A stretch of DNA of 64,000 nucleotides from a virus (lineage: Duplodnaviria; Caudoviricetes). How positions within the stretch are numbered: position 1 is the stretch's first letter; each line of letters begins with the position of its first letter. A program made the translations under genes and the position numbers. Location of the stretch: IMG/VR virus record IMGVR_UViG_3300044557_000104, positions 54,437-118,436 of that record; one strand, given 5' to 3'. This document shows, piece after piece, positions 1 through 64,000 of this stretch. A model generated the notes under the pieces. The model saw only the letters and a program-made list of their open reading frames with translations. It was not told where the DNA came from and made no database searches.

Positions 1-54
1 GTTACAGAAAACATGCGTTTCTTCTTCCTAACATGCTCTACACAAGGAGCATAA
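1..54 (+). CDS. 3' end of probable major tail tube protein gene (partial)
   Basis: Reads VTENMRFFFLTCSTQGA* from base 1; lies before a terminator and the chaperone/tape measure genes, as in Herelleviridae. Confidence 0.55.
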   Translation, partial: VTENMRFFFLTCSTQGA

Positions 55-66
55 ACTAATTAAATT

Positions 67-103
67 AAGAGACAGCTATCTTAACGGGTGGTTGTCTCTT
101 TTT
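67..103 (+). terminator. Intrinsic terminator
   Basis: AGAGACAGCTATC-ttaacg-GGTGGTTGTCTCT stem followed by T tract. Confidence 0.8.
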
Positions 104-111
104 CTATATTA
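104..111 (+). promoter_or_regulatory. Putative phage late promoter motif CTATATTA
   Basis: Same 8-mer recurs in intergenic gaps at 7918, 17819, 23892, 30251, 40314, 50042; resembles the TATATTA late -10 of Twort-like phages. Confidence 0.65.
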
Positions 112-205
112 AATGATAGATAATTCAGACTTAACAGATAAAAAGGCGATATATTGTATAATTAGATTAGAGTTTAAATTTAATTATATAGAGGGAGACA
201 TATAA

Positions 206-820
206 ATGGCTTTATCAGAAGAAGAAAAACGTAAGGCAATGCAGCAATTGCGTGACCAAGATAAACAACGTCAAGCAAAAGAAGCGGAAGCTAATAAAGA
301 TGCTAAACCAGTTGATGTAATTAAGCAGGAATCTAAGGACGATAAGGATGCCATTATTGAATCATTAAAATCTCAGATTGCTAAGAAAGATGAAACAATT
401 GGTAGTTTAAAGAGTCAAGCTAATGATCAATTTAGTGAAAAGACATTCTTGCAGGAGAATGAAGCGCTTAATGCAGTTCTTAAAGGTAATGATGGTAAGA
501 ACTTTGTTAAGGAATATAACTTAGATGTTGAAAATAGTGATAACAAATTACATTTCATTGTTAAGATGCACTTACCTAATGTTATGGAAATTTCAGCTAT
601 TGAACAGGAATTTGTAGACTTAACTAAGGGGCGTGGAAATAGCTTTAGTCAAACTAACCAAATGTTATTCCGTGCCATCTCATACTTCCGTGTAGTGGGA
701 GATGAAGTTCCAGAATGGTTTAAAGACCCAGAAAGTACCTACCGTTGGGATATTATCCTAAGTACATGGTTGGATTACGAGGAATGGGAAGACTCCTTTC
801 GAGACCAGCAATTCAAGTAA
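206..820 (+). CDS. Tail assembly chaperone
   Basis: Between tail tube and tape measure genes; RBS GAGGGAG; C-terminal F-VVG-VPEWF motif; ends in a slippery site. Confidence 0.7.
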   Translation: MALSEEEKRKAMQQLRDQDKQRQAKEAEANKDAKPVDVIKQESKDDKDAIIESLKSQIAKKDETIGSLKSQANDQFSEKTFLQENEALNAVLKGNDGKNFVKEYNLDVENSDNKLHFIVKMHLPNVMEISAIEQEFVDLTKGRGNSFSQTNQMLFRAISYFRVVGDEVPEWFKDPESTYRWDIILSTWLDYEEWEDSFRDQQFK

Positions 821-1337
821 AAACAACCCAAATAGTAACCCTAACCTACCAAGAGCAATTAATGAACTTGGGGGTATGGAAAAAGTAGCTCGGTCTACCG
901 CTGGTCGTAACATGTGGCTTATTATGAAGATGTTTAATGCACTTCCTAATGACCCATTAATTAAAAGTTTAACTTATGCTCAACGTGAGTTTATTGTGGC
1001 AAGTATTACACAGGATAATCGTGAAGCAGAACTTGGTGACAACACTAAGGAAGTTTCGCATGTAGTTGATAACTCAGACTACAAAGATAAGTTCTACTCT
1101 AATGATAATATTGATCTGCTTGAAGATGGGGATAACTTAGATGATATCTACAATCAAGTTCAAAAACTTACTAATGATCCTAGATTTGAAATGGACATTG
1201 ATAACAAGATTGAACATGCTTTGGAAGATAAGAAGTCTGAGAATAAGAATGCAGATCAAATCATTAAAGAATCATGGGATAAAATTGAACAGGATGCTAA
1301 GCAAGCTATTAGTGATGAGGAATGGGCTGAAATCTAA
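798..1337 (+). CDS. Tail assembly chaperone C-terminal extension (probably via +1 frameshift; ORF 876..1337)
   Basis: +1 frame is open from 762 through ATG 876; TCC TTT CGA at 794-802; no well-spaced RBS before 876. Confidence 0.65.
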   Translation, partial: FETSNSSKNNPNSNPNLPRAINELGGMEKVARSTAGRNMWLIMKMFNALPNDPLIKSLTYAQREFIVASITQDNREAELGDNTKEVSHVVDNSDYKDKFYSNDNIDLLEDGDNLDDIYNQVQKLTNDPRFEMDIDNKIEHALEDKKSENKNADQIIKESWDKIEQDAKQAISDEEWAEI

Positions 1338-1354
1338 AGAGGGGAAGTGATCTA

Positions 1355-4300
1355 GTGTCCGACAGCAAAGATGTCGATCTGAATATAAAATTTAATGCTA
1401 ATGAAGTATTATCACAAATTCGTCAAGTAGACCAAGCAATTGCAAACACACAGAATAGAGTTAACCAGCTTAATCGAAAAGCAAGTAACAACAATGGCAC
1501 TATTTCTGCCCGTGACCAAGCTAATGTTGCTGGACAACTTGGTGACTCCCAAGAGATGCTCCGAGCAATTCAGGAGCTTTCTAAGGTAACAGCCCAGACA
1601 CTGGACTATCAACGTGCTAATCATGCTGATACTAGTACTGTGTCTAATAACCAAAATGTTTATAAGATGTTACAAGATGCTTTGGATCGTGGACACTCCT
1701 CAATTGGATATAGTCAAACCACAGGCAATGTCAACCCTAATGAATCCTTTCAGCAGACTCAAGGTTATAAGACAAATGCTTCAAAAGCGTATAGTAATTA
1801 TAATGATACTGATTTACAGCATGAGCGTGATGAGTTAAACCGTTCCATGAAAGACTTTGTAAGGTCTATCAGCTTACAAGTTGGTAATACCTCAAGGTCA
1901 ATCACTCGTACATCAGGTACACTAGATACAACTATTCGATCTGGACACATGTCTGGTGAACGCTATGACAAGTATAATAATGGTTTTGCTACTGCTAATG
2001 AAAATATTAAATCTACCAGTGTTTCTATTGATGATAAAATTAGAGAATATACAGGTAGACGTGATCAAGTCCAAGGCAGAATTGATAGCATTAATAACAA
2101 TAATGCTAAAGGACAGTATTCACGAGATGATGCTAGTGAGAAAGCCGCAGCCACTGAACAGGTTAAAGAGATTCAAAAGAACATTGATTCTCTACGAACT
2201 TTCCGTGAGCAACTTGATAAAGCTAGTGACACTAATAAGACTAATCAAAACAAGCTAAATACAGCGGTAGATTCAGATGCTGTTGGTGTTGATCCCTATA
2301 AGAACTCATTAAGAGGGATTATTAATAGTCGTCTTCCATCTATTGGACGTGGGGCGGTTGCTGCAGGGACTGCTACTGCTACTGGGTTAGTTTCCTCTGG
2401 TAGTCAAGCCCGTCTGCAAATGGAAGAGCAAGTTAATCCAATTATGTATGCACAGGCACAGCAAAATGGTGTCACTAAACATGCAGATAATACAATTGAG
2501 AACAACCTAGCAGACATTAGTAAAAAGAATGGTACTAACTACAAGCAAACAGAAATGGCTCAATTTGCTAGTGCATATACTGGTAGTACAGGTAACTCAA
2601 ACTATCAATCAGGTGCTAATAATTGGTCACAGTTTGCTCGTTATAGTGGAGTATCAAATGATACTGCTCTAGCTCTAGAAAACACTGTTGGTCAGTCTGG
2701 TGGTGGTAGTGATTCCGCAGCGGTCACTCATGCTATTCAGAACTCTATTACTAATTCTGGTATGACTGCTAAAGCTAATGTGCAGGGACAAGCTCTTAAC
2801 TCCCTTATTAGTAATGCTTCTAACCTAAACTTATCTAAGACCAATATCAAAGATATGGCTGGTTTCCAAGGAATAATGGCCAAACAAGGTTCTGATCTCC
2901 AAGGACAAAATGGTGCTAATGCTCTTACCGCTACTACTAAAGCAGTAACTAATTTTAATGATCCAGTTGCTCGTATGTGGTTTGGTGGTAACTCAGATAA
3001 GTACCAAGGTGTTGATGGACAAGTTAAGTTAATGGATGATATGCAACAAGCTGCTAAAGATCCATTAAAACTTAATAACCCTATTGCTCGTGGATTGGCA
3101 AGCAACCATGGTAATGTTGAACGTACTGCTGGACAGTTATCACAAATGGCTCAAGCTAATGGCCAAGACCTAACAGTTGCACAAGCTCGTAAGCTGATTA
3201 ACTTGCAAAAGAATGGTCAGTGGACTAAAAAAGCTGTTAACGATATTGTTAAACCTAAAGGCAAGAGTGATAAGAATAAAGCCCAGTATGATAAATCTGG
3301 TGTAGCTACTATTAATGCCAAGGAAGCTATTATTCAAGCAGCTTCTATTAAATCTAGTCAAGCTATGGATACTCCTCGTGCTATTGGCAATACCCTTATG
3401 GGAATGAGTAGTGGTTTAACCGCTACTATGTTGACTGGTGGTAGTATTGGTGCATCAGCACTCCAAAGTATTGGGGGTACTGCTATTGGTAGTATGTTCC
3501 AAGGTAAAGGTGAACATACTGCTCCTCGTGGTGGTCGTCACATGGATAAATCAGGTAGATTTACTAGTAGGGTAGGGTCAAAAATTAGGAGCACTGCTTC
3601 TACTATTGGTGAATCAGGAATATTTAAGGGTGCCACTAAGTATGCTAAGCGTGCTGGCGGGTTCCTTAAAAATAGTAGAATTGGTGGATTTGCAGTAAGT
3701 GTAGGAACTGGTATTCTCACCCATGGTAAGAGTTTAAAATCTAGAACAATGCAACGATTTGCACGTAATGGTTCTCACTTTGCAACTAAGGGTGCAACCA
3801 AAGAAGCAGAATCAGTTGCTACTCGTGCTACTAGATTTGCTAAAACCAGTAGAGCATCTTCACTGCTAAGCAAGGGTGGCAGCGTTCTAAGAGGTGCTGG
3901 TAAAATTGGTGGTGGAGCATTAAGTGCTGCGTTAGCTGTTGGTAGTATCTACACTGATTTAAAAACCACTAAAAAAGGTTCTAAAGAACGTCATAAAGCA
4001 GTTGGATCATCAGTAGGTTCAGGTGTTGGTGGTACAGTTGGTTCTGTACTTGGATCAGCACTTGGCCCCCTTGGTACAATAGCTGGGGGTGCAGCAGGAT
4101 CATGGATTGGTGGAAAAATTGGTGGATTTGCTGGTGGGCTACTGCCTGCTAATAATAAAAAGAGTGTTGTTGAACGTGCCAAAGAGAAACAAAAGAAGGA
4201 TATGAAAAAGTTCTTTGGTGGGGATAAAGATGATAAGAATCTAACTAAGATGGGTAAGAGTAAGAACACCAGCAACAATAAGAAAAATGATGTTCTTAGT

Positions 4301-5218
4301 CGTGCTAAATCCCTGCTCAAAGGTTTCAATGATATGCTTGACAAAGCCCTTAAAGTTATTGCCGCAGCCAAAGAGATTAAAGGCGGAGACTCTAATAGTG
4401 ACTCAGACTCTAATTCTGATGTAACTGGAACAAGTGGCAAAGGCTCAGAAGCACTTAAAAGCATTGCAAAAAAAGTTGGTAAGGATTTGGGGGTTGACCC
4501 AAGCTATATCTATGCACAACTAGCGTTAGAATCAGCAGATGGAACATCCAAATTGTCTTCCCACAATAACTTTGGTGGTATAAAGTACCAAAGTGGGGCA
4601 GCCGGTGAAACAAAAGGGTCAATAAGTCCAGAGCATGATGCCTACGCATACTTTGACTCAACAGATGCTTTTGCCAGTAAGTATGAAGCAACATTAAAGA
4701 GTAAAGGAATACAGAACTCATCAAGCCTAGAAGACTTTAATAATAAGCTCAAAGCTGGTGGGTATTATACAGATAACTCTGCGCATTACTTATCTATGTT
4801 AAAGTCAAAAGTAAAAGACTATAATGCTATGGGTGGTGTAAAACTTCATTCCACTGGTGGTATGAGTATTGCTAACCAAGCCACTTATGCTAATGGTGGC
4901 AACGTCTATGGTGAAGCTGGTACCGAAGCATATGTTCCATTAAATGCTGGACACTTCTATGATGGTATGTCTACTGTTAATGATCTAGCTGGTATGTTTG
5001 GCAAACGTCTGGTAGATCATAGCGCTACTGATAATTCAAGTAATGCACGTAATGTTTCTGTATCACCATCTTATAACATTAATATTGATGCTAGTGGTAG
5101 TAATGGTGTTGATGAGAATAAGATTAAACAAGTGGTTATGCAAGCATTACAGTCCTATACTAATGATATTAAAAATCAAACTACAAGTGCATTCTTTGGT
5201 AATGCCTTTGTACAATAA
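1355..5218 (+). CDS. Tape measure protein with C-terminal GH73 glucosaminidase-like domain
   Basis: 1287 aa helical, Ala/Gly-rich; YAQLALES...NNFGGIK...LKAGGYYTD motif; GEAGTEAYVPL tape-measure motif; position. Confidence 0.85.
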   Translation: MSDSKDVDLNIKFNANEVLSQIRQVDQAIANTQNRVNQLNRKASNNNGTISARDQANVAGQLGDSQEMLRAIQELSKVTAQTLDYQRANHADTSTVSNNQNVYKMLQDALDRGHSSIGYSQTTGNVNPNESFQQTQGYKTNASKAYSNYNDTDLQHERDELNRSMKDFVRSISLQVGNTSRSITRTSGTLDTTIRSGHMSGERYDKYNNGFATANENIKSTSVSIDDKIREYTGRRDQVQGRIDSINNNNAKGQYSRDDASEKAAATEQVKEIQKNIDSLRTFREQLDKASDTNKTNQNKLNTAVDSDAVGVDPYKNSLRGIINSRLPSIGRGAVAAGTATATGLVSSGSQARLQMEEQVNPIMYAQAQQNGVTKHADNTIENNLADISKKNGTNYKQTEMAQFASAYTGSTGNSNYQSGANNWSQFARYSGVSNDTALALENTVGQSGGGSDSAAVTHAIQNSITNSGMTAKANVQGQALNSLISNASNLNLSKTNIKDMAGFQGIMAKQGSDLQGQNGANALTATTKAVTNFNDPVARMWFGGNSDKYQGVDGQVKLMDDMQQAAKDPLKLNNPIARGLASNHGNVERTAGQLSQMAQANGQDLTVAQARKLINLQKNGQWTKKAVNDIVKPKGKSDKNKAQYDKSGVATINAKEAIIQAASIKSSQAMDTPRAIGNTLMGMSSGLTATMLTGGSIGASALQSIGGTAIGSMFQGKGEHTAPRGGRHMDKSGRFTSRVGSKIRSTASTIGESGIFKGATKYAKRAGGFLKNSRIGGFAVSVGTGILTHGKSLKSRTMQRFARNGSHFATKGATKEAESVATRATRFAKTSRASSLLSKGGSVLRGAGKIGGGALSAALAVGSIYTDLKTTKKGSKERHKAVGSSVGSGVGGTVGSVLGSALGPLGTIAGGAAGSWIGGKIGGFAGGLLPANNKKSVVERAKEKQKKDMKKFFGGDKDDKNLTKMGKSKNTSNNKKNDVLSRAKSLLKGFNDMLDKALKVIAAAKEIKGGDSNSDSDSNSDVTGTSGKGSEALKSIAKKVGKDLGVDPSYIYAQLALESADGTSKLSSHNNFGGIKYQSGAAGETKGSISPEHDAYAYFDSTDAFASKYEATLKSKGIQNSSSLEDFNNKLKAGGYYTDNSAHYLSMLKSKVKDYNAMGGVKLHSTGGMSIANQATYANGGNVYGEAGTEAYVPLNAGHFYDGMSTVNDLAGMFGKRLVDHSATDNSSNARNVSVSPSYNINIDASGSNGVDENKIKQVVMQALQSYTNDIKNQTTSAFFGNAFVQ

Positions 5219-5221
5219 AAT

Positions 5222-5251
5222 GATACCTCTCGGTTTATTCTGGGAGGTATT
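5222..5251 (+). terminator. Hairpin / possible terminator
   Basis: GATACCTCTCGG...CTGGGAGGTATT inverted repeat after stop codon; weak T tract. Confidence 0.45.
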
Positions 5252-5282
5252 CCTACATAATCCTAAGTAAAAGGAGAAAATT

Positions 5283-7865
5283 ATGAGAAATTTATATACA
5301 CTTAAAGCAAATATGACCATTACTTTTTATACTGTAGATGGATCATATCCTGTTGTATCTCGTGCAGTTGATAATCAAGTTAGTCCGGGTTCACACCAAG
5401 CATTTTATAATGGATTAATATCATTTCAAACTAAAAATGATACTAGCGAAGATATTCCTACAGCAACCATTGTATTAACTGATGACTATGACTGGTCATC
5501 TATTCTAGTTCCTAATGACTATGTGGTAATTACTGCTGGTTATCGTGGAGACATGCCATACTCTGATAAAAACACAACTGTTAACAGTACTCTTTACTGT
5601 GGACTAGTTACTGATATCATGAAGACTGGTAGCTACGGGGATAATAATGCTAACAGAACCTTTACCATTACAGTACAAGGAATGGCCAAGGTTCTACAAA
5701 GTATGAACCTATCTACTTTCTCTGAAATTACATCTACATTAAATGGATACCAAATGTTACCTGATGATGAAAAGACAGGGATTGCTTTTTCCGGTAAGTC
5801 CTCTGCTGTTTTAATTGATGAAGTTTTAAAAAAGTTTATTCTTAACAACAATGAGTATACAAAGTATTTATTCCAAGATGAAAATGGTCAACAGTTCTCA
5901 TTGGAATCATTACTACAAACACAATTGCAACCTAACACAGATGAAGCCTTTGCAAGTAATAGTAATAATCAGTTTATGAACTATAATGGTACTATTCTGC
6001 AAATGGTTAAAGATATGGCTGTACGCCCTTTTAATGAGTTATATTGGACACATGAGCAAGGTGTAGCTACTCTTCATTATCGACCAACACCATTTGAGCA
6101 GTCTGAATGGACAGCATTAGAAGAGATCGACCTTAGTTCAGATAACATTATTTCTGAGGAAGTACGTGCTAATGATGCTGAGCAGAGTTCTATTTTTAAA
6201 CTATTAGCCACTGATGATGCAGGTTCACAATTAACAACTACTGGATTTTCTGGATCAATTTATCCATTAACTAATAGAGCGTTGATTCAACGATATGGGT
6301 ATAAAACAATGGAAGTTCAAACCCCATATTTCAGTGGTGAATCTAACTCTGATGATTCCTCCTATGGTGGAACTAGTGAAGCTGGTAAAGGTAAGACTGA
6401 ATCAGAAGCTCAACTTCATTATCCCTCATATGGTAATATTCAAGATTACTTTGCTTTAGCTCGTGGAGTAAATGGAACAGATGATTATGATGTGCCCCCA
6501 GAACATGGTGGCAACCACACTTATGATTCCTTGTTAAGTTCACTTAAAGGTGGGGCTAGTCAATCAGCATTTGTATCACAAGCTACTGATACTGGATTTA
6601 TATCAGAGACACAAGCTAACAACTTATATGCTAAATATAAATCTTCTGGTAATGGAACTCTCAATAAACAAGCGTACCTTTCGATCGTTGCACCTAACTA
6701 TAATCCGACATCTACTAATGTTAGTTACAGCTCTACTTATTTAAAGAGTGTTAGTAAAATGAAAGATGACCCGGAGAAAGCTGCCATGGAGCTTATGCAG
6801 GAATCTAAATATACCTTGGGTTCTAAGCAGGCTTATGATCTAGTACAGGCAGCTATTGCAAGCAAGGGTAATGTAAGTAAGGCAACCTACCAAAAGATAC
6901 TTGGTGAAGGTTATAACGCTAAACAAGATGGTGTTGACATATTATCAGCAGATGGTAGTGGGAATCAAGACGCTGTTTCTCTACTTTTCCAAATGTATAC
7001 ACAAAAACTATTTAACTGGTATGCAGATAACAGTAAGTTTCACTCAGGAACAATTACAGTGCAAGGAACATTAGGCATCGAAAATGGTAAGCGTCTAGTG
7101 GTCTATGACAACAAAGAAAAAGTATACTGGGAGTACTATATTGAGTCAGTAGGGCATAACTTTAGTTACACTCAAGGCTGGACAACTCAAATTGGTGTTA
7201 CCCGTGGGTTAGCCTTACCTAATCAAGGTGATACTACTAGGCGTTATGGATTCCCTTATAGTTTTTGGGGAACCTATGAACAATTTGTTGGTGGATACTT
7301 TGGTGAACAATCTATGGCTGATGCTGTGGCTGCTGCTGATTCTGCTAGTGGAGGTAGTGATGATACCTCTGGTGGTAGTGTTAGTGGTGGTGGAGATGAT
7401 AAGTTTAGTTCTGGGGGTAAAACAGCTACAAAGGCTGTTGAACTAGCTAGTGGATTGAGTAAAAAAGCTGGAGCTGGTAGCTATAATCAAAGTTATCATA
7501 CCCAAGACCCGTTTAATATGAGTAGTCCAAAAGGTGATTGTTCTAGTCTTGTGTACTTTGCATATAAACACGCAGGCGTTAATTTAAGCAATGGTGGATG
7601 GACTACATGGAAACTGGCTAAAAGTGATAAACTAAAAACTATTGGTAGCTCTGGTAGTAATAAAGATGATGTTTATAAAAAGATGCACGTTGGTGACTTA
7701 ATATTTTTCAAGACAACTGCAAAAGATGATAGCCATGTTGGGTTAGTTATGAGTGATGGAATCATTGCTTGGAATACTAAAAAGGGGGTCTCTACCTTCT
7801 CATTAAAGAGTTCAAATTATTGGTGGAATGCGTGGAGGGGTCATTGCATGAGACTAAAAGAGTAA
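5283..7865 (+). CDS. Baseplate hub / tail-associated lysin with C-terminal NlpC/P60 peptidase
   Basis: GDCSSLVYFAY, GDLIFF and HVGL motifs; YIESVGHNFSY...TQIGVTRG hub motif; follows tape measure. Confidence 0.85.
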   Translation: MRNLYTLKANMTITFYTVDGSYPVVSRAVDNQVSPGSHQAFYNGLISFQTKNDTSEDIPTATIVLTDDYDWSSILVPNDYVVITAGYRGDMPYSDKNTTVNSTLYCGLVTDIMKTGSYGDNNANRTFTITVQGMAKVLQSMNLSTFSEITSTLNGYQMLPDDEKTGIAFSGKSSAVLIDEVLKKFILNNNEYTKYLFQDENGQQFSLESLLQTQLQPNTDEAFASNSNNQFMNYNGTILQMVKDMAVRPFNELYWTHEQGVATLHYRPTPFEQSEWTALEEIDLSSDNIISEEVRANDAEQSSIFKLLATDDAGSQLTTTGFSGSIYPLTNRALIQRYGYKTMEVQTPYFSGESNSDDSSYGGTSEAGKGKTESEAQLHYPSYGNIQDYFALARGVNGTDDYDVPPEHGGNHTYDSLLSSLKGGASQSAFVSQATDTGFISETQANNLYAKYKSSGNGTLNKQAYLSIVAPNYNPTSTNVSYSSTYLKSVSKMKDDPEKAAMELMQESKYTLGSKQAYDLVQAAIASKGNVSKATYQKILGEGYNAKQDGVDILSADGSGNQDAVSLLFQMYTQKLFNWYADNSKFHSGTITVQGTLGIENGKRLVVYDNKEKVYWEYYIESVGHNFSYTQGWTTQIGVTRGLALPNQGDTTRRYGFPYSFWGTYEQFVGGYFGEQSMADAVAAADSASGGSDDTSGGSVSGGGDDKFSSGGKTATKAVELASGLSKKAGAGSYNQSYHTQDPFNMSSPKGDCSSLVYFAYKHAGVNLSNGGWTTWKLAKSDKLKTIGSSGSNKDDVYKKMHVGDLIFFKTTAKDDSHVGLVMSDGIIAWNTKKGVSTFSLKSSNYWWNAWRGHCMRLKE

Positions 7866-7887
7866 AAGTGTCTATTAAGTATATAGT

Positions 7888-7916
7888 AGAGCAGGGATTA
7901 AGTTCTCTGCTCTTTT
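7888..7916 (+). terminator. Intrinsic terminator followed by CTATATTA (7918-7925)
   Basis: AGAGCAGGGA/TCTCTGCTCT stem + TTT. Confidence 0.75.
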
Positions 7917-8010
7917 CCTATATTAAACTCTAGTCAATTAAAATACAGAGAATAGTATTAAAACTATGCTAAAATAGATTTATAAGGAAATGAAAGGCAG
8001 GGTGTAATCT

Positions 8011-11000
8011 TTGGCAAATGTAATTATTCCTAAATCAGAGAACCCTCTTAGAATGCAAGCTAGTCTTGGAGGAAAAAATGTATTTAGATCAACCTCTGGT
8101 CTAGATGGAAACAGTTACCTATTATCAGGGACTGTATCAAAGGTTTACTACCAAAAAGGAACCCTTGATTTTAAATTAGACGGGTCTAATATCCCAGTAC
8201 AGGTTGTTGAAGGTGATGATGGTACATTTAGTGCCCCTATCCCAGTAGACTTCTTTGGGGAGAACTCAGAAGGTCAAACATATGGGCATTACCGGCCAAT
8301 ACAAACAGGAAGTAAAATTGTAGTTGCTTATCTTAGTGGTAAGTTAAATAATCCTATTGTTATTGGTGTATACCCTAGTGACTCTGCTAGTTATGAATTA
8401 GTAGGGGGTATTAGTCGTAATACCCAAGACGATACACAGGAAGATGTGCAAGACGAAGTACTAAGTGAAAAGCATGTATATCCAAGTGGACAAATCCTAT
8501 ATCGTGCAGGTTCTGGGGATATAGCAGAGAGTTTACAAGGTAAATCATTTAGACTGATTCAACAAGATTCTATGGGGTATATGGACGACATTTGGTATAC
8601 CTATGATGCTCTAGGGCTATTTAATGATGGTAATAATGATCCAATTACATCTAAACAAACATTGGCTGGATCATGGTTATTAGTTCATGAAGATAATAAC
8701 CAAGCTAATGATGAAGCAGATGGACATATGACTCGCTTCTATGTTGATCCACACGGTAAATTCCAGATGGTCTTTGGTAACTATAATGATGCAAGTAACC
8801 TTGCAGTCTTAGAAGGTTCTAAAGATGCTGGATTCACCTTAACTAAGTTTTATGATAGTAATGAACCAACAGATAGCTCAAAAGACTATGTAATGATGAC
8901 CCTTGGTGATGAAAACAAGTCAATTAAGTTTACTGCTAGTTCAGAAGCAGAATCTGCTGATCAATCATCTACTCTAGAAGTTAAGTCTGATGATGTCTAT
9001 GTGAACGGTAAGAAACTTAGTGATTACATTAATGGAGTCACTAATATTGATGATGCTCTTAAAAACTCAGATGAATACAATAGTACTAAAGACAAAGTAA
9101 ATCAAGCTACCAATGACATTAGTGAATTATCTAAGCAAACAAGTGAAGCAGGAATTGTTGCGAGCCAAGCAGCAGAACAGGCTTCTCAAGCTGGTGAAGC
9201 CGCAGCTCAAGCTGGTGTAGATGCTAAAGCAGCAGGTCAAGCAGCATTAGACGGTGCTAATGATATCAAGAATAAAATTATTTACTATACCTCTATCTCA
9301 CCTGAATCTGATGGAGACAATTATATTCCGGGTAAGTTTATTCATCTAACTACAACTACACTGATTGATGAAGGTATTATTAAAAATGCCTATATTGAAA
9401 ATGAAGCTGTTGATAACTCTAAGATTGCTAATCTAGCTGTTGATAGCGGTAAGATTACAGACTTAGCTGTTACTACTAGTAAAATTGCTAACTTAGCTGT
9501 TAACTCTGCACAGATTGCAGACTTGGCTGTTACAGATGCTAAGGTTGGTACCCTTAGTTTTGACCACATGATTGGACAGACATTAGATGCTAGTCAAATT
9601 AATGTGGTTAACTTAAAGGGTGAAAGCATTGAAGCTGGAACTATCAGAGCGGATAAACTTATTATTAATTCACTTGGTGAAATAACAAGTAATTTAGGTA
9701 GTGTTACTAACGGTGAAATTAATGCTGGTACTGATAGTAGTAGCTCAGTTGTCATTAAGAATCTACCAGCTGATAATCCTAATGAATATACACCACAAAA
9801 GAAATCAGATTTAAAACACCAGATTGCTGTGGTAGAATCACAAGCCAATGCTGCAATTTCATATGGCAATTCAACTGGTAATGATGTTACTGATGTTACT
9901 AAAGCTCGTGACGCTCTACTTAGTGGTACCTCAGAGTTGTTAGCAGATATGACAGCTACTACTTCTGCTAATGCAGATGATATTAGTAAGTTAATAAAAG
10001 CAGTTTCTGATGCTGTAACTGCATTTCAGAATACCGTTAATAGTTCACTATCAGCTAAAATTGGGTCAACTGCTGATGGTAAGAATGCCATTTATACAGG
10101 TACTAAAGCCCCTGCTTCCCCACATGAAAATGATATGTGGTTAAAAGATAATGGTGATGGCACAGTTAATATTCAGATTTATGGTAGTGGTGCTTGGTAT
10201 ACCCCAGCTCAACAAGCTATTCAACAAGTAGCAGACAAGGTAGATACATTGCCTAAATCATATTTTAGCATATCAATGCCAACAGGTACTGATTATAAAG
10301 ATGGTGATTTATGGTATAAAACGACTACTGATAAAGATACTAACCGAATTGTATATACTGCATATAAATGGAATCATGATACTAATACTTGGGAACCTAT
10401 GCTTGATCAAAATTCAAGTAAGAACTATGTAGGTTCTGAACCAGCTAGTCCGCTGGAAGGTGACTTTTGGATGGACAATGGTGTTCTCAAACAGTACCAA
10501 TCTGGTACATGGACAACTATTCCTACTAAGGGTGATGATGGTGTAGCTGGTACTACTTACTACACTCATATTGCTTATGCAAATAGTGCAGATGGAAAAA
10601 CTGATTTTAGCACTACTGCATTTACTGGATCAATCTACATTGGTCTGCTGAGTGATACAACTCAGGAGGATAGTACTGATCCTACTAAGTATACATGGTC
10701 AAAGATGCGTGGTGATGATGGTACTAATGGTAGAGATGGTATTGAAGGTAAGCCGGGTGCAGATGGTAAGTCAACCTATGTTCACTTTGCCTACGCTAAT
10801 AGTGCAGATGGTAAAACCGACTTCAATGTTGAATACTTTTCTGGAGCACTCTATGTAGGTACCCTTACAGACACGACACAAGCAGATAGCAATACCTATA
10901 CTGATTACACATGGGCACGTTTAAAAGGTGCTGATGGTGAAGCAGGGGCTAATGGGAATGGTATTGCATCTACTCTTATTGCTTATCAGGTAAGTACAGA

Positions 11001-14000
11001 GGGGACTGATGTTCCTAATGGTACTTGGGTTGATACAATTCCTACTATTCCATCAGGACAATATTTGTGGACAAGGACTACTATTACTTTAGATGATGGA
11101 ACTGCTAAAGTTGCTTATAGTGTATCTAGAGATGGTAAGGACGGATCTGATGGTAAAGATGGTGTAGCAGGTAAAGACGGTGTTGGTTTATCAAGCACAA
11201 CAGTAACTTACCAAGCAAGTGCTAATGGAAATACAGCACCAACGGGTACTTGGACTACTACAGTTCCTAATGTCCCTAAAGGACAGTACCTATGGACTAA
11301 AACAGTTTGGGCTTACTCAGATTCAACAAGTGAAACTGGATATAGTGTAGCTTATGTAGGTACAGATGGTAATGATGGTACAGATGGAGTTGCAGGTAAA
11401 GATGGTGTAGGTATTAAAACAACTACTATCACTTATGCGGTGTCAAGCTCTGGAACTACTGCACCAACAGAAAATTGGACTGCAACAATACCTGTAGCTA
11501 ACCCCGGACAATATGTATGGACTAAAACTGTTTGGACGTATACAGACAATACATCTGAAACAGGGTATAGTGTTGCTAAGTATGGTACCAATGGTGCTAA
11601 AGGTGCAGATGGGTCTGATGGTAAAGACGGTGTTGGTGTATCTGGATCAACAGTTACTTATCAAGTTTCAGACAATGGGACAACTGTTCCAGCAGGTGAT
11701 TGGGTAACTGCTATTCCAACAGTTCCAGCAGGTAAATTTCTCTGGACTAAGACAGTATTTAAATATACGGATAACACAAATAGCACTGCTTATAGTGTAT
11801 CCAGTGCTGGTACTAATGGTACTAACGGTAAAGATGGATCTGATGGTAAAGATGGGCGTGGAATTAAATCCTCTAGTATAGCTTATCAATTAAGTAACTC
11901 TGGGGTAACGATCCCAACAGGAACTTGGTTGAGTGCTCCTGCTGAACAAACAAATGCACAACCATATCTGTGGACTCAAACCACTGTTTCATACACAGAT
12001 AATACTAATTCAACTAGCTATTCTGTATCTCGTAAGGGTGATACTGGAGCAACTGGAGCTGCGGGTAAAACTTATTACACATGGATTAAGTATGCTACTG
12101 ATTCTAGTGGTTCTAATATAAGTGATTCACCAACGGGTATGACTTACATGGGATTAGCTTATAATAAGGAAACTGCTACTGAATCAAGTACGGCTACTGA
12201 TTATACATGGAGTTTAATTAAAGGTGCAGATGGTAAACCGGGTACCAATGGTACTAATGGTAAAGATGGGAAGACCTACTACTTCCACATTGCGTATGCT
12301 CAAAGTGCTGATGGCAAGACAGGATTTACTATTACACCAGATACTAAGGTTTCTTATAACTACATGGGTACTTATACAGATACTACTGCAACTGGGTCAA
12401 CCGATACTACTAAATACACATGGGTAGCAATGTTTGACTCAACTAAGAAACGTAACTTTACCACTCAACCAACCACGCCTTATGCAGTAGGTGATACTTG
12501 GATGCAATCAGGTGCTACTTATTTCTGTACAACAGCACGTAATAGTGGTGCTTTTACAGCTAGTGATTGGACTATGCAACAATTAACAATTCAGTCGCTG
12601 GATAGTAGTATCAAAGAAGGACTAAGTGGAAATAATATACTATTAGATACCCAGTATTTTAATAATAATGGTATATGGTTACCATTTTCTGGTACAGCGT
12701 CTAATGGTGAGTATCATTTTGTGTCAGCGATTCCTACAACAGACTTAGATTTTCTACAGCAAGCCGTTTCATTGGAGAGTGGTACAACATACACTTTCTC
12801 ATTTTATGCAAAAGGGACTACTAAGGTATCATGCTTTATTTACAACACGGGAACAACTAGTGATTATGCAGATAATTTTCATAAATTTAGTCTAACTTCT
12901 AGTTACCAGAGATTTACAATGACGTTCACTACTGGCAAGCCAATGGCTGAACAAATTCAACGTGTTTTATTCAGAAAAAGTAGTACCGATAACGAAGCAA
13001 TTGACATAACTATTAAAGAGATGAAGTTGGAAAAGGGTAGTGTGGCAACACCTTGGTGTTTATCACAATCAGAAATTACCACTAAAACAGGTGTTTATAA
13101 AGGTGTTACCCTTAATGATTCTGGATTAACTGCTACCGCTGGAAGTACAACGGTTGCTATGAACTCTACAGATGGCTTCCTTATTAAGAAGAATAGTGGA
13201 CAGGTATTTCACGTAGATACCGCTGGTAACTTGACTATGCAGGGTGACATTACTGCGGGTAACATTTCTGGGGTTAACTTTACTGGTAATACTCTTAATT
13301 TAAATACAACACTTGCTATTGGTGCCAATGGTGTTTTATCTGCTAATGGTGGAAAAACTGTTATTAATAATAGTGGACTAACTATTAAAGATGGTGGATT
13401 ATCAGTAGAGGATAGCAAGGGTAATCAGACCACTTATGTTGGTAGTGATGGTACATTTGTTACTAACAAGGGTGTTTTCTCTGGTGATGTTACTACTAAT
13501 AAGCTAATATTAAAGGGTAATGATTCTGATATTAATATGGGTGGTAAGTTTCATGTAGATAACGAGGGTAATTTAACTGCTAAATCTGCTACCTTAGCAG
13601 ATGGGACTATTAATTCATCAACTATCAATGGATCCGAATTTTTAGTTGGTAATGAGTATTACTCACCATTAGAGGGAAGTACACATAATGCACTATCTGC
13701 AACTAATATAGGACTAAGAACTGGAACTTCATTTTCTCGAAAAACTAATTTAGCCACTGTGTCTAATAGTATAAATGATAACTATTTATTAAAAACAGGT
13801 AATCCTATTAGGTTTGTAGGAAAAGGGGAGGCTGATAATGGTTCTGATACTAGTGCCACAAGTAGCACTAAACTTTATCAAGTAGTTAATAGTAATGTTT
13901 ACGGAAAATTGGTAACAATATCTGCAACTTATACCATAAGTAATGCGATACCTAGTAATGGTCGAATTCAGCTTCAACAATTTGGTGACCCTAATTGGTT

Positions 14001-16032
14001 CCAATACTGTATATTACCCGGAGGAACTTCCGCGGGAACACACACAATAACTCAGACTGTAACTCTTCCTACTGTTAGCAGTTCTAATACAGATAACTTA
14101 CGTTTCCGTGGAGAAACTAATAATTATACAGGTGATGTTATAATATCACATGTTAAACTTGAATTAGGATCAGAAGCAACACCATGGAATGCTAGTGAGT
14201 CTGATAATGAGGCTAATGCTCAAATATCGGGAATTCCTAATATAATCTCTCCCTTAACTGATGCTGATGATCTTTTATGGAAATCTTATGGTAATGCTGA
14301 ATTATATGGATTGAATAGTTATGATACTACACCCACTGCACAAACTATAGATGCTAGTTGGCCCTCTGATAAATATATTGTTCACGCATATAATGACTGG
14401 AGTGCTATGCGTTATACTAGTCCAAGTGGAGAGGTATTTAAAGCAGGTCAAACTTATACCGTTGCATTTAGAGCTAGAACTTATACAGGAACAAAAACTA
14501 CTGGTCTTACTTTTAGTGTATATGCACTCAGTACATCTACTGAAATAGCTCATATAATTAATCCAATAATTACTCCACAGTTTACATGGTATCAGGTATC
14601 ATTTACTTTAACCTCTGATATTCCTATTGATAATTTTAGAATTGAGCCTCACGGAGACTGGAGTGATACTGGTGGTTCTATATATTTATGTGATATGTCT
14701 ATAATTAAAGGAAATATTGTTTATGGTGTTGATTTGAGGTTTCCCTTTCAGATAACTTCACAAAATCCAACAGATATATCGGTAACACCTGTTACAATAG
14801 ATACACGTAATTTATCTAGTGGAAGAACCTTAATAATTACAACTGAGGTTTTATATAATAATAATTATAGTTCCATTGGGGGAACTATACAAGTACAAAT
14901 TGGGGACACAATAAAAAGCATACTTGCACAAAAATATTCTATTATAAATGGGTATGAAACATTTACTTATAGTATAGACTGGAATGATACTTATCAAGTA
15001 GGAAGTAATGTTCCTGTAACTTTACTTTTTTCGTCTTTGGAATCAGGAAATATTTTTGTAAACTATGTGAATGCATATTCTGTATCAACCACACTAGATA
15101 CTAATGCCCCTATTGCAGACTCGTATGGATATATTACTCCATATGGTGAGCTTAGACTAGGATATTCAACTACTAGCACTAATGCTGATAATAACAATAT
15201 GTTGTCTGATACTAGTACACTAAACTATTATGGGGGAATACTGAAACTAAATAGTACTAATTATGATACTATATCTGCTAAAGGTATTGACTATAGGACT
15301 GATGTAATATATGGTGGGTATACAACTAACGAGTATAATGGTGATACCTTCTACTCATCCTCTATAGATGCTTCAGGTTTATCCTATGTTAAAACCTCAG
15401 ATAATCCTAATATTACCTCTAAACAAGTTGCATGGGGCTGGGATGAAATTGCTAATAGTTCTCCTTCTGGTATTGGCATGGGCAAGGCTGAGGGAGCATA
15501 TTCATGGTTTGACACTAGAGACGGATTTGATGTATATCCTAATTTAATATCAAACAGTTCTTTCCTTAATAAGATAACCAATTGGAATATAAACAATGGA
15601 AAATTCTATTGGACAGGTAGTTCATTAAGTGATGGATGCTTTTGTGTAGAGTTTAATAATGGAGGAGGAGGAGATGATATGTGGCAGCATATTTATACTT
15701 TTCCTTCTGCCGGACATTATCTAACCTTATCATTTTGGGCTTTTTGCTGGGACTCTGACACATCAAACTATGGTAGCCACGGAATGCAATTAATTTTTGA
15801 ACAGTCTAATGGAAATAGTAATGCAGGTGCAACATTCAAAATGTATAAGCAGCCAGCAGCCCATAAGTGGACTAGATATAGTTTTTCCCCAATAGAGATA
15901 ACGAGTACAATGACATCAAATTTAGATCATTTATCTCTTATGTTCCATACTGATAACGCTAATGGTCATTGGACATTTGCTAGACCTATGTTAAATATAG
16001 GTAAGGATCCTAAACCATATAAATTTACTTAG
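8011..16032 (+). CDS. Giant mosaic central tail spike/fibre, probable receptor-binding protein
   Basis: 2673 aa; baseplate-type N-terminus, SKIANLAV 10-aa repeats, collagen-like GxDG tracts, repeated YLWTKT domains, several carbohydrate-binding-like modules ending KLEKGSVATPW. Confidence 0.8.
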   Translation: MANVIIPKSENPLRMQASLGGKNVFRSTSGLDGNSYLLSGTVSKVYYQKGTLDFKLDGSNIPVQVVEGDDGTFSAPIPVDFFGENSEGQTYGHYRPIQTGSKIVVAYLSGKLNNPIVIGVYPSDSASYELVGGISRNTQDDTQEDVQDEVLSEKHVYPSGQILYRAGSGDIAESLQGKSFRLIQQDSMGYMDDIWYTYDALGLFNDGNNDPITSKQTLAGSWLLVHEDNNQANDEADGHMTRFYVDPHGKFQMVFGNYNDASNLAVLEGSKDAGFTLTKFYDSNEPTDSSKDYVMMTLGDENKSIKFTASSEAESADQSSTLEVKSDDVYVNGKKLSDYINGVTNIDDALKNSDEYNSTKDKVNQATNDISELSKQTSEAGIVASQAAEQASQAGEAAAQAGVDAKAAGQAALDGANDIKNKIIYYTSISPESDGDNYIPGKFIHLTTTTLIDEGIIKNAYIENEAVDNSKIANLAVDSGKITDLAVTTSKIANLAVNSAQIADLAVTDAKVGTLSFDHMIGQTLDASQINVVNLKGESIEAGTIRADKLIINSLGEITSNLGSVTNGEINAGTDSSSSVVIKNLPADNPNEYTPQKKSDLKHQIAVVESQANAAISYGNSTGNDVTDVTKARDALLSGTSELLADMTATTSANADDISKLIKAVSDAVTAFQNTVNSSLSAKIGSTADGKNAIYTGTKAPASPHENDMWLKDNGDGTVNIQIYGSGAWYTPAQQAIQQVADKVDTLPKSYFSISMPTGTDYKDGDLWYKTTTDKDTNRIVYTAYKWNHDTNTWEPMLDQNSSKNYVGSEPASPLEGDFWMDNGVLKQYQSGTWTTIPTKGDDGVAGTTYYTHIAYANSADGKTDFSTTAFTGSIYIGLLSDTTQEDSTDPTKYTWSKMRGDDGTNGRDGIEGKPGADGKSTYVHFAYANSADGKTDFNVEYFSGALYVGTLTDTTQADSNTYTDYTWARLKGADGEAGANGNGIASTLIAYQVSTEGTDVPNGTWVDTIPTIPSGQYLWTRTTITLDDGTAKVAYSVSRDGKDGSDGKDGVAGKDGVGLSSTTVTYQASANGNTAPTGTWTTTVPNVPKGQYLWTKTVWAYSDSTSETGYSVAYVGTDGNDGTDGVAGKDGVGIKTTTITYAVSSSGTTAPTENWTATIPVANPGQYVWTKTVWTYTDNTSETGYSVAKYGTNGAKGADGSDGKDGVGVSGSTVTYQVSDNGTTVPAGDWVTAIPTVPAGKFLWTKTVFKYTDNTNSTAYSVSSAGTNGTNGKDGSDGKDGRGIKSSSIAYQLSNSGVTIPTGTWLSAPAEQTNAQPYLWTQTTVSYTDNTNSTSYSVSRKGDTGATGAAGKTYYTWIKYATDSSGSNISDSPTGMTYMGLAYNKETATESSTATDYTWSLIKGADGKPGTNGTNGKDGKTYYFHIAYAQSADGKTGFTITPDTKVSYNYMGTYTDTTATGSTDTTKYTWVAMFDSTKKRNFTTQPTTPYAVGDTWMQSGATYFCTTARNSGAFTASDWTMQQLTIQSLDSSIKEGLSGNNILLDTQYFNNNGIWLPFSGTASNGEYHFVSAIPTTDLDFLQQAVSLESGTTYTFSFYAKGTTKVSCFIYNTGTTSDYADNFHKFSLTSSYQRFTMTFTTGKPMAEQIQRVLFRKSSTDNEAIDITIKEMKLEKGSVATPWCLSQSEITTKTGVYKGVTLNDSGLTATAGSTTVAMNSTDGFLIKKNSGQVFHVDTAGNLTMQGDITAGNISGVNFTGNTLNLNTTLAIGANGVLSANGGKTVINNSGLTIKDGGLSVEDSKGNQTTYVGSDGTFVTNKGVFSGDVTTNKLILKGNDSDINMGGKFHVDNEGNLTAKSATLADGTINSSTINGSEFLVGNEYYSPLEGSTHNALSATNIGLRTGTSFSRKTNLATVSNSINDNYLLKTGNPIRFVGKGEADNGSDTSATSSTKLYQVVNSNVYGKLVTISATYTISNAIPSNGRIQLQQFGDPNWFQYCILPGGTSAGTHTITQTVTLPTVSSSNTDNLRFRGETNNYTGDVIISHVKLELGSEATPWNASESDNEANAQISGIPNIISPLTDADDLLWKSYGNAELYGLNSYDTTPTAQTIDASWPSDKYIVHAYNDWSAMRYTSPSGEVFKAGQTYTVAFRARTYTGTKTTGLTFSVYALSTSTEIAHIINPIITPQFTWYQVSFTLTSDIPIDNFRIEPHGDWSDTGGSIYLCDMSIIKGNIVYGVDLRFPFQITSQNPTDISVTPVTIDTRNLSSGRTLIITTEVLYNNNYSSIGGTIQVQIGDTIKSILAQKYSIINGYETFTYSIDWNDTYQVGSNVPVTLLFSSLESGNIFVNYVNAYSVSTTLDTNAPIADSYGYITPYGELRLGYSTTSTNADNNNMLSDTSTLNYYGGILKLNSTNYDTISAKGIDYRTDVIYGGYTTNEYNGDTFYSSSIDASGLSYVKTSDNPNITSKQVAWGWDEIANSSPSGIGMGKAEGAYSWFDTRDGFDVYPNLISNSSFLNKITNWNINNGKFYWTGSSLSDGCFCVEFNNGGGGDDMWQHIYTFPSAGHYLTLSFWAFCWDSDTSNYGSHGMQLIFEQSNGNSNAGATFKMYKQPAAHKWTRYSFSPIEITSTMTSNLDHLSLMFHTDNANGHWTFARPMLNIGKDPKPYKFT
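9406..9550 (+). repeat. ~30-nt (10-aa) coding tandem repeats (AVxxxKIANL)
   Basis: About 4.5 imperfect copies, e.g. aagattgctaatctagctgtt / aaaattgctaacttagctgtt. Confidence 0.75.
10530..12430 (+). repeat. Antireceptor-type domain repeats (4x YxHIAYA-S-DG type, 5x TITY-S-SG-T-P-G-W...YLWTKT type) separated by short collagen-like linkers
   Basis: Directly visible in the translation. Confidence 0.8.
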
Positions 16033-16043
16033 GAGGTGAGAAA

Positions 16044-16424
16044 ATGGGTGTTTCAGATTTAATTTCTCAAGTTACTAAAGGAAATAATGATGTAGTTTCT
16101 AAAAATGGAGAATCTATAAATTCATTATGGGATTCTATATCTCAAACTGTGCTATCAGATTTAGCCGACGCAGCAGCCAAGGTTCAGGGGGATAATAGTA
16201 TTGTTTCTACTCTTTATGTTAACTACGATAAATCCTCTTCAATATATACAGATTTAGACCAGATATGTTTGTTAAAGGCTGCTACCCCATCTGCATATGC
16301 ACTGGATGTTGACATATATAGGGATATTCATGTAGGATCTTATAAAGCAGATACTGATGTAAATGATTCTCACGAGTATATTACAGTTAGTTTAGCAATA
16401 TCCACAACAAATAAAGGAAGTTGA
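16044..16424 (+). CDS. Hypothetical tail-module protein
   Basis: Strong RBS AGGAGGTG; 126 aa. Confidence 0.6.
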   Translation: MGVSDLISQVTKGNNDVVSKNGESINSLWDSISQTVLSDLADAAAKVQGDNSIVSTLYVNYDKSSSIYTDLDQICLLKAATPSAYALDVDIYRDIHVGSYKADTDVNDSHEYITVSLAISTTNKGS

Positions 16425-16432
16425 AAATAACT

Positions 16433-16639
16433 ATGGAAAATAAAGATAATGAAAAATATGAAGTAAATACAGAAGCTCTTTTAAATTCATATCGTGGAAA
16501 ATATTTAGAGGAGGTTGATAAAGTTGCCAAGCTCGATGGCGCACTTATATATGCAAAAGCCAAACAAAGTATGTTAGAAGATACTTTGTCTAAATATAAG
16601 GATAAATACGGGGACATTAACAAAGAAGAGGATGAATAG
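16433..16639 (+). CDS. Small coiled-coil hypothetical protein
   Basis: ORF 16421..16639, ATG 16433 favoured; typical small gene following phage fibres. Confidence 0.55.
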   Translation: MENKDNEKYEVNTEALLNSYRGKYLEEVDKVAKLDGALIYAKAKQSMLEDTLSKYKDKYGDINKEEDE

Positions 16640-16641
16640 CT

Positions 16642-17250
16642 ATGGCAATGGCAGATGGTAGATACTACCTAGATCGAATTGCACTAGAGATACAAGAAGC
16701 TGGTGCTACTGTTGCAGTTTATAAGTTTGCGGTTAACCCCCAACAGATTCAGGATACTACTCCATCTCGTACCTATGTGCAGGAAACTGCTACTGCTGGT
16801 ACAGTTCAACGGTTCGGTGCAGGTGTAGAAGCCTTCACCATTACTGGGACTACTGGGTGGAGACATGGTAAGGGTTTTGATGAAATTAATCAGCTTAAAG
16901 AGTTTGTTGGCTCTTATATGAATGAGTTCTCAGATAATATTGCTAAAGACTATACTTTCTTATTTCATAATTACACACAAGGCTATGATTATGTAGTGGA
17001 CTTTGCACAGGAAGGTATCTCATTCTCCCAAGATGTTGCTAAGCCTTTATTTACTAACTACACGCTCCAATTGATTGTAGTTCGTCAAGCAGATCAAGCA
17101 TCTTCCGGTGAGATTAGTAATACTACACTAGGTAATGACGCATCTTCCTTGGGTGGTGGAACATCATCTAATGGGTACGTTAACCCTAATGTTTCTACTA
17201 AGGCAACATCATTAGCATATAATCAAATCTCATCTTCACTAGGATCCTAA
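16642..17250 (+). CDS. Baseplate/tail tube initiator-like virion protein
   Basis: MAMADG start, YKFAVNPQ and TITGTTG motifs recalled from Herelleviridae tail proteins; synteny. Confidence 0.6.
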   Translation: MAMADGRYYLDRIALEIQEAGATVAVYKFAVNPQQIQDTTPSRTYVQETATAGTVQRFGAGVEAFTITGTTGWRHGKGFDEINQLKEFVGSYMNEFSDNIAKDYTFLFHNYTQGYDYVVDFAQEGISFSQDVAKPLFTNYTLQLIVVRQADQASSGEISNTTLGNDASSLGGGTSSNGYVNPNVSTKATSLAYNQISSSLGS

Positions 17251-17265
17251 AGGTGGTGAAACCTA

Positions 17266-17775
17266 TTGAATTATGCCGTTGGCTTATATCTAACTTATCC
17301 CCAATATGATAGTGGACGAAACCTAATAATTTCAGAAACTGAATACAATGCTGATTTTACTAATGAGGATAAGCAACCAGAGTTAAAGATATCTAAGTTA
17401 GCCTATAACTATTGGAAAACTAATATTTATACTAATGAATTAACATTTACACAATTAGATAACCATTATATTATTAAGCAGTTCCTAGAATCAGATATAA
17501 TGTCATCTCACCCCGGATATGACCGGGTGATAAAAATGTGTATGTTAGAGTTATCTGCACTCCAATATTGTATGGCAAATAACACTGCTGATATTGAGTA
17601 TATGTCTACCTCAGATATGGATCGAATTAAATCTAATTTAGAGATCATGTGTGATTATCTAGCAAATTATGATAAGTATCAAAAGTTTGTACCACGATTA
17701 AGAGAGTTTGAAGTATCAATTGGATATCTTCGTAACCAGCTCTACTTTATCTCAACCGCCACAAATTATCGTTAG
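17266..17775 (+). CDS. Conserved tail-module hypothetical protein
   Basis: RBS AGGTGG, TTG start; synteny. Confidence 0.55.
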   Translation: MNYAVGLYLTYPQYDSGRNLIISETEYNADFTNEDKQPELKISKLAYNYWKTNIYTNELTFTQLDNHYIIKQFLESDIMSSHPGYDRVIKMCMLELSALQYCMANNTADIEYMSTSDMDRIKSNLEIMCDYLANYDKYQKFVPRLREFEVSIGYLRNQLYFISTATNYR

Positions 17776-17781
17776 ACCACA

Positions 17782-17826
17782 GAATGTGTCCAACTCCTAT
17801 AAGAGGCTGGGCATTTTTCTATATTA
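17782..17826 (+). terminator. Terminator hairpin with abutting CTATATTA motif
   Basis: AATGTGTCCAACTC...GAGGCTGGGCATTTTT then CTATATTA. Confidence 0.6.
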
Positions 17827-17885
17827 AAGATAGAGTTGATAAATCAGAATTGTAGTATAATAAGTATATGGAGGTGTAACCACAA

Positions 17886-18590
17886 GTGTCAATTTATCGT
17901 AAGTATTTAATTAAACAAGGTGATACTATTCAAAATGTCGCCTTTATTATGCTTAATGATATAGACCGTTGGGAAGATATTGTAACCCTTAACGATCTAG
18001 AATATCCATATATTGTGCAGACTAATGCAGAACGTATGAAAAACCCCGAACACCTCCGGACATTAGGTGATGAGGTTTTAATCCCTAATGATGGGGTAAC
18101 ACTAGAAGAGATAGAAAAACGCAATTTAACCTTGTCTAATAAAGGACGAATTGCAAATAACTACTATGATATGACTATGGGAATGGATATGTATTTAGAT
18201 GTATCCAAAGGTGATCGAAGAGAGTTTATTGGACAGCTAGTTGGTAACAACCGAGATGTAGCTACTGTAACTGGAATTAATAATTTAAGACAAAGTTTAG
18301 TATTACGTCTATTAACTCGTTATGGGACTCTTTATCGACACCCTAACTATGGGTCACGAATCCCTAATTATATAGGAAAACCAATTGAATCAAATACCTT
18401 ACAGGATATAACCACGGAAGCTAAGCGTACCATTACAACAGATGAGCGTGTTAAAACAGTTAAGATTGCCCAAGCAATTGCAGATGGAGACACAATCTAT
18501 ATGGAGTTCTATATTACCCCGTTGAATGAAGACGAAGCCTTTACCTTATTCCTGTATCGAGCAGAGGACGGTGATATTCACATTGAGTAA
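17886..18590 (+). CDS. Baseplate wedge protein (LysM-like N-terminus + gp25-like domain)
   Basis: IKQGDTIQ...W..I..LNDLEYPYI; G..NLRQSL..RLLT..GTL..HPNYGS. Confidence 0.85.
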   Translation: MSIYRKYLIKQGDTIQNVAFIMLNDIDRWEDIVTLNDLEYPYIVQTNAERMKNPEHLRTLGDEVLIPNDGVTLEEIEKRNLTLSNKGRIANNYYDMTMGMDMYLDVSKGDRREFIGQLVGNNRDVATVTGINNLRQSLVLRLLTRYGTLYRHPNYGSRIPNYIGKPIESNTLQDITTEAKRTITTDERVKTVKIAQAIADGDTIYMEFYITPLNEDEAFTLFLYRAEDGDIHIE

Positions 18591-19950
18591 TGATCTTTTA
18601 AATGTATCTACAGATGATAATGAAATGACTTATAAGAAAGCATCTCAAGTCTTATCTAGTCTGATTGATGATACATTAATTAACACAGATAAAATTAATG
18701 ATTTTACAGAAGGTAGTATCTCACGAACCCTATATGAAGCAGAAGCTACTGAATTAGAAATGCTTTATTATTTAACTCGTGAGAACATGAAGACTGCAAT
18801 TGATAAGTCAGTCCTTACTAGTTTTGGTTTTGAACCAAAGAAAGCTACTTATGCTTATGGCAATGTCCGTGTGTCATTTAATAATCCTTTAGCTAATACG
18901 ATATACTTACCTAAAGGAACTATTTTTACTAGTAGTCAAGACATTTATGACCAACGTTATGTCACCATGGACGAGTATAAGATTCCTAAGGGTACAGGAG
19001 CGTTTGAGGTTCCAGTGTACTGTACTGAAACAGGTACCTATGGAAATGTACCAGAGGGTGTTATAGACACCACCAGCAGTATGTCAGGTATCTCTGAGGT
19101 AACTAACCCACAATCGTTCTTGACTGGTACTGATAATGAGACCAGTGCAGATATGAAAGTAAGATTCCGTGACATGCTCCAAGCGTTAAATCGTGGGACT
19201 ACTCAATCATTAAAGAATGCAGTTATGAATGTAGAAGGTATTGCTGGTTGTTACGTCTATGAATCTACCTATGGTGCAGTTGGGATTTATTGCCATGATA
19301 ATAATGGTGACCTAAGTACAGATTTACAAAAAGCAGTTGCTAACGCTCTAGTAGATTGGCGACCGGCAGGTATTCGAGTTTATGTATTCCCAACTCATAA
19401 ATCTATTGTTCAAGCCCAGATTGGAATTTCAGTATCTGATATCGGTCTAGAAGACCCCAACTTTCTTACTATGGTTAAGCAAAAGATTGAAGCTTATATT
19501 AATAGTTTGAGCGTGGGAGTATCAATTTATAAAAGTGACCTAATTCAGAAAGTAATGGATATTAGTGATTTAGGAATTGTAAACTGTACCATGGATTTAT
19601 CAGTTACCCCAGATGAAGCTCTATTAGATAAACAATACATTGGTGATGAAACTGTTATTAATGTTAAGGGTGTAGAAGTTAATCAAAAGTATTTACGAGC
19701 ACCTGATATTACTAATGATGCCACGTATGGTATGGTAGGGGTCACAAACACCAATATAGATGATTATGGCAAGGTTAGCTATAAAGATGCCAATGTAATT
19801 AAAAATGGCACCACGACTACTTTAGACCCTGTGGTGGTAACAGACCATTACAATACTAATCCCAATGAGATTTTACGTGCAGGAACTATTACAGTTAACT
19901 TGTTAACTACTAATGACACAACCCTAGATGATAATGAAACAGGAAAGTAG
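18583..19950 (+). CDS. Baseplate J-like wedge protein
   Basis: DFTEGSISRTLYEA, GTYGNVP, GTDNET, RPAGI motifs; TTG 18583 favoured by RBS. Confidence 0.85.
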   Translation: MSNDLLNVSTDDNEMTYKKASQVLSSLIDDTLINTDKINDFTEGSISRTLYEAEATELEMLYYLTRENMKTAIDKSVLTSFGFEPKKATYAYGNVRVSFNNPLANTIYLPKGTIFTSSQDIYDQRYVTMDEYKIPKGTGAFEVPVYCTETGTYGNVPEGVIDTTSSMSGISEVTNPQSFLTGTDNETSADMKVRFRDMLQALNRGTTQSLKNAVMNVEGIAGCYVYESTYGAVGIYCHDNNGDLSTDLQKAVANALVDWRPAGIRVYVFPTHKSIVQAQIGISVSDIGLEDPNFLTMVKQKIEAYINSLSVGVSIYKSDLIQKVMDISDLGIVNCTMDLSVTPDEALLDKQYIGDETVINVKGVEVNQKYLRAPDITNDATYGMVGVTNTNIDDYGKVSYKDANVIKNGTTTTLDPVVVTDHYNTNPNEILRAGTITVNLLTTNDTTLDDNETGK

Positions 19951-19961
19951 GTGATATCTAA

Positions 19962-22727
19962 ATGTCAATTGAAGACTTTCTGCACCCATTGTGGAAACGT
20001 AGCTTAGAACTAGACAAAAATAATCTAAATACTACTGTATTACGTGAAATTCAAAAGCCACTTTCACAAGCAGAACAGGATATCATAGCTTCCCGTATTC
20101 AATTATCTGTGGACACTGCTACTTCCTACTGGTTAGATTATTGGGGTAGCTGGTTAGGATTACACCGAATTAATGGTTGGACAGATGATGAATATCGTGA
20201 GCACCTAAAACACCATGTGTTACACCCTAGGAACACTATTCCTGCTTTGCAACAAGCAGTAGCAGACTTCCTAAATACAGATAAAGCTAATATCCATATC
20301 TATGAACCATTTATGGATATGCTAATCTGGAATAAGTCCAACTATAATAGTTTTGCTTACTTCCCTAGCACTTACTACAGATATGCAGTGATTGATGTTC
20401 AAATTGATGCACCTTATGATAAAACAGTAGCAGAGATTATTAATCTGTTTCGACCTGCTGGGGTAATTTGGGTAATTACATCTAAGATTAATAGTTTTAG
20501 TGATGAAGCTCCCATTATTCCTATGGGAATTAGAAATGCTAGATACCCATTTTTATCATATGATACGAATTATGCTGGATTTGAATCACGAGATACCGGA
20601 CGGATTGTTCCTAGCTTAGATAATACCTTAACAGTAGATGATCCGTTTATCTACAACGACAATAAATCATTACTTAATGAAGGTAAAAAGTATGCTGGTG
20701 GTAATAGTAACCATAATAATGTAGCCAGTGTAGGACAATTAGTTAGAAGCTACACTCCACTAGGAACAGATGAGTTTAGTGATACTAGAGCATATGTAGA
20801 ACAACTTACCCACCAAGACCGAGTTGCTGTTTCTACTCGCGATAACAATGCTAAAACATTTACACTTTCACCAGCTAAACTTAACTTAGTGCAAGGCACT
20901 ACTAGTGATGACATTAACTATAACCTATTCACAGGAACTTCTGGACCATTTGTAATGGGCTATGGTATTCCTAATACGTCATGGAACGATGGCTATGCTT
21001 ACCTGAAATTACCAACCACCCTTATAAATGCTGATGAAATTCTTCCGCAAGACCCACACACCTTTTACCATACCCTGACTCAAGGAGTAACCTATACTCA
21101 AACAATATGGTTTGAGACCGATGCAACTGTCAAAGATTTGGGTGCGACTCAAATTACATGGTTTACGGGGGCAGGGCATGATGTCCAACCGGCAATGATT
21201 CAAAAGCTAGGTCAAAATAGCTATAAGCTCTACTCGACTTATATGTGGCCCGGCAAGAGTAATAATGATGTGCGATTGTTTGATATTGAAAATTTAAATT
21301 CCGCTTTTGATTTAAGCACAGGAACATATTTGAAGTTTGGAAAGCTCAAATTAGAAAAAGGTAGTGTAGCTACTCCGTGGTGCCTGTCACAATCTGAAAT
21401 TACTGATCCACAGTATTTTCGTAAGCAAACATTAGCTGGTAAATCACCTAACACTATTCCAGATGTGGTAGGAACCAACCTATTAATGGGTACTGATCAA
21501 GATTTTGTGGTTGATGATACTGCTAACACCGGTACGCAAGGTTGGTGTTTCCATGTATTTAGCTTAACGCAACAGCTCAGAGTTGGTGATCAGATTACTG
21601 TGTCTGCCGAGGGGACGTTAAGTGGTCGAGGAGATCTAAGCACCTATGAGGCAATCTTGTATGATTCTAATATAAGTACTTCGCGGAGCAATTCTAAGCG
21701 TTTAACCGCTGGGAAAAGATCAAGCGCAACCCTTGAAGTTAATAATCTTAATGGTACGGGTGATACAGTCCTACTTATTTATGCGGGTAATATCACTGAT
21801 ACTGAGGGCAAAAAGAATGTCATTCATCATCTAAAAGTTGAAAAAGGCAGTGTAGCTACTGATTGGTGTCCTAATATTAAAGACTCCCTAGTTAACTCTT
21901 TGGCATATAAAGGATACCTTTTAGATGCTTCATTAAAAACAAATACTACTTATGATATTGGATTAACTGGATATAGCTCCTCTACCTTTACTCAATCAAA
22001 TGTTAAGTTCTACATTAATGGCAATACTCCTATTAGTGCAGTACTGAAATCATCCTTAGATAATAAATCTACTTGGTATACTGCTAGTTTTACTACCCCA
22101 GAGGACTTTGTAAGTGATAGGATAATTGCTATATCTTTAGAGGGGATTGATAGTGCTCCTGATTTCACCTATTCTAACCTAGTAGTTAGGGAACATGATG
22201 CTACTAGACCACTGTATTATAGTATGAATAAGAATGATACCCAGAAGGATTATGGACTTACTGGTATCTATGATGTTAAAGGGTTTATTAACACTTATAA
22301 AACACCATTAGATAGTAATGCTACTAACCAAACAATCAACGATATGTTCTCAAGTAAAAATATGATGTTTACTGTTAAGAGCTTAGCTACTACTAATGAT
22401 GTAACTATTAAAATTCAGATGTATAATTTTAAAATTAATATGTGGGTAACTCAAGACACTCAAATAGTCACTAAAGACTATAAAGATATCATGTTAACAA
22501 TTAATGATATTACCCCATATTTAAACGATAATGGTGTTCTGTTCTACCAAGTAATCCCAGAGACTAAAAACTATCTAGTAGTTAATTATCTAGGATTATC
22601 AGTAACTAAACGAAGTGACACCCCAGATACTAGCTATCTAGTTAACCAAGATGGGTGTGGAGCAGAAATACCAGAAGCACCTAATACAATTGGTAGTGCA
22701 GTAATAGGTGAATCTGAACTAGCTTAA
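19962..22727 (+). CDS. Baseplate wedge/tail protein with inserted carbohydrate-binding-like modules
   Basis: WLDYWGSWLGLHR...DDEYR and FRPAGV motifs; internal modules ending KLEKGSVATPW and KVEKGSVATDW. Confidence 0.75.
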   Translation: MSIEDFLHPLWKRSLELDKNNLNTTVLREIQKPLSQAEQDIIASRIQLSVDTATSYWLDYWGSWLGLHRINGWTDDEYREHLKHHVLHPRNTIPALQQAVADFLNTDKANIHIYEPFMDMLIWNKSNYNSFAYFPSTYYRYAVIDVQIDAPYDKTVAEIINLFRPAGVIWVITSKINSFSDEAPIIPMGIRNARYPFLSYDTNYAGFESRDTGRIVPSLDNTLTVDDPFIYNDNKSLLNEGKKYAGGNSNHNNVASVGQLVRSYTPLGTDEFSDTRAYVEQLTHQDRVAVSTRDNNAKTFTLSPAKLNLVQGTTSDDINYNLFTGTSGPFVMGYGIPNTSWNDGYAYLKLPTTLINADEILPQDPHTFYHTLTQGVTYTQTIWFETDATVKDLGATQITWFTGAGHDVQPAMIQKLGQNSYKLYSTYMWPGKSNNDVRLFDIENLNSAFDLSTGTYLKFGKLKLEKGSVATPWCLSQSEITDPQYFRKQTLAGKSPNTIPDVVGTNLLMGTDQDFVVDDTANTGTQGWCFHVFSLTQQLRVGDQITVSAEGTLSGRGDLSTYEAILYDSNISTSRSNSKRLTAGKRSSATLEVNNLNGTGDTVLLIYAGNITDTEGKKNVIHHLKVEKGSVATDWCPNIKDSLVNSLAYKGYLLDASLKTNTTYDIGLTGYSSSTFTQSNVKFYINGNTPISAVLKSSLDNKSTWYTASFTTPEDFVSDRIIAISLEGIDSAPDFTYSNLVVREHDATRPLYYSMNKNDTQKDYGLTGIYDVKGFINTYKTPLDSNATNQTINDMFSSKNMMFTVKSLATTNDVTIKIQMYNFKINMWVTQDTQIVTKDYKDIMLTINDITPYLNDNGVLFYQVIPETKNYLVVNYLGLSVTKRSDTPDTSYLVNQDGCGAEIPEAPNTIGSAVIGESELA

Positions 22728-22752
22728 AACAAGAAAGGATGTGCAACAATAA

Positions 22753-22943
22753 TTGGCATTAGATCAATGGGAAGATAAAGAACTGATTACAAAGGCTAAA
22801 ATGAATGCAATGGTGGACGCCATTAATGAAAATACCACTAGAATTGCTCAGGTACCTGACGATACTATTAATTTCATATCGTCACCCAATCACAGTATGA
22901 TGCACTAACTGACAAGTCCGGCGTCTATTTTATTGAGGGGTGA
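22753..22943 (+). pseudogene. Small tail-fibre-associated ORF broken by a 1-nt frameshift (absent from ORF track)
   Basis: TTG 22753 gives MALDQWEDKELITKAKMN...INF, stop at 22908; -1 frame continues HIVTQSQYDALTDKSGVYFIEG* to 22943. Confidence 0.6.
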
Positions 22944-22947
22944 GCGA

Positions 22948-23451
22948 ATGACAACAATAAATGGTAGAGTGTGTGTTGTTAATGGCGTGGCAGTAGACAA
23001 GGTGTTCAGCAATGGCAAGCAAGTTTATGGACGTAACTTACTATTAGACACGCAGAGCTTTGAAAGTAACTGGTCATGGAACAGTATCGAGCACATTTTT
23101 GCTAATGGATTTCTCACGCTATCTAGTACGAACAATGGCAGAATGTATCAAGCTATAGCCAGTGGAAATCCTAATGGTAAGACTGTCTCGGTATCTTTCA
23201 ATGCAAAAATTAGTGCCGATTGTGACAGCCAGTCAGTACAAGTAAATGTTGGCCCTTATGACGCCAATAAATTGATCAATATAACTAGTAAAGATTCCCA
23301 ACTCTATAAAGTAGAAAATTGGCAATGGGCAAGCCAAACTAGAACGTTCAGTTTATATGTTATTAATGGAAAAGTTGATATATCCAATCTGAAGTTGGAG
23401 TATGGTGTAGCTACACCTTGGACGCCTGCACCAGAAGACGTATTAAAATAG
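22948..23451 (+). CDS. Small carbohydrate-binding-like tail protein (temperate-phage type)
   Basis: MTTINGR..VVNG..VDKVFSNG.QVYGRNLL...KLE.G.ATPWTPAPED; ATG 22948 has RBS GAGGGG. Confidence 0.65.
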   Translation: MTTINGRVCVVNGVAVDKVFSNGKQVYGRNLLLDTQSFESNWSWNSIEHIFANGFLTLSSTNNGRMYQAIASGNPNGKTVSVSFNAKISADCDSQSVQVNVGPYDANKLINITSKDSQLYKVENWQWASQTRTFSLYVINGKVDISNLKLEYGVATPWTPAPEDVLK

Positions 23452-23462
23452 GAAGTAGACAA

Positions 23463-23515
23463 TTGAACAAGCACAATTTAAAGGCACCCATCTTAACGGT
23501 GGGCGCCCTTTTTAT
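23463..23515 (+). pseudogene. Probable remnant of a temperate-phage endolysin signal-peptide start; overlaps a terminator-like hairpin (23481-23513)
   Basis: TTG start gives MNKHNLKAPILTVGALF; recalled similarity to L. plantarum prophage lysin N-termini; cut at TTAT by the IS-derived element. Confidence 0.45.
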
Positions 23516-23774
23516 AAAGAAAAGTTGAGAAAACACGTTACTTTAGTTGCGTGATAAATCAACTAGTAGTATACTAAGAACCATAAAGACATTGAGTGAC
23601 CTTAGATGCGAAAACCAAGTATCTTAATAAGTTGCTTAAAAGTCTTTAAGTAAACTAATATGGGCTGGGACAGCCCTTAGTAAATAGCTGTAACCTCTAC
23701 CTAGAGTTAGTAATAACCTAGGCAAGTATGCAGTGTTCCTAGAAGCATGGGAATTTATTCCCAGAGTAGTTCAC
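23516..23774 (+). mobile_element. Non-autonomous IS200/IS605-derived element (copy 1; omegaRNA only, no gene)
   Basis: Preceded by TTAT; left-end hairpin CACG-ttactttagttg-CGTG; right end GAAG-hairpin-GAGTAGTTCAC; homologous to 50051-50305 and to the tnpB 3' region. Confidence 0.8.
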
Positions 23775-23794
23775 GACACCCAAGTAATTGTAGA
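23660..23794 (+). ncRNA. Orphan TnpB omegaRNA, copy 1 (guide from 23775: GACACCCAAGTAATTGTAGA)
   Basis: 29-nt identity (ATGGGCTGGGACAGCCCTTAGTAAATAGC) with the tnpB-adjacent scaffold; compensatory stems. Confidence 0.7.
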
Positions 23795-23855
23795 TAATCC
23801 AACAGATGTAACTGTAGATAATACTAATGATTCTACTGGGGTAACAGCTAAATAA
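23775..23855 (+). pseudogene. Orphan 3' gene fragment (DTQVIVDNPTDVTVDNTNDSTGVTAK*)
   Basis: No start; resembles C-terminus of 50342..50851 (IEDPTGVAAVATDDGAKVTAK*); followed by a terminator. Confidence 0.55.
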
Positions 23856-23861
23856 ATGATT

Positions 23862-23899
23862 AATACCCACCTAATCAATGGTGGGTATTTTCTATATTA
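23862..23899 (+). terminator. Intrinsic terminator plus CTATATTA motif
   Basis: AATACCCACC/GGTGGGTATT perfect stem, T tract, then CTATATTA at 23892. Confidence 0.8.
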
Positions 23900-23992
23900 A
23901 TAAGTAGCGAGAATGCCTTAGCGAAACTAATGGAATACATGAATGCTAATGGTAGGTCAATCAACAACACAAACTATTTAAAAATAATATCG

Positions 23993-24001
23993 TGTTATAA
24001 T
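23993..24001 (+). promoter_or_regulatory. Extended -10 (TGTTATAAT) upstream of tnpB; contains the TTAT motif
   Basis: Consensus TGnTATAAT about 90 nt upstream of the tnpB ATG. Confidence 0.65.
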
Positions 24002-25367
24002 AGAATATGAGGAGTTACCTATAACATTGTTACCCTCTATAGGGTACAATGTGTACATAAACACAATAATTCTTGAAAAGAGGTGGCACAGCATGACTTT
24101 AAAAGGAGTTAAACTAAGAATATATCCTAATAAAGAGCAACAGTTAAAAATTAAACTTAATTTTGGGTATAACAGATTCGTTTGGAATCAAATGTTAAAT
24201 ATGATGATTACTAGATATAAGAATAATCCAGAATTAAGATTTCCAAGTGCTTTCACCCTTAACTATTTGTTACCAGCAATGAAGGAAGAGTATCCTTGGT
24301 TAAAAGATGCAGAGAGTCAGAGTTTGCAACAAACCTGTAAAGACTTAGTAGAATCCTATAAGAAGTTCTTTAAATTACATCAAGGCTTTCCTAAATTTAA
24401 ATCTCGTAAGTATCCTAAGAAAAGCTACCGGTCTACTACGCGTATTAGGTTAATTGATAACCATCATATTAGATTACCTAAACTTGATATTGTATATTTT
24501 AAATCTGGAAGATACCCTAAAGGTAAAATCAAGAATGTAACTATCAGATTGTCTTCAACTGGTAAGTATTATGCAGTTTTACTAGTTGATACAGATATTA
24601 ATAGTCTTCCTAAAACTACTGAATCTGTAGGAATTGATATGGGAGTAGCTGATCTAATGGTTACTAGTGATGGTACCAAATACCCCACGATTAGATTTGA
24701 TAAAATCCTAAGTAAAAAGAAACACTATTGGGAGAAACGGTTAGCACGTAGGAGACTACAAGCACAAGCTCAAATAGCTTGGGATAAGCATAATAAAGTA
24801 CTGGAACCACGTGAGTTATCAGACTTTAATAATTATCTAAAAGCTAAGTGCATGGTAGCTAAGTACAATGAAAAGATTGCTAATCAAAGAAAAGATTATC
24901 TCCATAAACTAACAAAGTCTCTAGTAGAACAATATGATGTGATTAAGATTGAAGATTTGAAAACCAAAAATCTTCTTAAAAATCATAAATTATCTAGAGC
25001 AATTGCTAATCAGTCATGGAGAGAATTACGTACTCAGTTAGAATATAAATGTGAATGGTATGGAAAACAATTAGTCATTGTTAACCCCCGTAAAACATCA
25101 CAAATTTGTTCTAATTGTGGTTATGATGATGGTAAACATACATTAGACATTAGACAGTGGGCTTGTCCACAATGTCATACTCATCATGATAGAGACATCA
25201 ACGCTGCTAAGAATATCTTAGCTAGTGAATAACTAATAAAGGACTAACATGGGCTGGGACAGCCCTTAGTAAATAGCCATAACCTCTACTTGATTATCTT
25301 AGATATTTAAGCAAGTATGTGGTGTTCCTAGAAACTCAATAAAATAATAAAGCAATGAGTAGTCCAT
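23999..25367 (+). mobile_element. tnpA-less IS200/IS605 (IS1341-like) element with decayed ends
   Basis: tnpB plus omegaRNA; ends GAGTAGTCCAT; left boundary placed at TTAT 23995-23998 by analogy with the other copies. Confidence 0.7.
24093..25232 (+). CDS. tnpB: RNA-guided endonuclease TnpB (IS200/IS605 family)
   Basis: KLRIYPN N-terminal HTH; RuvC GIDMG, IEDL, DRDINAA; Zn finger CSNC/CPQC; ATG 24093 has RBS GAGGTG. Confidence 0.95.
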   Translation: MTLKGVKLRIYPNKEQQLKIKLNFGYNRFVWNQMLNMMITRYKNNPELRFPSAFTLNYLLPAMKEEYPWLKDAESQSLQQTCKDLVESYKKFFKLHQGFPKFKSRKYPKKSYRSTTRIRLIDNHHIRLPKLDIVYFKSGRYPKGKIKNVTIRLSSTGKYYAVLLVDTDINSLPKTTESVGIDMGVADLMVTSDGTKYPTIRFDKILSKKKHYWEKRLARRRLQAQAQIAWDKHNKVLEPRELSDFNNYLKAKCMVAKYNEKIANQRKDYLHKLTKSLVEQYDVIKIEDLKTKNLLKNHKLSRAIANQSWRELRTQLEYKCEWYGKQLVIVNPRKTSQICSNCGYDDGKHTLDIRQWACPQCHTHHDRDINAAKNILASE

Positions 25368-25387
25368 AATAGAATATAGATAGTAAG
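25249..25387 (+). ncRNA. TnpB omegaRNA, copy 2 (guide from 25368: AATAGAATATAGATAGTAAG)
   Basis: Immediately 3' of tnpB; GGGCTG/CAGCCC hairpin; GGGACA complementary to TGTTCC (pseudoknot or alternative pairing). Confidence 0.8.
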
Positions 25388-25400
25388 GAGGCTACAAAGT

Positions 25401-25931
25401 TTGGCAATTGAAACAAACGTAGGGCACATTACACAAGCAATTAATTTTAGTGCCCATAAAGACCTGTTCCTAGAATTAGGAAAACCTACTGATTGGACAG
25501 ACCCTAAAAATCCAGATAATGAAAATGCAACAACTACGGATTTAGCAGATTCACAAGCATTTATTAAGATAAATTCTGTGTATTTAGTAGCAGAAAGTGA
25601 TGTTACTGATAGTACTGAGGTGGCTGGTGATTCCTATATTATATATAAAGGAAAGCATTGGTTAATTAGTACCACGGATAAGGCAATTGCAGATAACGCA
25701 TGTTATGTATTGGTAGAAGGAACATTGGGTGTTAGTGCGCTTGAACCGTTTAAGTTTACACAGATTGGTGTTCGTCAAGGAACTGTATTTGCAGACTCTG
25801 TTAAAAATAACACGGTTGCTAAGTCTAGTGATGTTACTACTAAAGGTAGCTTATTGTTCTATGAAAATAGAATGTTAGAAACCTATACAGATGCTACTGC
25901 TAAAGATATTAAATATCTAATGAGATTTTAG
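25401..25931 (+). CDS. Baseplate structural protein
   Basis: MAIETN..H, LGKPTDW..P..P motifs; precedes the DUF4815-type gene as in Herelleviridae. Confidence 0.7.
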   Translation: MAIETNVGHITQAINFSAHKDLFLELGKPTDWTDPKNPDNENATTTDLADSQAFIKINSVYLVAESDVTDSTEVAGDSYIIYKGKHWLISTTDKAIADNACYVLVEGTLGVSALEPFKFTQIGVRQGTVFADSVKNNTVAKSSDVTTKGSLLFYENRMLETYTDATAKDIKYLMRF

Positions 25932-25947
25932 AAAGTGAGGGACATGA

Positions 25948-28900
25948 ATGCCAGTCTATGATGACTCAGCAATAAATAAATTTGATCCCAAAAAGCAATA
26001 TGATAAGATTCTATTTAATGCAGGACGACCTGTATTTAACTTTGAAGTGAACGAACTTCAATCAATGGAACAATACCAACTTGAAATGCTGGGAGATACA
26101 ATTTTTCAAGAAGGTGCTATTATCTCTGGAATGGATATTATTCCACAACCAGACAATGAAGGCACTGATACTGGTTTACCTAACTCATTTAGTGTAGCCA
26201 GCTTAGATACATCTTTTGGATCAGTTAAGACAGATACATATACTAATGATAGTAAATTAACCTTTACTTCTATTAGTAACTTGTCTACTGATTACCCCGC
26301 CCTATCATTTAATGGGACAGTTACCAAAGGTGTATATTCTACTATGAGTTTTACTGTTAAGAAAACCTCTGGTACTTTATCTAAGATGAGTCTTGGGTAC
26401 CCAATGAATATGTTAACACCTATCACTTATACTATTGATGGTGCAAAAATTGCTACTGCTATTAATGATATGAGCGGTGATCCAATTGTAAATTCAGATG
26501 GTGCTCAGGTTAATTTAAATGATGGTAAAGACCATAAAATTGTTGTAACGTTTAAAACACTAGATTCTGGTTCCCCTAGTTTTACATTACATTTTAACCC
26601 CAATTATAATGCTCTAACTACATCAGTTGGTTTAGACATTACTGGACTTTATATCCAAGATGGTAAGGAAGCTACTGATTGGGTTATTAATGTTAATGAT
26701 ACTGGAACAACATCAAGTGTTGATCGTGTAAAGAATTATAGTGTTACATCAGGTACTATCTGGTTAAATGGTGCTATACGTAACTTTGCAACTCAAGATG
26801 TATCTATTAAGGGTACTGGTACTGAAAATATTGGTGTTACTCTAACTGAAAATAAGGTTACATCAGCAGATGATCCAGACCTAGTTGACGACACAGAAAA
26901 CTCATTGACAAATGGTATGAGTGGTGCAGATCGTGTTAAGTATAATGTTGACCTTACTTATAATGATGATACTGCAACAACTATCTTTGTTTTTCAAGAT
27001 AATAAGATTAACCCAGATGCAGTTAAGCCAGATTACTCTAACCTAGCTCCTATCTTAGCTAAGCGTACATTTGATCAGTCTGGTTCATTCCGTACCTCTG
27101 GATTTAATGCTACTCCAACAGATTACAAGTTGGACTCAAGTAAAATTAAACTTAATATTGATGCCGGTCAAGCCTATGTTCGTGGTTACTCAATCAGTAC
27201 CTCAAGTACTACTGGCGTGTTGCTAGATAAAGCTAGTTCAACAGATACCTCTACTAACGAAGGTATTATTTACAATAATGGTAGTGGTGATATTACTTTA
27301 GCTAATCAACCAGTACAAAAGATTACTAATATTACTGCTAATGTGGAAGGTACTAATAACTCAGTTAGTCGTTCTACTTCTGGCAATACAGATACTTTTA
27401 CTACTAATAATGCTTATCGAATTGTTAGTGTAAAACAAGGTTCTATAACCTATGCGGAAGGTACTGATTTTACCCGTGCTGGTAATACTATTATCTGGGG
27501 TGCTGATTCTGCTGGTAACATTTTACCTAATGCAACTATGCCAACGGCCGGTACATCATACTCAGTTGTTTATGACTACAACTATAATATGGTCGAAGGT
27601 ACAGATTATGCAGTTAAGACAGCAGATGAAATTACTAGTATTGATATTGATACCCAAAAGGGTGTTAAGCCAATTAATGGTAGTGTCATTAGTGTAACCT
27701 ATATCTACTTCTTAGCTCGGATTGATATGATTATGATTACCTCGGATCAAGCTAACCCATTTAAGGTTATTAAAGGTGATCCAATGCCACTTGCTACTGC
27801 TACTCCACCAGTTGTTAAGGATAATTATTCACTGGAATTGGGTTATGTATTGATCTACCCTAACTCAGATAAAGCAGTCTTCACCATGCAAACAATCACA
27901 CGGATTCCATTCTCAGGATTGCAAGCATGGAACACTCGTATCTCTAACCTAGAGTACAATGTTTCTGTATCCGCATTAGCTGATAGTGTTGAGAAGTCAG
28001 AAGATCCAATTACTATTCGCGATGCCTTTGCTGATGCGTTTAACAACTTGAACTATGCTAACTCAACTCATGATGGATTTAATGTAGCTTATGATCCAGA
28101 ATATGGTGAAATTACAATCCCACCTAAGTCATATGCTGATTTAGTTCCAACACTGAATGAGTCTAAATCTGATGTCAATGTTAGTGGTAACCTAGTCACT
28201 GCTCCCTATACAGAAGAGAAGTCCATTGGTCAAGATCTAATTACGGGAACTACTAATGTTAATGAATACCAAATTTTTAATGTTAATGGTACCCTATCAA
28301 TTGACCCCGCTAGTGATAATTGGATTGACACAAAGTCAACTACTGTATACGCTAATGGTGGTAGCAAGTCAATCACTGCCAGTCGTTGGTGGATGCACTT
28401 GGGTGCTAATAATGAATCAAGTAGTATTCAGAATACTCTTAATGAGTTACAAGGTGTCCAAGGAATTGACTATAATAGCTGGTCAGGTTCACAAGCAGCA
28501 CAAAATAACTGGTCATCAACGCAAACTGGATATATCATTTCTGATGGTGGTTCTAAGACAGTTGAGTCAGCTATTGAATATATGCGTCAACGAACAATTA
28601 CTTTTGAAGCTAAAAACTTCTTACCATATGAAGATGGATTTGAAATTACTATTGAAGGCACTAGTGTTATTAATCCAACACCAGCATCATCTACTTATAA
28701 AGGTAGTTTAGCAAATAGTTTCAAAGCGGATTCTGCTGGTACTATTAAGGGGTCATTTGACATTCCTGCTGGTGTTATCCAATGTGGTAATCGTTCTATT
28801 AAGATTGAGAACTCTAATGGTAGTTTGGCCAGCGCTAGTTACCAAGCCTATGGTACTATGAAAGATGTTCAATCAATTATTAATAAAACCACAGTTAGTG

Positions 28901-30144
28901 TTACCCTTTATGACCCATTGGCACAATCATTTACCTTAACTCAGAATAAGTCATTGACATCAGTTGACTTATACTTTGCTACAAAGCCAACGTCAACTAG
29001 TGCTAGTCATACCTCCGATATGATTGTACAAATTCGTGAGTTATCAGATGATGGTTATCCTAACCGGAATGTTAAGGGTGAACAAACATTAACTCCAGAT
29101 CAAATTAATGTATCTCAAGATGGGAATACTGCTACTAAGGTTACATTTGATCAGGCTATCCAATTAACTGGGAACCAAGGTTACTGTATTACATTGATCA
29201 GTGATTCAGATGCTTACAATGTGTACACTGCAACTAAGGGTCAGATGGTTATTGGAGATAACCCTTATAAGCTAACTGGTGCTCCTAACGCTAATGGTAA
29301 CTTATTCAAGTCAAATAACGCCCAAACATGGATTGCAGATGGTACTAGTTCATTGAAGTTTGGTGTAAATACTGCTCACTACAATGATGGTGGTACAATT
29401 ATGTTCGACCCTATTGTACTTAAAGACCAACAATTTGTTGATTCAGGTACTGGATCTGTTGTTGATATTGATCGTTTAGCAGCATTAACATCATACCTTA
29501 CACCGGGAACTACAGGGTTAAGTTGGTTTATCCGCATTTTACCAAACTCATCAAGTGCAACAATTGACACTATGCAATGGTCAGCATTGACAGTTACAAA
29601 TGATAATATGCCAAGTGTTACCCCTGCTGCCACTAATGATGCTATTACTAATGAAGTTCATTTGTTTGAACAGTCAAAGGCAATTCAATTAAAAGCAACT
29701 TTTGCATCTGAGAAGTTTGTCAGCCCGATCTTAACTACCGAAGATTTATCACTAGTTGGTGTGCTTACTGGTACAGAAGGTAAGTACTACTCAATTAACT
29801 TAGATGAATCCGGTGATGCGCAGTTTGATACTGTTAAGATTCAGTATGATGCTTATACTCCTAATGGAACATCGGTAACCCCTTACTACTCAGTTGATGG
29901 TGGGAACACATGGTATACTCTTGCTAATGATGGTAAATCTGTGGCTACTCCGATTAGTACACAAAAGATCAGTACCTACTTCACTCGTTACATTTACCAA
30001 GCTAAGGTTCCGGGTGCAGTTGATCAAAACCATTTAGCAAAGCAGATTATGTACTATCTGGATATGAAGGCAAGTACTAACTTCCTAACTCCACGTGTAC
30101 GTAAGTTAACCTCATTGCTGCAGAACAACTCTGCTGAATCATAA
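25948..30144 (+). CDS. Adsorption-associated tail protein (DUF4815-like)
   Basis: FDPKK.Y..ILFNAGR...EVNELQ, LAKRTFDQSGSF, DPLAQSF, P.VRKL motifs. Confidence 0.8.
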   Translation: MPVYDDSAINKFDPKKQYDKILFNAGRPVFNFEVNELQSMEQYQLEMLGDTIFQEGAIISGMDIIPQPDNEGTDTGLPNSFSVASLDTSFGSVKTDTYTNDSKLTFTSISNLSTDYPALSFNGTVTKGVYSTMSFTVKKTSGTLSKMSLGYPMNMLTPITYTIDGAKIATAINDMSGDPIVNSDGAQVNLNDGKDHKIVVTFKTLDSGSPSFTLHFNPNYNALTTSVGLDITGLYIQDGKEATDWVINVNDTGTTSSVDRVKNYSVTSGTIWLNGAIRNFATQDVSIKGTGTENIGVTLTENKVTSADDPDLVDDTENSLTNGMSGADRVKYNVDLTYNDDTATTIFVFQDNKINPDAVKPDYSNLAPILAKRTFDQSGSFRTSGFNATPTDYKLDSSKIKLNIDAGQAYVRGYSISTSSTTGVLLDKASSTDTSTNEGIIYNNGSGDITLANQPVQKITNITANVEGTNNSVSRSTSGNTDTFTTNNAYRIVSVKQGSITYAEGTDFTRAGNTIIWGADSAGNILPNATMPTAGTSYSVVYDYNYNMVEGTDYAVKTADEITSIDIDTQKGVKPINGSVISVTYIYFLARIDMIMITSDQANPFKVIKGDPMPLATATPPVVKDNYSLELGYVLIYPNSDKAVFTMQTITRIPFSGLQAWNTRISNLEYNVSVSALADSVEKSEDPITIRDAFADAFNNLNYANSTHDGFNVAYDPEYGEITIPPKSYADLVPTLNESKSDVNVSGNLVTAPYTEEKSIGQDLITGTTNVNEYQIFNVNGTLSIDPASDNWIDTKSTTVYANGGSKSITASRWWMHLGANNESSSIQNTLNELQGVQGIDYNSWSGSQAAQNNWSSTQTGYIISDGGSKTVESAIEYMRQRTITFEAKNFLPYEDGFEITIEGTSVINPTPASSTYKGSLANSFKADSAGTIKGSFDIPAGVIQCGNRSIKIENSNGSLASASYQAYGTMKDVQSIINKTTVSVTLYDPLAQSFTLTQNKSLTSVDLYFATKPTSTSASHTSDMIVQIRELSDDGYPNRNVKGEQTLTPDQINVSQDGNTATKVTFDQAIQLTGNQGYCITLISDSDAYNVYTATKGQMVIGDNPYKLTGAPNANGNLFKSNNAQTWIADGTSSLKFGVNTAHYNDGGTIMFDPIVLKDQQFVDSGTGSVVDIDRLAALTSYLTPGTTGLSWFIRILPNSSSATIDTMQWSALTVTNDNMPSVTPAATNDAITNEVHLFEQSKAIQLKATFASEKFVSPILTTEDLSLVGVLTGTEGKYYSINLDESGDAQFDTVKIQYDAYTPNGTSVTPYYSVDGGNTWYTLANDGKSVATPISTQKISTYFTRYIYQAKVPGAVDQNHLAKQIMYYLDMKASTNFLTPRVRKLTSLLQNNSAES

Positions 30145-30150
30145 ATATTG

Positions 30151-30191
30151 AAGCATTTCTCTAAAGTGTTTAACTAGAGAGGTGCTTTTTT
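30151..30191 (+). terminator. Intrinsic terminator
   Basis: AAGCATTTCTCTA...TAGAGAGGTGCTT + T tract. Confidence 0.75.
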
Positions 30192-30298
30192 ATTGCCTTT
30201 TTTGTATACAAATATGAATAAAATGTGAATTAAGTCTGATAAAACCCTGTCTATATTATAGAGTAGCAAAATATATATAGAAGAGGAGTGTGGTAACT

Positions 30299-30574
30299 GT
30301 GGCGGATAATAATCAGGAATTTACAGATGAAATGAAGATGCTAATGGATATTCAACAGCGTATCGCCCGTGTTGAAGCTAATACATCTGATTTGAAGAGT
30401 ATTGAAAGTAAGGCTGATCAGGCGGTAACACAAGCTAACGCATCATATAGTCTTGCACAAGAAGCAATACATAGAACGGAGAGTCAGAAGACTACGTTGT
30501 ATGCTGTAATTGGCTTTGTTGCTGTAAGTGTATTAGCCCCCCTACTGATCGAAATTGCAACTAAGATGTTCTAG
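30299..30574 (+). CDS. XhlA/holin-like protein (coiled coil + C-terminal TM helix)
   Basis: DIQQRIARVE coiled coil and hydrophobic C-terminus. Confidence 0.6.
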   Translation: MADNNQEFTDEMKMLMDIQQRIARVEANTSDLKSIESKADQAVTQANASYSLAQEAIHRTESQKTTLYAVIGFVAVSVLAPLLIEIATKMF

Positions 30575-30595
30575 TAAGAAAGGGTGAAACCTCAT

Positions 30596-31090
30596 ATGTA
30601 TAAATCAAGTAATAAAACGGGTCGTGATAATAAAAAGGTATATAATATAAAGAAGAGAGAGATTGCTAAGTATAAGAAGGAATTAGTTGCTTACGTTAGA
30701 TCAGTATCAGAGATAGCTTTTGCTACATTGGCTGGTTTAGGTGAAACAACTTATACTGGAAAACTTGGTGAGGGTAAGTTAGGAACACTTCTAGCTAATC
30801 CCCCAGAACTTGGTACATTATCATTACCTGCTTTCTTAGGACAAGGGTCAAAGATAGATAAGGACGATCAGGAATTAATTGATGCAAAGAAAGGTTATTT
30901 ATATATTAGTCGTGATAAAGAAACCATGACTTATACTGTTACCTTCCACATGGAGAAACCAGATCAATTTAATCCTTACCTTGATGCTCATAAGACTTTT
31001 AAACAAGCATTACCAATGATTATTAGAGATAACGGGATTATTACAACCCAGTTATATTCTATTACTAAGATTCTGAATCTCTTTAAGTAA
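30596..31090 (+). CDS. Hypothetical protein
   Basis: ORF with RBS AGGGTG. Confidence 0.55.
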   Translation: MYKSSNKTGRDNKKVYNIKKREIAKYKKELVAYVRSVSEIAFATLAGLGETTYTGKLGEGKLGTLLANPPELGTLSLPAFLGQGSKIDKDDQELIDAKKGYLYISRDKETMTYTVTFHMEKPDQFNPYLDAHKTFKQALPMIIRDNGIITTQLYSITKILNLFK

Positions 31091-31125
31091 TTGTTACCCT
31101 GGTTTGCATAAGGAGATACAGATAT

Positions 31126-31767
31126 ATGGACACATTTTTAAATGTACTACCCGATATTATTGGGATCATTGCTACACTTGTATTTAGTTACTTAGGGATC
31201 GCTTTGAAAAAGAACTCATCAAAAAATACAACACTGGCAGCGATTCAGAATGTAGCTAAGGAAGCTGTAACTATAGCAGAGAAGACTGGGATAGCTCAAG
31301 GTCTAACTGGTAGTGAACAGTTTAAACACGCTACAATGAAGGCTCAGGACTTACTAGACTCAATGGGAGTTAAGGGTGTTTCAGTAGAAAAGATTGAAGC
31401 TGCGATTGAAACAGCCTATGCACAATCTAAGACTACATTAAATGAAGCCTATCCTAAGGGTGTAGAGTCATCTGATGACAAGGTTGCTAAAGCACAGGAA
31501 GCCCAAGCTAAAGCAGAAGCTCAAGTGCAAGCATTAAAGCAATCAATGGACACCATTACCAAAGCACTTAATTTTGCACAGTCCACAGAAAATACAGTAG
31601 AAACTAGTAAAGCTCCTCAAAGTGAAACTGATCCTGCTAGTCAATCTACTGCTAATGTAGAAAGTGAGAGTGCTACACCAGTAGAATCAACTAGTGCAAG
31701 TGTTACTACACCAGATAGTGCTAGTGAATCAGCTACTACACAGGATTCTCAAGTAGCAACTAAATAG
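31126..31767 (+). CDS. Holin, LL-H family-like, with Ser/Thr/Glu-rich tail
   Basis: N-terminal TM helix; A..AV..AE...G.E.F..A...IEAAIE.AY pattern. Confidence 0.7.
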   Translation: MDTFLNVLPDIIGIIATLVFSYLGIALKKNSSKNTTLAAIQNVAKEAVTIAEKTGIAQGLTGSEQFKHATMKAQDLLDSMGVKGVSVEKIEAAIETAYAQSKTTLNEAYPKGVESSDDKVAKAQEAQAKAEAQVQALKQSMDTITKALNFAQSTENTVETSKAPQSETDPASQSTANVESESATPVESTSASVTTPDSASESATTQDSQVATK

Positions 31768-31777
31768 TATTACACCA

Positions 31778-31805
31778 AGGCATCTCTTAACTGAGGTGTC
31801 TTTTT
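31778..31805 (+). terminator. Intrinsic terminator
   Basis: AGGCATCTC-ttaact-GAGGTGTCT + T tract. Confidence 0.75.
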
Positions 31806-31810
31806 GTGTG

Positions 31811-31840
31811 TTGACAAAACACCCTTAACCATGCTATACT
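31811..31840 (+). promoter_or_regulatory. SigmaA-type promoter of the replication module
   Basis: TTGACA-18 nt-TATACT with TG extension. Confidence 0.8.
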
Positions 31841-31868
31841 ATTAACATTAAGGGAATGGGGTGAAGTT

Positions 31869-32627
31869 TTGGAGTTAGAAATTGAATGCAGAATGTTTGA
31901 GTTAGCTTTTGATAATTTTCAATATATATTACAAGGACGACAAAACTTTGATTTATTTGAAACACCTCTTAAATCCCGTGAGACCAGAATACATAATATA
32001 ATAGCTTATATGAAAGAGCAGAATATTAATCCTATTTATGGGTTATCAGCGTGTTTCTCCTACTACTCATATAAGAACAGAAAAAGAAAGAAACTTCCTA
32101 TCCTAACTTTAGGGACACTAACACCAGATTATATCCATCATGCTTATATGAACCAACGTAGATATGATAATAAATATCACATGGGATATGACACTTTAAT
32201 CTTTCTAGACTCTATTTATCTTAGAGGTAGTTACACTTACTTCAATATGAGTGATACTTACCTATTACAGTTAAATGAGATGAAAGAACACTTGATTAAT
32301 GATTTCTACCTAAGACCATACTTAGAACAAACTAAGGAACAGTTAAGGCGATCCATGCTTAATAAAAACAATGATTATCTAGTATGGAAAGATATTATCT
32401 TAATTGAGGGTGCTATGAATATATCACCAGTACTACTTATGTTTGATCCAGACTTTAGCAAAATTATCTCTGGTTTAACCAATGAGGAGTACTTTTGGTT
32501 TCTTAATGGAATAGGTTCAGATACTAGCCTAGATGCTTCTATTGAAGATGAAAAGTATCTACTTAAATTTAATGAATCGTTAAAGATTGAGGGAGTCAGC
32601 TATGTCAGAGAATGCCACACGAGTTAA
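31869..32627 (+). CDS. Hypothetical protein (helicase-adjacent)
   Basis: 252 aa, overlaps the helicase start. Confidence 0.55.
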   Translation: MELEIECRMFELAFDNFQYILQGRQNFDLFETPLKSRETRIHNIIAYMKEQNINPIYGLSACFSYYSYKNRKRKKLPILTLGTLTPDYIHHAYMNQRRYDNKYHMGYDTLIFLDSIYLRGSYTYFNMSDTYLLQLNEMKEHLINDFYLRPYLEQTKEQLRRSMLNKNNDYLVWKDIILIEGAMNISPVLLMFDPDFSKIISGLTNEEYFWFLNGIGSDTSLDASIEDEKYLLKFNESLKIEGVSYVRECHTS

Positions 32628-34086
32628 AGAAAAACAGATTCTTATTCGAGCTATCCATGATAGTTACTTTACTAAAACAGTACTCAGTAAAAATGTATCA
32701 GCATTAATTAATAACCCTAATTTACAGTTAATGGCCAATGTGCTAGTTCGATACTATGCAACTAATACAGAACCATTATCATTAGAAACATTTAATCTCA
32801 AGTTAGAAAACTATGTTAATTTAACTAATCGAAAACGAGAACAATCGCATCAACCCATTATTGATGGTGAGCTACTTAATCAATACTTTGTAGCAACTAA
32901 GGTATTATACAATGCCCAACCAGACACATCAGATGAGATGCTTGATTCTCTTACATCTTACATCAGAGAGAACCTAACTAATTATGCTATCTTAGAAGAA
33001 GCTACTAATAAGAGTAGTAACCTAAGTGAACGTGTTGAGAAACGTATGACCGACATCAATGCCATTAACTTACGTGGTGAAGAGACTAAGTATATTGATA
33101 TTCTTAATGATGTTGACACTAAGACAGAGTTATATAAGAAGTTTAATACTGGACGTGTTCCTTCTGGATTAAAGCCATTTGATGTGTTAACTGGTGGAGG
33201 ATTAGAAAAGGGACAAGTTGGTATGATAGCGGGGCCACAAGGCGGCGGTAAATCTGCCATGCTAACTAACCTATCTTACTACTATGCTATGGTATCGAAA
33301 AAGAATGTTTTACATATCTCACTTGAAGAATTAGATAATGATCAAAACTTACGATTTGACCGTATTATTACTGATTCTGGTATGAAAGATGTGTTTGACA
33401 AAGAAGGTAATGCTCGTCAGGATTACTTAAATAAGATGAAGACGACCTATCGTGAAATGGATAAATCACAGTACGGCAAGTTAATTTTTGAAAAACATAT
33501 GACACATACTTTAACAGTAGATGACTTAGATAATCGGATTAAAGTAATTGAGCGAGAAGCTAACGTCAAATTTGATGTTCTTATCCTAGATTATGCAGAC
33601 TTACTTAAATTCAAAAAGGGTAACTTTGACGCAGCTTCTGTATCCAATGCAGGGGAAGATTTATTTGAAGAGTTAACTCGTATAGCACAGGAACATGAAA
33701 TTGTTATTATGACTGGGGCACAACTTAACCGTGGGGTAGCAGATAGTGATACTCTAACTATGGAATTAGTTCAAGGGTCATATAAGAAAAAGAACGTTAT
33801 TGCTTTTGGTGCTACTATCAATGCCACTCGTGAGGAAAAGCAACAAGGGTATGTAAGACTATACCTAGATAAAGTTCGTAATGATTATGGGTTTGAAGAT
33901 AGATTCCTATATATGCAATATGATCGTAAGACTATGAAGTTACATGCAGAGAGTGCAGATCAAGTTGAGGAACACAAAGCACTAGTCAGTCAAGGCATCT
34001 CACCTAATCGAAATGCTAATGTTAAGAAGGAAGATAAGACTGATACTATGATGGACGTTATCAACAAAGCTATGGAGGGTAAGTAA
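32602..34086 (+). CDS. Replicative DnaB-like (SF4) helicase
   Basis: Walker A GPQGGGKS; ISLEE, ILDYADLL, AQLNR, KVRN motifs. Confidence 0.9.
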   Translation: MSENATRVKEKQILIRAIHDSYFTKTVLSKNVSALINNPNLQLMANVLVRYYATNTEPLSLETFNLKLENYVNLTNRKREQSHQPIIDGELLNQYFVATKVLYNAQPDTSDEMLDSLTSYIRENLTNYAILEEATNKSSNLSERVEKRMTDINAINLRGEETKYIDILNDVDTKTELYKKFNTGRVPSGLKPFDVLTGGGLEKGQVGMIAGPQGGGKSAMLTNLSYYYAMVSKKNVLHISLEELDNDQNLRFDRIITDSGMKDVFDKEGNARQDYLNKMKTTYREMDKSQYGKLIFEKHMTHTLTVDDLDNRIKVIEREANVKFDVLILDYADLLKFKKGNFDAASVSNAGEDLFEELTRIAQEHEIVIMTGAQLNRGVADSDTLTMELVQGSYKKKNVIAFGATINATREEKQQGYVRLYLDKVRNDYGFEDRFLYMQYDRKTMKLHAESADQVEEHKALVSQGISPNRNANVKKEDKTDTMMDVINKAMEGK

Positions 34087-34087
34087 A

Positions 34088-37000
34088 ATGATTACATTTA
34101 AAGAAGTATCTGCACATAACTTTAGATCATATAAAGATTTTAAATTAAATTTAGATAATCAAGGTCTTTCTATGATTATTGGTAATGACCTAGATCGTGG
34201 TGAAGGAAGTTCTAACTCTAGCGGCAAGGCACAACCAATAACTACGTTAGTTATGACACCTAATGGAAAGAAAAAAATGGGTGATCTAAATGTAGGCGAC
34301 TACGTGATGAATGAAGAGGGGGAACCCGTAAAGGTACTTGGTGTTTATGATAAAGGTGACTTACCTTTATACAAACTCACTTTAGAAGATGGTAGAAAAA
34401 TATTTGTTAATAATGAACATTTATTTGAGTATTATGATAAAGATAAAAAAGATTTTACGCAAAAGCCAATAGTAGGAACGTTACAAAGTTTAATTGATAA
34501 GGGTATCAGCAGACCCAATGTTAGTAAAAAGGGAACAACAAGATATATCTTTAGAATAAAAGCGCCAAAGGCGATTAGGTATAACAAAATTAATATTAAA
34601 TATGATCCATATACATTAGGAGCACTTCTTGGAGATGGATATTTAGTTGGTGATCATATTCAGATATCAGCTAGTAATGAAAAGATTGAGATACTAGATA
34701 AAATTGTTAATAACAATGACGTTCCAATTGGGTACCGTAGACATAGTGAAAAAAATTATACTTGGAGTTTTTTCTCATCATACAATAAAAATGGGACACA
34801 CCGGTTAACCCATGCCCATGATTTTAATCTACCAGAGTCTGCATTGCATACATCTCTTGATAAAAGTATTCCTAGTGAATTAATGACAGGAAGCATAGAG
34901 CAAAGGTTACAGTTGCTACAAGGATTATTCGATACAGATGGATACGCAAGTCTCGCAAGAAAAGATAGGGGCGGATGTATTAATGTAAGTTATAGTACAA
35001 ATAGTAAACTAATGGGATACCAAGTTAGAGAACTACTATGGTCATTAGGTTATCGTTCAAGCATCTATGTGAATGATCGTAGAGGAAAAACACATAAAGG
35101 GCCACAAGGAAAACTCTATAAATATAAAAGTATTGAATATAAAGTTTCTGCCAATGGTTCTAAGGATATGTTGCTTAATTTATTTACTATAAAAGCAAAA
35201 AGAGAAATAATTGAATCAGGGAGAACCGCTAAATACAAAAGATATGATCTTCTTTCCATTGTTAATATTGAAAATATGAATAAAAAGGTTCCAATGAGAT
35301 GTATCTATGTTGATAGCCCTAAGCATCTGTATGTATCAGATGACTATGTTGTTTCACACAATACTACCCTATACTTTGCTATTCTTTACTCGTTATATGG
35401 TGAGTTACCAGATGGTACTAAAGGTGATGATGTCATTAATAAAGATGTAGGTAAGGATTCCTACACTCAATTAAAGTTTAGTAAGTCTAATCATGATTAT
35501 ACAGTAACTAGATACCGTAAGAATAAGAAGTATAAAAATAAGGTTATCCTAGAAATTGATGGTAAAGATGCTACCCCACCTACTATTAAAGAAACAGATA
35601 GTAAGATTGTGGAGATTATGGGATTTGATTCATTTACCCTATTAAATTCCTTAGTATTTAGCCCAGAACGAGTTGGTGGATTTGTTGACGCTACTGATAA
35701 GCAACGTAAGGAATTATTAGAGCAACTTACTAATACTAAGATTTACAAAGATTGTTTACTATTAGTACGAGATGATTATAAAACTACTTATGGGCAACAA
35801 CAGGAAACTCAGAAAGAGATTGATAAGTATAAACTTCTCATTGAAAACAGTGAAGGGGTTATGAACACTTATTATCAACAAGTGAAGGAACATAATGATG
35901 CAATCACAGCAACTAAGGCTAAAGTACAGCAGGGTAATAAAGAGTTAAAACATAGACACAGTGTTGCTGAAACCGAGACTAAGATTAAAGAACTAGAGTT
36001 AAAGGAAGAGCAGCAACGTAAAGTAGTTAATGCAATTACCTTCCAAGACACTAAGGATTTAAATGCTTCTTACAATAAATTAAGTAGTGCTTATACCCAG
36101 TTATCTAACAAGGTTAAAGATTTAGAGACTAGGTTAACTGAGGATAAAGATAACCTAAGTAAGATTGAGAATGGTGAAATTACAACATGTATTATGTGTG
36201 GTAGTCCTTTAAATGAGGAACACCGGAATAAAGAAATCACTAATCTAACTAATAGTATTAAGGAAAATCAGTTAGCACTAAATGCTAATAGCCAAGCCCT
36301 AGATAAAGTTGCTACTATGGGTAAACAAGTACGTGCTTCTCTAGATAAGATTGACAAGGCTAATGCAGTAGTTAATGAATCACTTAATTACCAACATAAA
36401 ATTCTAGTTGAATACAGTGACCAGTTAACTAAACTTAATAACAACCTTGTTCAAACACAGATGTTAATTAAAAACTTAGACAATGATAAACAACACTTAG
36501 AGGATTTAAAACAACAAACAATTGCTAAGCCACAGCAGGCGGAGAGTGTTGCTCAATATGAGGATAAAATTAAGTCATTACAGGACACCTTGTTAAAGCA
36601 ATCAGACCTATTAGATAAATATAAGCAGTTAGAAAAGGTTTATGGGGATCAAGGTGTTAAGTCACAAGCTCTAGGTTTATCAATTCCTTATCTTAATACT
36701 AAACTTAATGAGTATATGACAGTATTAACTGAGGGTACCTTTACTGCACAACTTACTAATACCTCAGAAACTAAGTCTGGTAGTAAGAATAATAAAATTG
36801 ACATTGTAATTAACTCGGTTAACTCAGGTAGCTCATATCAAGACTTATCTTCTGGTGAGAAGAGACGAGTTGCTGTGGCGCTTCACTTAGCATTTATGTC
36901 GTATTTAAAGAGTAACATTGGTGGTATTAATCTATTAGTATTTGATGAAGTATTTGATGCTTTAGACACTACTGGGATAGATGCAGTTATTAAGCTATTA

Positions 37001-37132
37001 AAGCAATTATCTAAAGAGATTGGAACTATCCTAGTTATTTCACATAATTCAGAACTAAAATTAAATGATGCTTTTGATAACATCATCACAGTAGAAAAAG
37101 ATAGCAATACAAGCTACATTAAGGACGTGTAA
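34088..37132 (+). CDS. sbcC: SbcC/Rad50-like (gp46) recombination ATPase containing an intein
   Basis: NFRSY; SNSSGK|T Walker A; CIMC Zn hook; LSSGEKRR; FDEVFDALD; ISH. Confidence 0.9.
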   Translation: MITFKEVSAHNFRSYKDFKLNLDNQGLSMIIGNDLDRGEGSSNSSGKAQPITTLVMTPNGKKKMGDLNVGDYVMNEEGEPVKVLGVYDKGDLPLYKLTLEDGRKIFVNNEHLFEYYDKDKKDFTQKPIVGTLQSLIDKGISRPNVSKKGTTRYIFRIKAPKAIRYNKINIKYDPYTLGALLGDGYLVGDHIQISASNEKIEILDKIVNNNDVPIGYRRHSEKNYTWSFFSSYNKNGTHRLTHAHDFNLPESALHTSLDKSIPSELMTGSIEQRLQLLQGLFDTDGYASLARKDRGGCINVSYSTNSKLMGYQVRELLWSLGYRSSIYVNDRRGKTHKGPQGKLYKYKSIEYKVSANGSKDMLLNLFTIKAKREIIESGRTAKYKRYDLLSIVNIENMNKKVPMRCIYVDSPKHLYVSDDYVVSHNTTLYFAILYSLYGELPDGTKGDDVINKDVGKDSYTQLKFSKSNHDYTVTRYRKNKKYKNKVILEIDGKDATPPTIKETDSKIVEIMGFDSFTLLNSLVFSPERVGGFVDATDKQRKELLEQLTNTKIYKDCLLLVRDDYKTTYGQQQETQKEIDKYKLLIENSEGVMNTYYQQVKEHNDAITATKAKVQQGNKELKHRHSVAETETKIKELELKEEQQRKVVNAITFQDTKDLNASYNKLSSAYTQLSNKVKDLETRLTEDKDNLSKIENGEITTCIMCGSPLNEEHRNKEITNLTNSIKENQLALNANSQALDKVATMGKQVRASLDKIDKANAVVNESLNYQHKILVEYSDQLTKLNNNLVQTQMLIKNLDNDKQHLEDLKQQTIAKPQQAESVAQYEDKIKSLQDTLLKQSDLLDKYKQLEKVYGDQGVKSQALGLSIPYLNTKLNEYMTVLTEGTFTAQLTNTSETKSGSKNNKIDIVINSVNSGSSYQDLSSGEKRRVAVALHLAFMSYLKSNIGGINLLVFDEVFDALDTTGIDAVIKLLKQLSKEIGTILVISHNSELKLNDAFDNIITVEKDSNTSYIKDV
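34229..35362 (+). mobile_element. Intein (378 aa, Ala1) with LAGLIDADG homing endonuclease
   Basis: AQPITTLVMTP...VGDYV; LGALLGDG and LQGLFDTDG; ends VVSHN|T. Confidence 0.92.
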
Positions 37133-37134
37133 TT

Positions 37135-37740
37135 ATTTTAAATTTAAATTCAGTTAATGGACTACGCTTAACATGTATCAAACGAGATAATGCAGTGGTG
37201 ATGCACGCTTTTGCACAGTCTGGTAGTAATAACAGTTTTACTATTGATCTTCCACCAGAATCAGGTATCTATTGGTACCCCCTAGCATTCTACTTCGATT
37301 ATTACTATATGTTTAGTGCTAATGATTTAGTACTAAAAATTGATGATTCTGCACCACAATCTATTAAGGATAATTTTCCGGGTGTCACTCGTTTATCTGA
37401 TTTATATGATTATGCAGATAACGAACAAGGAAATAATTTAGGAATGTACTTGCAAAACCTAGCAGTAACGACTAAACTAAAGTCAATGGGATTAGTAACG
37501 TGGGACACCTATTATAACAAACAAGATGTTGCAGAAAACTTTGCTAAGCTCCGTAATGCTATGGACAGCATTGAGCGTAATATCGTTGAGAAGCGCTCTG
37601 AGGACGTGGATATTAACTTGTTAGATAACATTGTAGAATATGCAGATGATCAAGATGCAGTAGGTCTGGTGGACATTGGTATGGGATATAAGATGAATCA
37701 GTACATGAAAAAGGTTGTGGACGTTAAGTACCACGTATAG
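37135..37740 (+). CDS. Hypothetical protein (probable ATT start upstream of the track's 37195)
   Basis: Frame open from 37123; RBS-like AAGGACGTG upstream of ATT. Confidence 0.55.
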   Translation: MLNLNSVNGLRLTCIKRDNAVVMHAFAQSGSNNSFTIDLPPESGIYWYPLAFYFDYYYMFSANDLVLKIDDSAPQSIKDNFPGVTRLSDLYDYADNEQGNNLGMYLQNLAVTTKLKSMGLVTWDTYYNKQDVAENFAKLRNAMDSIERNIVEKRSEDVDINLLDNIVEYADDQDAVGLVDIGMGYKMNQYMKKVVDVKYHV

Positions 37741-37752
37741 AAGGTGAAGGGT

Positions 37753-38817
37753 ATGTTAAGTAGAGGTCAATCTGATGTATTATCAATCATAGGTTCAAGT
37801 GATTACCTAGAGACACCAGATGGGGACATTCGGATTAACTGCCCTTTTTGCGGTAATGATAATCACAAACTGTATGTAAGCAAGGGTCTACTCTATCACT
37901 GTTGGGTCTGTGACACCAGTGGTGGCAGTTTAGCATCATTCGTGATGAAGTACCACGAGTGCTCCTATAAGGAAGCTATGACGTTTTTAAAGACCTCTGA
38001 GATGACTAATGAATCATCTATTAATCCAGTTAGAATCACAGAGGAAAATGATTTACTATCAACCTTGTTTGACGCTAATAATGATATAATAGTAGAAGAG
38101 AAGACAAAGATGCCTAAACTTCCTACTAATGCTAAGTCACTATTAAAGAATCTAGCTAATCCAGAGGTAATTCCATTTATTAATTATTTAGGTAGTCGTA
38201 AGCTAACTAAAGAACAGGTCATATACTTAGACCCTATGTATGTAATTTCAGGGGAGATTGAACGAGAGGATAAACCAAATATTCCGATTTCAAATAGTAT
38301 TATATTTATTACTCGTGGGCACGGCGGAAAACCTATTTATTGGTCTACTCGTTCAATTGAAAAAGACCCCTTTGTTAAGTCACTTAATGCACCGGCTAAA
38401 GATGATGAGTATAGTAAAGCAGATATCTTCTTTAATATTAATTTAATTAATGAATCTACTAAGGTAGTAATTTGTGAAGGTATCTTTAATGCTATGATGG
38501 TAACACAAGGTGATTATGTAGGAATTGCAACCTTTGGGAAAGCTATTACGGATAGTCAACTACAAAAACTCATTAGTTATCACCCCAAAGAGTATATCTT
38601 ATTTCTAGATAATGATGCTAAGGATTTAGAGATGAAACTAATTAAACGGTTAAACAATTATGGCATTCCCTATGATAATATTAAGTTTGTTAATAACCCC
38701 TATGAAGATAAAGATGCTAATGATTTAGGAACTAAGGTTAGTATGGAATTAGTTAAGCAAGCAAAGCCAAGTAGCCCTATGGTACTTATGAGCTATGCTA
38801 TTAAAGAAAGGATGTGA
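37753..38817 (+). CDS. DNA primase (Zn finger + TOPRIM)
   Basis: CPFC...HCWVC; ICEGIFNA; LDND; KDAND. Confidence 0.9.
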   Translation: MLSRGQSDVLSIIGSSDYLETPDGDIRINCPFCGNDNHKLYVSKGLLYHCWVCDTSGGSLASFVMKYHECSYKEAMTFLKTSEMTNESSINPVRITEENDLLSTLFDANNDIIVEEKTKMPKLPTNAKSLLKNLANPEVIPFINYLGSRKLTKEQVIYLDPMYVISGEIEREDKPNIPISNSIIFITRGHGGKPIYWSTRSIEKDPFVKSLNAPAKDDEYSKADIFFNINLINESTKVVICEGIFNAMMVTQGDYVGIATFGKAITDSQLQKLISYHPKEYILFLDNDAKDLEMKLIKRLNNYGIPYDNIKFVNNPYEDKDANDLGTKVSMELVKQAKPSSPMVLMSYAIKERM

Positions 38818-38821
38818 TTCT

Positions 38822-39157
38822 TTGCCAGAAGTACGTAACTTATCACAATTGTCTTTTGAAGATTACTTTAGAATTAAACAATTACTTAAAGAAAAAGATC
38901 AGTTACCAACAGTTGAAGTAACTCAGCATGATTCAGACATTGTTACTTATCAGGACGCTTATGATATTATTAATCGAACAATTGATTCATTATCTGATTA
39001 TGTAACTCAACGGACAGATTTTGACTATGATGTAGTAGCATTACTAATGTCAGTATTAATGTCTAAGAAAGTATTGACTGAAAAAGAAGTTAATGCTATA
39101 CTTAAAAATGCAGAACGAATATTAGAAAAGAAGGATGACACAGATGAAGCAGAATAA
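38822..39157 (+). CDS. Hypothetical protein
   Basis: TTG start after GAAAGGATGTG. Confidence 0.55.
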   Translation: MPEVRNLSQLSFEDYFRIKQLLKEKDQLPTVEVTQHDSDIVTYQDAYDIINRTIDSLSDYVTQRTDFDYDVVALLMSVLMSKKVLTEKEVNAILKNAERILEKKDDTDEAE

Positions 39158-39527
39158 TTTAGATCAACAACAATTACTTACAGCATTACGGGTACATAAG
39201 AACTTACCTAGTTACTATACAGAACAAGACCTAGCAGATGCTAAGATTATTCTTAAAAAGAAGATTAACTTAGGTGAAGCCTTTGATGTAGTTGATTTAC
39301 TGGTTTACCCATATAGTAAGCAATTAGACAAACTTAACCACGACTTGAGTATTGCTAATATGGTACTTGATAAATTAGGAGCTACTCCAGAACAATGGGA
39401 GGAAGCTCAAGCTGAGTTTGAAAAGGCTGATCGAGAAAACAAGGAAAAGGCTCAGGCAGAGTTTAAAGAATTGTTAGAAAAAGAAAAAGCTGAAATGGAA
39501 GCAGAAGGTACTAAGGGGGGTAAGTAA
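39144..39527 (+). CDS. Hypothetical protein
   Basis: ORF with charged helical C-terminus. Confidence 0.55.
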   Translation: MKQNNLDQQQLLTALRVHKNLPSYYTEQDLADAKIILKKKINLGEAFDVVDLLVYPYSKQLDKLNHDLSIANMVLDKLGATPEQWEEAQAEFEKADRENKEKAQAEFKELLEKEKAEMEAEGTKGGK

Positions 39528-40219
39528 TGGATACCCTACAATTTGTTAAATCAGAATTTAAAGAAAAGGGAGATGTCCCTAACTTTGCTGATTTACTAAG
39601 TAAAGATAATACTAAGGTAATTAGTTATAAGAAGCTCATTAATACTTATAACTTAACCTTGTTATCAAGTATGTCAGAAGATGAACTGATGGAAGATGAT
39701 GTATCAACCTATGATACTTTCTACCAGAGTTTCATTAAACCAGCTAACCACTTCACCATTAACTTTCAGACAGGTAGAACTGATACTAATTTAACTGGTA
39801 TGCAAACCATCCTAGCTAGACTTATCTTTGAAAAGATGGGAGTTAAGGAAGGGTTTAAGTACTTTGATATTGATAAGTACCTAGTAGATCAACTTAATGC
39901 GGGGACTCTAGCAATTTATTTAATCCGAATGGATAGTGAACCTAATGAAAACTATGTTAAGTTTGCTTTGATCTTTACAGAACCTCTACCAGATGAAGCA
40001 GAGGTTGATAAGTTATATAATATCATGCAAAATGAACCAGAGAAAACATCTGATCCAGAGGTAATTGAATTATATAAGAAGTTAACTAAGCAGTTTAAGC
40101 AACGTGCTGGGTATCTCAGTAAGCTCAATGATATTCATCAATCACGAGCATTATATGATGAAGACTCACTACGATTTGTTAAATATTATAATAAGGTAGC
40201 CATGATTATTGGATACTAA
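39527..40219 (+). CDS. Hypothetical protein
   Basis: TAATG stop-start coupling. Confidence 0.6.
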   Translation: MDTLQFVKSEFKEKGDVPNFADLLSKDNTKVISYKKLINTYNLTLLSSMSEDELMEDDVSTYDTFYQSFIKPANHFTINFQTGRTDTNLTGMQTILARLIFEKMGVKEGFKYFDIDKYLVDQLNAGTLAIYLIRMDSEPNENYVKFALIFTEPLPDEAEVDKLYNIMQNEPEKTSDPEVIELYKKLTKQFKQRAGYLSKLNDIHQSRALYDEDSLRFVKYYNKVAMIIGY

Positions 40220-40223
40220 CACA

Positions 40224-40252
40224 AAGGACTCACCTTAATTGGTGGGTCTTTT
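40224..40252 (+). terminator. Intrinsic terminator
   Basis: AAGGACTCACC-ttaatt-GGTGGGTCTT + TT. Confidence 0.75.
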
Positions 40253-40361
40253 ACTTTCATATAGGTTTATACATATAGATGTTATAATAGAGTTAAGGAA
40301 AGATAACATTTTTCTATATTATAAATATGAAAGATACAATAAAGAGTAAAGAAGTGATAAA

Positions 40362-41015
40362 ATGTCAGCATCACGTGGAAAAGGATCTTCAAAAAAAGGA
40401 AAAAATTTTGAATTAGGCATTGCACATAAGCTATCAGATGCTTATAAAATCAATGTTAACCGTGTTCCTATGTCAGGGGCATGGAGAGGTTCAAATAACA
40501 ACTATGCACTACGAGATGATAGCAATTATATTGGGGATTTATTTTTCCCTAGTGGGCACCCCTTATCTATTTTTAACTATGAATTAAAGAACCACGCAGG
40601 GATTAAGTTACGAAACTTCTTTATGTGTAACAGTGAGATCCCACAGTTCATGCAACAGGTAACAACTGATTCATATCGGATTGGTGGAGTTGGAAGCTCT
40701 ATTCCATGTTTAATTGTCCATGTGGAACGGGAAGATGATTATGTAGCAATCCCTTATGAACAACATATGTATGAAGCACTTGTTAAAGAAGATTATCCAG
40801 CTATAGAATTAACTTTAGGGTACATAGATGAACGAACCCAAGTTAAATATCAGTATCAAATGTTATTAACTAACTTGAAGTCCTTTACTGCTATTGATCC
40901 TATTAAAGTTAACACATGGTACCATGATCTAGACTGGGATATTCTTAATGATAATACAAGTCAGGAACAGAACAACTCAGAGGTAGACAAATTTTTAGAT
41001 GGTATTGAGGACTAA
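40362..41015 (+). CDS. Holliday junction resolvase (PD-(D/E)XK)
   Basis: KGKNFE..IA..LS; RVPMSGA; GDL; ELKN. Confidence 0.8.
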   Translation: MSASRGKGSSKKGKNFELGIAHKLSDAYKINVNRVPMSGAWRGSNNNYALRDDSNYIGDLFFPSGHPLSIFNYELKNHAGIKLRNFFMCNSEIPQFMQQVTTDSYRIGGVGSSIPCLIVHVEREDDYVAIPYEQHMYEALVKEDYPAIELTLGYIDERTQVKYQYQMLLTNLKSFTAIDPIKVNTWYHDLDWDILNDNTSQEQNNSEVDKFLDGIED

Positions 41016-41018
41016 ATA

Positions 41019-41699
41019 ATGAGATTAATTAAACAGTTAAATATTGGCAATACACACCGAGCACTTAACTTTAATCAGTTTAGGGCTGGTACAGATAAGT
41101 TCATTAAGGTGTGTAACCAAAACAAAGCTCAAGTAGAAGAGAGCTTAAAGAAAAATAAAGGTAAAGGTAATACCTATTTGATTATTCATGATTCAGTAGA
41201 TGAAGATACACAACTTAATAAAAAGGTATATGAGTCTAAGGGAACTATCATTTACTATACTGCAACTACAATTCCTATTTATACTATGTTATCTATGGGA
41301 ACTAATCAACGACTATACTTAGTGTATGAATACCGCAATACTTTTACTAAGGAACAATTACTTAATATTAAAACAGCATTTGAACTTAGCACAGTTATTA
41401 TCTATATTCCACACGTAGATGTAAGTGCAAGTCCCTATAAGTATTTATTTAGTGTATATGACGTAAGGTATATTGCAGATGCAGTTTACTATGACTTTAC
41501 CCCATGTGAATATGATGATATTGATAATTATAGCTACTACGATAAGCTACCATCAGCTAAACCAGAATTACAAAAAGAGTTCTTTGATGATAGCCATGAA
41601 GTATTAGCACGGTGGAGATTACAGATGCACTTGAGTTATGTTAATCAAACAGAAAAGAAATTAATTAGAAATAAGATAATCGGAGATAATATGTTGTAG
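41019..41699 (+). CDS. Hypothetical protein
   Basis: 226-aa ORF; stop codon lies at the edge of the IS607-type element. Confidence 0.55.
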   Translation: MRLIKQLNIGNTHRALNFNQFRAGTDKFIKVCNQNKAQVEESLKKNKGKGNTYLIIHDSVDEDTQLNKKVYESKGTIIYYTATTIPIYTMLSMGTNQRLYLVYEYRNTFTKEQLLNIKTAFELSTVIIYIPHVDVSASPYKYLFSVYDVRYIADAVYYDFTPCEYDDIDNYSYYDKLPSAKPELQKEFFDDSHEVLARWRLQMHLSYVNQTEKKLIRNKIIGDNML

Positions 41700-41728
41700 T
41701 TTATTAATTATAAAGTCATATAGCATTC

Positions 41729-41756
41729 TTGCAATACCTTTTAGTTGTGATATAGT
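41729..41756 (+). promoter_or_regulatory. SigmaA-type promoter for second tnpB
   Basis: TTGCAA-16 nt-TATAGT with TG extension. Confidence 0.55.
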
Positions 41757-41786
41757 ATATCATATGAAAGGGGGTGACAAGCACAA

Positions 41787-42923
41787 ATGTATATAAAAGC
41801 AAGAACAGTTAGATTATACCCTAATGTTCATATGACTAAGGAATTAGATAGGTTGTGTGATTATAGAAGATACTGCTGGAATTTAGGGTTAGAAGTATGG
41901 AACAACATGTATGATCTACACTTGGTAGATAAAGATAATAATCCTAGTCCTAGTAAAAGAAGGGTTAGGGATATTATTGTTAGCCAAAAACAGGACTGGC
42001 AATATGCACTATCTTCTAGGGTGCTTCAACAAGGGATAGAAGATTTAGGAAACGCGTGGGAACACTTTTTCAAAAAGGATCAATCAGATTGGGGAAAGCC
42101 CCAATTTAAATCTAAAAGAGCATCCAGACAAGGTTTTAAGTCTGATAGAATTAAGTTCGTCAAAGGGAAACTTAGACTAGATAAACCTAGAGATAATAAA
42201 TCTGCTTGGTATGATATTAGGTTAAAGGGCAATCTTTTAGACTATGACTATGGAACTGTTAGTATATACAGGGTAAATGGTAACTATTACGCTTCTATTC
42301 CTTATAAAATAGAGGATATAAAAGATAAACCTAAAACTAGCAAAAATACTGCTGTAGATGTTAATGTAGGACATTTTAACTATACAGATGGTTCTTTAAA
42401 TGTATTACCAGACAAATTAGCTAATCTATATAGTAGGATCAAACATTATCAAAAAATGTTATCACGTAAGAAACCCGGAAGTATAAATTATCAAGAAGTG
42501 AGAACCAAACTTCAACGTGATTATACTAAGGTGACTAACTTACAATATGATATTATTCATAAATTTACTACAAAACTAGTATCTAACTATGACACTATAG
42601 TTATTGAAGACTTAGATGTTAAACATATGAAGATGAGCCATGTAGCTTCCAAAGGGTTACAACGTTCTCAATTTGGATATTTTAAACAAGTTCTACAGTA
42701 CAAATGTGATTGGTATGGCAAAAACCTAGTAATTGCAGACAGATTATATCCTAGCACTCAAAGATGTAGTGAGTGTGGTAATGTTAAACAAGGTGATGAT
42801 AGAATAACCCTTCAAGGAAATAGGAAGCATCATACTAAACATAATGAATATATTTGTTATAATTGTGGGGCTATTCTAGATAGAGATGAAAACGCAGTAC
42901 AAAACTTATTACAGTTAATTTAA
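41787..42923 (+). CDS. tnpB: RNA-guided endonuclease TnpB (IS607-like)
   Basis: VRLYPN...RYCWN; RuvC AVDVN, IEDL, DRDENA; YPSTQRCSEC...CYNC. Confidence 0.9.
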   Translation: MYIKARTVRLYPNVHMTKELDRLCDYRRYCWNLGLEVWNNMYDLHLVDKDNNPSPSKRRVRDIIVSQKQDWQYALSSRVLQQGIEDLGNAWEHFFKKDQSDWGKPQFKSKRASRQGFKSDRIKFVKGKLRLDKPRDNKSAWYDIRLKGNLLDYDYGTVSIYRVNGNYYASIPYKIEDIKDKPKTSKNTAVDVNVGHFNYTDGSLNVLPDKLANLYSRIKHYQKMLSRKKPGSINYQEVRTKLQRDYTKVTNLQYDIIHKFTTKLVSNYDTIVIEDLDVKHMKMSHVASKGLQRSQFGYFKQVLQYKCDWYGKNLVIADRLYPSTQRCSECGNVKQGDDRITLQGNRKHHTKHNEYICYNCGAILDRDENAVQNLLQLI

Positions 42924-43126
42924 TTGAGGGAATCCAATGAAAGGGGAAGGCTACTCCCTCAAGCCTTAGGAGCTAGTCAATGTGGATAAGCTACCTAGCT
43001 TACTCAGAATACTAGTGATGACGAAGGCAAATAAAGACTATAAGGATAGTAACTATTAAGTAAATAAAATAATGCTTAGTAGGTTCTTATAGGATTTATG
43101 TAGCAGATGAGTATTAGTATGGTTAA
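42924..43126 (+). ncRNA. Putative omegaRNA of the IS607-type TnpB
   Basis: Nested stems TTGAGGGA/TCCCTCAA, GCCTT/AAGGC, TAAGCTA/TAGCTTA, CTATAAGGA/TTCTTATAG directly after tnpB. Confidence 0.65.
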
Positions 43127-43445
43127 ACGACAGGATACAATTAACAGACAGCAACAAATTTCCCTAATTCGACTGTATTGTCCAAACTACAGCAATAAAG
43201 AAATTGGGGACATTCTTAACGGATTAGATCAAGTAATTGAGTATGGACTAGAAACTAATCAAAAGATTAAGTTTGGTAAATTATTTACTATTAAAGGTAT
43301 TGTAAGACCAGCACGAAAACATTATAACGGGATTAATGGAACTAAGTCAGACCCCTATGTGATGTTACCAAAACGATTACGATTTAAATTTACAGCACTA
43401 CAAAAATTAAAGGATATTGAAGATAGTTATAAAGATGAGGATTAA
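43107..43445 (+). CDS. HU/IHF-like DNA-binding protein
   Basis: IKFGKLFT....RPARKHYN......V..P....KF pattern. Confidence 0.8.
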   Translation: MSISMVKRQDTINRQQQISLIRLYCPNYSNKEIGDILNGLDQVIEYGLETNQKIKFGKLFTIKGIVRPARKHYNGINGTKSDPYVMLPKRLRFKFTALQKLKDIEDSYKDED

Positions 43446-43458
43446 ACCTCGTCTTTTT
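43432..43458 (+). terminator. Intrinsic terminator
   Basis: AAGATGAGG-attaaa-CCTCGTCTT + TTT. Confidence 0.75.
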
Positions 43459-43472
43459 ATTTTGAGCAAAGT

Positions 43473-43501
43473 TTGACTTTACATAGATAAAATGGTAATA
43501 T
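43473..43501 (+). promoter_or_regulatory. SigmaA-type promoter
   Basis: TTGACT-17 nt-TAATAT with TG extension. Confidence 0.6.
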
Positions 43502-43531
43502 ATAACCATAAACGGAAAGGTGGTTATACCC

Positions 43532-43933
43532 ATGAACAGCAAAGAACTACAAGATATGATTAATGCAACTAAGACTGCTCAAGTGCAGTTAGATTCATTA
43601 CTTAATCAGTTTGCTTTAATGGAAGATACATTAGAACAAATCAAGTCACATACTACAACTGCTAAAACTAATATTGATGTGGATAAGGTTAAACTAAATA
43701 GTATTAAATCAGATACTATTAAAGCTTCTCACATTGGTGGTAGTAAAGCAGTGATGGTAATTAAGGATGGGGAGCAGATGCACTTTAGCTCATTAAAACG
43801 AGCAACTACAGCTCTGGGAATCCCTAATACATCAATCTATGATATGCTGCGTAGAGGAGACCATAACTATAAAGATATGACATTCTACTATATCAATGAC
43901 AAAGATAAAACAACTAGTATTGTATTGCCATAG
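43532..43933 (+). CDS. Coiled-coil protein with C-terminal NUMOD1-like HTH
   Basis: FSSLKRATTALGIPNTSIYDML motif. Confidence 0.55.
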   Translation: MNSKELQDMINATKTAQVQLDSLLNQFALMEDTLEQIKSHTTTAKTNIDVDKVKLNSIKSDTIKASHIGGSKAVMVIKDGEQMHFSSLKRATTALGIPNTSIYDMLRRGDHNYKDMTFYYINDKDKTTSIVLP

Positions 43934-43944
43934 GGGGAATCTAT

Positions 43945-44436
43945 ATGGAAGATCAATTTATTAAAGATGCCCTACAGCCCATTCAGTATATTGATGCTAA
44001 TGGTCAAATTCAAGACATTAATCCTACTGAGATGTTAAAGTTTGACAACACTAATATTCCATTTGAAACTCAAGCCAATGCCTATTTTTTGGTATCACGT
44101 TTATCTGAACGTAAGCGTCTTGAGTTTAAAGATATGGAATCACAATTAGATGCTGTTAAAAGTAAACTGTATCTCAAGTATGTAGGAGATGATATTTTAC
44201 GGGAAGCAGCGGGTGGTAAAAAACCTCCGGAAGCTATGATTAACAGTGCGGTAGTAGCAGATCCTAAGTATCAAGCAGTAGAGAAACGTTGTAATGCTTT
44301 AGAATATCAATCACGGTTACTGAACTGGTTAGGAAAAGCAATTGAGATGAAGTCAAACTTAATGATCTCAGCTAGTGCAGAACACCGTCAGTATATGAAG
44401 GCTAACCCAATGAACTCTACATATGCCAACCAATAA
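43945..44436 (+). CDS. UvsY-like recombination mediator
   Basis: KPPEAMINSAVVADPKY...KAIEMKSNLMIS; located before SSB and RecA. Confidence 0.65.
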   Translation: MEDQFIKDALQPIQYIDANGQIQDINPTEMLKFDNTNIPFETQANAYFLVSRLSERKRLEFKDMESQLDAVKSKLYLKYVGDDILREAAGGKKPPEAMINSAVVADPKYQAVEKRCNALEYQSRLLNWLGKAIEMKSNLMISASAEHRQYMKANPMNSTYANQ

Positions 44437-44454
44437 TAGAAATGAGGAATTGAA

Positions 44455-45630
44455 ATGGATTTTCAAGAACAATTAAAACAACAATTAGCTAAATTTGATA
44501 GCAATTCAGAAAGTACAAGTAACACAGACCAACCACGTCACCAACCTATTCGTATTTCTAAGAAGCGTAAATTTTTTGGGCGTATCTTACCAATTGCTCC
44601 TAGTGACATAAATGCACCGTTTGCAGTTCCTTTTGAACGTGTATGGCTTCCTTATAAGACCCAAGCTGGTGCAGTATCCCAAGTACCTGTTATCATTAAC
44701 TCAGATGATCCAGAAGATGAAATTGCTAAAATCTGTAACTGGTTGGTTATGCAAAACAACAAATACCGTAAGGAACACCAAGGGTACACTGATGACATTA
44801 TTAATATCTTTGATAAGAAGCCAGTCTATGGATTCCACATTGAACGCAGAGCAGAAATTTTGGGTGTTGAATTAGACCCACAAACTGGCAACATGTTAAC
44901 AAATGCTAATGGACTTGCAGATGTTAAGAACTATTTATTGCCTATCTCTGCATACACTAATATTCTTCGCTTATTAGTAGAACCAGATATGCCATACCAA
45001 ATTAGTGGTCATCCATTTGCTACTCCACAACAATTCATTACTCCTGCTGAAACATTCCCACTGGGTATTCAATTTGATGGTAGCACAGACTATCCAACAA
45101 CACCACGCCCAGATATTGTGTTACCAGCTATTACCTATAACTATGTAGAAAAGAATGCAGATGGTTCATACAAGTACTTTGATGACCCTGTAAAGGCTAA
45201 TGAGGTAACTCGTACTGCTAGTCCAGACTTCTATAAATTAGTATTAGCACAACTTAAAGATCGTGTTCGTCAAGCTACTACTAATGCTAAGTCACAACCA
45301 CAACAACCAGCACAACCACAGAGTAGCCAACCATCATTAACAGCCCCTGCATGGAGTTCAGAAATGTCAGAACCACAAGCTACTCCTCAACCTACTAAGA
45401 CAGAAACACCCAATGCTTCAACTCCATGGACACCAGCTCCAGAAGATGAAACTACTGCTGATCCATTTGAAAAGAAGGAACCACAAGGTAGTACAGAAAT
45501 GCCTGCTACACCTTCTACTGAATCAGCACAGCCACAATGGAATCCAAGCCCAGACACAGAAGATACTGATGATGAATTTAATGCAAGTTCAGATGTAAGT
45601 GATATTCTACATGGTCTGGGATTAGAATAA
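44455..45630 (+). CDS. Single-stranded DNA-binding protein (gp32-like) with low-complexity acidic tail
   Basis: GRILP motif; Pro/Gln/Thr linker; acidic end; synteny. Confidence 0.6.
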   Translation: MDFQEQLKQQLAKFDSNSESTSNTDQPRHQPIRISKKRKFFGRILPIAPSDINAPFAVPFERVWLPYKTQAGAVSQVPVIINSDDPEDEIAKICNWLVMQNNKYRKEHQGYTDDIINIFDKKPVYGFHIERRAEILGVELDPQTGNMLTNANGLADVKNYLLPISAYTNILRLLVEPDMPYQISGHPFATPQQFITPAETFPLGIQFDGSTDYPTTPRPDIVLPAITYNYVEKNADGSYKYFDDPVKANEVTRTASPDFYKLVLAQLKDRVRQATTNAKSQPQQPAQPQSSQPSLTAPAWSSEMSEPQATPQPTKTETPNASTPWTPAPEDETTADPFEKKEPQGSTEMPATPSTESAQPQWNPSPDTEDTDDEFNASSDVSDILHGLGLE

Positions 45631-45651
45631 ATAGTAAGGTGATATATTAAG

Positions 45652-48057
45652 ATGGCAAAAAAGAAAAGTAACTTAGATTTAACTGCTTTAATGGGTCAGC
45701 TTAATCAAGACCCAGATTTAACTACTTATAGTGAAACAGAATTAGGTGAAGTCCGTACATGGGTTCCTACATTGATTCCAGAGTTCGATTATAACCTTGT
45801 TGGGGGCATTCCCGCTACTGGTCAAGTGTCTGAGGTAGCTGGCCCACCTAGTTCAGGGAAGGCTTTAGATAATAATACAATTATCCCTACTCCTAAGGGT
45901 GATACAAAGTTATCTGATATCAAGGTTGGAGACTATGTATTTGATGAGAAGGGCAAACCAACTAAAGTATTAGGTGTATATCCTAAAGGTAAGCTTAATA
46001 CCCTTGAAGTTGTATTTAAAGATGGTCGCAAAGCCTATGTTAACAATGAACATATTTGGGGTGTCTATAGTACGCATAAACGTTCTTATCTGGAGAGAAC
46101 AACACAGGAAATTATAGATAGTGGTGTTTACACAGAGCATGAGACAAAGTGGGGCAAACCAGATAACCCTACAGTTGTTAAACGATACAACTATAATATT
46201 CCAGTAGCAGATTGGTCTATGTACCCAGAACAGGAACTACCATTACACCCATATGTAATGGGAGCACTATTAGGTGATGGATGCTTAACTGAACGTCAGT
46301 TGACTATGAGTTCAGATGACCCCTTTGTTGTTAATAAGGTATCTGATCTACTCCCATATAAGAACCATCCTGTTAAAAACTCAGATTACAACTTTAATTG
46401 GACATTTGCCTTAGATGAAAAAGTTGAGGGTATTCAAAATGGTATTACCAAGATTCAAACATCTATGGTTATGCCAGAAGATCTAGCAGGAGCTAATTCA
46501 TATACTAAATATATTCCTAAAGAGTACCTTGAAAATTCTCGTGAGAATCGAGAAATGCTTATGCAAGGCTTGGTAGATACAGATGGTAATGTAAGCAAAA
46601 AGTGGTTGGCTGTTTCATACTCTACAGTATCCCCACAATTGAAACATGATATTAGTATGTTATCACGATCTCTAGGGTATCTTACTAACATTCATGTGGA
46701 CGATCGTACCCATGATAAGAACTCTATTCATAAGCATGTGTGTTACAGTATTGTATTTAAGGGTAAGGCAGATAAGTTAGGAAGAATTGTAACACTCCCT
46801 CGTAAGAAGCAAATTGTACTGGATAGTTTTAGTGCAAAGCATAATTATGATCAAGTTCCTATTGTTGCTATCAATGATCTTCATGAGGAACGTGAAATGA
46901 CCTGCTTGTATGTAGATAGTGACAGTCATTTATTCCTAGCTAATGACTATATTGTTACCCATAACACTACTTTTGCAGGTAGCGTTATCAAAAATGCTAT
47001 TAAGATGGGATTCCTAATCGTCTACTTTGACGTTGAATCCACACAACACTCATCACGGTTGCAACAACTGGGTGTTGACCCATCTAAGGTGTTAACTATG
47101 ACACCATCACGTTTAAAAGATGGCACTGTACGACCATTGAGCATTGAATCAATTGGTCAAAAGATCATTGATATCCTTGCTGAGGTACATTCGCAGTCCC
47201 CTGATACACCAGTACTATTCACTTGGGATAGTGTTGCTATTACTCAATCAGATATGCAGGCAGATGCTGATATTGATCAACAATTAGTGGGACAACAAGC
47301 TAAGGCATTAGCAAGCATTGGGCGTAAGATTCAAAGCAACTTGGTTATGAATAATGGTACACTACTTGCCTTTAACCAAGCTCGTGATGACTTCCAAGCA
47401 GCTAACCCTAAGTATGCACAACAAAAGACCACTGGTGGTAAAGGTTGGGAACACCTATTATCTACACGGATTACCTTCCAACAAGCAGGTAAGATTAAGG
47501 TAAGTGCTTCTGATAATGAAGCTATTGGGACACATACACGTATTAAGGTTCCTAAGTCTAAAGTTGGTGATAACTTTGATTCTAACTTTACAGTTGAATT
47601 AATTGGTGCTCAAGGCTACGACTTTGAATATAATTTAGTTGTAGAAGCACAGGAACAAGGGTTCATCAATAAGGGTAATTGGCCACACTATGTGACTGAT
47701 GATGGTGAAGACATCAAGGAACAGAATGTCTATAAACTAGCTAACCGATTTAAAGACCCTGATTTAATTGAAGTTAAAACAGAGCTTTGGCAAAAAGTTC
47801 TCAAGCACTACTTCCCAGAATGTTATCCACCGTTGTTTAACACAACTGGATTCATGCACGTCAAGGATTTTCCTATTATCAAGGGGTTACGTAAGTATTA
47901 TGCAGACATTCAAGAGAAGTTACCACTGGAACAACGTGCATACAACTATAATGATTTTATGTCTGCCTTAGCTAATGATGATATTCCAGAGGATATTGTA
48001 GCTGAAATGAATGAATCAGCTCCTGATCCTACTCCTACTGATGAGGGGGCTGAATAA
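45652..48057 (+). CDS. recA: RecA/UvsX-like recombinase containing an intein
   Basis: GGIP...EVAGPPSSGK|TT; YFDVE; WDSVA; NQAR; GGKGWEH. Confidence 0.9.
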   Translation: MAKKKSNLDLTALMGQLNQDPDLTTYSETELGEVRTWVPTLIPEFDYNLVGGIPATGQVSEVAGPPSSGKALDNNTIIPTPKGDTKLSDIKVGDYVFDEKGKPTKVLGVYPKGKLNTLEVVFKDGRKAYVNNEHIWGVYSTHKRSYLERTTQEIIDSGVYTEHETKWGKPDNPTVVKRYNYNIPVADWSMYPEQELPLHPYVMGALLGDGCLTERQLTMSSDDPFVVNKVSDLLPYKNHPVKNSDYNFNWTFALDEKVEGIQNGITKIQTSMVMPEDLAGANSYTKYIPKEYLENSRENREMLMQGLVDTDGNVSKKWLAVSYSTVSPQLKHDISMLSRSLGYLTNIHVDDRTHDKNSIHKHVCYSIVFKGKADKLGRIVTLPRKKQIVLDSFSAKHNYDQVPIVAINDLHEEREMTCLYVDSDSHLFLANDYIVTHNTTFAGSVIKNAIKMGFLIVYFDVESTQHSSRLQQLGVDPSKVLTMTPSRLKDGTVRPLSIESIGQKIIDILAEVHSQSPDTPVLFTWDSVAITQSDMQADADIDQQLVGQQAKALASIGRKIQSNLVMNNGTLLAFNQARDDFQAANPKYAQQKTTGGKGWEHLLSTRITFQQAGKIKVSASDNEAIGTHTRIKVPKSKVGDNFDSNFTVELIGAQGYDFEYNLVVEAQEQGFINKGNWPHYVTDDGEDIKEQNVYKLANRFKDPDLIEVKTELWQKVLKHYFPECYPPLFNTTGFMHVKDFPIIKGLRKYYADIQEKLPLEQRAYNYNDFMSALANDDIPEDIVAEMNESAPDPTPTDEGAE
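45862..46965 (+). mobile_element. Class 3-type intein (368 aa, Ala1) with LAGLIDADG endonuclease
   Basis: ALDNNTIIPTP; EHIW, MTCLYV, IVTHN|T (W-C-T triad); MGALLGDG, MQGLVDTDG. Confidence 0.92.
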
Positions 48058-48407
48058 TGCCAAAGCGTTTAGCTACTACTACAGAGGATATCTTAGATAT
48101 TCTTAGTCATAATGATTCAGTGTATAATGTGATTATTAATCAGAAGCTAGAAGTGCTGAAACAGTTTCATAAACACATGGATAATCATGAAAGAGTATTA
48201 GTTGTTAGCCATGATATCTATGCACCACAATCAGCAGCAGTAGTAACCATTGATAAGCTGTATAACAGTTTTGCTCTAGGTCATATCGATAATCGTGTAA
48301 CCGGGGTAAGAATCCCCTACACAATCACCTATGCGTCAGTAATTGCCCATGACTATGCTATTAAGTCAGTCTGGGAAGGTGAAACTGAAAAACAAGATAA
48401 AGATTAA
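48057..48407 (+). CDS. Conserved hypothetical protein downstream of recA
   Basis: TAATG coupling; IPYTITYAS motif. Confidence 0.6.
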   Translation: MPKRLATTTEDILDILSHNDSVYNVIINQKLEVLKQFHKHMDNHERVLVVSHDIYAPQSAAVVTIDKLYNSFALGHIDNRVTGVRIPYTITYASVIAHDYAIKSVWEGETEKQDKD

Positions 48408-48427
48408 AGACAATAGGATCTCTTTAT

Positions 48428-48473
48428 TAGAAAAGTTAAGATAAAAATGTTACTTTAGTAATGAGTAGTCTAC
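48428..48473 (+). mobile_element. 46-nt relic of the IS605-derived family (left end fused to right end)
   Basis: TTAT|TAGAAAAGTTAAGA...TTACTTTAGTAATGAGTAGTCTAC; 21 consecutive nt identical to the right end at 50282-50302. Confidence 0.7.
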
Positions 48474-48534
48474 GTTGACTAGTGGTATAACAAGAGTTAT
48501 AATAAACTTAGATTAAAAGAAAGAGGTATTAACA

Positions 48535-49017
48535 ATGACAAATAGAACTATTACACTAGACGCAGCAACACACTTATTCAATACAAATATCTATAAAGAC
48601 TTAACTCATGTGGCAAATACTGCACGGGCGTCTTACACAAAGCTATCCCAAGATCAGTTTTATAAAGTTATAACTACTAATGTATACTTAAAGAATAATC
48701 ATGATGATTACTTTTATTTCACTGTTGTAGAAACTCCAGATAACACTTTCATCCTTAATAAGGATTACCCAACTGTGACATGGTATGCTAGAAATCGCAA
48801 GGCTCTAGTAGAGTTATTCCCATGCTCTAAAGAAGATATTGGAGTGTATCCAGAGGAAACGGATACACAACAGGTAGAAGATCCAGAGGTTACTGCGTTC
48901 CTTAACTACTTAATGGGGAATATTACTGAAAATTTCAACTTATCTAAGGAAGAGTCTAAAGAATTAAAGGATTCTCTAAGTGAAAAGTTAACCGCGACAA
49001 ATTACAAAAATATCTAG
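48535..49017 (+). CDS. Hypothetical protein (stand-alone transcription unit)
   Basis: RBS GAGGT; upstream -10-like boxes; followed by terminator. Confidence 0.6.
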   Translation: MTNRTITLDAATHLFNTNIYKDLTHVANTARASYTKLSQDQFYKVITTNVYLKNNHDDYFYFTVVETPDNTFILNKDYPTVTWYARNRKALVELFPCSKEDIGVYPEETDTQQVEDPEVTAFLNYLMGNITENFNLSKEESKELKDSLSEKLTATNYKNI

Positions 49018-49025
49018 TTTAACTA

Positions 49026-49062
49026 ATAAGTATTCTTTCATTATAGAAAGGGTGCTTATTTT
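49026..49062 (+). terminator. Intrinsic terminator
   Basis: AATAAGTATTCTTTC/GAAAGGGTGCTTATT + TT. Confidence 0.7.
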
Positions 49063-49261
49063 AGTCTACTGATTTTTAGAGTATACGAGTAAGGGACTCT
49101 ATTAACCTAGTAGTCAAAAGACAATTTGTATAGAAAATACCTGTAATCTTAAAGCTCGTTCCTCTATTGATGATTAGTTTATAAGGGCTTCTATTTTTTA
49201 ATGGTTAAACTCCATTATGATGTATACTTAATATATAATGGATGGAAGTAGGTGACACATA

Positions 49262-50017
49262 ATAGCTAAGAAAAAAGACCCAAAAGATAGTGTAATTGGA
49301 TGGAATACTGATAATAAGAATACATTTAGTACCCTTGGAAATTACTATGTAGGTGATAATGGTAAGAATCTCACCTTTGTACGTAGCCCTGAAAAGTTGT
49401 TAAAGCAGTACTCGAATTTACTACATAAACTAGGTAAGCAATATGGAGATAACCTTAATACAGCACAGGAACGTCAAGACCTATATGCTTACATCACTAA
49501 TACTTTTATTGAGTTGGTACTAGAGTATGATATGGAAAATGATGTGGACTTTCCCGGCTATATTGCTAGAATGCTAAAAGCTCGAATTAGTGGTTCATAC
49601 CTGAATAAATCCAATGAGTATAATCGTCATATCTCCCCTATTGGTTCTCCTGATACTTCTATTGAGAGCTTAGGTGAGGAACTGCAAGGTGCTAGTGGAT
49701 TAACCTATTCCAAGTCTATTTCATCTAATTACCAAGCAGAGATGCAAAAAGATGGGGTTGTACGTGGCTTAGATGTAAAGATGGTGTCTAAAGGTAAAGA
49801 TGGTGATGATGATTACTCACTATTCTATGTCCATGACCAACTTAATCGAACTGAATATGCTAGTGAAGCAAAACATGCTTTGATTGATGCAATTGGTAAA
49901 GGTAACTTATCACCATCAGAAGCTAAAAAGCTAGTAGCTCAACAACTAAATTTAGATGATGATACTATTAATTATGAATATGCAGAGTTAAGGAATTTTC
50001 TCATTAAATTCTCATAA
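49262..50017 (+). CDS. Phage RNA polymerase sigma factor (probable ATA start; track start 49397)
   Basis: QY.NL...L....YI...FIELVLEYD....DFPGYI..ML motif; synteny after recA; frame open to 49256. Confidence 0.75.
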   Translation: MAKKKDPKDSVIGWNTDNKNTFSTLGNYYVGDNGKNLTFVRSPEKLLKQYSNLLHKLGKQYGDNLNTAQERQDLYAYITNTFIELVLEYDMENDVDFPGYIARMLKARISGSYLNKSNEYNRHISPIGSPDTSIESLGEELQGASGLTYSKSISSNYQAEMQKDGVVRGLDVKMVSKGKDGDDDYSLFYVHDQLNRTEYASEAKHALIDAIGKGNLSPSEAKKLVAQQLNLDDDTINYEYAELRNFLIKFS

Positions 50018-50050
50018 ATGGCTAAATTACTCTCGATGTTACTATATTAT

Positions 50051-50305
50051 AAGAAGAGGGTTGAGAGAGCATATTACTTTGATTACGTGGTGAATCAGCT
50101 AGTGATACACTAAGAACCCTAAAGAAATAAAGTAACATTAGATATGAAAACCAAGTATCCTAATAAGTTACTCTAATATCTTTAAACCAATATGGGCTGG
50201 GACAGCCCTTAGTAAATAGCCATAACCTCTATACTTCTAAATATTATAGAAGTACAAGTATGTGGTGTTCCTAAAAGCCCATTACTTTAGTAATGAGTAG
50301 TCCAC
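50051..50305 (+). mobile_element. Non-autonomous IS200/IS605-derived element (copy 3; omegaRNA only)
   Basis: Follows TTAT 50047-50050 within CTATATTAT; colinear with 23516-23774; ends GAGTAGTCCAC. Confidence 0.8.
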
Positions 50306-50325
50306 AAGAAGAGACAAAAATAGAT
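50192..50325 (+). ncRNA. Orphan TnpB omegaRNA, copy 3 (guide from 50306: AAGAAGAGACAAAAATAGAT)
   Basis: 40-nt identity with the tnpB-adjacent scaffold 5' part; variable hairpin keeps its pairing. Confidence 0.7.
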
Positions 50326-50341
50326 AAGGACGTGAAAATTA

Positions 50342-50851
50342 ATGGAATTAAAAGATGTAACCTTAGCTAAGCTAGAAGGTAACTTTGTTCTAACTTCATA
50401 TCCTACAGATGCAGGTAATGTATATGTAGAAGGTGGACATTTACAATTAGGGTTTGGTGTTAAAAATGGAGATGTTTATCAAATTGACTTCTCTGATGAA
50501 GAGATTGCAGACCCAACGAAAGGTAAATTAGTTGTTACGCTAGATGCAAGTAACAAAAAGATTTATTGGTTACAAGCTCACTTAGAGCAACAACCATATG
50601 ATACTTATAATAGTCTTCGCGAATCAACATTTGCTGGTGACGCAGGTTATCCATTATTAGAAGCATTGGATCAATATATTAAAGGTACTTATAACTCAAC
50701 TGGTTATGATACACGTTTGGTTACTATGGGCGAACTTGCTAGTGGAGTTATGAGTGCAAATGGTGGATCTAATGCTAATCCAAAAATTGAAGACCCAACG
50801 GGTGTAGCCGCAGTGGCAACTGATGATGGTGCTAAAGTAACCGCTAAGTAA
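50342..50851 (+). CDS. Putative virion structural/decoration protein
   Basis: Follows late motif and sigma gene; C-terminal DPTGV..VATDDGAKVTAK tail. Confidence 0.55.
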   Translation: MELKDVTLAKLEGNFVLTSYPTDAGNVYVEGGHLQLGFGVKNGDVYQIDFSDEEIADPTKGKLVVTLDASNKKIYWLQAHLEQQPYDTYNSLRESTFAGDAGYPLLEALDQYIKGTYNSTGYDTRLVTMGELASGVMSANGGSNANPKIEDPTGVAAVATDDGAKVTAK

Positions 50852-50875
50852 GATAAATAAAGGAGATAACTAATT

Positions 50876-51154
50876 ATGGCAGAAACAGCAGTAGATCGTT
50901 CAAACCAATATTTGAAGATTGTTAAGAAAGATGGTACATTTGTATCAGTTGGAGCTAAGGGTGCTGCAGAAGCAGACATCACTGGTTTATCCGCTGGGCA
51001 AGCAGTTGCAGCAGGTGACTACCAAGCAGTCTTTGATGCAGATGCTACAGCAGCAATTACGGACGCAGCTTCGGGTAAAGTAGATGTACCAGGATTTAAA
51101 GTTAACTCAGCAGCTCCATCGAGTGCTCCAGCTTCAAGTAGTGCAGGAAAATAA
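50876..51154 (+). CDS. Small Ig/FN3-like tail decoration protein
   Basis: DRSNQYL...ITGLSAG..VAAGDYQA....SGKVDVPGF.V motif. Confidence 0.7.
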   Translation: MAETAVDRSNQYLKIVKKDGTFVSVGAKGAAEADITGLSAGQAVAAGDYQAVFDADATAAITDAASGKVDVPGFKVNSAAPSSAPASSSAGK

Positions 51155-51165
51155 ACGAATAGCTA

Positions 51166-51197
51166 AAAGGGTCTAGGACTTCGGTTCTAGGCTTTTT
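51166..51197 (+). terminator. Intrinsic terminator with cUUCGg loop
   Basis: GGTCTAGGAC-TTCG-GTTCTAGGCT + T tract. Confidence 0.85.
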
Positions 51198-51211
51198 ATT
51201 TTGAGATAAAA

Positions 51212-51240
51212 TTGACGTAAACCCTTGTAAATGCTATAAT
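51212..51240 (+). promoter_or_regulatory. SigmaA-type promoter
   Basis: TTGACG-17 nt-TATAAT with TG extension. Confidence 0.85.
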
Positions 51241-51265
51241 AGTTGTATGAAAGGAAGGTATTGCT

Positions 51266-52162
51266 ATGAAATATATCTATGCTAAAGATAACTCAATGAC
51301 TCACCTAGCTAGTTTAATTTTAAAGTATAAAATGCCAGATGTTAAAGTTGTCTACCAGAATTATCTTAACCAATTCTCTCGTGAGTTAAACACAGAAGAC
51401 TACGTAATTATTATGGGGTTCCCGTTTAGTTCTAAGAATATTGATGCAACAATGGATATTCCAGCTAAGTTAACATGGATTGATCCTTACACTACCACTA
51501 ACTCAGTAAAACAAGGGTTAAAGGTAAATGGACGTAGTATAATAGTAGTAGGGACAGAGAAAACCAATAAGTTTAAACATCTGATTCAGAGTGTGGAAAA
51601 CTTTACTGGGATTAAGATTATTTCATCTTATGAGGGACGAAACCCATTACCATTTACTCAAGCCTATCGTTCGTTAGAGATAGGGGGTAAATCGCAGGAT
51701 CAGAACGCTGTATTACCCGCAGACTTTGATAACTTTATTAAGTTCTTACAGTCGGAAACATATAAGGTAGTGTCTGAGTCACAGACTAATACAGATAAGA
51801 AAACCCTATTAATCCGTGGAGATGGTAATCAACTAATTCCAGATGGTGTCTTTGACCATAGCTTGCATATAGAAACTATTGAAGGATACAAAATTAAATT
51901 TAGTAGTGAGTTGCCACACTACTTATATAGTCGTAAAAATGTAGATAATTCAGATGCAGTGGTATCACTATATATGCCAGTATCTGGTAAAGCAACCGCT
52001 AAGTATCTGATCCTTAATGAGCAAGCACGAGATTCAGTCACCAGTTATCTTAATTCAGTTGGGTTTGAGATCATCGGAGTTAAGGACAATAGTGACTATG
52101 GTTATATGGTAGCGCATATCTCATGGGAATCATTATTAAGTATCATGTTAAGTAAAAATTAA
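51266..52162 (+). CDS. Hypothetical protein, possibly degenerate DHH-fold
   Basis: VIIMGFPFS...LTWIDPY spacing resembles the DHH core without catalytic residues. Confidence 0.45.
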   Translation: MKYIYAKDNSMTHLASLILKYKMPDVKVVYQNYLNQFSRELNTEDYVIIMGFPFSSKNIDATMDIPAKLTWIDPYTTTNSVKQGLKVNGRSIIVVGTEKTNKFKHLIQSVENFTGIKIISSYEGRNPLPFTQAYRSLEIGGKSQDQNAVLPADFDNFIKFLQSETYKVVSESQTNTDKKTLLIRGDGNQLIPDGVFDHSLHIETIEGYKIKFSSELPHYLYSRKNVDNSDAVVSLYMPVSGKATAKYLILNEQARDSVTSYLNSVGFEIIGVKDNSDYGYMVAHISWESLLSIMLSKN

Positions 52163-52182
52163 TTGCAAAGTAGGCGTTCAAA

Positions 52183-53697
52183 ATTAAAGAAGAAAAGTTA
52201 ATTAAGTATAGTGCAGTATTAGGTGATCTAGCTAATAAGTATGGTTCTAAAGTAGATACCTTTATTGCCAACTCCCATTTTGAAGACTGGGGGCTAAAAC
52301 GAATTAGTGAACGAGAGATTAGTAAGATTCTCTCTATGGTAGCTGATAAAACGAATGATAAAGTTGCAGATGTATATAGCGAAGTCAAGGCTGGTGAAAT
52401 TACAGTAGATCAAGTCCTTGGCGCTACATATGTAAATTGTGATACCTATAAGTATTTTGATGGTGTGGATATTCAAAACATCAGTCAACAAGACTTAGAT
52501 AAGCTGGTAGCTATTAAACAACAATATCAAAAAGCTAGTCCTAGTGGCAACTATAGCTTTAAGAAGCTATATAAGAAAGCTGATGAAATTGGTATTGAAG
52601 TTCACCATAGCTTAGGGTTACTTGATTTATTAGAAATACGAGAAAAAGAATTAAGTGAAACCCCTATGCTAGACTCATATAATCCTGAATTACATAACAC
52701 AACAACACAGGCTATGCAACAGGAGATTGGTGACTTAGGTTTAAAGAAACGTAATGTGCAAAACCAATACCGCGAGTTAAATAAGCTCAAGCGTAAGATT
52801 CAAGACCGGTTATTATTCCGTAGTGAACTTCTTAATACCATTAGTAATGGAGTTGAGTTAAGTGAATCGTTCCCACTACCTAATCCACACCCAGAAACAA
52901 CAGATACAGAATTGTTTGTAGTGATGTCAGATTGGCATATTGGTGCTAAAGTAGATTGGAGTAAGAATCAATATAACTATGAAATTGCACAAAAATTAGT
53001 GCAAAACTACTTTAACCGAGTAATTAGCTATATTAATTTATATAACCCCAAAACAGTGTACTTAGTTAACCTAGGTGATATGATTGAAGGCAGTTATATG
53101 CGTGCTAACCAAACCTATACTATTGAGTTTACTATGGGTGAACAACAACGTAAAGCAATTCAACTGGTAACACAGTTTGTTACTTCAATCCGAGAAGCGA
53201 ATGTAAAGATTGTGTACACTGGTATTGGTGGTAATCATGATCGTTATGGTGGTAATAAGAAAGAAAATGTCTATGGTGATAGCTTTGCCACAGTATTAAA
53301 TGGGGTTATGGAATCCTTAGCTAATAATAAGTTATCCACAGGTGAAGAAGATACTAACTTTATTTACCTAGAACCAGATACTATTTACCGAACAGCTATT
53401 GAATCAAATGGTAACAAATTACTCTTTGTCCATGGTGATAATGATGACCTAGCTAACAACAATATCTTAGGGGTATCATCACAATTTAATAATACTATCT
53501 ATAAAGCAATCATTGGTGGACATAAGCACTCTGCTATGATTAAGGAAACTGGTAATGGTTGGGTAGTTCAAGCAGGATCATTAATTGGTGGCACTGAATA
53601 TAGTGACCAACTTAAATTGGGTGCCAGTCGGAGTCAACAGATTATTGTTTCTACCCCAGATGGTATGATTATTCCTAATATTGTTCGAGTAGACTAG
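52183..53697 (+). CDS. Calcineurin-like metallophosphoesterase (probable ATT start; track start 52336)
   Basis: SDWHIG, LGDMIEG, GNHDR, VHGD, GGHKH motifs. Confidence 0.85.
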   Translation: MKEEKLIKYSAVLGDLANKYGSKVDTFIANSHFEDWGLKRISEREISKILSMVADKTNDKVADVYSEVKAGEITVDQVLGATYVNCDTYKYFDGVDIQNISQQDLDKLVAIKQQYQKASPSGNYSFKKLYKKADEIGIEVHHSLGLLDLLEIREKELSETPMLDSYNPELHNTTTQAMQQEIGDLGLKKRNVQNQYRELNKLKRKIQDRLLFRSELLNTISNGVELSESFPLPNPHPETTDTELFVVMSDWHIGAKVDWSKNQYNYEIAQKLVQNYFNRVISYINLYNPKTVYLVNLGDMIEGSYMRANQTYTIEFTMGEQQRKAIQLVTQFVTSIREANVKIVYTGIGGNHDRYGGNKKENVYGDSFATVLNGVMESLANNKLSTGEEDTNFIYLEPDTIYRTAIESNGNKLLFVHGDNDDLANNNILGVSSQFNNTIYKAIIGGHKHSAMIKETGNGWVVQAGSLIGGTEYSDQLKLGASRSQQIIVSTPDGMIIPNIVRVD

Positions 53698-53708
53698 GAG
53701 GAAACTGT

Positions 53709-53900
53709 ATGAAGTTAGATGATAATAGATTAAACACATGGATTAAGAGTAATGCAGAATCAGGAATTGCTACAATTAATAAGTCCGACAAATGGTATCA
53801 TTATGTACAAAGTAATAAATCCAGACTCGCTCGTGTCCTAGATGTTGACATTATCTATCATCAGCACTTAGGAGGGTATTATGAAATTATATTACATTAA
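53709..53900 (+). CDS. Small hypothetical protein
   Basis: RBS AGGAGG. Confidence 0.55.
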   Translation: MKLDDNRLNTWIKSNAESGIATINKSDKWYHYVQSNKSRLARVLDVDIIYHQHLGGYYEIILH

Positions 53901-53926
53901 ACACAGTGTAGTTCATATTAAAGAGG

Positions 53927-54478
53927 GTGTGGGTCACGTATAATAAAAGCAAATATGGTGCCTATACCTATGAGGAAGTTAGAAATCTGCGTAATAGTTA
54001 TACTGCTTTACTAACTATCATATTGATAGCTCTAGCATTTGTTCCATATTTTTATACTCAATTATGGATGTGGGTAATTCATGTGTTGCTATTGTTCCTT
54101 TTAGCAGATAGAGCACTGTTTTGGACAGACCAATTTGTTCGAGTGAGTTATGCTTCGTCTAATAAGACCTATAAATGGAACTTAGGAGATGGAACTTCTA
54201 CTTACTTATTTAATACAACTAATGTAGATGCAGTTGCTAATGATTTAATTGAGAATGAGGGGTACTATCTTATTAAGAAAGAAGAAGCGTGCTACCTAAT
54301 TAACAAAACTGGTGAAATGCTAATGAGTGATACTGAGGTACCGGTTTTACTAGTATTTGATAATAAAGATGTAGCAACAGATTATTTAAAGAAAAATCAT
54401 GATAAATTTGATGATGGGGAATACTATGTAGTTCCCTTTAAGATGAAAGAGGTGAACAATGGTGACACTACTAACTAG
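53927..54478 (+). CDS. Membrane protein (2 TM); start uncertain
   Basis: Two hydrophobic helices; possible frameshifted 5' part from ATG 53881. Confidence 0.55.
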   Translation: MWVTYNKSKYGAYTYEEVRNLRNSYTALLTIILIALAFVPYFYTQLWMWVIHVLLLFLLADRALFWTDQFVRVSYASSNKTYKWNLGDGTSTYLFNTTNVDAVANDLIENEGYYLIKKEEACYLINKTGEMLMSDTEVPVLLVFDNKDVATDYLKKNHDKFDDGEYYVVPFKMKEVNNGDTTN

Positions 54479-54818
54479 TATTGTTCTATTCTATGGTGGA
54501 GCAATGGTTGCAGAATACTATGCCACAGTTTACCAACTACGATCTATTAAAGAAAAGACTAATTTAGATGTGTACAAAGTGTTTCACATTGAAGCATTCT
54601 TAACCTTTCTAAGTAATCTAGTAGTTGGTGGATCTTTACTATATCTATTCTTTATCCACACCATGCCATTATGGCTAATGGTAGTTTCAGTTATTGCTAC
54701 CTTTGTAGCTCGTAACATTGTTTCAGCACTGGTATCTAACGTATATTTGAAACATGCTTATAGAAAGATTGAACTGCAACACCGTAAAGATGCTTTAGGT
54801 GGTGGTACAAATGCTTAA
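54459..54818 (+). CDS. Membrane protein (3 TM)
   Basis: Hydrophobic helices; RBS GAGGTG. Confidence 0.6.
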   Translation: MVTLLTSIVLFYGGAMVAEYYATVYQLRSIKEKTNLDVYKVFHIEAFLTFLSNLVVGGSLLYLFFIHTMPLWLMVVSVIATFVARNIVSALVSNVYLKHAYRKIELQHRKDALGGGTNA

Positions 54819-55380
54819 AATCTCTAGTGCAGATTCAGGAATTGTCTTTGTAGAAGATGAGCCTTACTACTATATTGATATGATAGATGGTGAGGAAGGT
54901 AAGCTAGTTATTGCTTATGAAATCTCTAAGTCATCTATTGATGCTTACAATAAGGGTGGTAAACAAGACATTCAACTCTTAGGTAAAGCTAAGAAAGTAC
55001 AAGAGATTAATATCTCTAAGTATAGTAGTACTACTGCTCTTAGTAAGAAAGCTAAGCTCAAAGATGAAGATAGTGAGCGTAAGGTAACTAAGGTGTTATA
55101 TAAACCAGCACTCTTTGTCTCACCAGTAGTTCAGCATGAAGATACCTTTAGCGACAGTATTCAAACATGTTTTGCAGAAATGGGTAAGGAACAGATAGTT
55201 GGCCCAGTTACAGGCTACTATCCAGCAATGAAACCAACAGGAGTGTTTATTGGTCTTAATCATGTTAAATGGATTAAGGACGCGTATCAAGTAGGGACAT
55301 GGGAAGGTTACACTTCTATGGTCTATGAGAACTATGCAGAAGCTCCAATTGGTGGAAATGGACTAATTCACCTTGGCTGA
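54811..55380 (+). CDS. Conserved hypothetical protein
   Basis: KPALFVSPV, GPVTG, GVFIGLNHVKW motifs; overlapping stop/start. Confidence 0.55.
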   Translation: MLKISSADSGIVFVEDEPYYYIDMIDGEEGKLVIAYEISKSSIDAYNKGGKQDIQLLGKAKKVQEINISKYSSTTALSKKAKLKDEDSERKVTKVLYKPALFVSPVVQHEDTFSDSIQTCFAEMGKEQIVGPVTGYYPAMKPTGVFIGLNHVKWIKDAYQVGTWEGYTSMVYENYAEAPIGGNGLIHLG

Positions 55381-56125
55381 AATCAGAGAAGATGAGGTAA
55401 AAGATGCTATCCTAAGAAACCCCCAGTTATTTAATGGAATAAAAGATAGCATGGTTATCTTTGAGAAGAGCATCTATTATCACAAGTTGATAGCAGATGC
55501 TTTAGTCTTTACTAAGGATAATGGGATTCTAGGAGTTGAGATTAAAACTGAGGGAGACAACCTTACCCGCCTTCCTCACCAATTAGATTATTATGTAAGA
55601 ACATGTAGTTATACCTATGTATTTTGTCATGATAAGCATCTTAATAATGTGATTAAATTACTTGAGTCAAAGAAGTATGATTGTGTTGGTCTAATTAGCT
55701 ATGATGACTTTAATGGAACAGTGATTGCTGGTAAAGTTAAGGAAGCTAAGTGGTCTCCATATCTAAGTGCTAAAGCCAGTGCAACCTTATTATGGAAAAA
55801 GGAGTTATACCGTGTGCTTCGTGTATTCTATACCCAACCATCTAAGGTGTTAAAAGAACGTTATGGTGTAGAGAATGACACTGATAACACAGGCAAGCAA
55901 TACCGGATTCACAATATGGTAGGTTCAGTTAACCCAAAGACTAGGTATCGTGAGTTGCTTAATATCTATGGAAAAACCTTTAATGAGCATGAAGCTCTAG
56001 ATATTCTAAGTAACCTATACTTATCTAATAATATTAGTGAAGATAAGCCTTTACAACGTTACTACTTCGGAGACCACTATGTTAAAGGTAGCAAAACCTT
56101 CCCTAATGGGTATAAGCGGAGGTAG
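55373..56125 (+). CDS. sce7726-family PD-(D/E)XK protein
   Basis: IADALV...GVEIKTEGDNLTRLPHQLDYY. Confidence 0.75.
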   Translation: MAEIREDEVKDAILRNPQLFNGIKDSMVIFEKSIYYHKLIADALVFTKDNGILGVEIKTEGDNLTRLPHQLDYYVRTCSYTYVFCHDKHLNNVIKLLESKKYDCVGLISYDDFNGTVIAGKVKEAKWSPYLSAKASATLLWKKELYRVLRVFYTQPSKVLKERYGVENDTDNTGKQYRIHNMVGSVNPKTRYRELLNIYGKTFNEHEALDILSNLYLSNNISEDKPLQRYYFGDHYVKGSKTFPNGYKRR

Positions 56126-56128
56126 TCA

Positions 56129-56566
56129 ATGGAAAACAAACACCTTTATACAGATAAGAGTTACTACGCCCAAGGGTTTACCACTACTATTAAACGAGCT
56201 ACTAAGAAAGAGCAAGAGTTAAAAGAAGACTTTGGATTTGAGTTAATATCTAAGTATAATAAGATAGATCGTAGGCTATTAGTTCTAAGAGAAATTGATA
56301 ATTCATATGGACTTTCTACATCTACTCATGTATACTTAGTAAAGATGGGATTGGCCACACTTGGTAAACTATATATAACTGAACAGTACCTAACTGATGA
56401 TTGGATTAACCTAATGTATTCATATCGTTATCGTGTGAGTTCATATAAATATCGTCAGTTAAACAACCAAAAGTTATTAAGATTTAACAATAAGACAGCC
56501 CACCAAGAGGTACGTGCTAGGAAACGTATTAGTAACAATAAAATTAAAAGATATAAGGAGAGGTAA
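56129..56566 (+). CDS. Basic hypothetical protein
   Basis: RBS GGAGGT. Confidence 0.55.
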   Translation: MENKHLYTDKSYYAQGFTTTIKRATKKEQELKEDFGFELISKYNKIDRRLLVLREIDNSYGLSTSTHVYLVKMGLATLGKLYITEQYLTDDWINLMYSYRYRVSSYKYRQLNNQKLLRFNNKTAHQEVRARKRISNNKIKRYKER

Positions 56567-56567
56567 C

Positions 56568-57080
56568 ATGTTAAGTAAAGAACAGTTAACTAAGATTATT
56601 TATAAACAAACGGAGATGCCATTTTTCCAACACTATTTAAAGGAAGTCCAAAAGAATAAGAACTTACGGACTGAATTAACCCCTAGCTCTATGATTATTG
56701 ATAATGGTCGTCGAGTTCCAATTAGTTTGGAATTAACAGAAGATATGAAACGGGTACACGTACGAGAAGCTAGTATGTATTCAAGCCATGAATACGGATT
56801 TTTCCCTTATGCTATCTTAGTTAAGCATGAAGACCCAGACTTTGACCCAGAAGATGATTTAGAGGAACTGAGTCAAGAGGAATTAGATGCTATTAAGAAG
56901 TCCAGTGATGATCTAGTTGGCCCAGAAGAAGCTAAGAAGGGTGAAGCTCGTGTAGCTAAACTAACAGATACTCCTAAACCTAAGAAAACCATACGGACAC
57001 GTAAGCCACGTGCTAAGACCAAGACTACTACCAAGACTACCACCAAGACTACTACTAAGAAGGCAGGAACAAATGACTAA
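56568..57080 (+). CDS. Hypothetical protein with acidic then Lys/Thr-rich tail
   Basis: ATG 56568 with RBS GAGGT. Confidence 0.6.
   Translation: MLSKEQLTKIIYKQTEMPFFQHYLKEVQKNKNLRTELTPSSMIIDNGRRVPISLELTEDMKRVHVREASMYSSHEYGFFPYAILVKHEDPDFDPEDDLEELSQEELDAIKKSSDDLVGPEEAKKGEARVAKLTDTPKPKKTIRTRKPRAKTKTTTKTTTKTTTKKAGTND
57015..57060 (+). repeat. 12-nt coding tandem repeat (KTTT x3)
   Basis: aagactactacc aagactaccacc aagactactact. Confidence 0.8.
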
Positions 57081-57192
57081 GGAATTTATTAAGAATAAAA
57101 ATATGAAGTACCCAGATACTGATATGTATAACTACATTATTGCTCAGTTTGCAACATGTGTAGAAGCTAAGGTGGCTCATGCTAGAGCGTAG
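57073..57192 (+). CDS. Possible 39-aa protein
   Basis: ATG overlapping previous stop; bridges to the next gene. Confidence 0.4.
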   Translation: MTKEFIKNKNMKYPDTDMYNYIIAQFATCVEAKVAHARA

Positions 57193-57469
57193 TCCCTTAG
57201 AGGTAATGAACCAACGAGAAAGACAAATACTGGTTCATGCCTATCTATATTACCAACATAATAAAAACCTAATTAGTGACGACAAATATGATAAATGGAG
57301 TTTTGAATTAGATAGGTTAATTAAAGGATACCCAGATGAATTTAATAAATCTGCTTATAAAGAAGCATTTATAGGATTTATCCCTGATTCTGGTTATTAC
57401 CTAACTCCAGAAAAGTATCCTGCAATTGTCAAACGTGCTAATTGGTTATATGAGGAAGTTAACAAATGA
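57179..57469 (+). CDS. Stand-alone NAD-dependent DNA ligase Ia-like domain protein
   Basis: HAYLYY......ISDDKYD....EL..L...YPD. Confidence 0.7.
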   Translation: MLERSPLEVMNQRERQILVHAYLYYQHNKNLISDDKYDKWSFELDRLIKGYPDEFNKSAYKEAFIGFIPDSGYYLTPEKYPAIVKRANWLYEEVNK

Positions 57470-57537
57470 AAATAATTTTAATTGCACGAGAAGAAATTAA
57501 ATATTAGTCTTTAACCTATAATATTTAAAATATACTA

Positions 57538-57569
57538 TTGACAGAGTACCTCAAAAGGGGTACTCTTTT
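57538..57569 (+). promoter_or_regulatory. Overlapping promoter/terminator palindrome
   Basis: TTGACA-17 nt-TACTCT; AGAGTACC/GGTACTCT stem + TTT. Confidence 0.75.
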
Positions 57570-57611
57570 AGTATATTAAAAAGTTAAAAACATATTGAAG
57601 GGGAGACAACT

Positions 57612-58073
57612 ATGATTAAAAATATGAGGGATTATAGAAAACAAATGAATAAAGTAGTAAGTAGATCAGATAAAGAACTATATGAAGACGGAATGACAAA
57701 GATTGAGAAGGCACTGAGTGATAATTTAGATGCCAAGTATCCTAATTGGTATGTAATGGTACAATTAGATAAAGACACACTCTTTGGATCAGCTTTGAAT
57801 GATATACGATTACACTTAGAAAGTCTTGGGTATATTGTTATTACTCGCAGACACATACAATTCTTTCCCGGTGACTATAGTGCGCAAACACACGTTGAAC
57901 TATATGTTGTGTTTCCCTCAGAAAGTGAATCAGAACGTGAAAGAAAAGCAACTATTGACTTCTTTCTTCCCTACAAGAAACATGATAAGAAAGAAATGCT
58001 TGCCCTTTGTGCTTCGGGAAACTCACAATCTGTATTAGATAGGATTCGTGAGAGCTTGAAAGAGGAGGACTAA
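57612..58073 (+). CDS. Hypothetical protein (paralog of next gene)
   Basis: Shared LY..GM..IE..L.DNL...YPN...L.DI...LE.LGYIV...VLD.IR. Confidence 0.65.
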   Translation: MIKNMRDYRKQMNKVVSRSDKELYEDGMTKIEKALSDNLDAKYPNWYVMVQLDKDTLFGSALNDIRLHLESLGYIVITRRHIQFFPGDYSAQTHVELYVVFPSESESERERKATIDFFLPYKKHDKKEMLALCASGNSQSVLDRIRESLKEED

Positions 58074-58076
58074 AAA

Positions 58077-58535
58077 TTGATTGAAAGCGTAGAGAACTAT
58101 CAGAATAAAATAGAATCAAGAATTAATTCGTCAAATAACCTATTATATACTAGAGGAATGAAAAACATTGAAGAGTCCTTACAAGATAATTTAAAGAGGG
58201 AATATCCAAACTATCATTTACAGGTGTCTCTTTCTGAAAACACTAAGGAAGGGCAAACCCTTTTAGACATAAAAAATGAGTTAGAAAAATTAGGATATAT
58301 TGTTTTTTCTCATTTTAATCCTGTGTATAATTACACTTTTGGAATGTCTAATCCTGTTTTGATAGATATAATTGTCCCAATGAAGGACGAGTCAGAAGAG
58401 CATTGTAAGAAACGGATTAAAGCAGTGGTAATGCTCCATCATTACTCAGAAGATGAGTTACATAATGATATATACCCAAAGGGTACTTCTAAGATGGTGC
58501 TAGATGTAATTCGTGGGATATATAAAGGAGAATAA
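58077..58535 (+). CDS. Hypothetical protein (paralog of previous gene)
   Basis: Shares the motifs listed for 57612; RBS GAGGAGG, TTG start. Confidence 0.65.
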   Translation: MIESVENYQNKIESRINSSNNLLYTRGMKNIEESLQDNLKREYPNYHLQVSLSENTKEGQTLLDIKNELEKLGYIVFSHFNPVYNYTFGMSNPVLIDIIVPMKDESEEHCKKRIKAVVMLHHYSEDELHNDIYPKGTSKMVLDVIRGIYKGE

Positions 58536-58538
58536 AAA

Positions 58539-60230
58539 TTGATTAATAAAAAGCAAGTAGATAAATATATTAATGACCATCTCAGTGCATACTCAGACAC
58601 CCATGAGTACCGTTTAGCACTAGTAAGTCAAACTCATGGGGTTTACTCTGGGATTGTCTCTATGGTTAAACCAACCACCAATAAGAAGCGTTATCTAGAC
58701 TTCATCCTAGACTTTACTGATCGTAGCCTAACTATCTCTGGGATTAGTGGTAAGCGTCTTAAAGAGAGTGCTGGGTTACTCAATGAAGTCTTTAACAATG
58801 GTGAGTATAAGGTAGTAGATAATCTTAGTGAAACATCAGTGCAAACCCTAGATACTATTAAGTACTTGGGTATGTTATATGGGTCACTGGGACGAGAACC
58901 TATTGCTTACATGAATATTGGTCGTGGAGTGATTCGAGCACTACATAGCTATCCAGTTGCAGAAACCTATGTAAAAGAGTTCTCAGACCAAATGAGTAAG
59001 TTATTTGATAGACTACAGGGGCATCATTATGGGTGGGGTAATGATAAAGAATACTTCTCCAATGAGGTGTTCCCACACTGGAACCTTATCTGCTGGTATC
59101 AGGAACAATGGAATAATGGGATTCATAAACCATTACAAAAGTTACTCGCTATCTCTAAAGATACCTATAAACGATTAAAGACAGATAAGCTACTGGAACA
59201 GGTTGATGAACAATATAGTCACGATAGTGTCAACTTTAATAACTACTTATATGGGTACTGTACAGGAGATAGGCAGAGTAAAAACTTCTATATCCTTCCT
59301 ATTCAAATGATTCAAGAAATAGATAAAGTTAATTGGAATAAGCTAGAGCAAACTGTAAAACAGGTTGATGATGAGCGTGGGTATCATGAATATAAAACCT
59401 ATTATGATTCCTTATCTAATAGTATGATTAATTATCTTAAATGGGTACTTAATGGTAAGGGGTACTCATGGGGTCGAACACTGGGTGAAGTAGCAGAAGC
59501 TGGGAATACTGATATTTTCCACTTAGCTCATTATCTATATGCTAGTTGCTACCATCAACAAGCACTTGATCTAGGAGTAGCCTTACAAATCCTAGATGAC
59601 TATTACAACTTAGTAAGCAAAACTAAGAACTTTGTTAAGTTTCCACGCTACTTAAAGACAGCCCATGATATTGCATCTCGTAATGCTAAGGAACTAGGTA
59701 ATTCACTTAATCAAATTGATGTGTACAATGTATATAATAAGTACCAGTATTTAGAGACTAGCTTTAAAGAGTATAGTATGATCTTAGGAGCTTCTCCTAA
59801 AGAAATTGTTGATGAAGGTCAGTTACAACATAACTGTGTTGGTGGATATGTTAAGGATGTTGCAGAGGGTAAGAGTATTATTATGTTCCTACGTAAGAAA
59901 GCAGACATCTACCACTCATGGGTAACAGTAGAACTTCGTGGGGACAAAGATGGTTTAGAGGTTGTGCAAACTTATGGGACATTTAATACACATTTAAATC
60001 CAGAACAAAAGGTGGCATTGGCTACATGGATGAAACTTATGGGAGTTACTATGAGTGAACATGCTTATGGATTAAAAACCACCAATAAGGACTTCATGAA
60101 GTTAGCTAAGAGCACAACTAGTATGCACCAGATCGACATGCACTTTCATGAAGATGCTTTTAAAGCTATTAAGGAATCTAAAGCTAAAACTACATCAATT
60201 GATACCATGAAGATTAAGGAAGCATCCTAG
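58539..60230 (+). CDS. PcfJ-domain protein
   Basis: LKTAHD...EIVDEGQLQHNCVGGY...G.SII.FLRK...VTVEL...Q.YG..N. Confidence 0.75.
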   Translation: MINKKQVDKYINDHLSAYSDTHEYRLALVSQTHGVYSGIVSMVKPTTNKKRYLDFILDFTDRSLTISGISGKRLKESAGLLNEVFNNGEYKVVDNLSETSVQTLDTIKYLGMLYGSLGREPIAYMNIGRGVIRALHSYPVAETYVKEFSDQMSKLFDRLQGHHYGWGNDKEYFSNEVFPHWNLICWYQEQWNNGIHKPLQKLLAISKDTYKRLKTDKLLEQVDEQYSHDSVNFNNYLYGYCTGDRQSKNFYILPIQMIQEIDKVNWNKLEQTVKQVDDERGYHEYKTYYDSLSNSMINYLKWVLNGKGYSWGRTLGEVAEAGNTDIFHLAHYLYASCYHQQALDLGVALQILDDYYNLVSKTKNFVKFPRYLKTAHDIASRNAKELGNSLNQIDVYNVYNKYQYLETSFKEYSMILGASPKEIVDEGQLQHNCVGGYVKDVAEGKSIIMFLRKKADIYHSWVTVELRGDKDGLEVVQTYGTFNTHLNPEQKVALATWMKLMGVTMSEHAYGLKTTNKDFMKLAKSTTSMHQIDMHFHEDAFKAIKESKAKTTSIDTMKIKEAS

Positions 60231-60240
60231 GAGGGACAAT

Positions 60241-60726
60241 ATGTTTGATTTTGGGCAACCACAGGCACCACTACCAAGTGAGGGAATGACTTTTGGTGAA
60301 AAGATGCGTAAAGAAGTAGCAAATTATAAGAAGCAAAAGCATGAGGAAAATTTAGCTAAGATAATTATGAGTAACCCTGAATGTATGGGTGAGTTTACAG
60401 AGACACTAGGTGCATTACATGATCTTAATCCTAGTGAGACTAAGTTTAGATTAATGCCAGACACTATTTCTGGGACTATAACTACCATAGGTATAGTTAA
60501 AGAGCAGAGAAATACTGTTATCCTTGAGGATTTTGTCTATGAATATGGTAGATACAATTATTGTATTATCTCTAATGAGTTATATCTGTTCCTAAAGTAT
60601 AATGCAAAGGAAATTCAAGAATATTTTGACTTAGGTGTTGTCGCGGATAGAAGTACAATTGATATTGAGAAAGGCTCACATAAAAATTGGCAAGCGATTA
60701 CTCCAAACATTGAAATTGTTATTTAA
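60241..60726 (+). CDS. Hypothetical protein
   Basis: RBS AGGAGGG. Confidence 0.6.
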   Translation: MFDFGQPQAPLPSEGMTFGEKMRKEVANYKKQKHEENLAKIIMSNPECMGEFTETLGALHDLNPSETKFRLMPDTISGTITTIGIVKEQRNTVILEDFVYEYGRYNYCIISNELYLFLKYNAKEIQEYFDLGVVADRSTIDIEKGSHKNWQAITPNIEIVI

Positions 60727-60737
60727 GGAGGGACAAT

Positions 60738-61106
60738 ATGAATAAACCAAGGTGGCGTAGACTACTTAGATTAACACATCAACGTGTAAACACTTTTAAA
60801 ATGACTTATGATATTGAAGAAGCTCGTGATCTATGGGATATGGTTAAGCGTTTCCCATTAGAAGCACGAAGACAAATCTTCATGACCGAGGAGTTTAAAG
60901 GGGCATTTGCTCATAAGTATGGTCGAGATACTAAGGACAACACAGCATGGTTATTTCTCCTACCTATTAGATGTCGTTACATGGATAAAAATGAGTATAT
61001 AGAAGACCTGATTGATGGTGATCCATTATTAGAAGTAAATAGAAATACTCGTATAGAAGCGTTGTACCCAGAGTATCCAATTGTGAAAGGGAAGTTTAGA
61101 TTATGA
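60738..61106 (+). CDS. Hypothetical protein
   Basis: RBS AAGGAGGG. Confidence 0.6.
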   Translation: MNKPRWRRLLRLTHQRVNTFKMTYDIEEARDLWDMVKRFPLEARRQIFMTEEFKGAFAHKYGRDTKDNTAWLFLLPIRCRYMDKNEYIEDLIDGDPLLEVNRNTRIEALYPEYPIVKGKFRL

Positions 61107-61115
61107 GTTGGTTTC

Positions 61116-61364
61116 ATGTGGGTTAATGTTAGTGTAATAATTATCTGTTTGGGTCAAGTTAAAGTGGGTACTATGTATTATAATGGATATGATGGTTCTA
61201 AAATGGTTTGGTGTGAGCCTACTTATTTGAAGTATCTTAGTACTAGTTTTGAAACAGTAGAGGTCTTAGATCAGTATAAAAAATACATTGAAGATAATAT
61301 CAATGAAATTGGTAAGTTTGTCTATGATAACAGCAGTCAGTTCACTAAAATGATAGAATACTAA
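61116..61364 (+). CDS. Hypothetical protein (start uncertain)
   Basis: Fills the gap between genes; poor RBS. Confidence 0.35.
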   Translation: MWVNVSVIIICLGQVKVGTMYYNGYDGSKMVWCEPTYLKYLSTSFETVEVLDQYKKYIEDNINEIGKFVYDNSSQFTKMIEY

Positions 61365-61396
61365 AGGTTAAAAACAAGAAAAGGATGGTACTACAG

Positions 61397-62074
61397 ATGA
61401 CAGAAAAATATACTATGGGACAATTACATAAGGGACATTATATGGGACGCTTAGGAGATCATATGAATAAAGATGTTATTCATCAATTCGATCAACAGGC
61501 ATTTGATGCAGTAGCTTCTAACAAGTTTATGGACACCTTAGGCAAGATTGATGCTAAGTTAAATCAAGGTGTTAACTACCCTGTGTATAATGACACTACT
61601 AAGGTACAGCAACAAAAGTCAATTTATTTAGCAGGTGGATTCTTTTCAGCAGTGCAAGACCACGACTTACTAATGGCATCATCAATCTTATCTGAAAATA
61701 ATAGTGTTGGTCATGTCCACATTCCAATTATGCACCAATATAAAGATGCTACAGTTGATGACCCTAAAGGTGTATATGGAGGATTCATGTGGTCTCAAGC
61801 TACTTTCCAAGCAGACCAAACAGCAATGAATTTAGCTGATCTAGGAGTAGTGTTGTGGAACTCCGTTGAAGAAGATTCTGGTACCGCATGGGAACAAGGA
61901 TACCTAACAGGAACTCATAAACCAGTTGTATTTGTATGTGTGAATGCAGATCAAAAACCCGTTAATCTGATGAATGCTATGGGGTTAACAGTATATGTAG
62001 ATAGTTGGGAAGCCCTTGCTAAACTCAACTTTAATGAACTTATGCCAGAGTTCTACACTGGGGACGTGATCTAG
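61397..62074 (+). CDS. Nucleoside 2-deoxyribosyltransferase-family protein
   Basis: IYLAGGFFS, ATFQAD, DSGTAWEQGY, NLM motifs; N-terminal extension. Confidence 0.85.
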   Translation: MTEKYTMGQLHKGHYMGRLGDHMNKDVIHQFDQQAFDAVASNKFMDTLGKIDAKLNQGVNYPVYNDTTKVQQQKSIYLAGGFFSAVQDHDLLMASSILSENNSVGHVHIPIMHQYKDATVDDPKGVYGGFMWSQATFQADQTAMNLADLGVVLWNSVEEDSGTAWEQGYLTGTHKPVVFVCVNADQKPVNLMNAMGLTVYVDSWEALAKLNFNELMPEFYTGDVI

Positions 62075-62656
62075 TTGGGTCACAAAAGTAAAAATTTTAT
62101 CCAGAGCACTCTCATTTTTATTCTAATTGCGGGTTTAACATTTGCTGTACTTACTGGGATTGAATACCTAGTTAATAGTTATTTCAATGATCAATACAAA
62201 ATTACTAGTATCTCGTACTCAGCATCTGTAATGGATAAACAAGCTACTGTAACTAAGATTGAGACTGTTAGCAGTGATGAACACATTGGTCGAGTTACTA
62301 ATACCCATTATACTAGTCGATATTATCTCAGCAATAACCAGAATATCATTGAAACTGATGATGAAGATGGGGACAGTTTTAGCAAAGGAACTGTTCTTAA
62401 TTATGGTGGCAGTGATGCTCATTATACTCTATCTATTAAAGATGGGTATGGTACTACACAGAAGGTGTATTTAAAGCCGGGTAATTATACCTTTAAAACT
62501 GGGGACAAGCATAAGCTAGACTGGTACCTACACCATAAAGGTCATGAGCAAAAGAGCGACTTTCAACATGCTACTCTAGATGACTTAGCAGGTAGTGGTG
62601 AAGTAGAGTCCAATAAAGATATGAGAAATTTAGACTTAGCCACAGATTTTAATTAA
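62075..62656 (+). CDS. Membrane-anchored hypothetical protein
   Basis: N-terminal TM helix. Confidence 0.55.
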   Translation: MGHKSKNFIQSTLIFILIAGLTFAVLTGIEYLVNSYFNDQYKITSISYSASVMDKQATVTKIETVSSDEHIGRVTNTHYTSRYYLSNNQNIIETDDEDGDSFSKGTVLNYGGSDAHYTLSIKDGYGTTQKVYLKPGNYTFKTGDKHKLDWYLHHKGHEQKSDFQHATLDDLAGSGEVESNKDMRNLDLATDFN

Positions 62657-62662
62657 AAGCTA

Positions 62663-62694
62663 TTGACAGAGTACTCTGAAAGGGGTACTCTTTT
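62663..62694 (+). promoter_or_regulatory. Overlapping promoter/terminator palindrome (second copy)
   Basis: TTGACA-17 nt-TACTCT; AGAGTACTCT-gaa-AGGGGTACTCT + TTT. Confidence 0.75.
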
Positions 62695-62720
62695 ATTATA
62701 AGGAAAAGGGGTATGTAACT

Positions 62721-63344
62721 ATGATTGAACCTAAAATTTTTGAAGTAAGAAATACAATTGATTTTAAACCAGTTTGGTATCTAAAAGATATTATTAGGGA
62801 AACTGCATGTGGATATATTGCTGGTGGTTGTTTTAAAGATATTTTTAGTGGTAAGACACCCAAGGATTATGATATTTTCTTCTATAATGAACATGACTAC
62901 AATACTACATTGTACTGTGTAGATAATGATGCTAAGTGGCGTAAAAAGTATAGTAATGATAAAGTGCAAGCCTTTTATAATGATGATGGGATTACCATTG
63001 AGCTTAATCATTCTATCTTTGGAAAACCACAAAAGGTAATGAAAGAATTTGATTTTGTCTTAGACCAAGTGTCATACACAGAGAGTGAAACAGAGGGTCA
63101 ATATGAGTTGATCTATCATAAGAACTTCTTTGAAGATTTGCAAATGAAACGTCTTACAATTACCAAGGTAAGTTATCCACTATCTACATTTAACCGAGCA
63201 CTACGTTATACTGGATATGGATATAACCTATGTCTAGATTCTAAGATTGAACTTGCTAAGCACATTATGGCATTTGACATGCCTAAGACAGATGATGATA
63301 TTGAAAAAGCCATTGGTGGCGGATTATATAATGGGAGGGATTAA
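62721..63344 (+). CDS. Pol-beta superfamily nucleotidyltransferase (CCA-adding head-like)
   Basis: YIAGGCFKD......KDYDIFF and FDF motifs. Confidence 0.75.
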   Translation: MIEPKIFEVRNTIDFKPVWYLKDIIRETACGYIAGGCFKDIFSGKTPKDYDIFFYNEHDYNTTLYCVDNDAKWRKKYSNDKVQAFYNDDGITIELNHSIFGKPQKVMKEFDFVLDQVSYTESETEGQYELIYHKNFFEDLQMKRLTITKVSYPLSTFNRALRYTGYGYNLCLDSKIELAKHIMAFDMPKTDDDIEKAIGGGLYNGRD

Positions 63345-63346
63345 CT

Positions 63347-63577
63347 ATGGAAACACCATATGAAAATGATAGTAATAGGTTTAAAGAGGTTGAATTTCCA
63401 ATCTATGATTTAACTAAACGAGATGAAAAGGGTAACTTAAAACCAGTTTACCAAACAGGTATTGTGCAAGAAGTAAAATTTGTAGCTCAGTGGGGATATA
63501 TGGCAACACTGTTTATCCCAGATACTGGTGAAACTCATACAGTCAATTGGTCAGATTGCAGATCAAAGGAGAGATAA
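63347..63577 (+). CDS. Hypothetical protein
   Basis: RBS GGGAGGG. Confidence 0.55.
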   Translation: METPYENDSNRFKEVEFPIYDLTKRDEKGNLKPVYQTGIVQEVKFVAQWGYMATLFIPDTGETHTVNWSDCRSKER

Positions 63578-63578
63578 G

Positions 63579-63836
63579 TTGAAAACATTTAAACAATTAG
63601 CGCAGGAGCAACATGATCGAGTGGTATTACAACCACTGAATGAACTAATCAAAGCCTTAGAGGATAAACCCTTTGATGCTAAACAGCAAACAATCGACAG
63701 TCTTAATCAGCAACTAGAACAATCTAAGAACCAAAATACAAGTACTAACAATGATCTTAACCAAGCAATCCAAGATGCCCAGAGTGTTAAGAACTATTCA
63801 GACCAAGCAGTTGCTAACGCTAATGCTAACAAGTAG
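63579..63836 (+). CDS. Coiled-coil hypothetical protein
   Basis: TTG 63579 after AAGGAG. Confidence 0.5.
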   Translation: MKTFKQLAQEQHDRVVLQPLNELIKALEDKPFDAKQQTIDSLNQQLEQSKNQNTSTNNDLNQAIQDAQSVKNYSDQAVANANANK

Positions 63837-63848
63837 GGAGTGATTTAA

Positions 63849-64000
63849 ATGACTAAATATATCAAAACAGGAACTACCGAGTTTGAACAGTTCGATGGTT
63901 CAGATGAAATGTGCGAAAAATACGGGATTCATCCAGATATGGGCACCGCAAATGTTGTGACGGGAAAAACTTTGTATTTCTTAATGCCCACACTCGAAGG
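63849..64000 (+). CDS. Hypothetical phage protein (partial, runs off the window)
   Basis: RBS GGGAGTG; MTKYIKT...EQFDGSDEM...PTLEG. Confidence 0.55.
   Translation, partial: MTKYIKTGTTEFEQFDGSDEMCEKYGIHPDMGTANVVTGKTLYFLMPTLE

What the first reader, a model, noticed from the sequence alone, without database searches (positions are those of the whole stretch)
23516..50325. One TnpB, three omegaRNAs: a dispersed multi-guide OMEGA system in a lytic phage
Seen: the scaffold after tnpB (25249-25367) recurs without any gene at 23660-23774 and 50192-50305. All three share an identical 29-nt 5' block, the GGGACA/TGTTCC complementarity and a GAGTAGTYCAY end. One stem covaries (GCTGTA/TGCAGT versus GCCATA/TGTGGT). 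An internal hairpin differs in sequence in every copy yet still pairs. Each copy has a different 3' flank, so a different guide. No tnpA is in the window. Known: TnpB takes its guide from the sequence 3' of the right end and can load omegaRNAs in trans. Inference: structure conserved despite divergence implies selection on the RNA, i.e. a phage-maintained guide repertoire for one effector.
Basis: partly seen in the sequence, partly recalled or inferred. Interest (0 to 1): 0.85.

Follow-up and report, generated by a model that had tools for sequence, protein, structure and literature searches.

The report
Guide-RNA-only TnpB mini-elements in phage
A large, probably lytic Lactobacillus-type phage carries two gene-less copies of a TnpB transposon that keep only the guide-RNA part, and one of them reads exactly the sequence found at the same spot in sister phages that lack it; this is the layout of a selfish "cut the rival, copy me in" element, a kind already known from bacteria.

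Summary
The repeats are real. Three omegaRNA scaffolds lie at the stated places. They share an exact 29-nt block, and their structure covaries across 20 relatives (96% of cells paired, 21 of 35 pairs compensatory).

"One TnpB, three guides" is too narrow. The 118-kb genome has five tnpB-family genes. One is a close paralogue outside the window with a fourth scaffold, and another is a distant tnpB at 41787-42923.

The orphans are about 260 nt, not 115 nt. Each is a left end plus the last ~85 nt of tnpB plus the right end, so they are PATE-like deletion derivatives of an IS605-type element of Lactobacillaceae. The same promoter-bearing orphan lineage occurs in other Lactobacillus phages.

Orphan C and the tnpB1 cassette are insertions that sibling phage contigs lack. 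The empty C site reads TTAT followed by exactly guide C.

My best reading is selfish guide-only elements that home between co-infecting phages using TnpB supplied in trans. I do not read them as a curated repertoire. Expression, loading and cutting are all untested.

Standalone omegaRNAs are already described in bacteria, and this scan has reported similar orphan units in other phages. I rate this a new member of a known kind, of moderate interest.

The parts
23511..23515 (+). TTTAT immediately 5' of orphan A; inferred transposon-adjacent motif (TAM)
   Evidence: The same pentamer (or TCTAT/ATTAT) precedes the conserved left end in independent copies in G001, Lbab1 and three Lactobacillaceae genomes.
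23516..23774 (+). Orphan A: gene-less mini-element made of left end, remnant of the tnpB 3' end, omegaRNA core and right end
   Evidence: Homology to orphan C and to five G001 orphans spans the whole unit. There is no ORF longer than 43 aa. The CM core hit at 23649-23774 scores 125.7 bits.
23534..23553 (+). Left-end subterminal hairpin of orphan A (8-nt arms, TTTA loop). A -35-like TTGCGT at 23547-23552 overlaps its 3' arm, and a -10-like TATACT lies at 23570-23575.
   Evidence: Folds as ssDNA with z -2.5. It is homologous to the left end of full tnpA+tnpB elements in Lbab1 and in bacteria. The promoter is read by eye and was not reported by the consensus scan.
23604..23624 (+). Orphan-lineage 5' hairpin with invariant loop GAAAACCAA
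   Evidence: The stem covaries in phages 3-521 and SAC12B while the loop is invariant in 9 orphans.
23775..23790 (+). Guide of orphan A (first 16 nt of the 3' flank). It lies in a 26-codon ORF tail (23775-23855) that ends before the terminator at 23862-23889.
   Evidence: The right end stops at 23774 in all alignments. No second match exists in the genome, and only chance matches were found elsewhere.
24002..25365 (+). tnpB1 cassette as an insertion relative to sibling phage contigs
   Evidence: L039 and L040 join window ~24001 to ~25366 and encode the identical downstream 176-aa protein.
24093..25232 (+). tnpB1, 379 aa, predicted active RNA-guided nuclease
   Evidence: Pfam HTH_OrfB_IS605, OrfB_IS605 and Cas12f1-like TNB domains. 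Full-length match to ISDra2 TnpB 8EXA/8H1J at E 1.5e-57. In the one alignment shown (to the closely matching chain 9yyg), the residues aligned with its conserved D-E-D acidic motifs and zinc-finger cysteines are kept; the ISDra2 residue numbering was not checked.
25168..25367 (+). omegaRNA scaffold of tnpB1; the 5' part lies inside the ORF and the core is at 25238-25367
   Evidence: CM hit of 113 bits; alignment with 19 relatives. The terminal hairpin is weakened.
25368..25383 (+). Guide of tnpB1; it overlaps the leader and RBS of the downstream gene (start at 25401)
   Evidence: Its first 10 nt recur after TTAT at 23995-24008.
50047..50050 (+). TTAT 5' of orphan C (TAM-like); present in the empty site of siblings
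50051..50305 (+). Orphan C: gene-less mini-element. The inserted segment is 247 nt, with an 8-bp repeat (AAGAAGAG) at 50051-50058 and 50306-50313. The CM core is at 50181-50305.
   Evidence: Absent from L041 and L042, whose flanking 206-aa gene is identical. CM score 133.8 bits. The core is 90% identical to the tnpB2 scaffold. The left-end hairpin has decayed (z -0.3).
50306..50321 (+). Guide of orphan C; identical to the sequence after TTAT in the unoccupied sibling site
   Evidence: L041:3590-3720 and L042:1338-1468 read TTAT followed by the same sequence, which continues to match beyond 16 nt.

Best explanation
The repeats are omegaRNA (guide-RNA) scaffolds of an IS605-family OMEGA element that is native to Lactobacillaceae and has invaded large, probably lytic Lactobacillus phages.

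In this genome two scaffolds are attached to intact tnpB genes. tnpB1 is in the window. tnpB2, 82% identical in protein, lies outside it. The other two scaffolds (A and C) are gene-less deletion derivatives. Each keeps the left end, the last ~85 nt of tnpB and the right end, so they are PATE-like, guide-only mini-elements.

Each unit takes the DNA just 3' of its right end as its guide. A phage that lacks the insertion carries that same sequence next to a TTAT/TTTAT motif. TnpB made in trans from tnpB1 or tnpB2 would therefore cut the unoccupied site of a co-infecting sibling. Recombinational repair from the occupied genome would then copy the element in, possibly with neighbouring markers. This is transposon-style homing without a transposase. 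On this reading the "multi-guide" layout is a by-product of selfish spread, and any competitive benefit to the phage is secondary.

Shown here: the anatomy, the structural conservation, the presence/absence polymorphism, the identity of guide C with the empty site, conservation of the acidic and zinc-finger motifs of TnpB, and the absence of TnpA.

Inferred only: transcription of the orphans, loading onto TnpB, the TAM, cleavage and homing.
For: 1. Family identity. TnpB1 has all three TnpB domains and matches ISDra2 TnpB over its full length, and the conserved acidic and zinc-finger motifs are kept in the alignment shown.

2. Structured RNA. 96% of cells are paired, 21 of 35 pairs have compensatory changes, and 0 of 500 shuffles reach these values; sliding the partners collapses the pairing. 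The orphans keep every helix, and they add a lineage-specific 5' hairpin with an invariant loop and a covarying stem.

3. PATE-like origin. The 5' part of orphan A is homologous to the left end of full tnpA+tnpB copies in phage Lbab1 and in Lactobacillaceae chromosomes. It is always preceded by TTTAT or a close variant. The left-end and right-end hairpins fold.

4. Insertion polymorphism.
- Orphan C is absent from two sibling contigs that are 94% identical in the left flank and 82% in the right. The empty site there is TTAT plus exactly guide C.
- The tnpB1 cassette is absent from two other sibling contigs.
- Two Lbab1 cassettes are absent from Lb338-1.

5. No self-target. Each guide occurs only once in the genome, behind its own right end.

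6. No transposase. No Y1 transposase is found in this record (87% complete) or in the complete 139.8-kb relative G001. That relative nevertheless has three close tnpB genes and five orphans.

7. The element moves on its own. It is among the few stretches shared at 76-87% identity between two otherwise barely alignable phages. Contigs of both phages come from the same sequencing run.

8. Setting that favours homing. The phage encodes its own UvsX-type recombinase and carries another polymorphic homing element, an intein.

9. Precedent. Standalone omegaRNAs act in trans (PMC10691335), PATEs encode omegaRNAs (10.1101/2023.03.14.532601), and homing into co-infecting phages is proposed in theory (PMC13565253).
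Against: - No expression data exist.
- The -35 boxes of the G000 orphans are weak (3 of 6), and the consensus scan did not report them. Only relatives in other phages have TTGACA-17-TATACT.
- The orphan A core is only 64-66% identical to the two tnpB-linked cores of this genome, so compatibility with TnpB1 or TnpB2 is uncertain.
- No empty site or target was found for guide A.
- The sibling empty site for tnpB1 differs in both the TAM position and the seed (GTAT and a different 7-mer), so those siblings would not be cut.
- In the two Lbab1 empty sites the guide-matching sequence is not preceded by TTTAT. Not every insertion is therefore homing-competent.
- The TAM is inferred from flanks only.
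Confidence: 0.6

Rival explanations
1. Inert relics. The orphans are leftovers of deleted tnpB cassettes. They are not made or not loaded as guide RNA, and they persist only because they are recent or harmless.
For: The left-end hairpin of orphan C has decayed (z -0.3). The promoters of the G000 orphans are weak. Phage Lbab1 holds a clear relic in which a tnpB fragment is fused to a core that lacks the right end. The terminal hairpin of tnpB1 is also eroded.
Against: The orphans keep all helices through compensatory changes. Across several phage genera they share a 5' hairpin with an invariant 9-nt loop and covarying stems. The same deletion junction is kept in seven copies in two phages. Orphans in other phages have near-consensus promoters. 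The orphan C core has stayed 90% identical to the tnpB2 scaffold.
Confidence: 0.2
2. Domesticated guide set. The phage keeps several guides to steer TnpB for its own benefit. It could regulate its own late genes through TTAT plus 8-10-nt partial matches at the left edges of the elements, or it could hit host or rival DNA at distant sites.
For: TTAT plus the first 10 nt of the tnpB1 guide lies over the -10 box upstream of tnpB1. TTAT plus the first 8 nt of guide C lies at the left edge of C. Guides tnpB1 and C cover the leader and RBS of the downstream genes. Published work shows that short guides switch TnpB from cutting to repression (PMC13507860, abstract).
Against: The partial matches are explained by junction duplications. 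These vary in length (8, 12 and 44 bp, or a 36-bp loss) between insertions, and they are missing from the G001 orphans. No guide has a second full or near-full target in the genome. Guide A finds only control-level matches in 401 Lactobacillaceae genomes. The acidic and zinc-finger motifs of TnpB are kept, unlike the nuclease-dead TldR regulators. The units are patchy among siblings.
Confidence: 0.12
3. Ordinary TnpA-driven transposition only. The mini-elements are moved by a host or co-infecting-phage Y1 transposase, and TnpB and the guides play no part in their spread in phages.
For: Orphan A keeps left-end and right-end hairpins like those of the full element and sits 3' of TTTAT. Lbab1 carries a tnpA next to one tnpB. 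The element family occurs at 1-7 copies in some Lactobacillaceae genomes.
Against: No tnpA is found in G000 or in the complete G001. Orphan C and the tnpB cassettes lack usable left-end hairpins and have recombination-type junctions. The exact match of guide C to the sibling empty site is what TnpB-dependent homing predicts, although it would also follow from any canonical insertion.
Confidence: 0.08

Closest known systems
Standalone (effector-less) omegaRNAs of OMEGA systems (Altae-Tran et al. 2021, as summarised in PMC10691335)
   Same: These are gene-less omegaRNA scaffolds with their own flanking guides, in a genome that also encodes compatible TnpB. They are reported to work in trans.
   Different: Here they sit in a probably lytic phage rather than a bacterial chromosome. 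They form a lineage with its own promoter region and an extra conserved 5' hairpin. An unoccupied sibling allele matching the guide was found.
PATE-like non-autonomous IS200/IS605 elements encoding omegaRNAs in Geobacillus stearothermophilus (Meers et al. 2023, 10.1101/2023.03.14.532601)
   Same: The elements consist of a left end plus a right end with no protein gene, the omegaRNA is retained, and they depend on TnpA and TnpB supplied in trans.
   Different: No TnpA is present in this phage genome. Orphan C has lost the left-end hairpin and has an 8-bp flanking repeat. Spread by recombination between phages therefore seems more likely than peel-and-paste transposition.
ISDra2 TnpB-omegaRNA (PDB 8EXA, 8H1J)
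   Same: The protein is homologous over its full length (E 1.5e-57). The RuvC and zinc-finger motifs are conserved in the alignment shown. The scaffold overlaps the 3' end of the gene, and the guide lies 3' of the right end.
   Different: The scaffold sequence is unrelated and matches no Rfam family. The inferred TAM is TTTAT/TTAT, compared with TTGAT for ISDra2 (the ISDra2 value is from memory).
Free-standing homing endonuclease genes of phages (Seg/Mob of T4) and 'transposon non-restorative homing' (review PMC13565253)
   Same: The insertions are intergenic between conserved phage genes and are present or absent among related phages. The predicted action is to cut the rival allele and be copied in during co-infection, with possible co-conversion of flanking markers.
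   Different: Recognition would be by RNA guide plus TAM rather than by protein. The guide-only units carry no nuclease at all and would parasitise one encoded elsewhere in the genome.
TldR, nuclease-dead TnpB-derived RNA-guided repressors of temperate phages (PMC10705468)
   Same: These are phage-borne TnpB relatives that use omegaRNA-like guides.
   Different: TldR proteins have lost the catalytic residues, and their guides match distant host promoters. Here the conserved acidic motifs are kept and the guides are the local flanks.

Membership tests
OMEGA TnpB-omegaRNA system (IS200/IS605 family) | TnpB protein with HTH, OrfB_IS605 (RuvC) and zinc-ribbon TNB domains | tested here: met
   Pfam hits of 49.7, 61.4 and 95.5 bits, all above their cut-offs.
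OMEGA TnpB-omegaRNA system (IS200/IS605 family) | Intact RuvC D-E-D catalytic residues | tested here: met
   In the printed alignment to chain 9yyg (a close match scoring beside ISDra2 TnpB), the residues in GIDMG, IEDL and HDRD and the CxxC...CxxC cysteines align with conserved residues. That these are the catalytic D-E-D of ISDra2 is my reading, not shown by the tool. tnpB2 keeps the same motifs.
OMEGA TnpB-omegaRNA system (IS200/IS605 family) | Structured non-coding RNA that overlaps the 3' end of tnpB and ends at the right end | tested here: met
   The consensus structure has 35 pairs, 21 of them with compensatory changes; 0 of 500 shuffles reach this. No Rfam family matches.
OMEGA TnpB-omegaRNA system (IS200/IS605 family) | The guide (3' flank) matches the unoccupied site next to a TAM | tested here: met
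   For orphan C the sibling contigs read TTAT plus the exact guide. For tnpB1, TTAT is present in G000, but the available siblings have diverged at that site. For orphan A no empty site was found.
OMEGA TnpB-omegaRNA system (IS200/IS605 family) | RNA-guided, TAM-dependent DNA cleavage | not testable with these tools
   This needs plasmid interference or in vitro cleavage assays.
Standalone omegaRNA / PATE-like non-autonomous IS200/IS605 element | No protein-coding gene between the ends | tested here: met
   Only spurious ORFs of 43 aa or fewer overlap orphan A, and none of 50 aa or more overlaps orphan C.
Standalone omegaRNA / PATE-like non-autonomous IS200/IS605 element | Left and right ends (subterminal hairpins) homologous to those of the autonomous element | tested here: inconclusive
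   Met for orphan A: its left end aligns with the left end of tnpA+tnpB copies, and both hairpins fold. Not met for the left end of orphan C, whose hairpin is lost (z -0.3).
Standalone omegaRNA / PATE-like non-autonomous IS200/IS605 element | Insertion 3' of the target motif without target duplication | tested here: inconclusive
   TTTAT or TTAT precedes both orphans. Orphan C is, however, flanked by an 8-bp direct repeat relative to the empty site.
Standalone omegaRNA / PATE-like non-autonomous IS200/IS605 element | A compatible TnpB encoded elsewhere in the same genome | tested here: met
   tnpB1 and tnpB2 carry scaffolds of the same family. The orphan C core is 90% identical to the tnpB2 scaffold. 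Functional compatibility was not tested.
TldR-type domesticated, nuclease-dead TnpB regulators | Loss of RuvC catalytic residues, with the guide matching a distant promoter | tested here: not met
   The conserved acidic motifs are kept. The guides have no second target in the genome, and no host target above control level was found for guide A, the only guide searched.

The most novel reading that the evidence does not exclude
The phage and its relatives run a multi-locus, RNA-guided marker-exclusion system. Two active TnpBs would combine with a selected lineage of promoter-driven "guide genes" to cut co-infecting sibling phages at several intergenic sites at once. This would drive inheritance of the phage's own alleles, including the variable tail-fibre end next to orphan A. 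The TTAT-plus-partial-seed sites at the left edges of the elements would let TnpB throttle its own cassette.
Probability: 0.25. Interest if true: 0.7.

Novelty: new member of a known kind. Interest (0 to 1): 0.48.

Why it matters
If the predicted cutting happens, large Lactobacillus phages would be a natural system in which a TnpB nuclease and separate guide-only units behave as RNA-programmed homing elements between viruses. That idea is so far only raised in theory (PMC13565253).

The case is directly testable, because an occupied and an unoccupied allele with an exact guide match are already in hand.

It also supplies a compact TnpB with several natural scaffold variants and an inferred TTTAT-type TAM.

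For annotation, it shows that these "intergenic repeats" in dairy and fermentation phages are mobile guide-RNA elements.

Tried and rejected
- Rfam at gathering thresholds gave no match in the window.
- Sequencing runs: no RNA holder was listed. Laying contigs of four DNA runs on 22900-26000 gave only short unitigs that break at the repeats, with no clean joint for orphan A.
- Close relatives in IMG/VR, sought through flanking proteins: none, or only 42-44% identical ones. The phage collection had no near match to the flanks.
- Target of guide A: an 18-mer scan of metagenome and viral contigs returned only unrelated chance hits. A scan of 401 Lactobacillaceae genomes gave 11 two-mismatch hits against a similar number for the reversed control.
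- Empty sites for tnpB2 and for two G001 orphans: either no record exists or the contigs end inside the repeat.
- Consensus promoter scan: the orphan promoters of G000 fall below its 4-of-6 rule.
- Defining the left end of the tnpB1/tnpB2 cassettes from bacterial copies was inconclusive. The cassettes share only a 29-nt hairpin at 24024-24052, which is unlike the IS605 left end.
- A transposase-made target duplication as the cause of the flanking repeats was rejected, because the repeat length varies (8, 12 and 44 bp, or a 36-bp loss).
- A staggered TnpB cut 15-21 nt from a TAM as their cause was also rejected, because reading the flanks by eye found no consistent TAM at that distance.
- A 13-of-16 similarity between the tnpB2 guide and the right end of the second tnpB subfamily is at chance level.

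Full report
OBSERVATION

The three units are present as described. The 29-nt block occurs exactly at 23660, 25249 and 50192, with none expected by chance. Each unit ends in GAGTAGTYCAY and is followed by unrelated sequence.

The gene at 24093-25232 is a TnpB. It has the HTH_OrfB_IS605, OrfB_IS605 and Cas12f1-like TNB domains. It matches ISDra2 TnpB over its full length at E 1.5e-57. In the one alignment printed (to chain 9yyg, which scores beside ISDra2 TnpB), the acidic residues in the three RuvC-type motifs and the zinc-finger cysteines align with conserved residues. No Rfam family matches the window.

EXTENT AND ANATOMY OF THE ORPHANS

Both orphans are about 260 nt long, not 115 nt. Homology between A and C, and to orphans in another phage, starts at 23516 and about 50051.

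From 5' to 3', orphan A reads as follows:
- TTTAT in the flank.
- A left end with a subterminal hairpin at 23534-23553 (ssDNA fold z -2.5).
- A -35-like box overlapping the 3' arm of the hairpin, and TATACT 17 nt further on.
- A diverged remnant of the last ~85 nt of tnpB. It contains a hairpin with the loop GAAAACCAA at 23604-23624.
- The 125-nt scaffold core at 23649-23774.
- The guide, from 23775.

The left end is the genuine left end of the full element. It aligns with the sequence to the left of tnpA in the tnpA+tnpB copy of phage Lbab1 and with copies in Lactobacillaceae chromosomes. In all of these it is preceded by TTTAT or a close variant. The orphans are therefore PATE-like deletion derivatives. 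Seven copies in two phages share the same deletion junction, which points to a single origin followed by spread.

Orphan C has the same plan, but its left-end hairpin has decayed (z -0.3).

WHOLE-GENOME CONTEXT

The window is the last 64 kb of a 118,436-bp virus record that is estimated to be 87% complete. The record holds five tnpB-family ORFs:
- tnpB1, in the window.
- tnpB2 on the minus strand at 29643-30788, 82% identical in protein to tnpB1.
- Two copies of a second subfamily, one of them at window 41787-42923.
- A third type near genome position 12 kb.

The covariance model finds exactly four strong scaffolds, namely the three in the window plus the one behind tnpB2. "One TnpB, three guides" therefore becomes two close TnpBs and four guides, with further unrelated TnpB elements alongside.

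The core of orphan C is 90% identical to the tnpB2 scaffold. Orphan A is only 64-66% identical to either gene-linked core.

No Y1 transposase and no integrase was found. The nearest named phages, judged by the UvsX-like recombinase, are Herelleviridae of Lactiplantibacillus plantarum at 58% identity.

RNA STRUCTURE

I aligned 20 copies from two metagenomic phages, phages Lbab1 and 3-521, and six bacterial loci. On this alignment 96% of cells form standard pairs, and 21 of 35 pairs show changes on both sides. No shuffle out of 500 reaches the observed values, and sliding the partners by 1-3 columns drops pairing to 34-53%.

Nine orphans also share the 5' hairpin. Its stem changes in a compensatory way in phages 3-521 and SAC12B, while the 9-nt loop never varies. 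This supports selection on the RNA, in the orphans as well as in the gene-linked copies.

DISTRIBUTION

The scaffold family occurs in the following places:
- A complete 139.8-kb phage, G001, with three close tnpB genes and five orphans.
- Lactobacillus phages Lbab1, Lb338-1, 3-521, SAC12B, 521B, ATCCB and CL1.
- Some Lactobacillaceae chromosomes, at 1-7 copies.

Orphans in G001, 3-521 and SAC12B carry TTGACA-17-TATACT or TACTAT promoters. The orphans of G000 have weaker -35 boxes, and the consensus scan does not report them. Lbab1 also has a plain relic that lacks the right end.

G000 and G001 barely align outside these elements. Even so, contigs of both come from one sequencing run.

INSERTION POLYMORPHISM

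Two sibling contigs encode the identical 206-aa gene upstream of orphan C. They are 94% identical to G000 in the left flank and 82% in the right. Both go straight from that gene to the next one. Their intergenic sequence reads TTAT followed by exactly the guide of orphan C, and the match continues well beyond 16 nt.

Two further contigs encode the identical protein downstream of tnpB1 but lack the whole cassette at 24002-25365. At that site they differ from G000 in the TAM position and in the first bases of the target.

Two Lbab1 cassettes are likewise missing from Lb338-1.

No empty site could be found for orphan A. In one sibling, the right end of a subfamily-2 tnpB element sits at the corresponding place. 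That spot therefore seems to be a hotspot.

JUNCTIONS

Relative to the empty sites:
- Orphan C is flanked by an 8-bp direct repeat.
- The tnpB1 cassette is flanked by a 10-12-bp direct repeat.
- One Lbab1 cassette is flanked by a 44-bp direct repeat.
- The other Lbab1 cassette replaces 36 bp.

IS200/IS605 transposases make no duplications, and the lengths vary. I therefore read these as recombination junctions.

They explain why TTAT plus the first 8 or 10 nt of the element's own guide lies at the left edge of C and of the tnpB1 cassette. Two other first-stage notes on this genome read that feature as autoregulation. The G001 orphans have no such repeat. No guide has a second near-full match in the genome.

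MECHANISM

The best-supported reading is that these are selfish guide-only elements. They rely on TnpB made elsewhere in the genome and spread by homing into unoccupied sibling phages during co-infection. The phage's own recombinase would help this.

The steps that are shown and those that are only inferred are listed under the best explanation. The rivals are inert relics, a domesticated regulatory guide set, and purely TnpA-driven transposition. Each is weighed in its own section.

COMPARISON AND NOVELTY

Standalone omegaRNAs that act in trans, and PATEs that encode omegaRNAs, are published for bacteria (PMC10691335; 10.1101/2023.03.14.532601). Homing of TnpB transposons into co-infecting phages has been proposed in theory (PMC13565253). 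My searches found no experimental report of it.

Earlier follow-ups in this scan describe similar orphan units in other phages.

This is thus a well-documented new member of a known kind. It adds two things: an exact pairing of an occupied and an empty allele with the guide, and a conserved orphan lineage that is so far seen only in phages.

LIMITS

- Nothing here shows transcription, loading or cutting.
- The TAM is inferred from flanks.
- The record is incomplete.
- The sibling contigs are short metagenomic assemblies.

Noticed in passing
window 45652-48057: The UvsX/RecA-like recombinase ORF (801 aa) carries an in-frame LAGLIDADG/Hom_end insert at about aa 288-372. Sibling contig L041 has a 433-aa version and lacks window ~45862-46961. 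This is an intein that is present in one phage and absent in its sibling.
   Followed up: partly
window 41787-42923 (and G000 25132-26453, minus strand): A second tnpB subfamily (30-38% identical to tnpB1) is present in two copies about 90% identical at the nucleotide level, each with its own downstream non-coding tail. BLAST found no orphan copies of that tail.
   Followed up: partly
L040:1-37 versus window 23775-23893: In a sibling phage, the right end of a subfamily-2 tnpB element sits where G000 has orphan A. In both phages a short ORF tail and the same terminator follow. The end of this tail-region gene looks like a hotspot for different TnpB elements.
   Followed up: partly
window 23995-24008 and 50047-50058: TTAT plus the first 10 nt (tnpB1) or 8 nt (orphan C) of the element's own guide lies at the element's left edge. 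This follows from flanking direct repeats. Whether TnpB binds there is unknown.
   Followed up: partly
L086/L104 and L087/L105 (phages Lbab1 and Lb338-1): Two tnpB cassettes of Lbab1 are absent from Lb338-1. One is flanked by a 44-bp duplication and the other replaces 36 bp. In both, tnpB starts directly behind a phage promoter or RBS with no recognisable left end, like a free-standing homing-endonuclease gene.
   Followed up: yes
L053:2414-2684 (phage 3-521): An orphan omegaRNA with a TTGACA-17-TACTAT promoter ends exactly at the first base of tRNA-Gly, so its guide would be the 5' end of the tRNA. Two G001 orphans also lie among tRNA genes (L006).
   Followed up: no
L038, L106, L107 (run SRR16378546): Contigs identical to G000, and contigs that encode proteins identical to G001 proteins, come from the same sequencing run. 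These two distantly related phages share the orphan family.
   Followed up: no
window 24024-24052: A strong 29-nt hairpin (ssDNA z -4.0) lies 40 nt upstream of tnpB1 and is conserved upstream of tnpB2. It is unlike the IS605 left end carried by the orphans, and its role is unknown.
   Followed up: partly

Follow-up and report, generated by a model that had tools for sequence, protein, structure and literature searches.

The window analysed here, a stretch of 64,000 nt from the record of a Lactobacillus myophage-like virus, contains a tnpB gene, copy A, that encodes a protein of 379 aa (24093–25232, plus strand, as are all features of the window below unless stated otherwise). The protein scored above cut-off for the Pfam families HTH_OrfB_IS605 (PF12323, HTH), OrfB_IS605 (PF01385, OrfB/RuvC) and Cas12f1-like TNB (PF07282, zinc-ribbon TNB), and it matched ISDra2 TnpB with an E value of 1.5e-57. 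The RuvC triad of copy A is intact: D182, E287 and the DRD at 366–368 fall in the ISDra2 DVG, TEHL and DRDEN columns, which bears out the claim of an earlier note, made from the window alone, that this TnpB retains its RuvC site. The ISDra2 residue numbers used are in part those given in PMC13507860.

Downstream of tnpB lies the conserved part of an omegaRNA scaffold (25240–25367), delimited in an alignment of 28 family members. The scaffold is kept in these members through ...TAGTYCAY and gives way to unrelated sequence beyond, and compensatory changes were found in 22 of the 32 predicted omegaRNA pairs. The end of scaffold conservation and the covarying pairs together make the start of the guide at 25368 secure. 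The terminal hairpin is degenerate in copy A, with about 5 bp and a long AT-rich loop, as compared with the 8-bp stem of the family. The guide, taken as 20 nt, occupies 25368–25387. An Rfam search of the window and of the locus of a second full copy, D, matched no family. No Y1 (HUH) TnpA transposase (PF01797) was found in the 118-kb record (87% complete); the relative CL1 carries tnpA.

An internal promoter-like site, with a weak −35 followed by TACAAT, was located at 24021–24050 in a block that hardly differs between copies A and D. In relatives, the corresponding site reads TTGCAT, 17 nt, and TACAAT or TATAAT. Upstream of tnpB, a block of ~30 nt (GGGTACAATGTGTACATAAACACAATAA, window 24036–24072) is 100% identical in A and D, compared with only 79% for the genes; a promoter and leader belonging to the element itself are probably located in it.

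The element occupies the promoter region of a baseplate operon. A terminator-like hairpin at 23862–23889, present also at the empty site of a related phage (L097/L098, see below), is predicted to insulate the native promoter from upstream transcription. The extended −10 box of this promoter, TGTTATAAT (23993–24001), is identical in the L097/L098 empty alleles and reads TGATATAAT in relatives of 80% identity (L099/L100). A consensus promoter scan did not return the 23993–24001 site, with no −35 reaching 4/6. The first gene 3′ of the element encodes a baseplate wedge protein (BW3TFN, 25401–25931; PF25691, E 5e-35), and its ribosome-binding site, AAGGAGG (25385–25391), covers guide positions 18–20 and beyond. 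As the wedge ribosome-binding site overlaps the distal guide in this way, omegaRNA maturation and translation may compete. No terminator-like site was predicted between the promoter and 25401, so that transcription of the baseplate operon probably passes through tnpB and the omegaRNA, in line with the read-through into the baseplate genes proposed earlier. In that case the native promoter would drive tnpB, the omegaRNA and, via read-through, the baseplate genes.

Empty alleles and the left junction

The decamer AATAGAATAT is found at 23999–24008, directly 3′ of TTAT (23995–23998, within the extended −10 box), and a second time at 25368–25377, where it opens the guide and adjoins the omegaRNA 3′ end, ...GAGTAGTCCAT. 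The coordinates given in the earlier note for TTAT with its decamer and for the guide copy proved correct; the exact direct repeat is slightly longer, comprising the 12 nt of ATAATAGAATAT (23997–24008 and 25366–25377). Pairing indeed ends after 10 nt, as the note had it: guide position 11 is the first mismatch to the left copy (G vs. A), and the self-match is confined to the seed.

Contigs looked up from homologues of the wedge protein provided the empty site. In L097/L098, which represent one phage of 90–95% relatedness, with 90% protein identity and flanks of ~90–93%, the element is absent, and ...ATATCGTGTTATAAT is followed by the guide, the ribosome-binding site and the wedge gene with its TTG start. 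All 20 nt of the guide match this site perfectly after TTAT. The BLAST arms against L097 (left, 23775–24008; right, 25366–26500) overlap by 12 nt and enclose an insert of 1369 bp. The empty site thus identifies the decamer as native to the promoter, TTAT as the TAM and the guide as ordinary right flank, derived from the promoter and leader. The promoter of L099/L100 is equal in length, has no TTAT and carries a different downstream heptamer, which indicates that the empty state is ancestral and the promoter conserved.

A further empty site was obtained for solo1, an omegaRNA-only element of the same family, whose guide target in L097 lies directly after TTAT with 2 mismatches, at positions 11 and 14. 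With TTAT followed by guide sequence at both empty sites, that of copy A in L097/L098 and that of solo1 in L097, the proposed TAM (23995–23998) is now supported by uninterrupted target DNA. The left ends of the family mostly lie ~10 nt 3′ of TTAT or CTAT.

Scanning IMG/VR for the empty-site string returned 6 unrelated matches only, and relatives of the baseplate protein in IMG/VR reached only 42–44% identity. No empty site of the second omegaRNA-only element, solo2, was found in the IMG/VR or JGI metagenome scans, and an exact-protein look-up 3′ of solo2 gave the same filled allele only. The JGI metagenome scan contained no filled left junction with any 10-nt seed, and neither there nor in IMG/VR did the scans yield an orthologous filled allele that varied in sequence. 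Contigs from sequencing runs were broken at repeats, none of them spanning the element. A Logan contig (L096) of a phage whose wedge protein is 97% identical begins exactly at the 12-mer ATAATAGAATAT, where filled and empty alleles would branch the assembly graph, an observation that is suggestive only.

Compared with the empty allele, copy A is identical at 24/24 positions up to 24008, the end of the left copy of the repeat, and unrelated thereafter. Compared with the left ends of relatives, 23–28 of 35 positions agree from 24002 on, and 3–9 of 17 before 24002. The 7-nt patch AGAATAT (24002–24008) can be aligned with the native promoter and equally with the left-end hairpin of the relatives, in its 3′ arm, and the adjoining positions 24009–24025 are a left-end remnant, homologous to the GATGAATTGCCTATTGC found just 3′ of the hairpin in an alignment with L101, L102, L104 and L106. 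A canonical left end consists of a linker, a hairpin of the CACGTTCTTTTAAGGACGTG type, GATGAATTGCCTATTGC and a conserved block with the internal promoter, and it is kept by the nearest TnpB relatives (81–84% aa identity). The hairpin is present in L101, L102, L104, L106, CL1 and both solo elements; it is absent from copy A, as is the linker. The alignment limits at 24002 and 24008 place a crossover within AGAATAT, where native target DNA was joined to what had been the hairpin's 3′ arm. Truncated at its 5′ end, copy A could no longer be mobilised by TnpA.

These results favour what the earlier note had offered as its alternative, namely that recombination restored the −10/+1 sequence, since the left copy lies at a recombinant joint and the left end is truncated. 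They weaken the note's use of the match as a sign of autorepression: the decamer is native to the empty site, the guide is simply right flank, and the joint explains the left copy. Other origins of the repeat were considered and rejected. For mis-cleavage by TnpA at a second TAM at the repeat end, the repeat ends (ATAT, AGAG, ACTA and TGAT) differ from each other and are not TAM-like, and fill-in of a staggered TnpB cut would duplicate positions ~15–21, not 1–10.

Chance identity between two AT-rich 10-mers has to be weighed in a genome of this composition, in which TATAAT-like strings are frequent (227 TATAAT in the record). The decamer occurs 4 times in the 64,000-nt window vs. 0.8 expected; for the 118-kb record the count is 6, where only 1.0–1.6 occurrences are expected in the 237 kb of both strands. 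The two copies moreover coincide exactly with the two predefined junctions of the element, and the homology arms overlap by 12 bp at the empty allele. Own guide and own left flank match over at least 10 nt in 3 of the 28 elements, as against 5/754 mismatched pairs in a permutation; over at least 8 nt, 6 of the 28 match, with 2.5% of shuffled pairs doing so. The probability of a fortuitous match appears negligible, and we regard it as effectively refuted by the empty-site comparison.

Related elements and further seed sites

Repeats that start exactly at the right-end boundary occur in independent relatives as well: at least 41 nt in L016 (2869–2950 and 4262–4340) and 26 nt in L017/L028 (L017 2884–2912 and 4269–4296). 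The left copies of L016 and L017 restore the 3′ end of the interrupted ORF; both follow a TAM-like tetramer (CTGT and GTAT, respectively) and carry a mismatch to the guide at position 2 or 1. These TAM-proximal mismatches look like avoidance of self-recognition. The L016 repeat also duplicates a diverged terminator. No match of guide and left flank was found in copy D, solo1, CL1, 521B and most others of the 28 elements. Judged from sequence, the pattern fits surviving junctions that repair the damage of insertion while avoiding self-cleavage, and not a conserved operator. The L016 and L017 repeats exceed the TnpB cut distance, and one mechanism may not cover all cases. The copy A locus belongs to a known family and shows an unusual, recurrent junction architecture.

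One omegaRNA family is represented in the record by four members, the full copies A and D and the omegaRNA-only elements solo1 and solo2. The count of four family members in the earlier note calls for correction: within the window there are copy A, the two omegaRNA-only elements and an unrelated tnpB, with copy D outside it. The unrelated gene (41787–42923) belongs to a separate family with 28% identity. Copy D is encoded on the minus strand and shares 79% DNA identity with A.

Solo1 (23516–23774, its guide beginning at 23775) has an intact left end and no tnpB. In solo2 (50051–50305) the 8 nt that follow TTAT are the same as those with which its guide opens (50051–50058 vs. 50306–50313); this match could be due to chance between two purine-rich sequences and is weaker evidence. 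The left-end hairpins of both elements are intact, and each left end contains a sigma-70-like hexamer pair, read by eye as TTGCGT, 17 nt, TATACT and TTACGT, 17 nt, TACACT. The solo elements could feed extra guides to TnpB in trans. Solo1 also forms a mosaic joint (window 22753–23860 vs. L097 1016–2941): on its right lies the 3′ end of an XkdX-like gene, intact in L097, and on its left a different gene module that has a terminator of its own. It appears to have served as a recombination point in a swap of tail modules. In L104 (2763–2780) the guide, AAAGAAAAGGTTGA..., resembles the start of the solo1 left end, AAAGAAAAGTTGAG..., a likeness that could reflect tandem insertion beside a right end or a preference for purine-rich targets.

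Copies A and D share the 14-mer TATAATAGAATATG, which in D comprises CTAT and the decamer, although the guide of D differs. The promoter of copy D reads TGCTATAAT, followed by AGAATATG as in A. In D, the 14-mer and the shared internal block are set apart by 98 nt that bear no relation to A. We counted 3 occurrences of TATAATAGAATAT in the record vs. at most 0.055 expected, and 6 of TGNTATAATAG; the excess may partly reflect a promoter class. By our own estimate, the extra identity of A and D would arise by chance in ~1–2% of cases, which is suggestive, not decisive. A third TTAT followed by AATAGAATAT lies at 14934–14947 on the minus strand, antisense inside an ORF of 2673 aa. At this site and at genome position 21793 (plus strand), both within coding regions, AATAGAATAT is followed by TTTT; one of the pair comes after TTAT and the other after TTATA, and the common stretch is at least 13 nt.

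The 98-nt insert of copy D lies between the promoter and a truncated left end (L002 2830–2945, minus strand). A tRNA was considered for it on account of a cloverleaf-like fold and rejected: ARAGORN predicted none, the fold z-score was −0.36 and no Rfam family matched. The protein encoded beside copy D had no homologue in the protein database, and our searches did not find an empty allele of D. A related 140-kb phage carries at the same place (L108 2569–4141) a different TnpB, of 462 aa, with its own 3′ RNA region. This element ends at TTTTAT directly before the right flank of copy D, with homology starting exactly at the guide, so that two TnpB families occupy one site.

Origin and possible use of the self-match

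We estimate at about 0.68 the probability that the left 10-nt match is a recombination scar that rebuilt the native promoter, and not an installed operator; the figure applies jointly to this explanation and to the description of copy A as a decayed, tnpA-less, 5′-truncated tnpB–omegaRNA cassette of the IS200/IS605 family. Copy A sits at a TTAT inside the −10 box of a conserved baseplate-wedge promoter, with a guide that represents the native DNA formerly 3′ of that TTAT. Its joint combines native DNA up to 24008 with element DNA, beginning at the 3′ foot of the lost hairpin, from 24002, the two overlapping by 7 nt. It is most likely the product of microhomology-mediated repair or recombination that involved an empty-type target and a filled allele. 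TnpB may have provided the trigger by cleaving the empty site, with the filled template being copied; another possible route is unequal exchange and subsequent excision of the intact copy. The joint reconstitutes the −10/+1 sequence exactly.

On the same reading, the guide would serve mainly for homing on the empty sites of related phages, which it matches perfectly after TTAT. During co-infection TnpB-A could cut the empty alleles, and repair would copy the element in, a form of homing as in PMC10055086. The 10-nt match in cis would be too short for cutting, which would leave the filled genome immune, and promoter binding by TnpB, if any, would be a side effect of the architecture. Homing is supported by the perfect fit of the guide to relatives' empty sites, by the intact nuclease triad and by the restriction of the cis match to 10 nt. 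A one-off scar leaves the 14-mer shared by A and D unexplained, unless the left end of D derives from that of A or both promoters belong to one class.

The complete identity of A and D over TATAATAGAATATG, in elements that are 79% identical overall, is what one would expect if the left end inherently began with AATAGAATATG, as it does in D, and had been inserted in the ordinary manner 3′ of TTAT, led by homology or by a target preference, in a promoter with these bases already present; a 12-nt identity between circle junction and target would then allow homology-assisted integration. We consider this improbable, since the closest relatives start differently and carry the hairpin that both A and D lack, D has 98 nt unrelated to A after the 14-mer, the decamer is native to the baseplate promoter lineage, and no other element with an upstream block of the A/D type was found in IMG/VR. 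The position of TAM and seed on the non-target strand, over the −10 box, favours another explanation, in which TnpB with the copy A omegaRNA would bind TTAT and the 10-nt seed without cutting and so throttle tnpB and the baseplate genes, possibly also the promoter of copy D. Such binding has precedents, as the earlier note had held: the RuvC-active ISDge10 TnpB, which has TTAT as its TAM, engages DNA but makes no breaks when its guide is 10 nt long (PMC13507860), TldRs use guides of 9–11 nt at promoters, with a seed of ~6 nt (PMC10705468), and Cas9 with tracr-L represses its own promoter via an 11-bp match (bioRxiv 10.1101/2020.05.21.102756). The CTAT and decamer at the copy D promoter, the third site at 14934–14947 and the over-representation of the motif also agree with it.

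Against autorepression stands that native promoter sequence at a recombinant joint accounts fully for the match, and that promoter function constrains the same bases, so that their conservation is not assignable to an operator. The self-match is absent from D, solo1 and most relatives, and where long self-matches occur in relatives they carry TAM-proximal mismatches. The seed has 1 G/C in 10, and weaker action at low GC is described in PMC13507860; the hairpin next to the guide is degenerate in copy A; and the ISDge10 precedent was obtained with truncated guides and not with a long one mismatched in its distal part. On balance autorepression is physically plausible but appears unlikely. Doubtful to a slightly greater degree is the combined proposal that one omegaRNA works in two modes, cutting empty sites over a 20-nt match and binding YTAT plus seed at the A and D promoters without cutting, by which it would throttle tnpB and the baseplate operon read through from it. 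If true, such a dual-mode, phage-borne TnpB would be a natural parallel to tracr-L/Cas9 that originated in the scar of an insertion.

The locus is a natural case of filled and empty alleles, in which a TnpB/omegaRNA cassette has become fixed in an essential phage promoter and the promoter was kept. If the junction came from TnpB-triggered microhomology repair, repeats of part of the protospacer would be a readable trace left by TnpB cassettes that spread in phages independently of a transposase, and such repair would offer a route to the loss of ends and to domestication.

Comparison with known systems

Copy A shares with the homing TnpB–omegaRNA systems of the IS200/IS605 family (Meers et al., PMC10055086; ISDra2 structures 8EXA and 8H1J) the set of domains and the RuvC triad. 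As in those elements, the omegaRNA scaffold lies at the right end and the guide comes from the right flank, insertion is 3′ of a 4-nt TAM, and the empty site consists of TAM and guide. In contrast to canonical members, copy A has no tnpA in its record and has lost the left-end hairpin, and it is flanked by a 12-bp direct repeat, whereas canonical IS200/IS605 elements make no target duplication. It also differs in residing in a lytic-type myophage replicon, with the −10 box of a promoter as its site.

ISDge10 (PMC13507860) resembles copy A in its TTAT TAM, its nuclease-active TnpB and pairing over 10 nt. Its use is, however, engineered, with truncated guides and activator fusions in human cells, whereas copy A has a long guide and an AT-rich seed and is described from sequence only. 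TldRs (PMC10705468) have in common with copy A the TnpB fold, an omegaRNA-like guide and promoter DNA adjacent to a TAM. They have lost the RuvC site and have guides fixed on host promoters, in contrast to copy A, where D/E/D is retained and transposon-flank DNA supplies the guide. With tracr-L/Cas9 (bioRxiv 10.1101/2020.05.21.102756) it shares a cleavage-competent nuclease and a partial match with PAM or TAM at the nuclease's own promoter. The tracr-L match is conserved across strains and was demonstrated by mutagenesis, whereas that of copy A is known from a single locus and is structural in origin. The architecture of copy A automatically puts a TAM and a sub-cleavage seed on its own promoter, which would be raw material for TldR-like repressors.

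Phages also carry free-standing homing endonuclease genes, such as the seg and mob genes of T4. Like these, copy A is a nuclease cassette between genes that would cut the cognate site of relatives lacking it while its carrier is immune. Unlike the T4-type homing genes, it would recognise its target by RNA guidance, and its carrier would be immune because most of the protospacer no longer adjoins the TAM.
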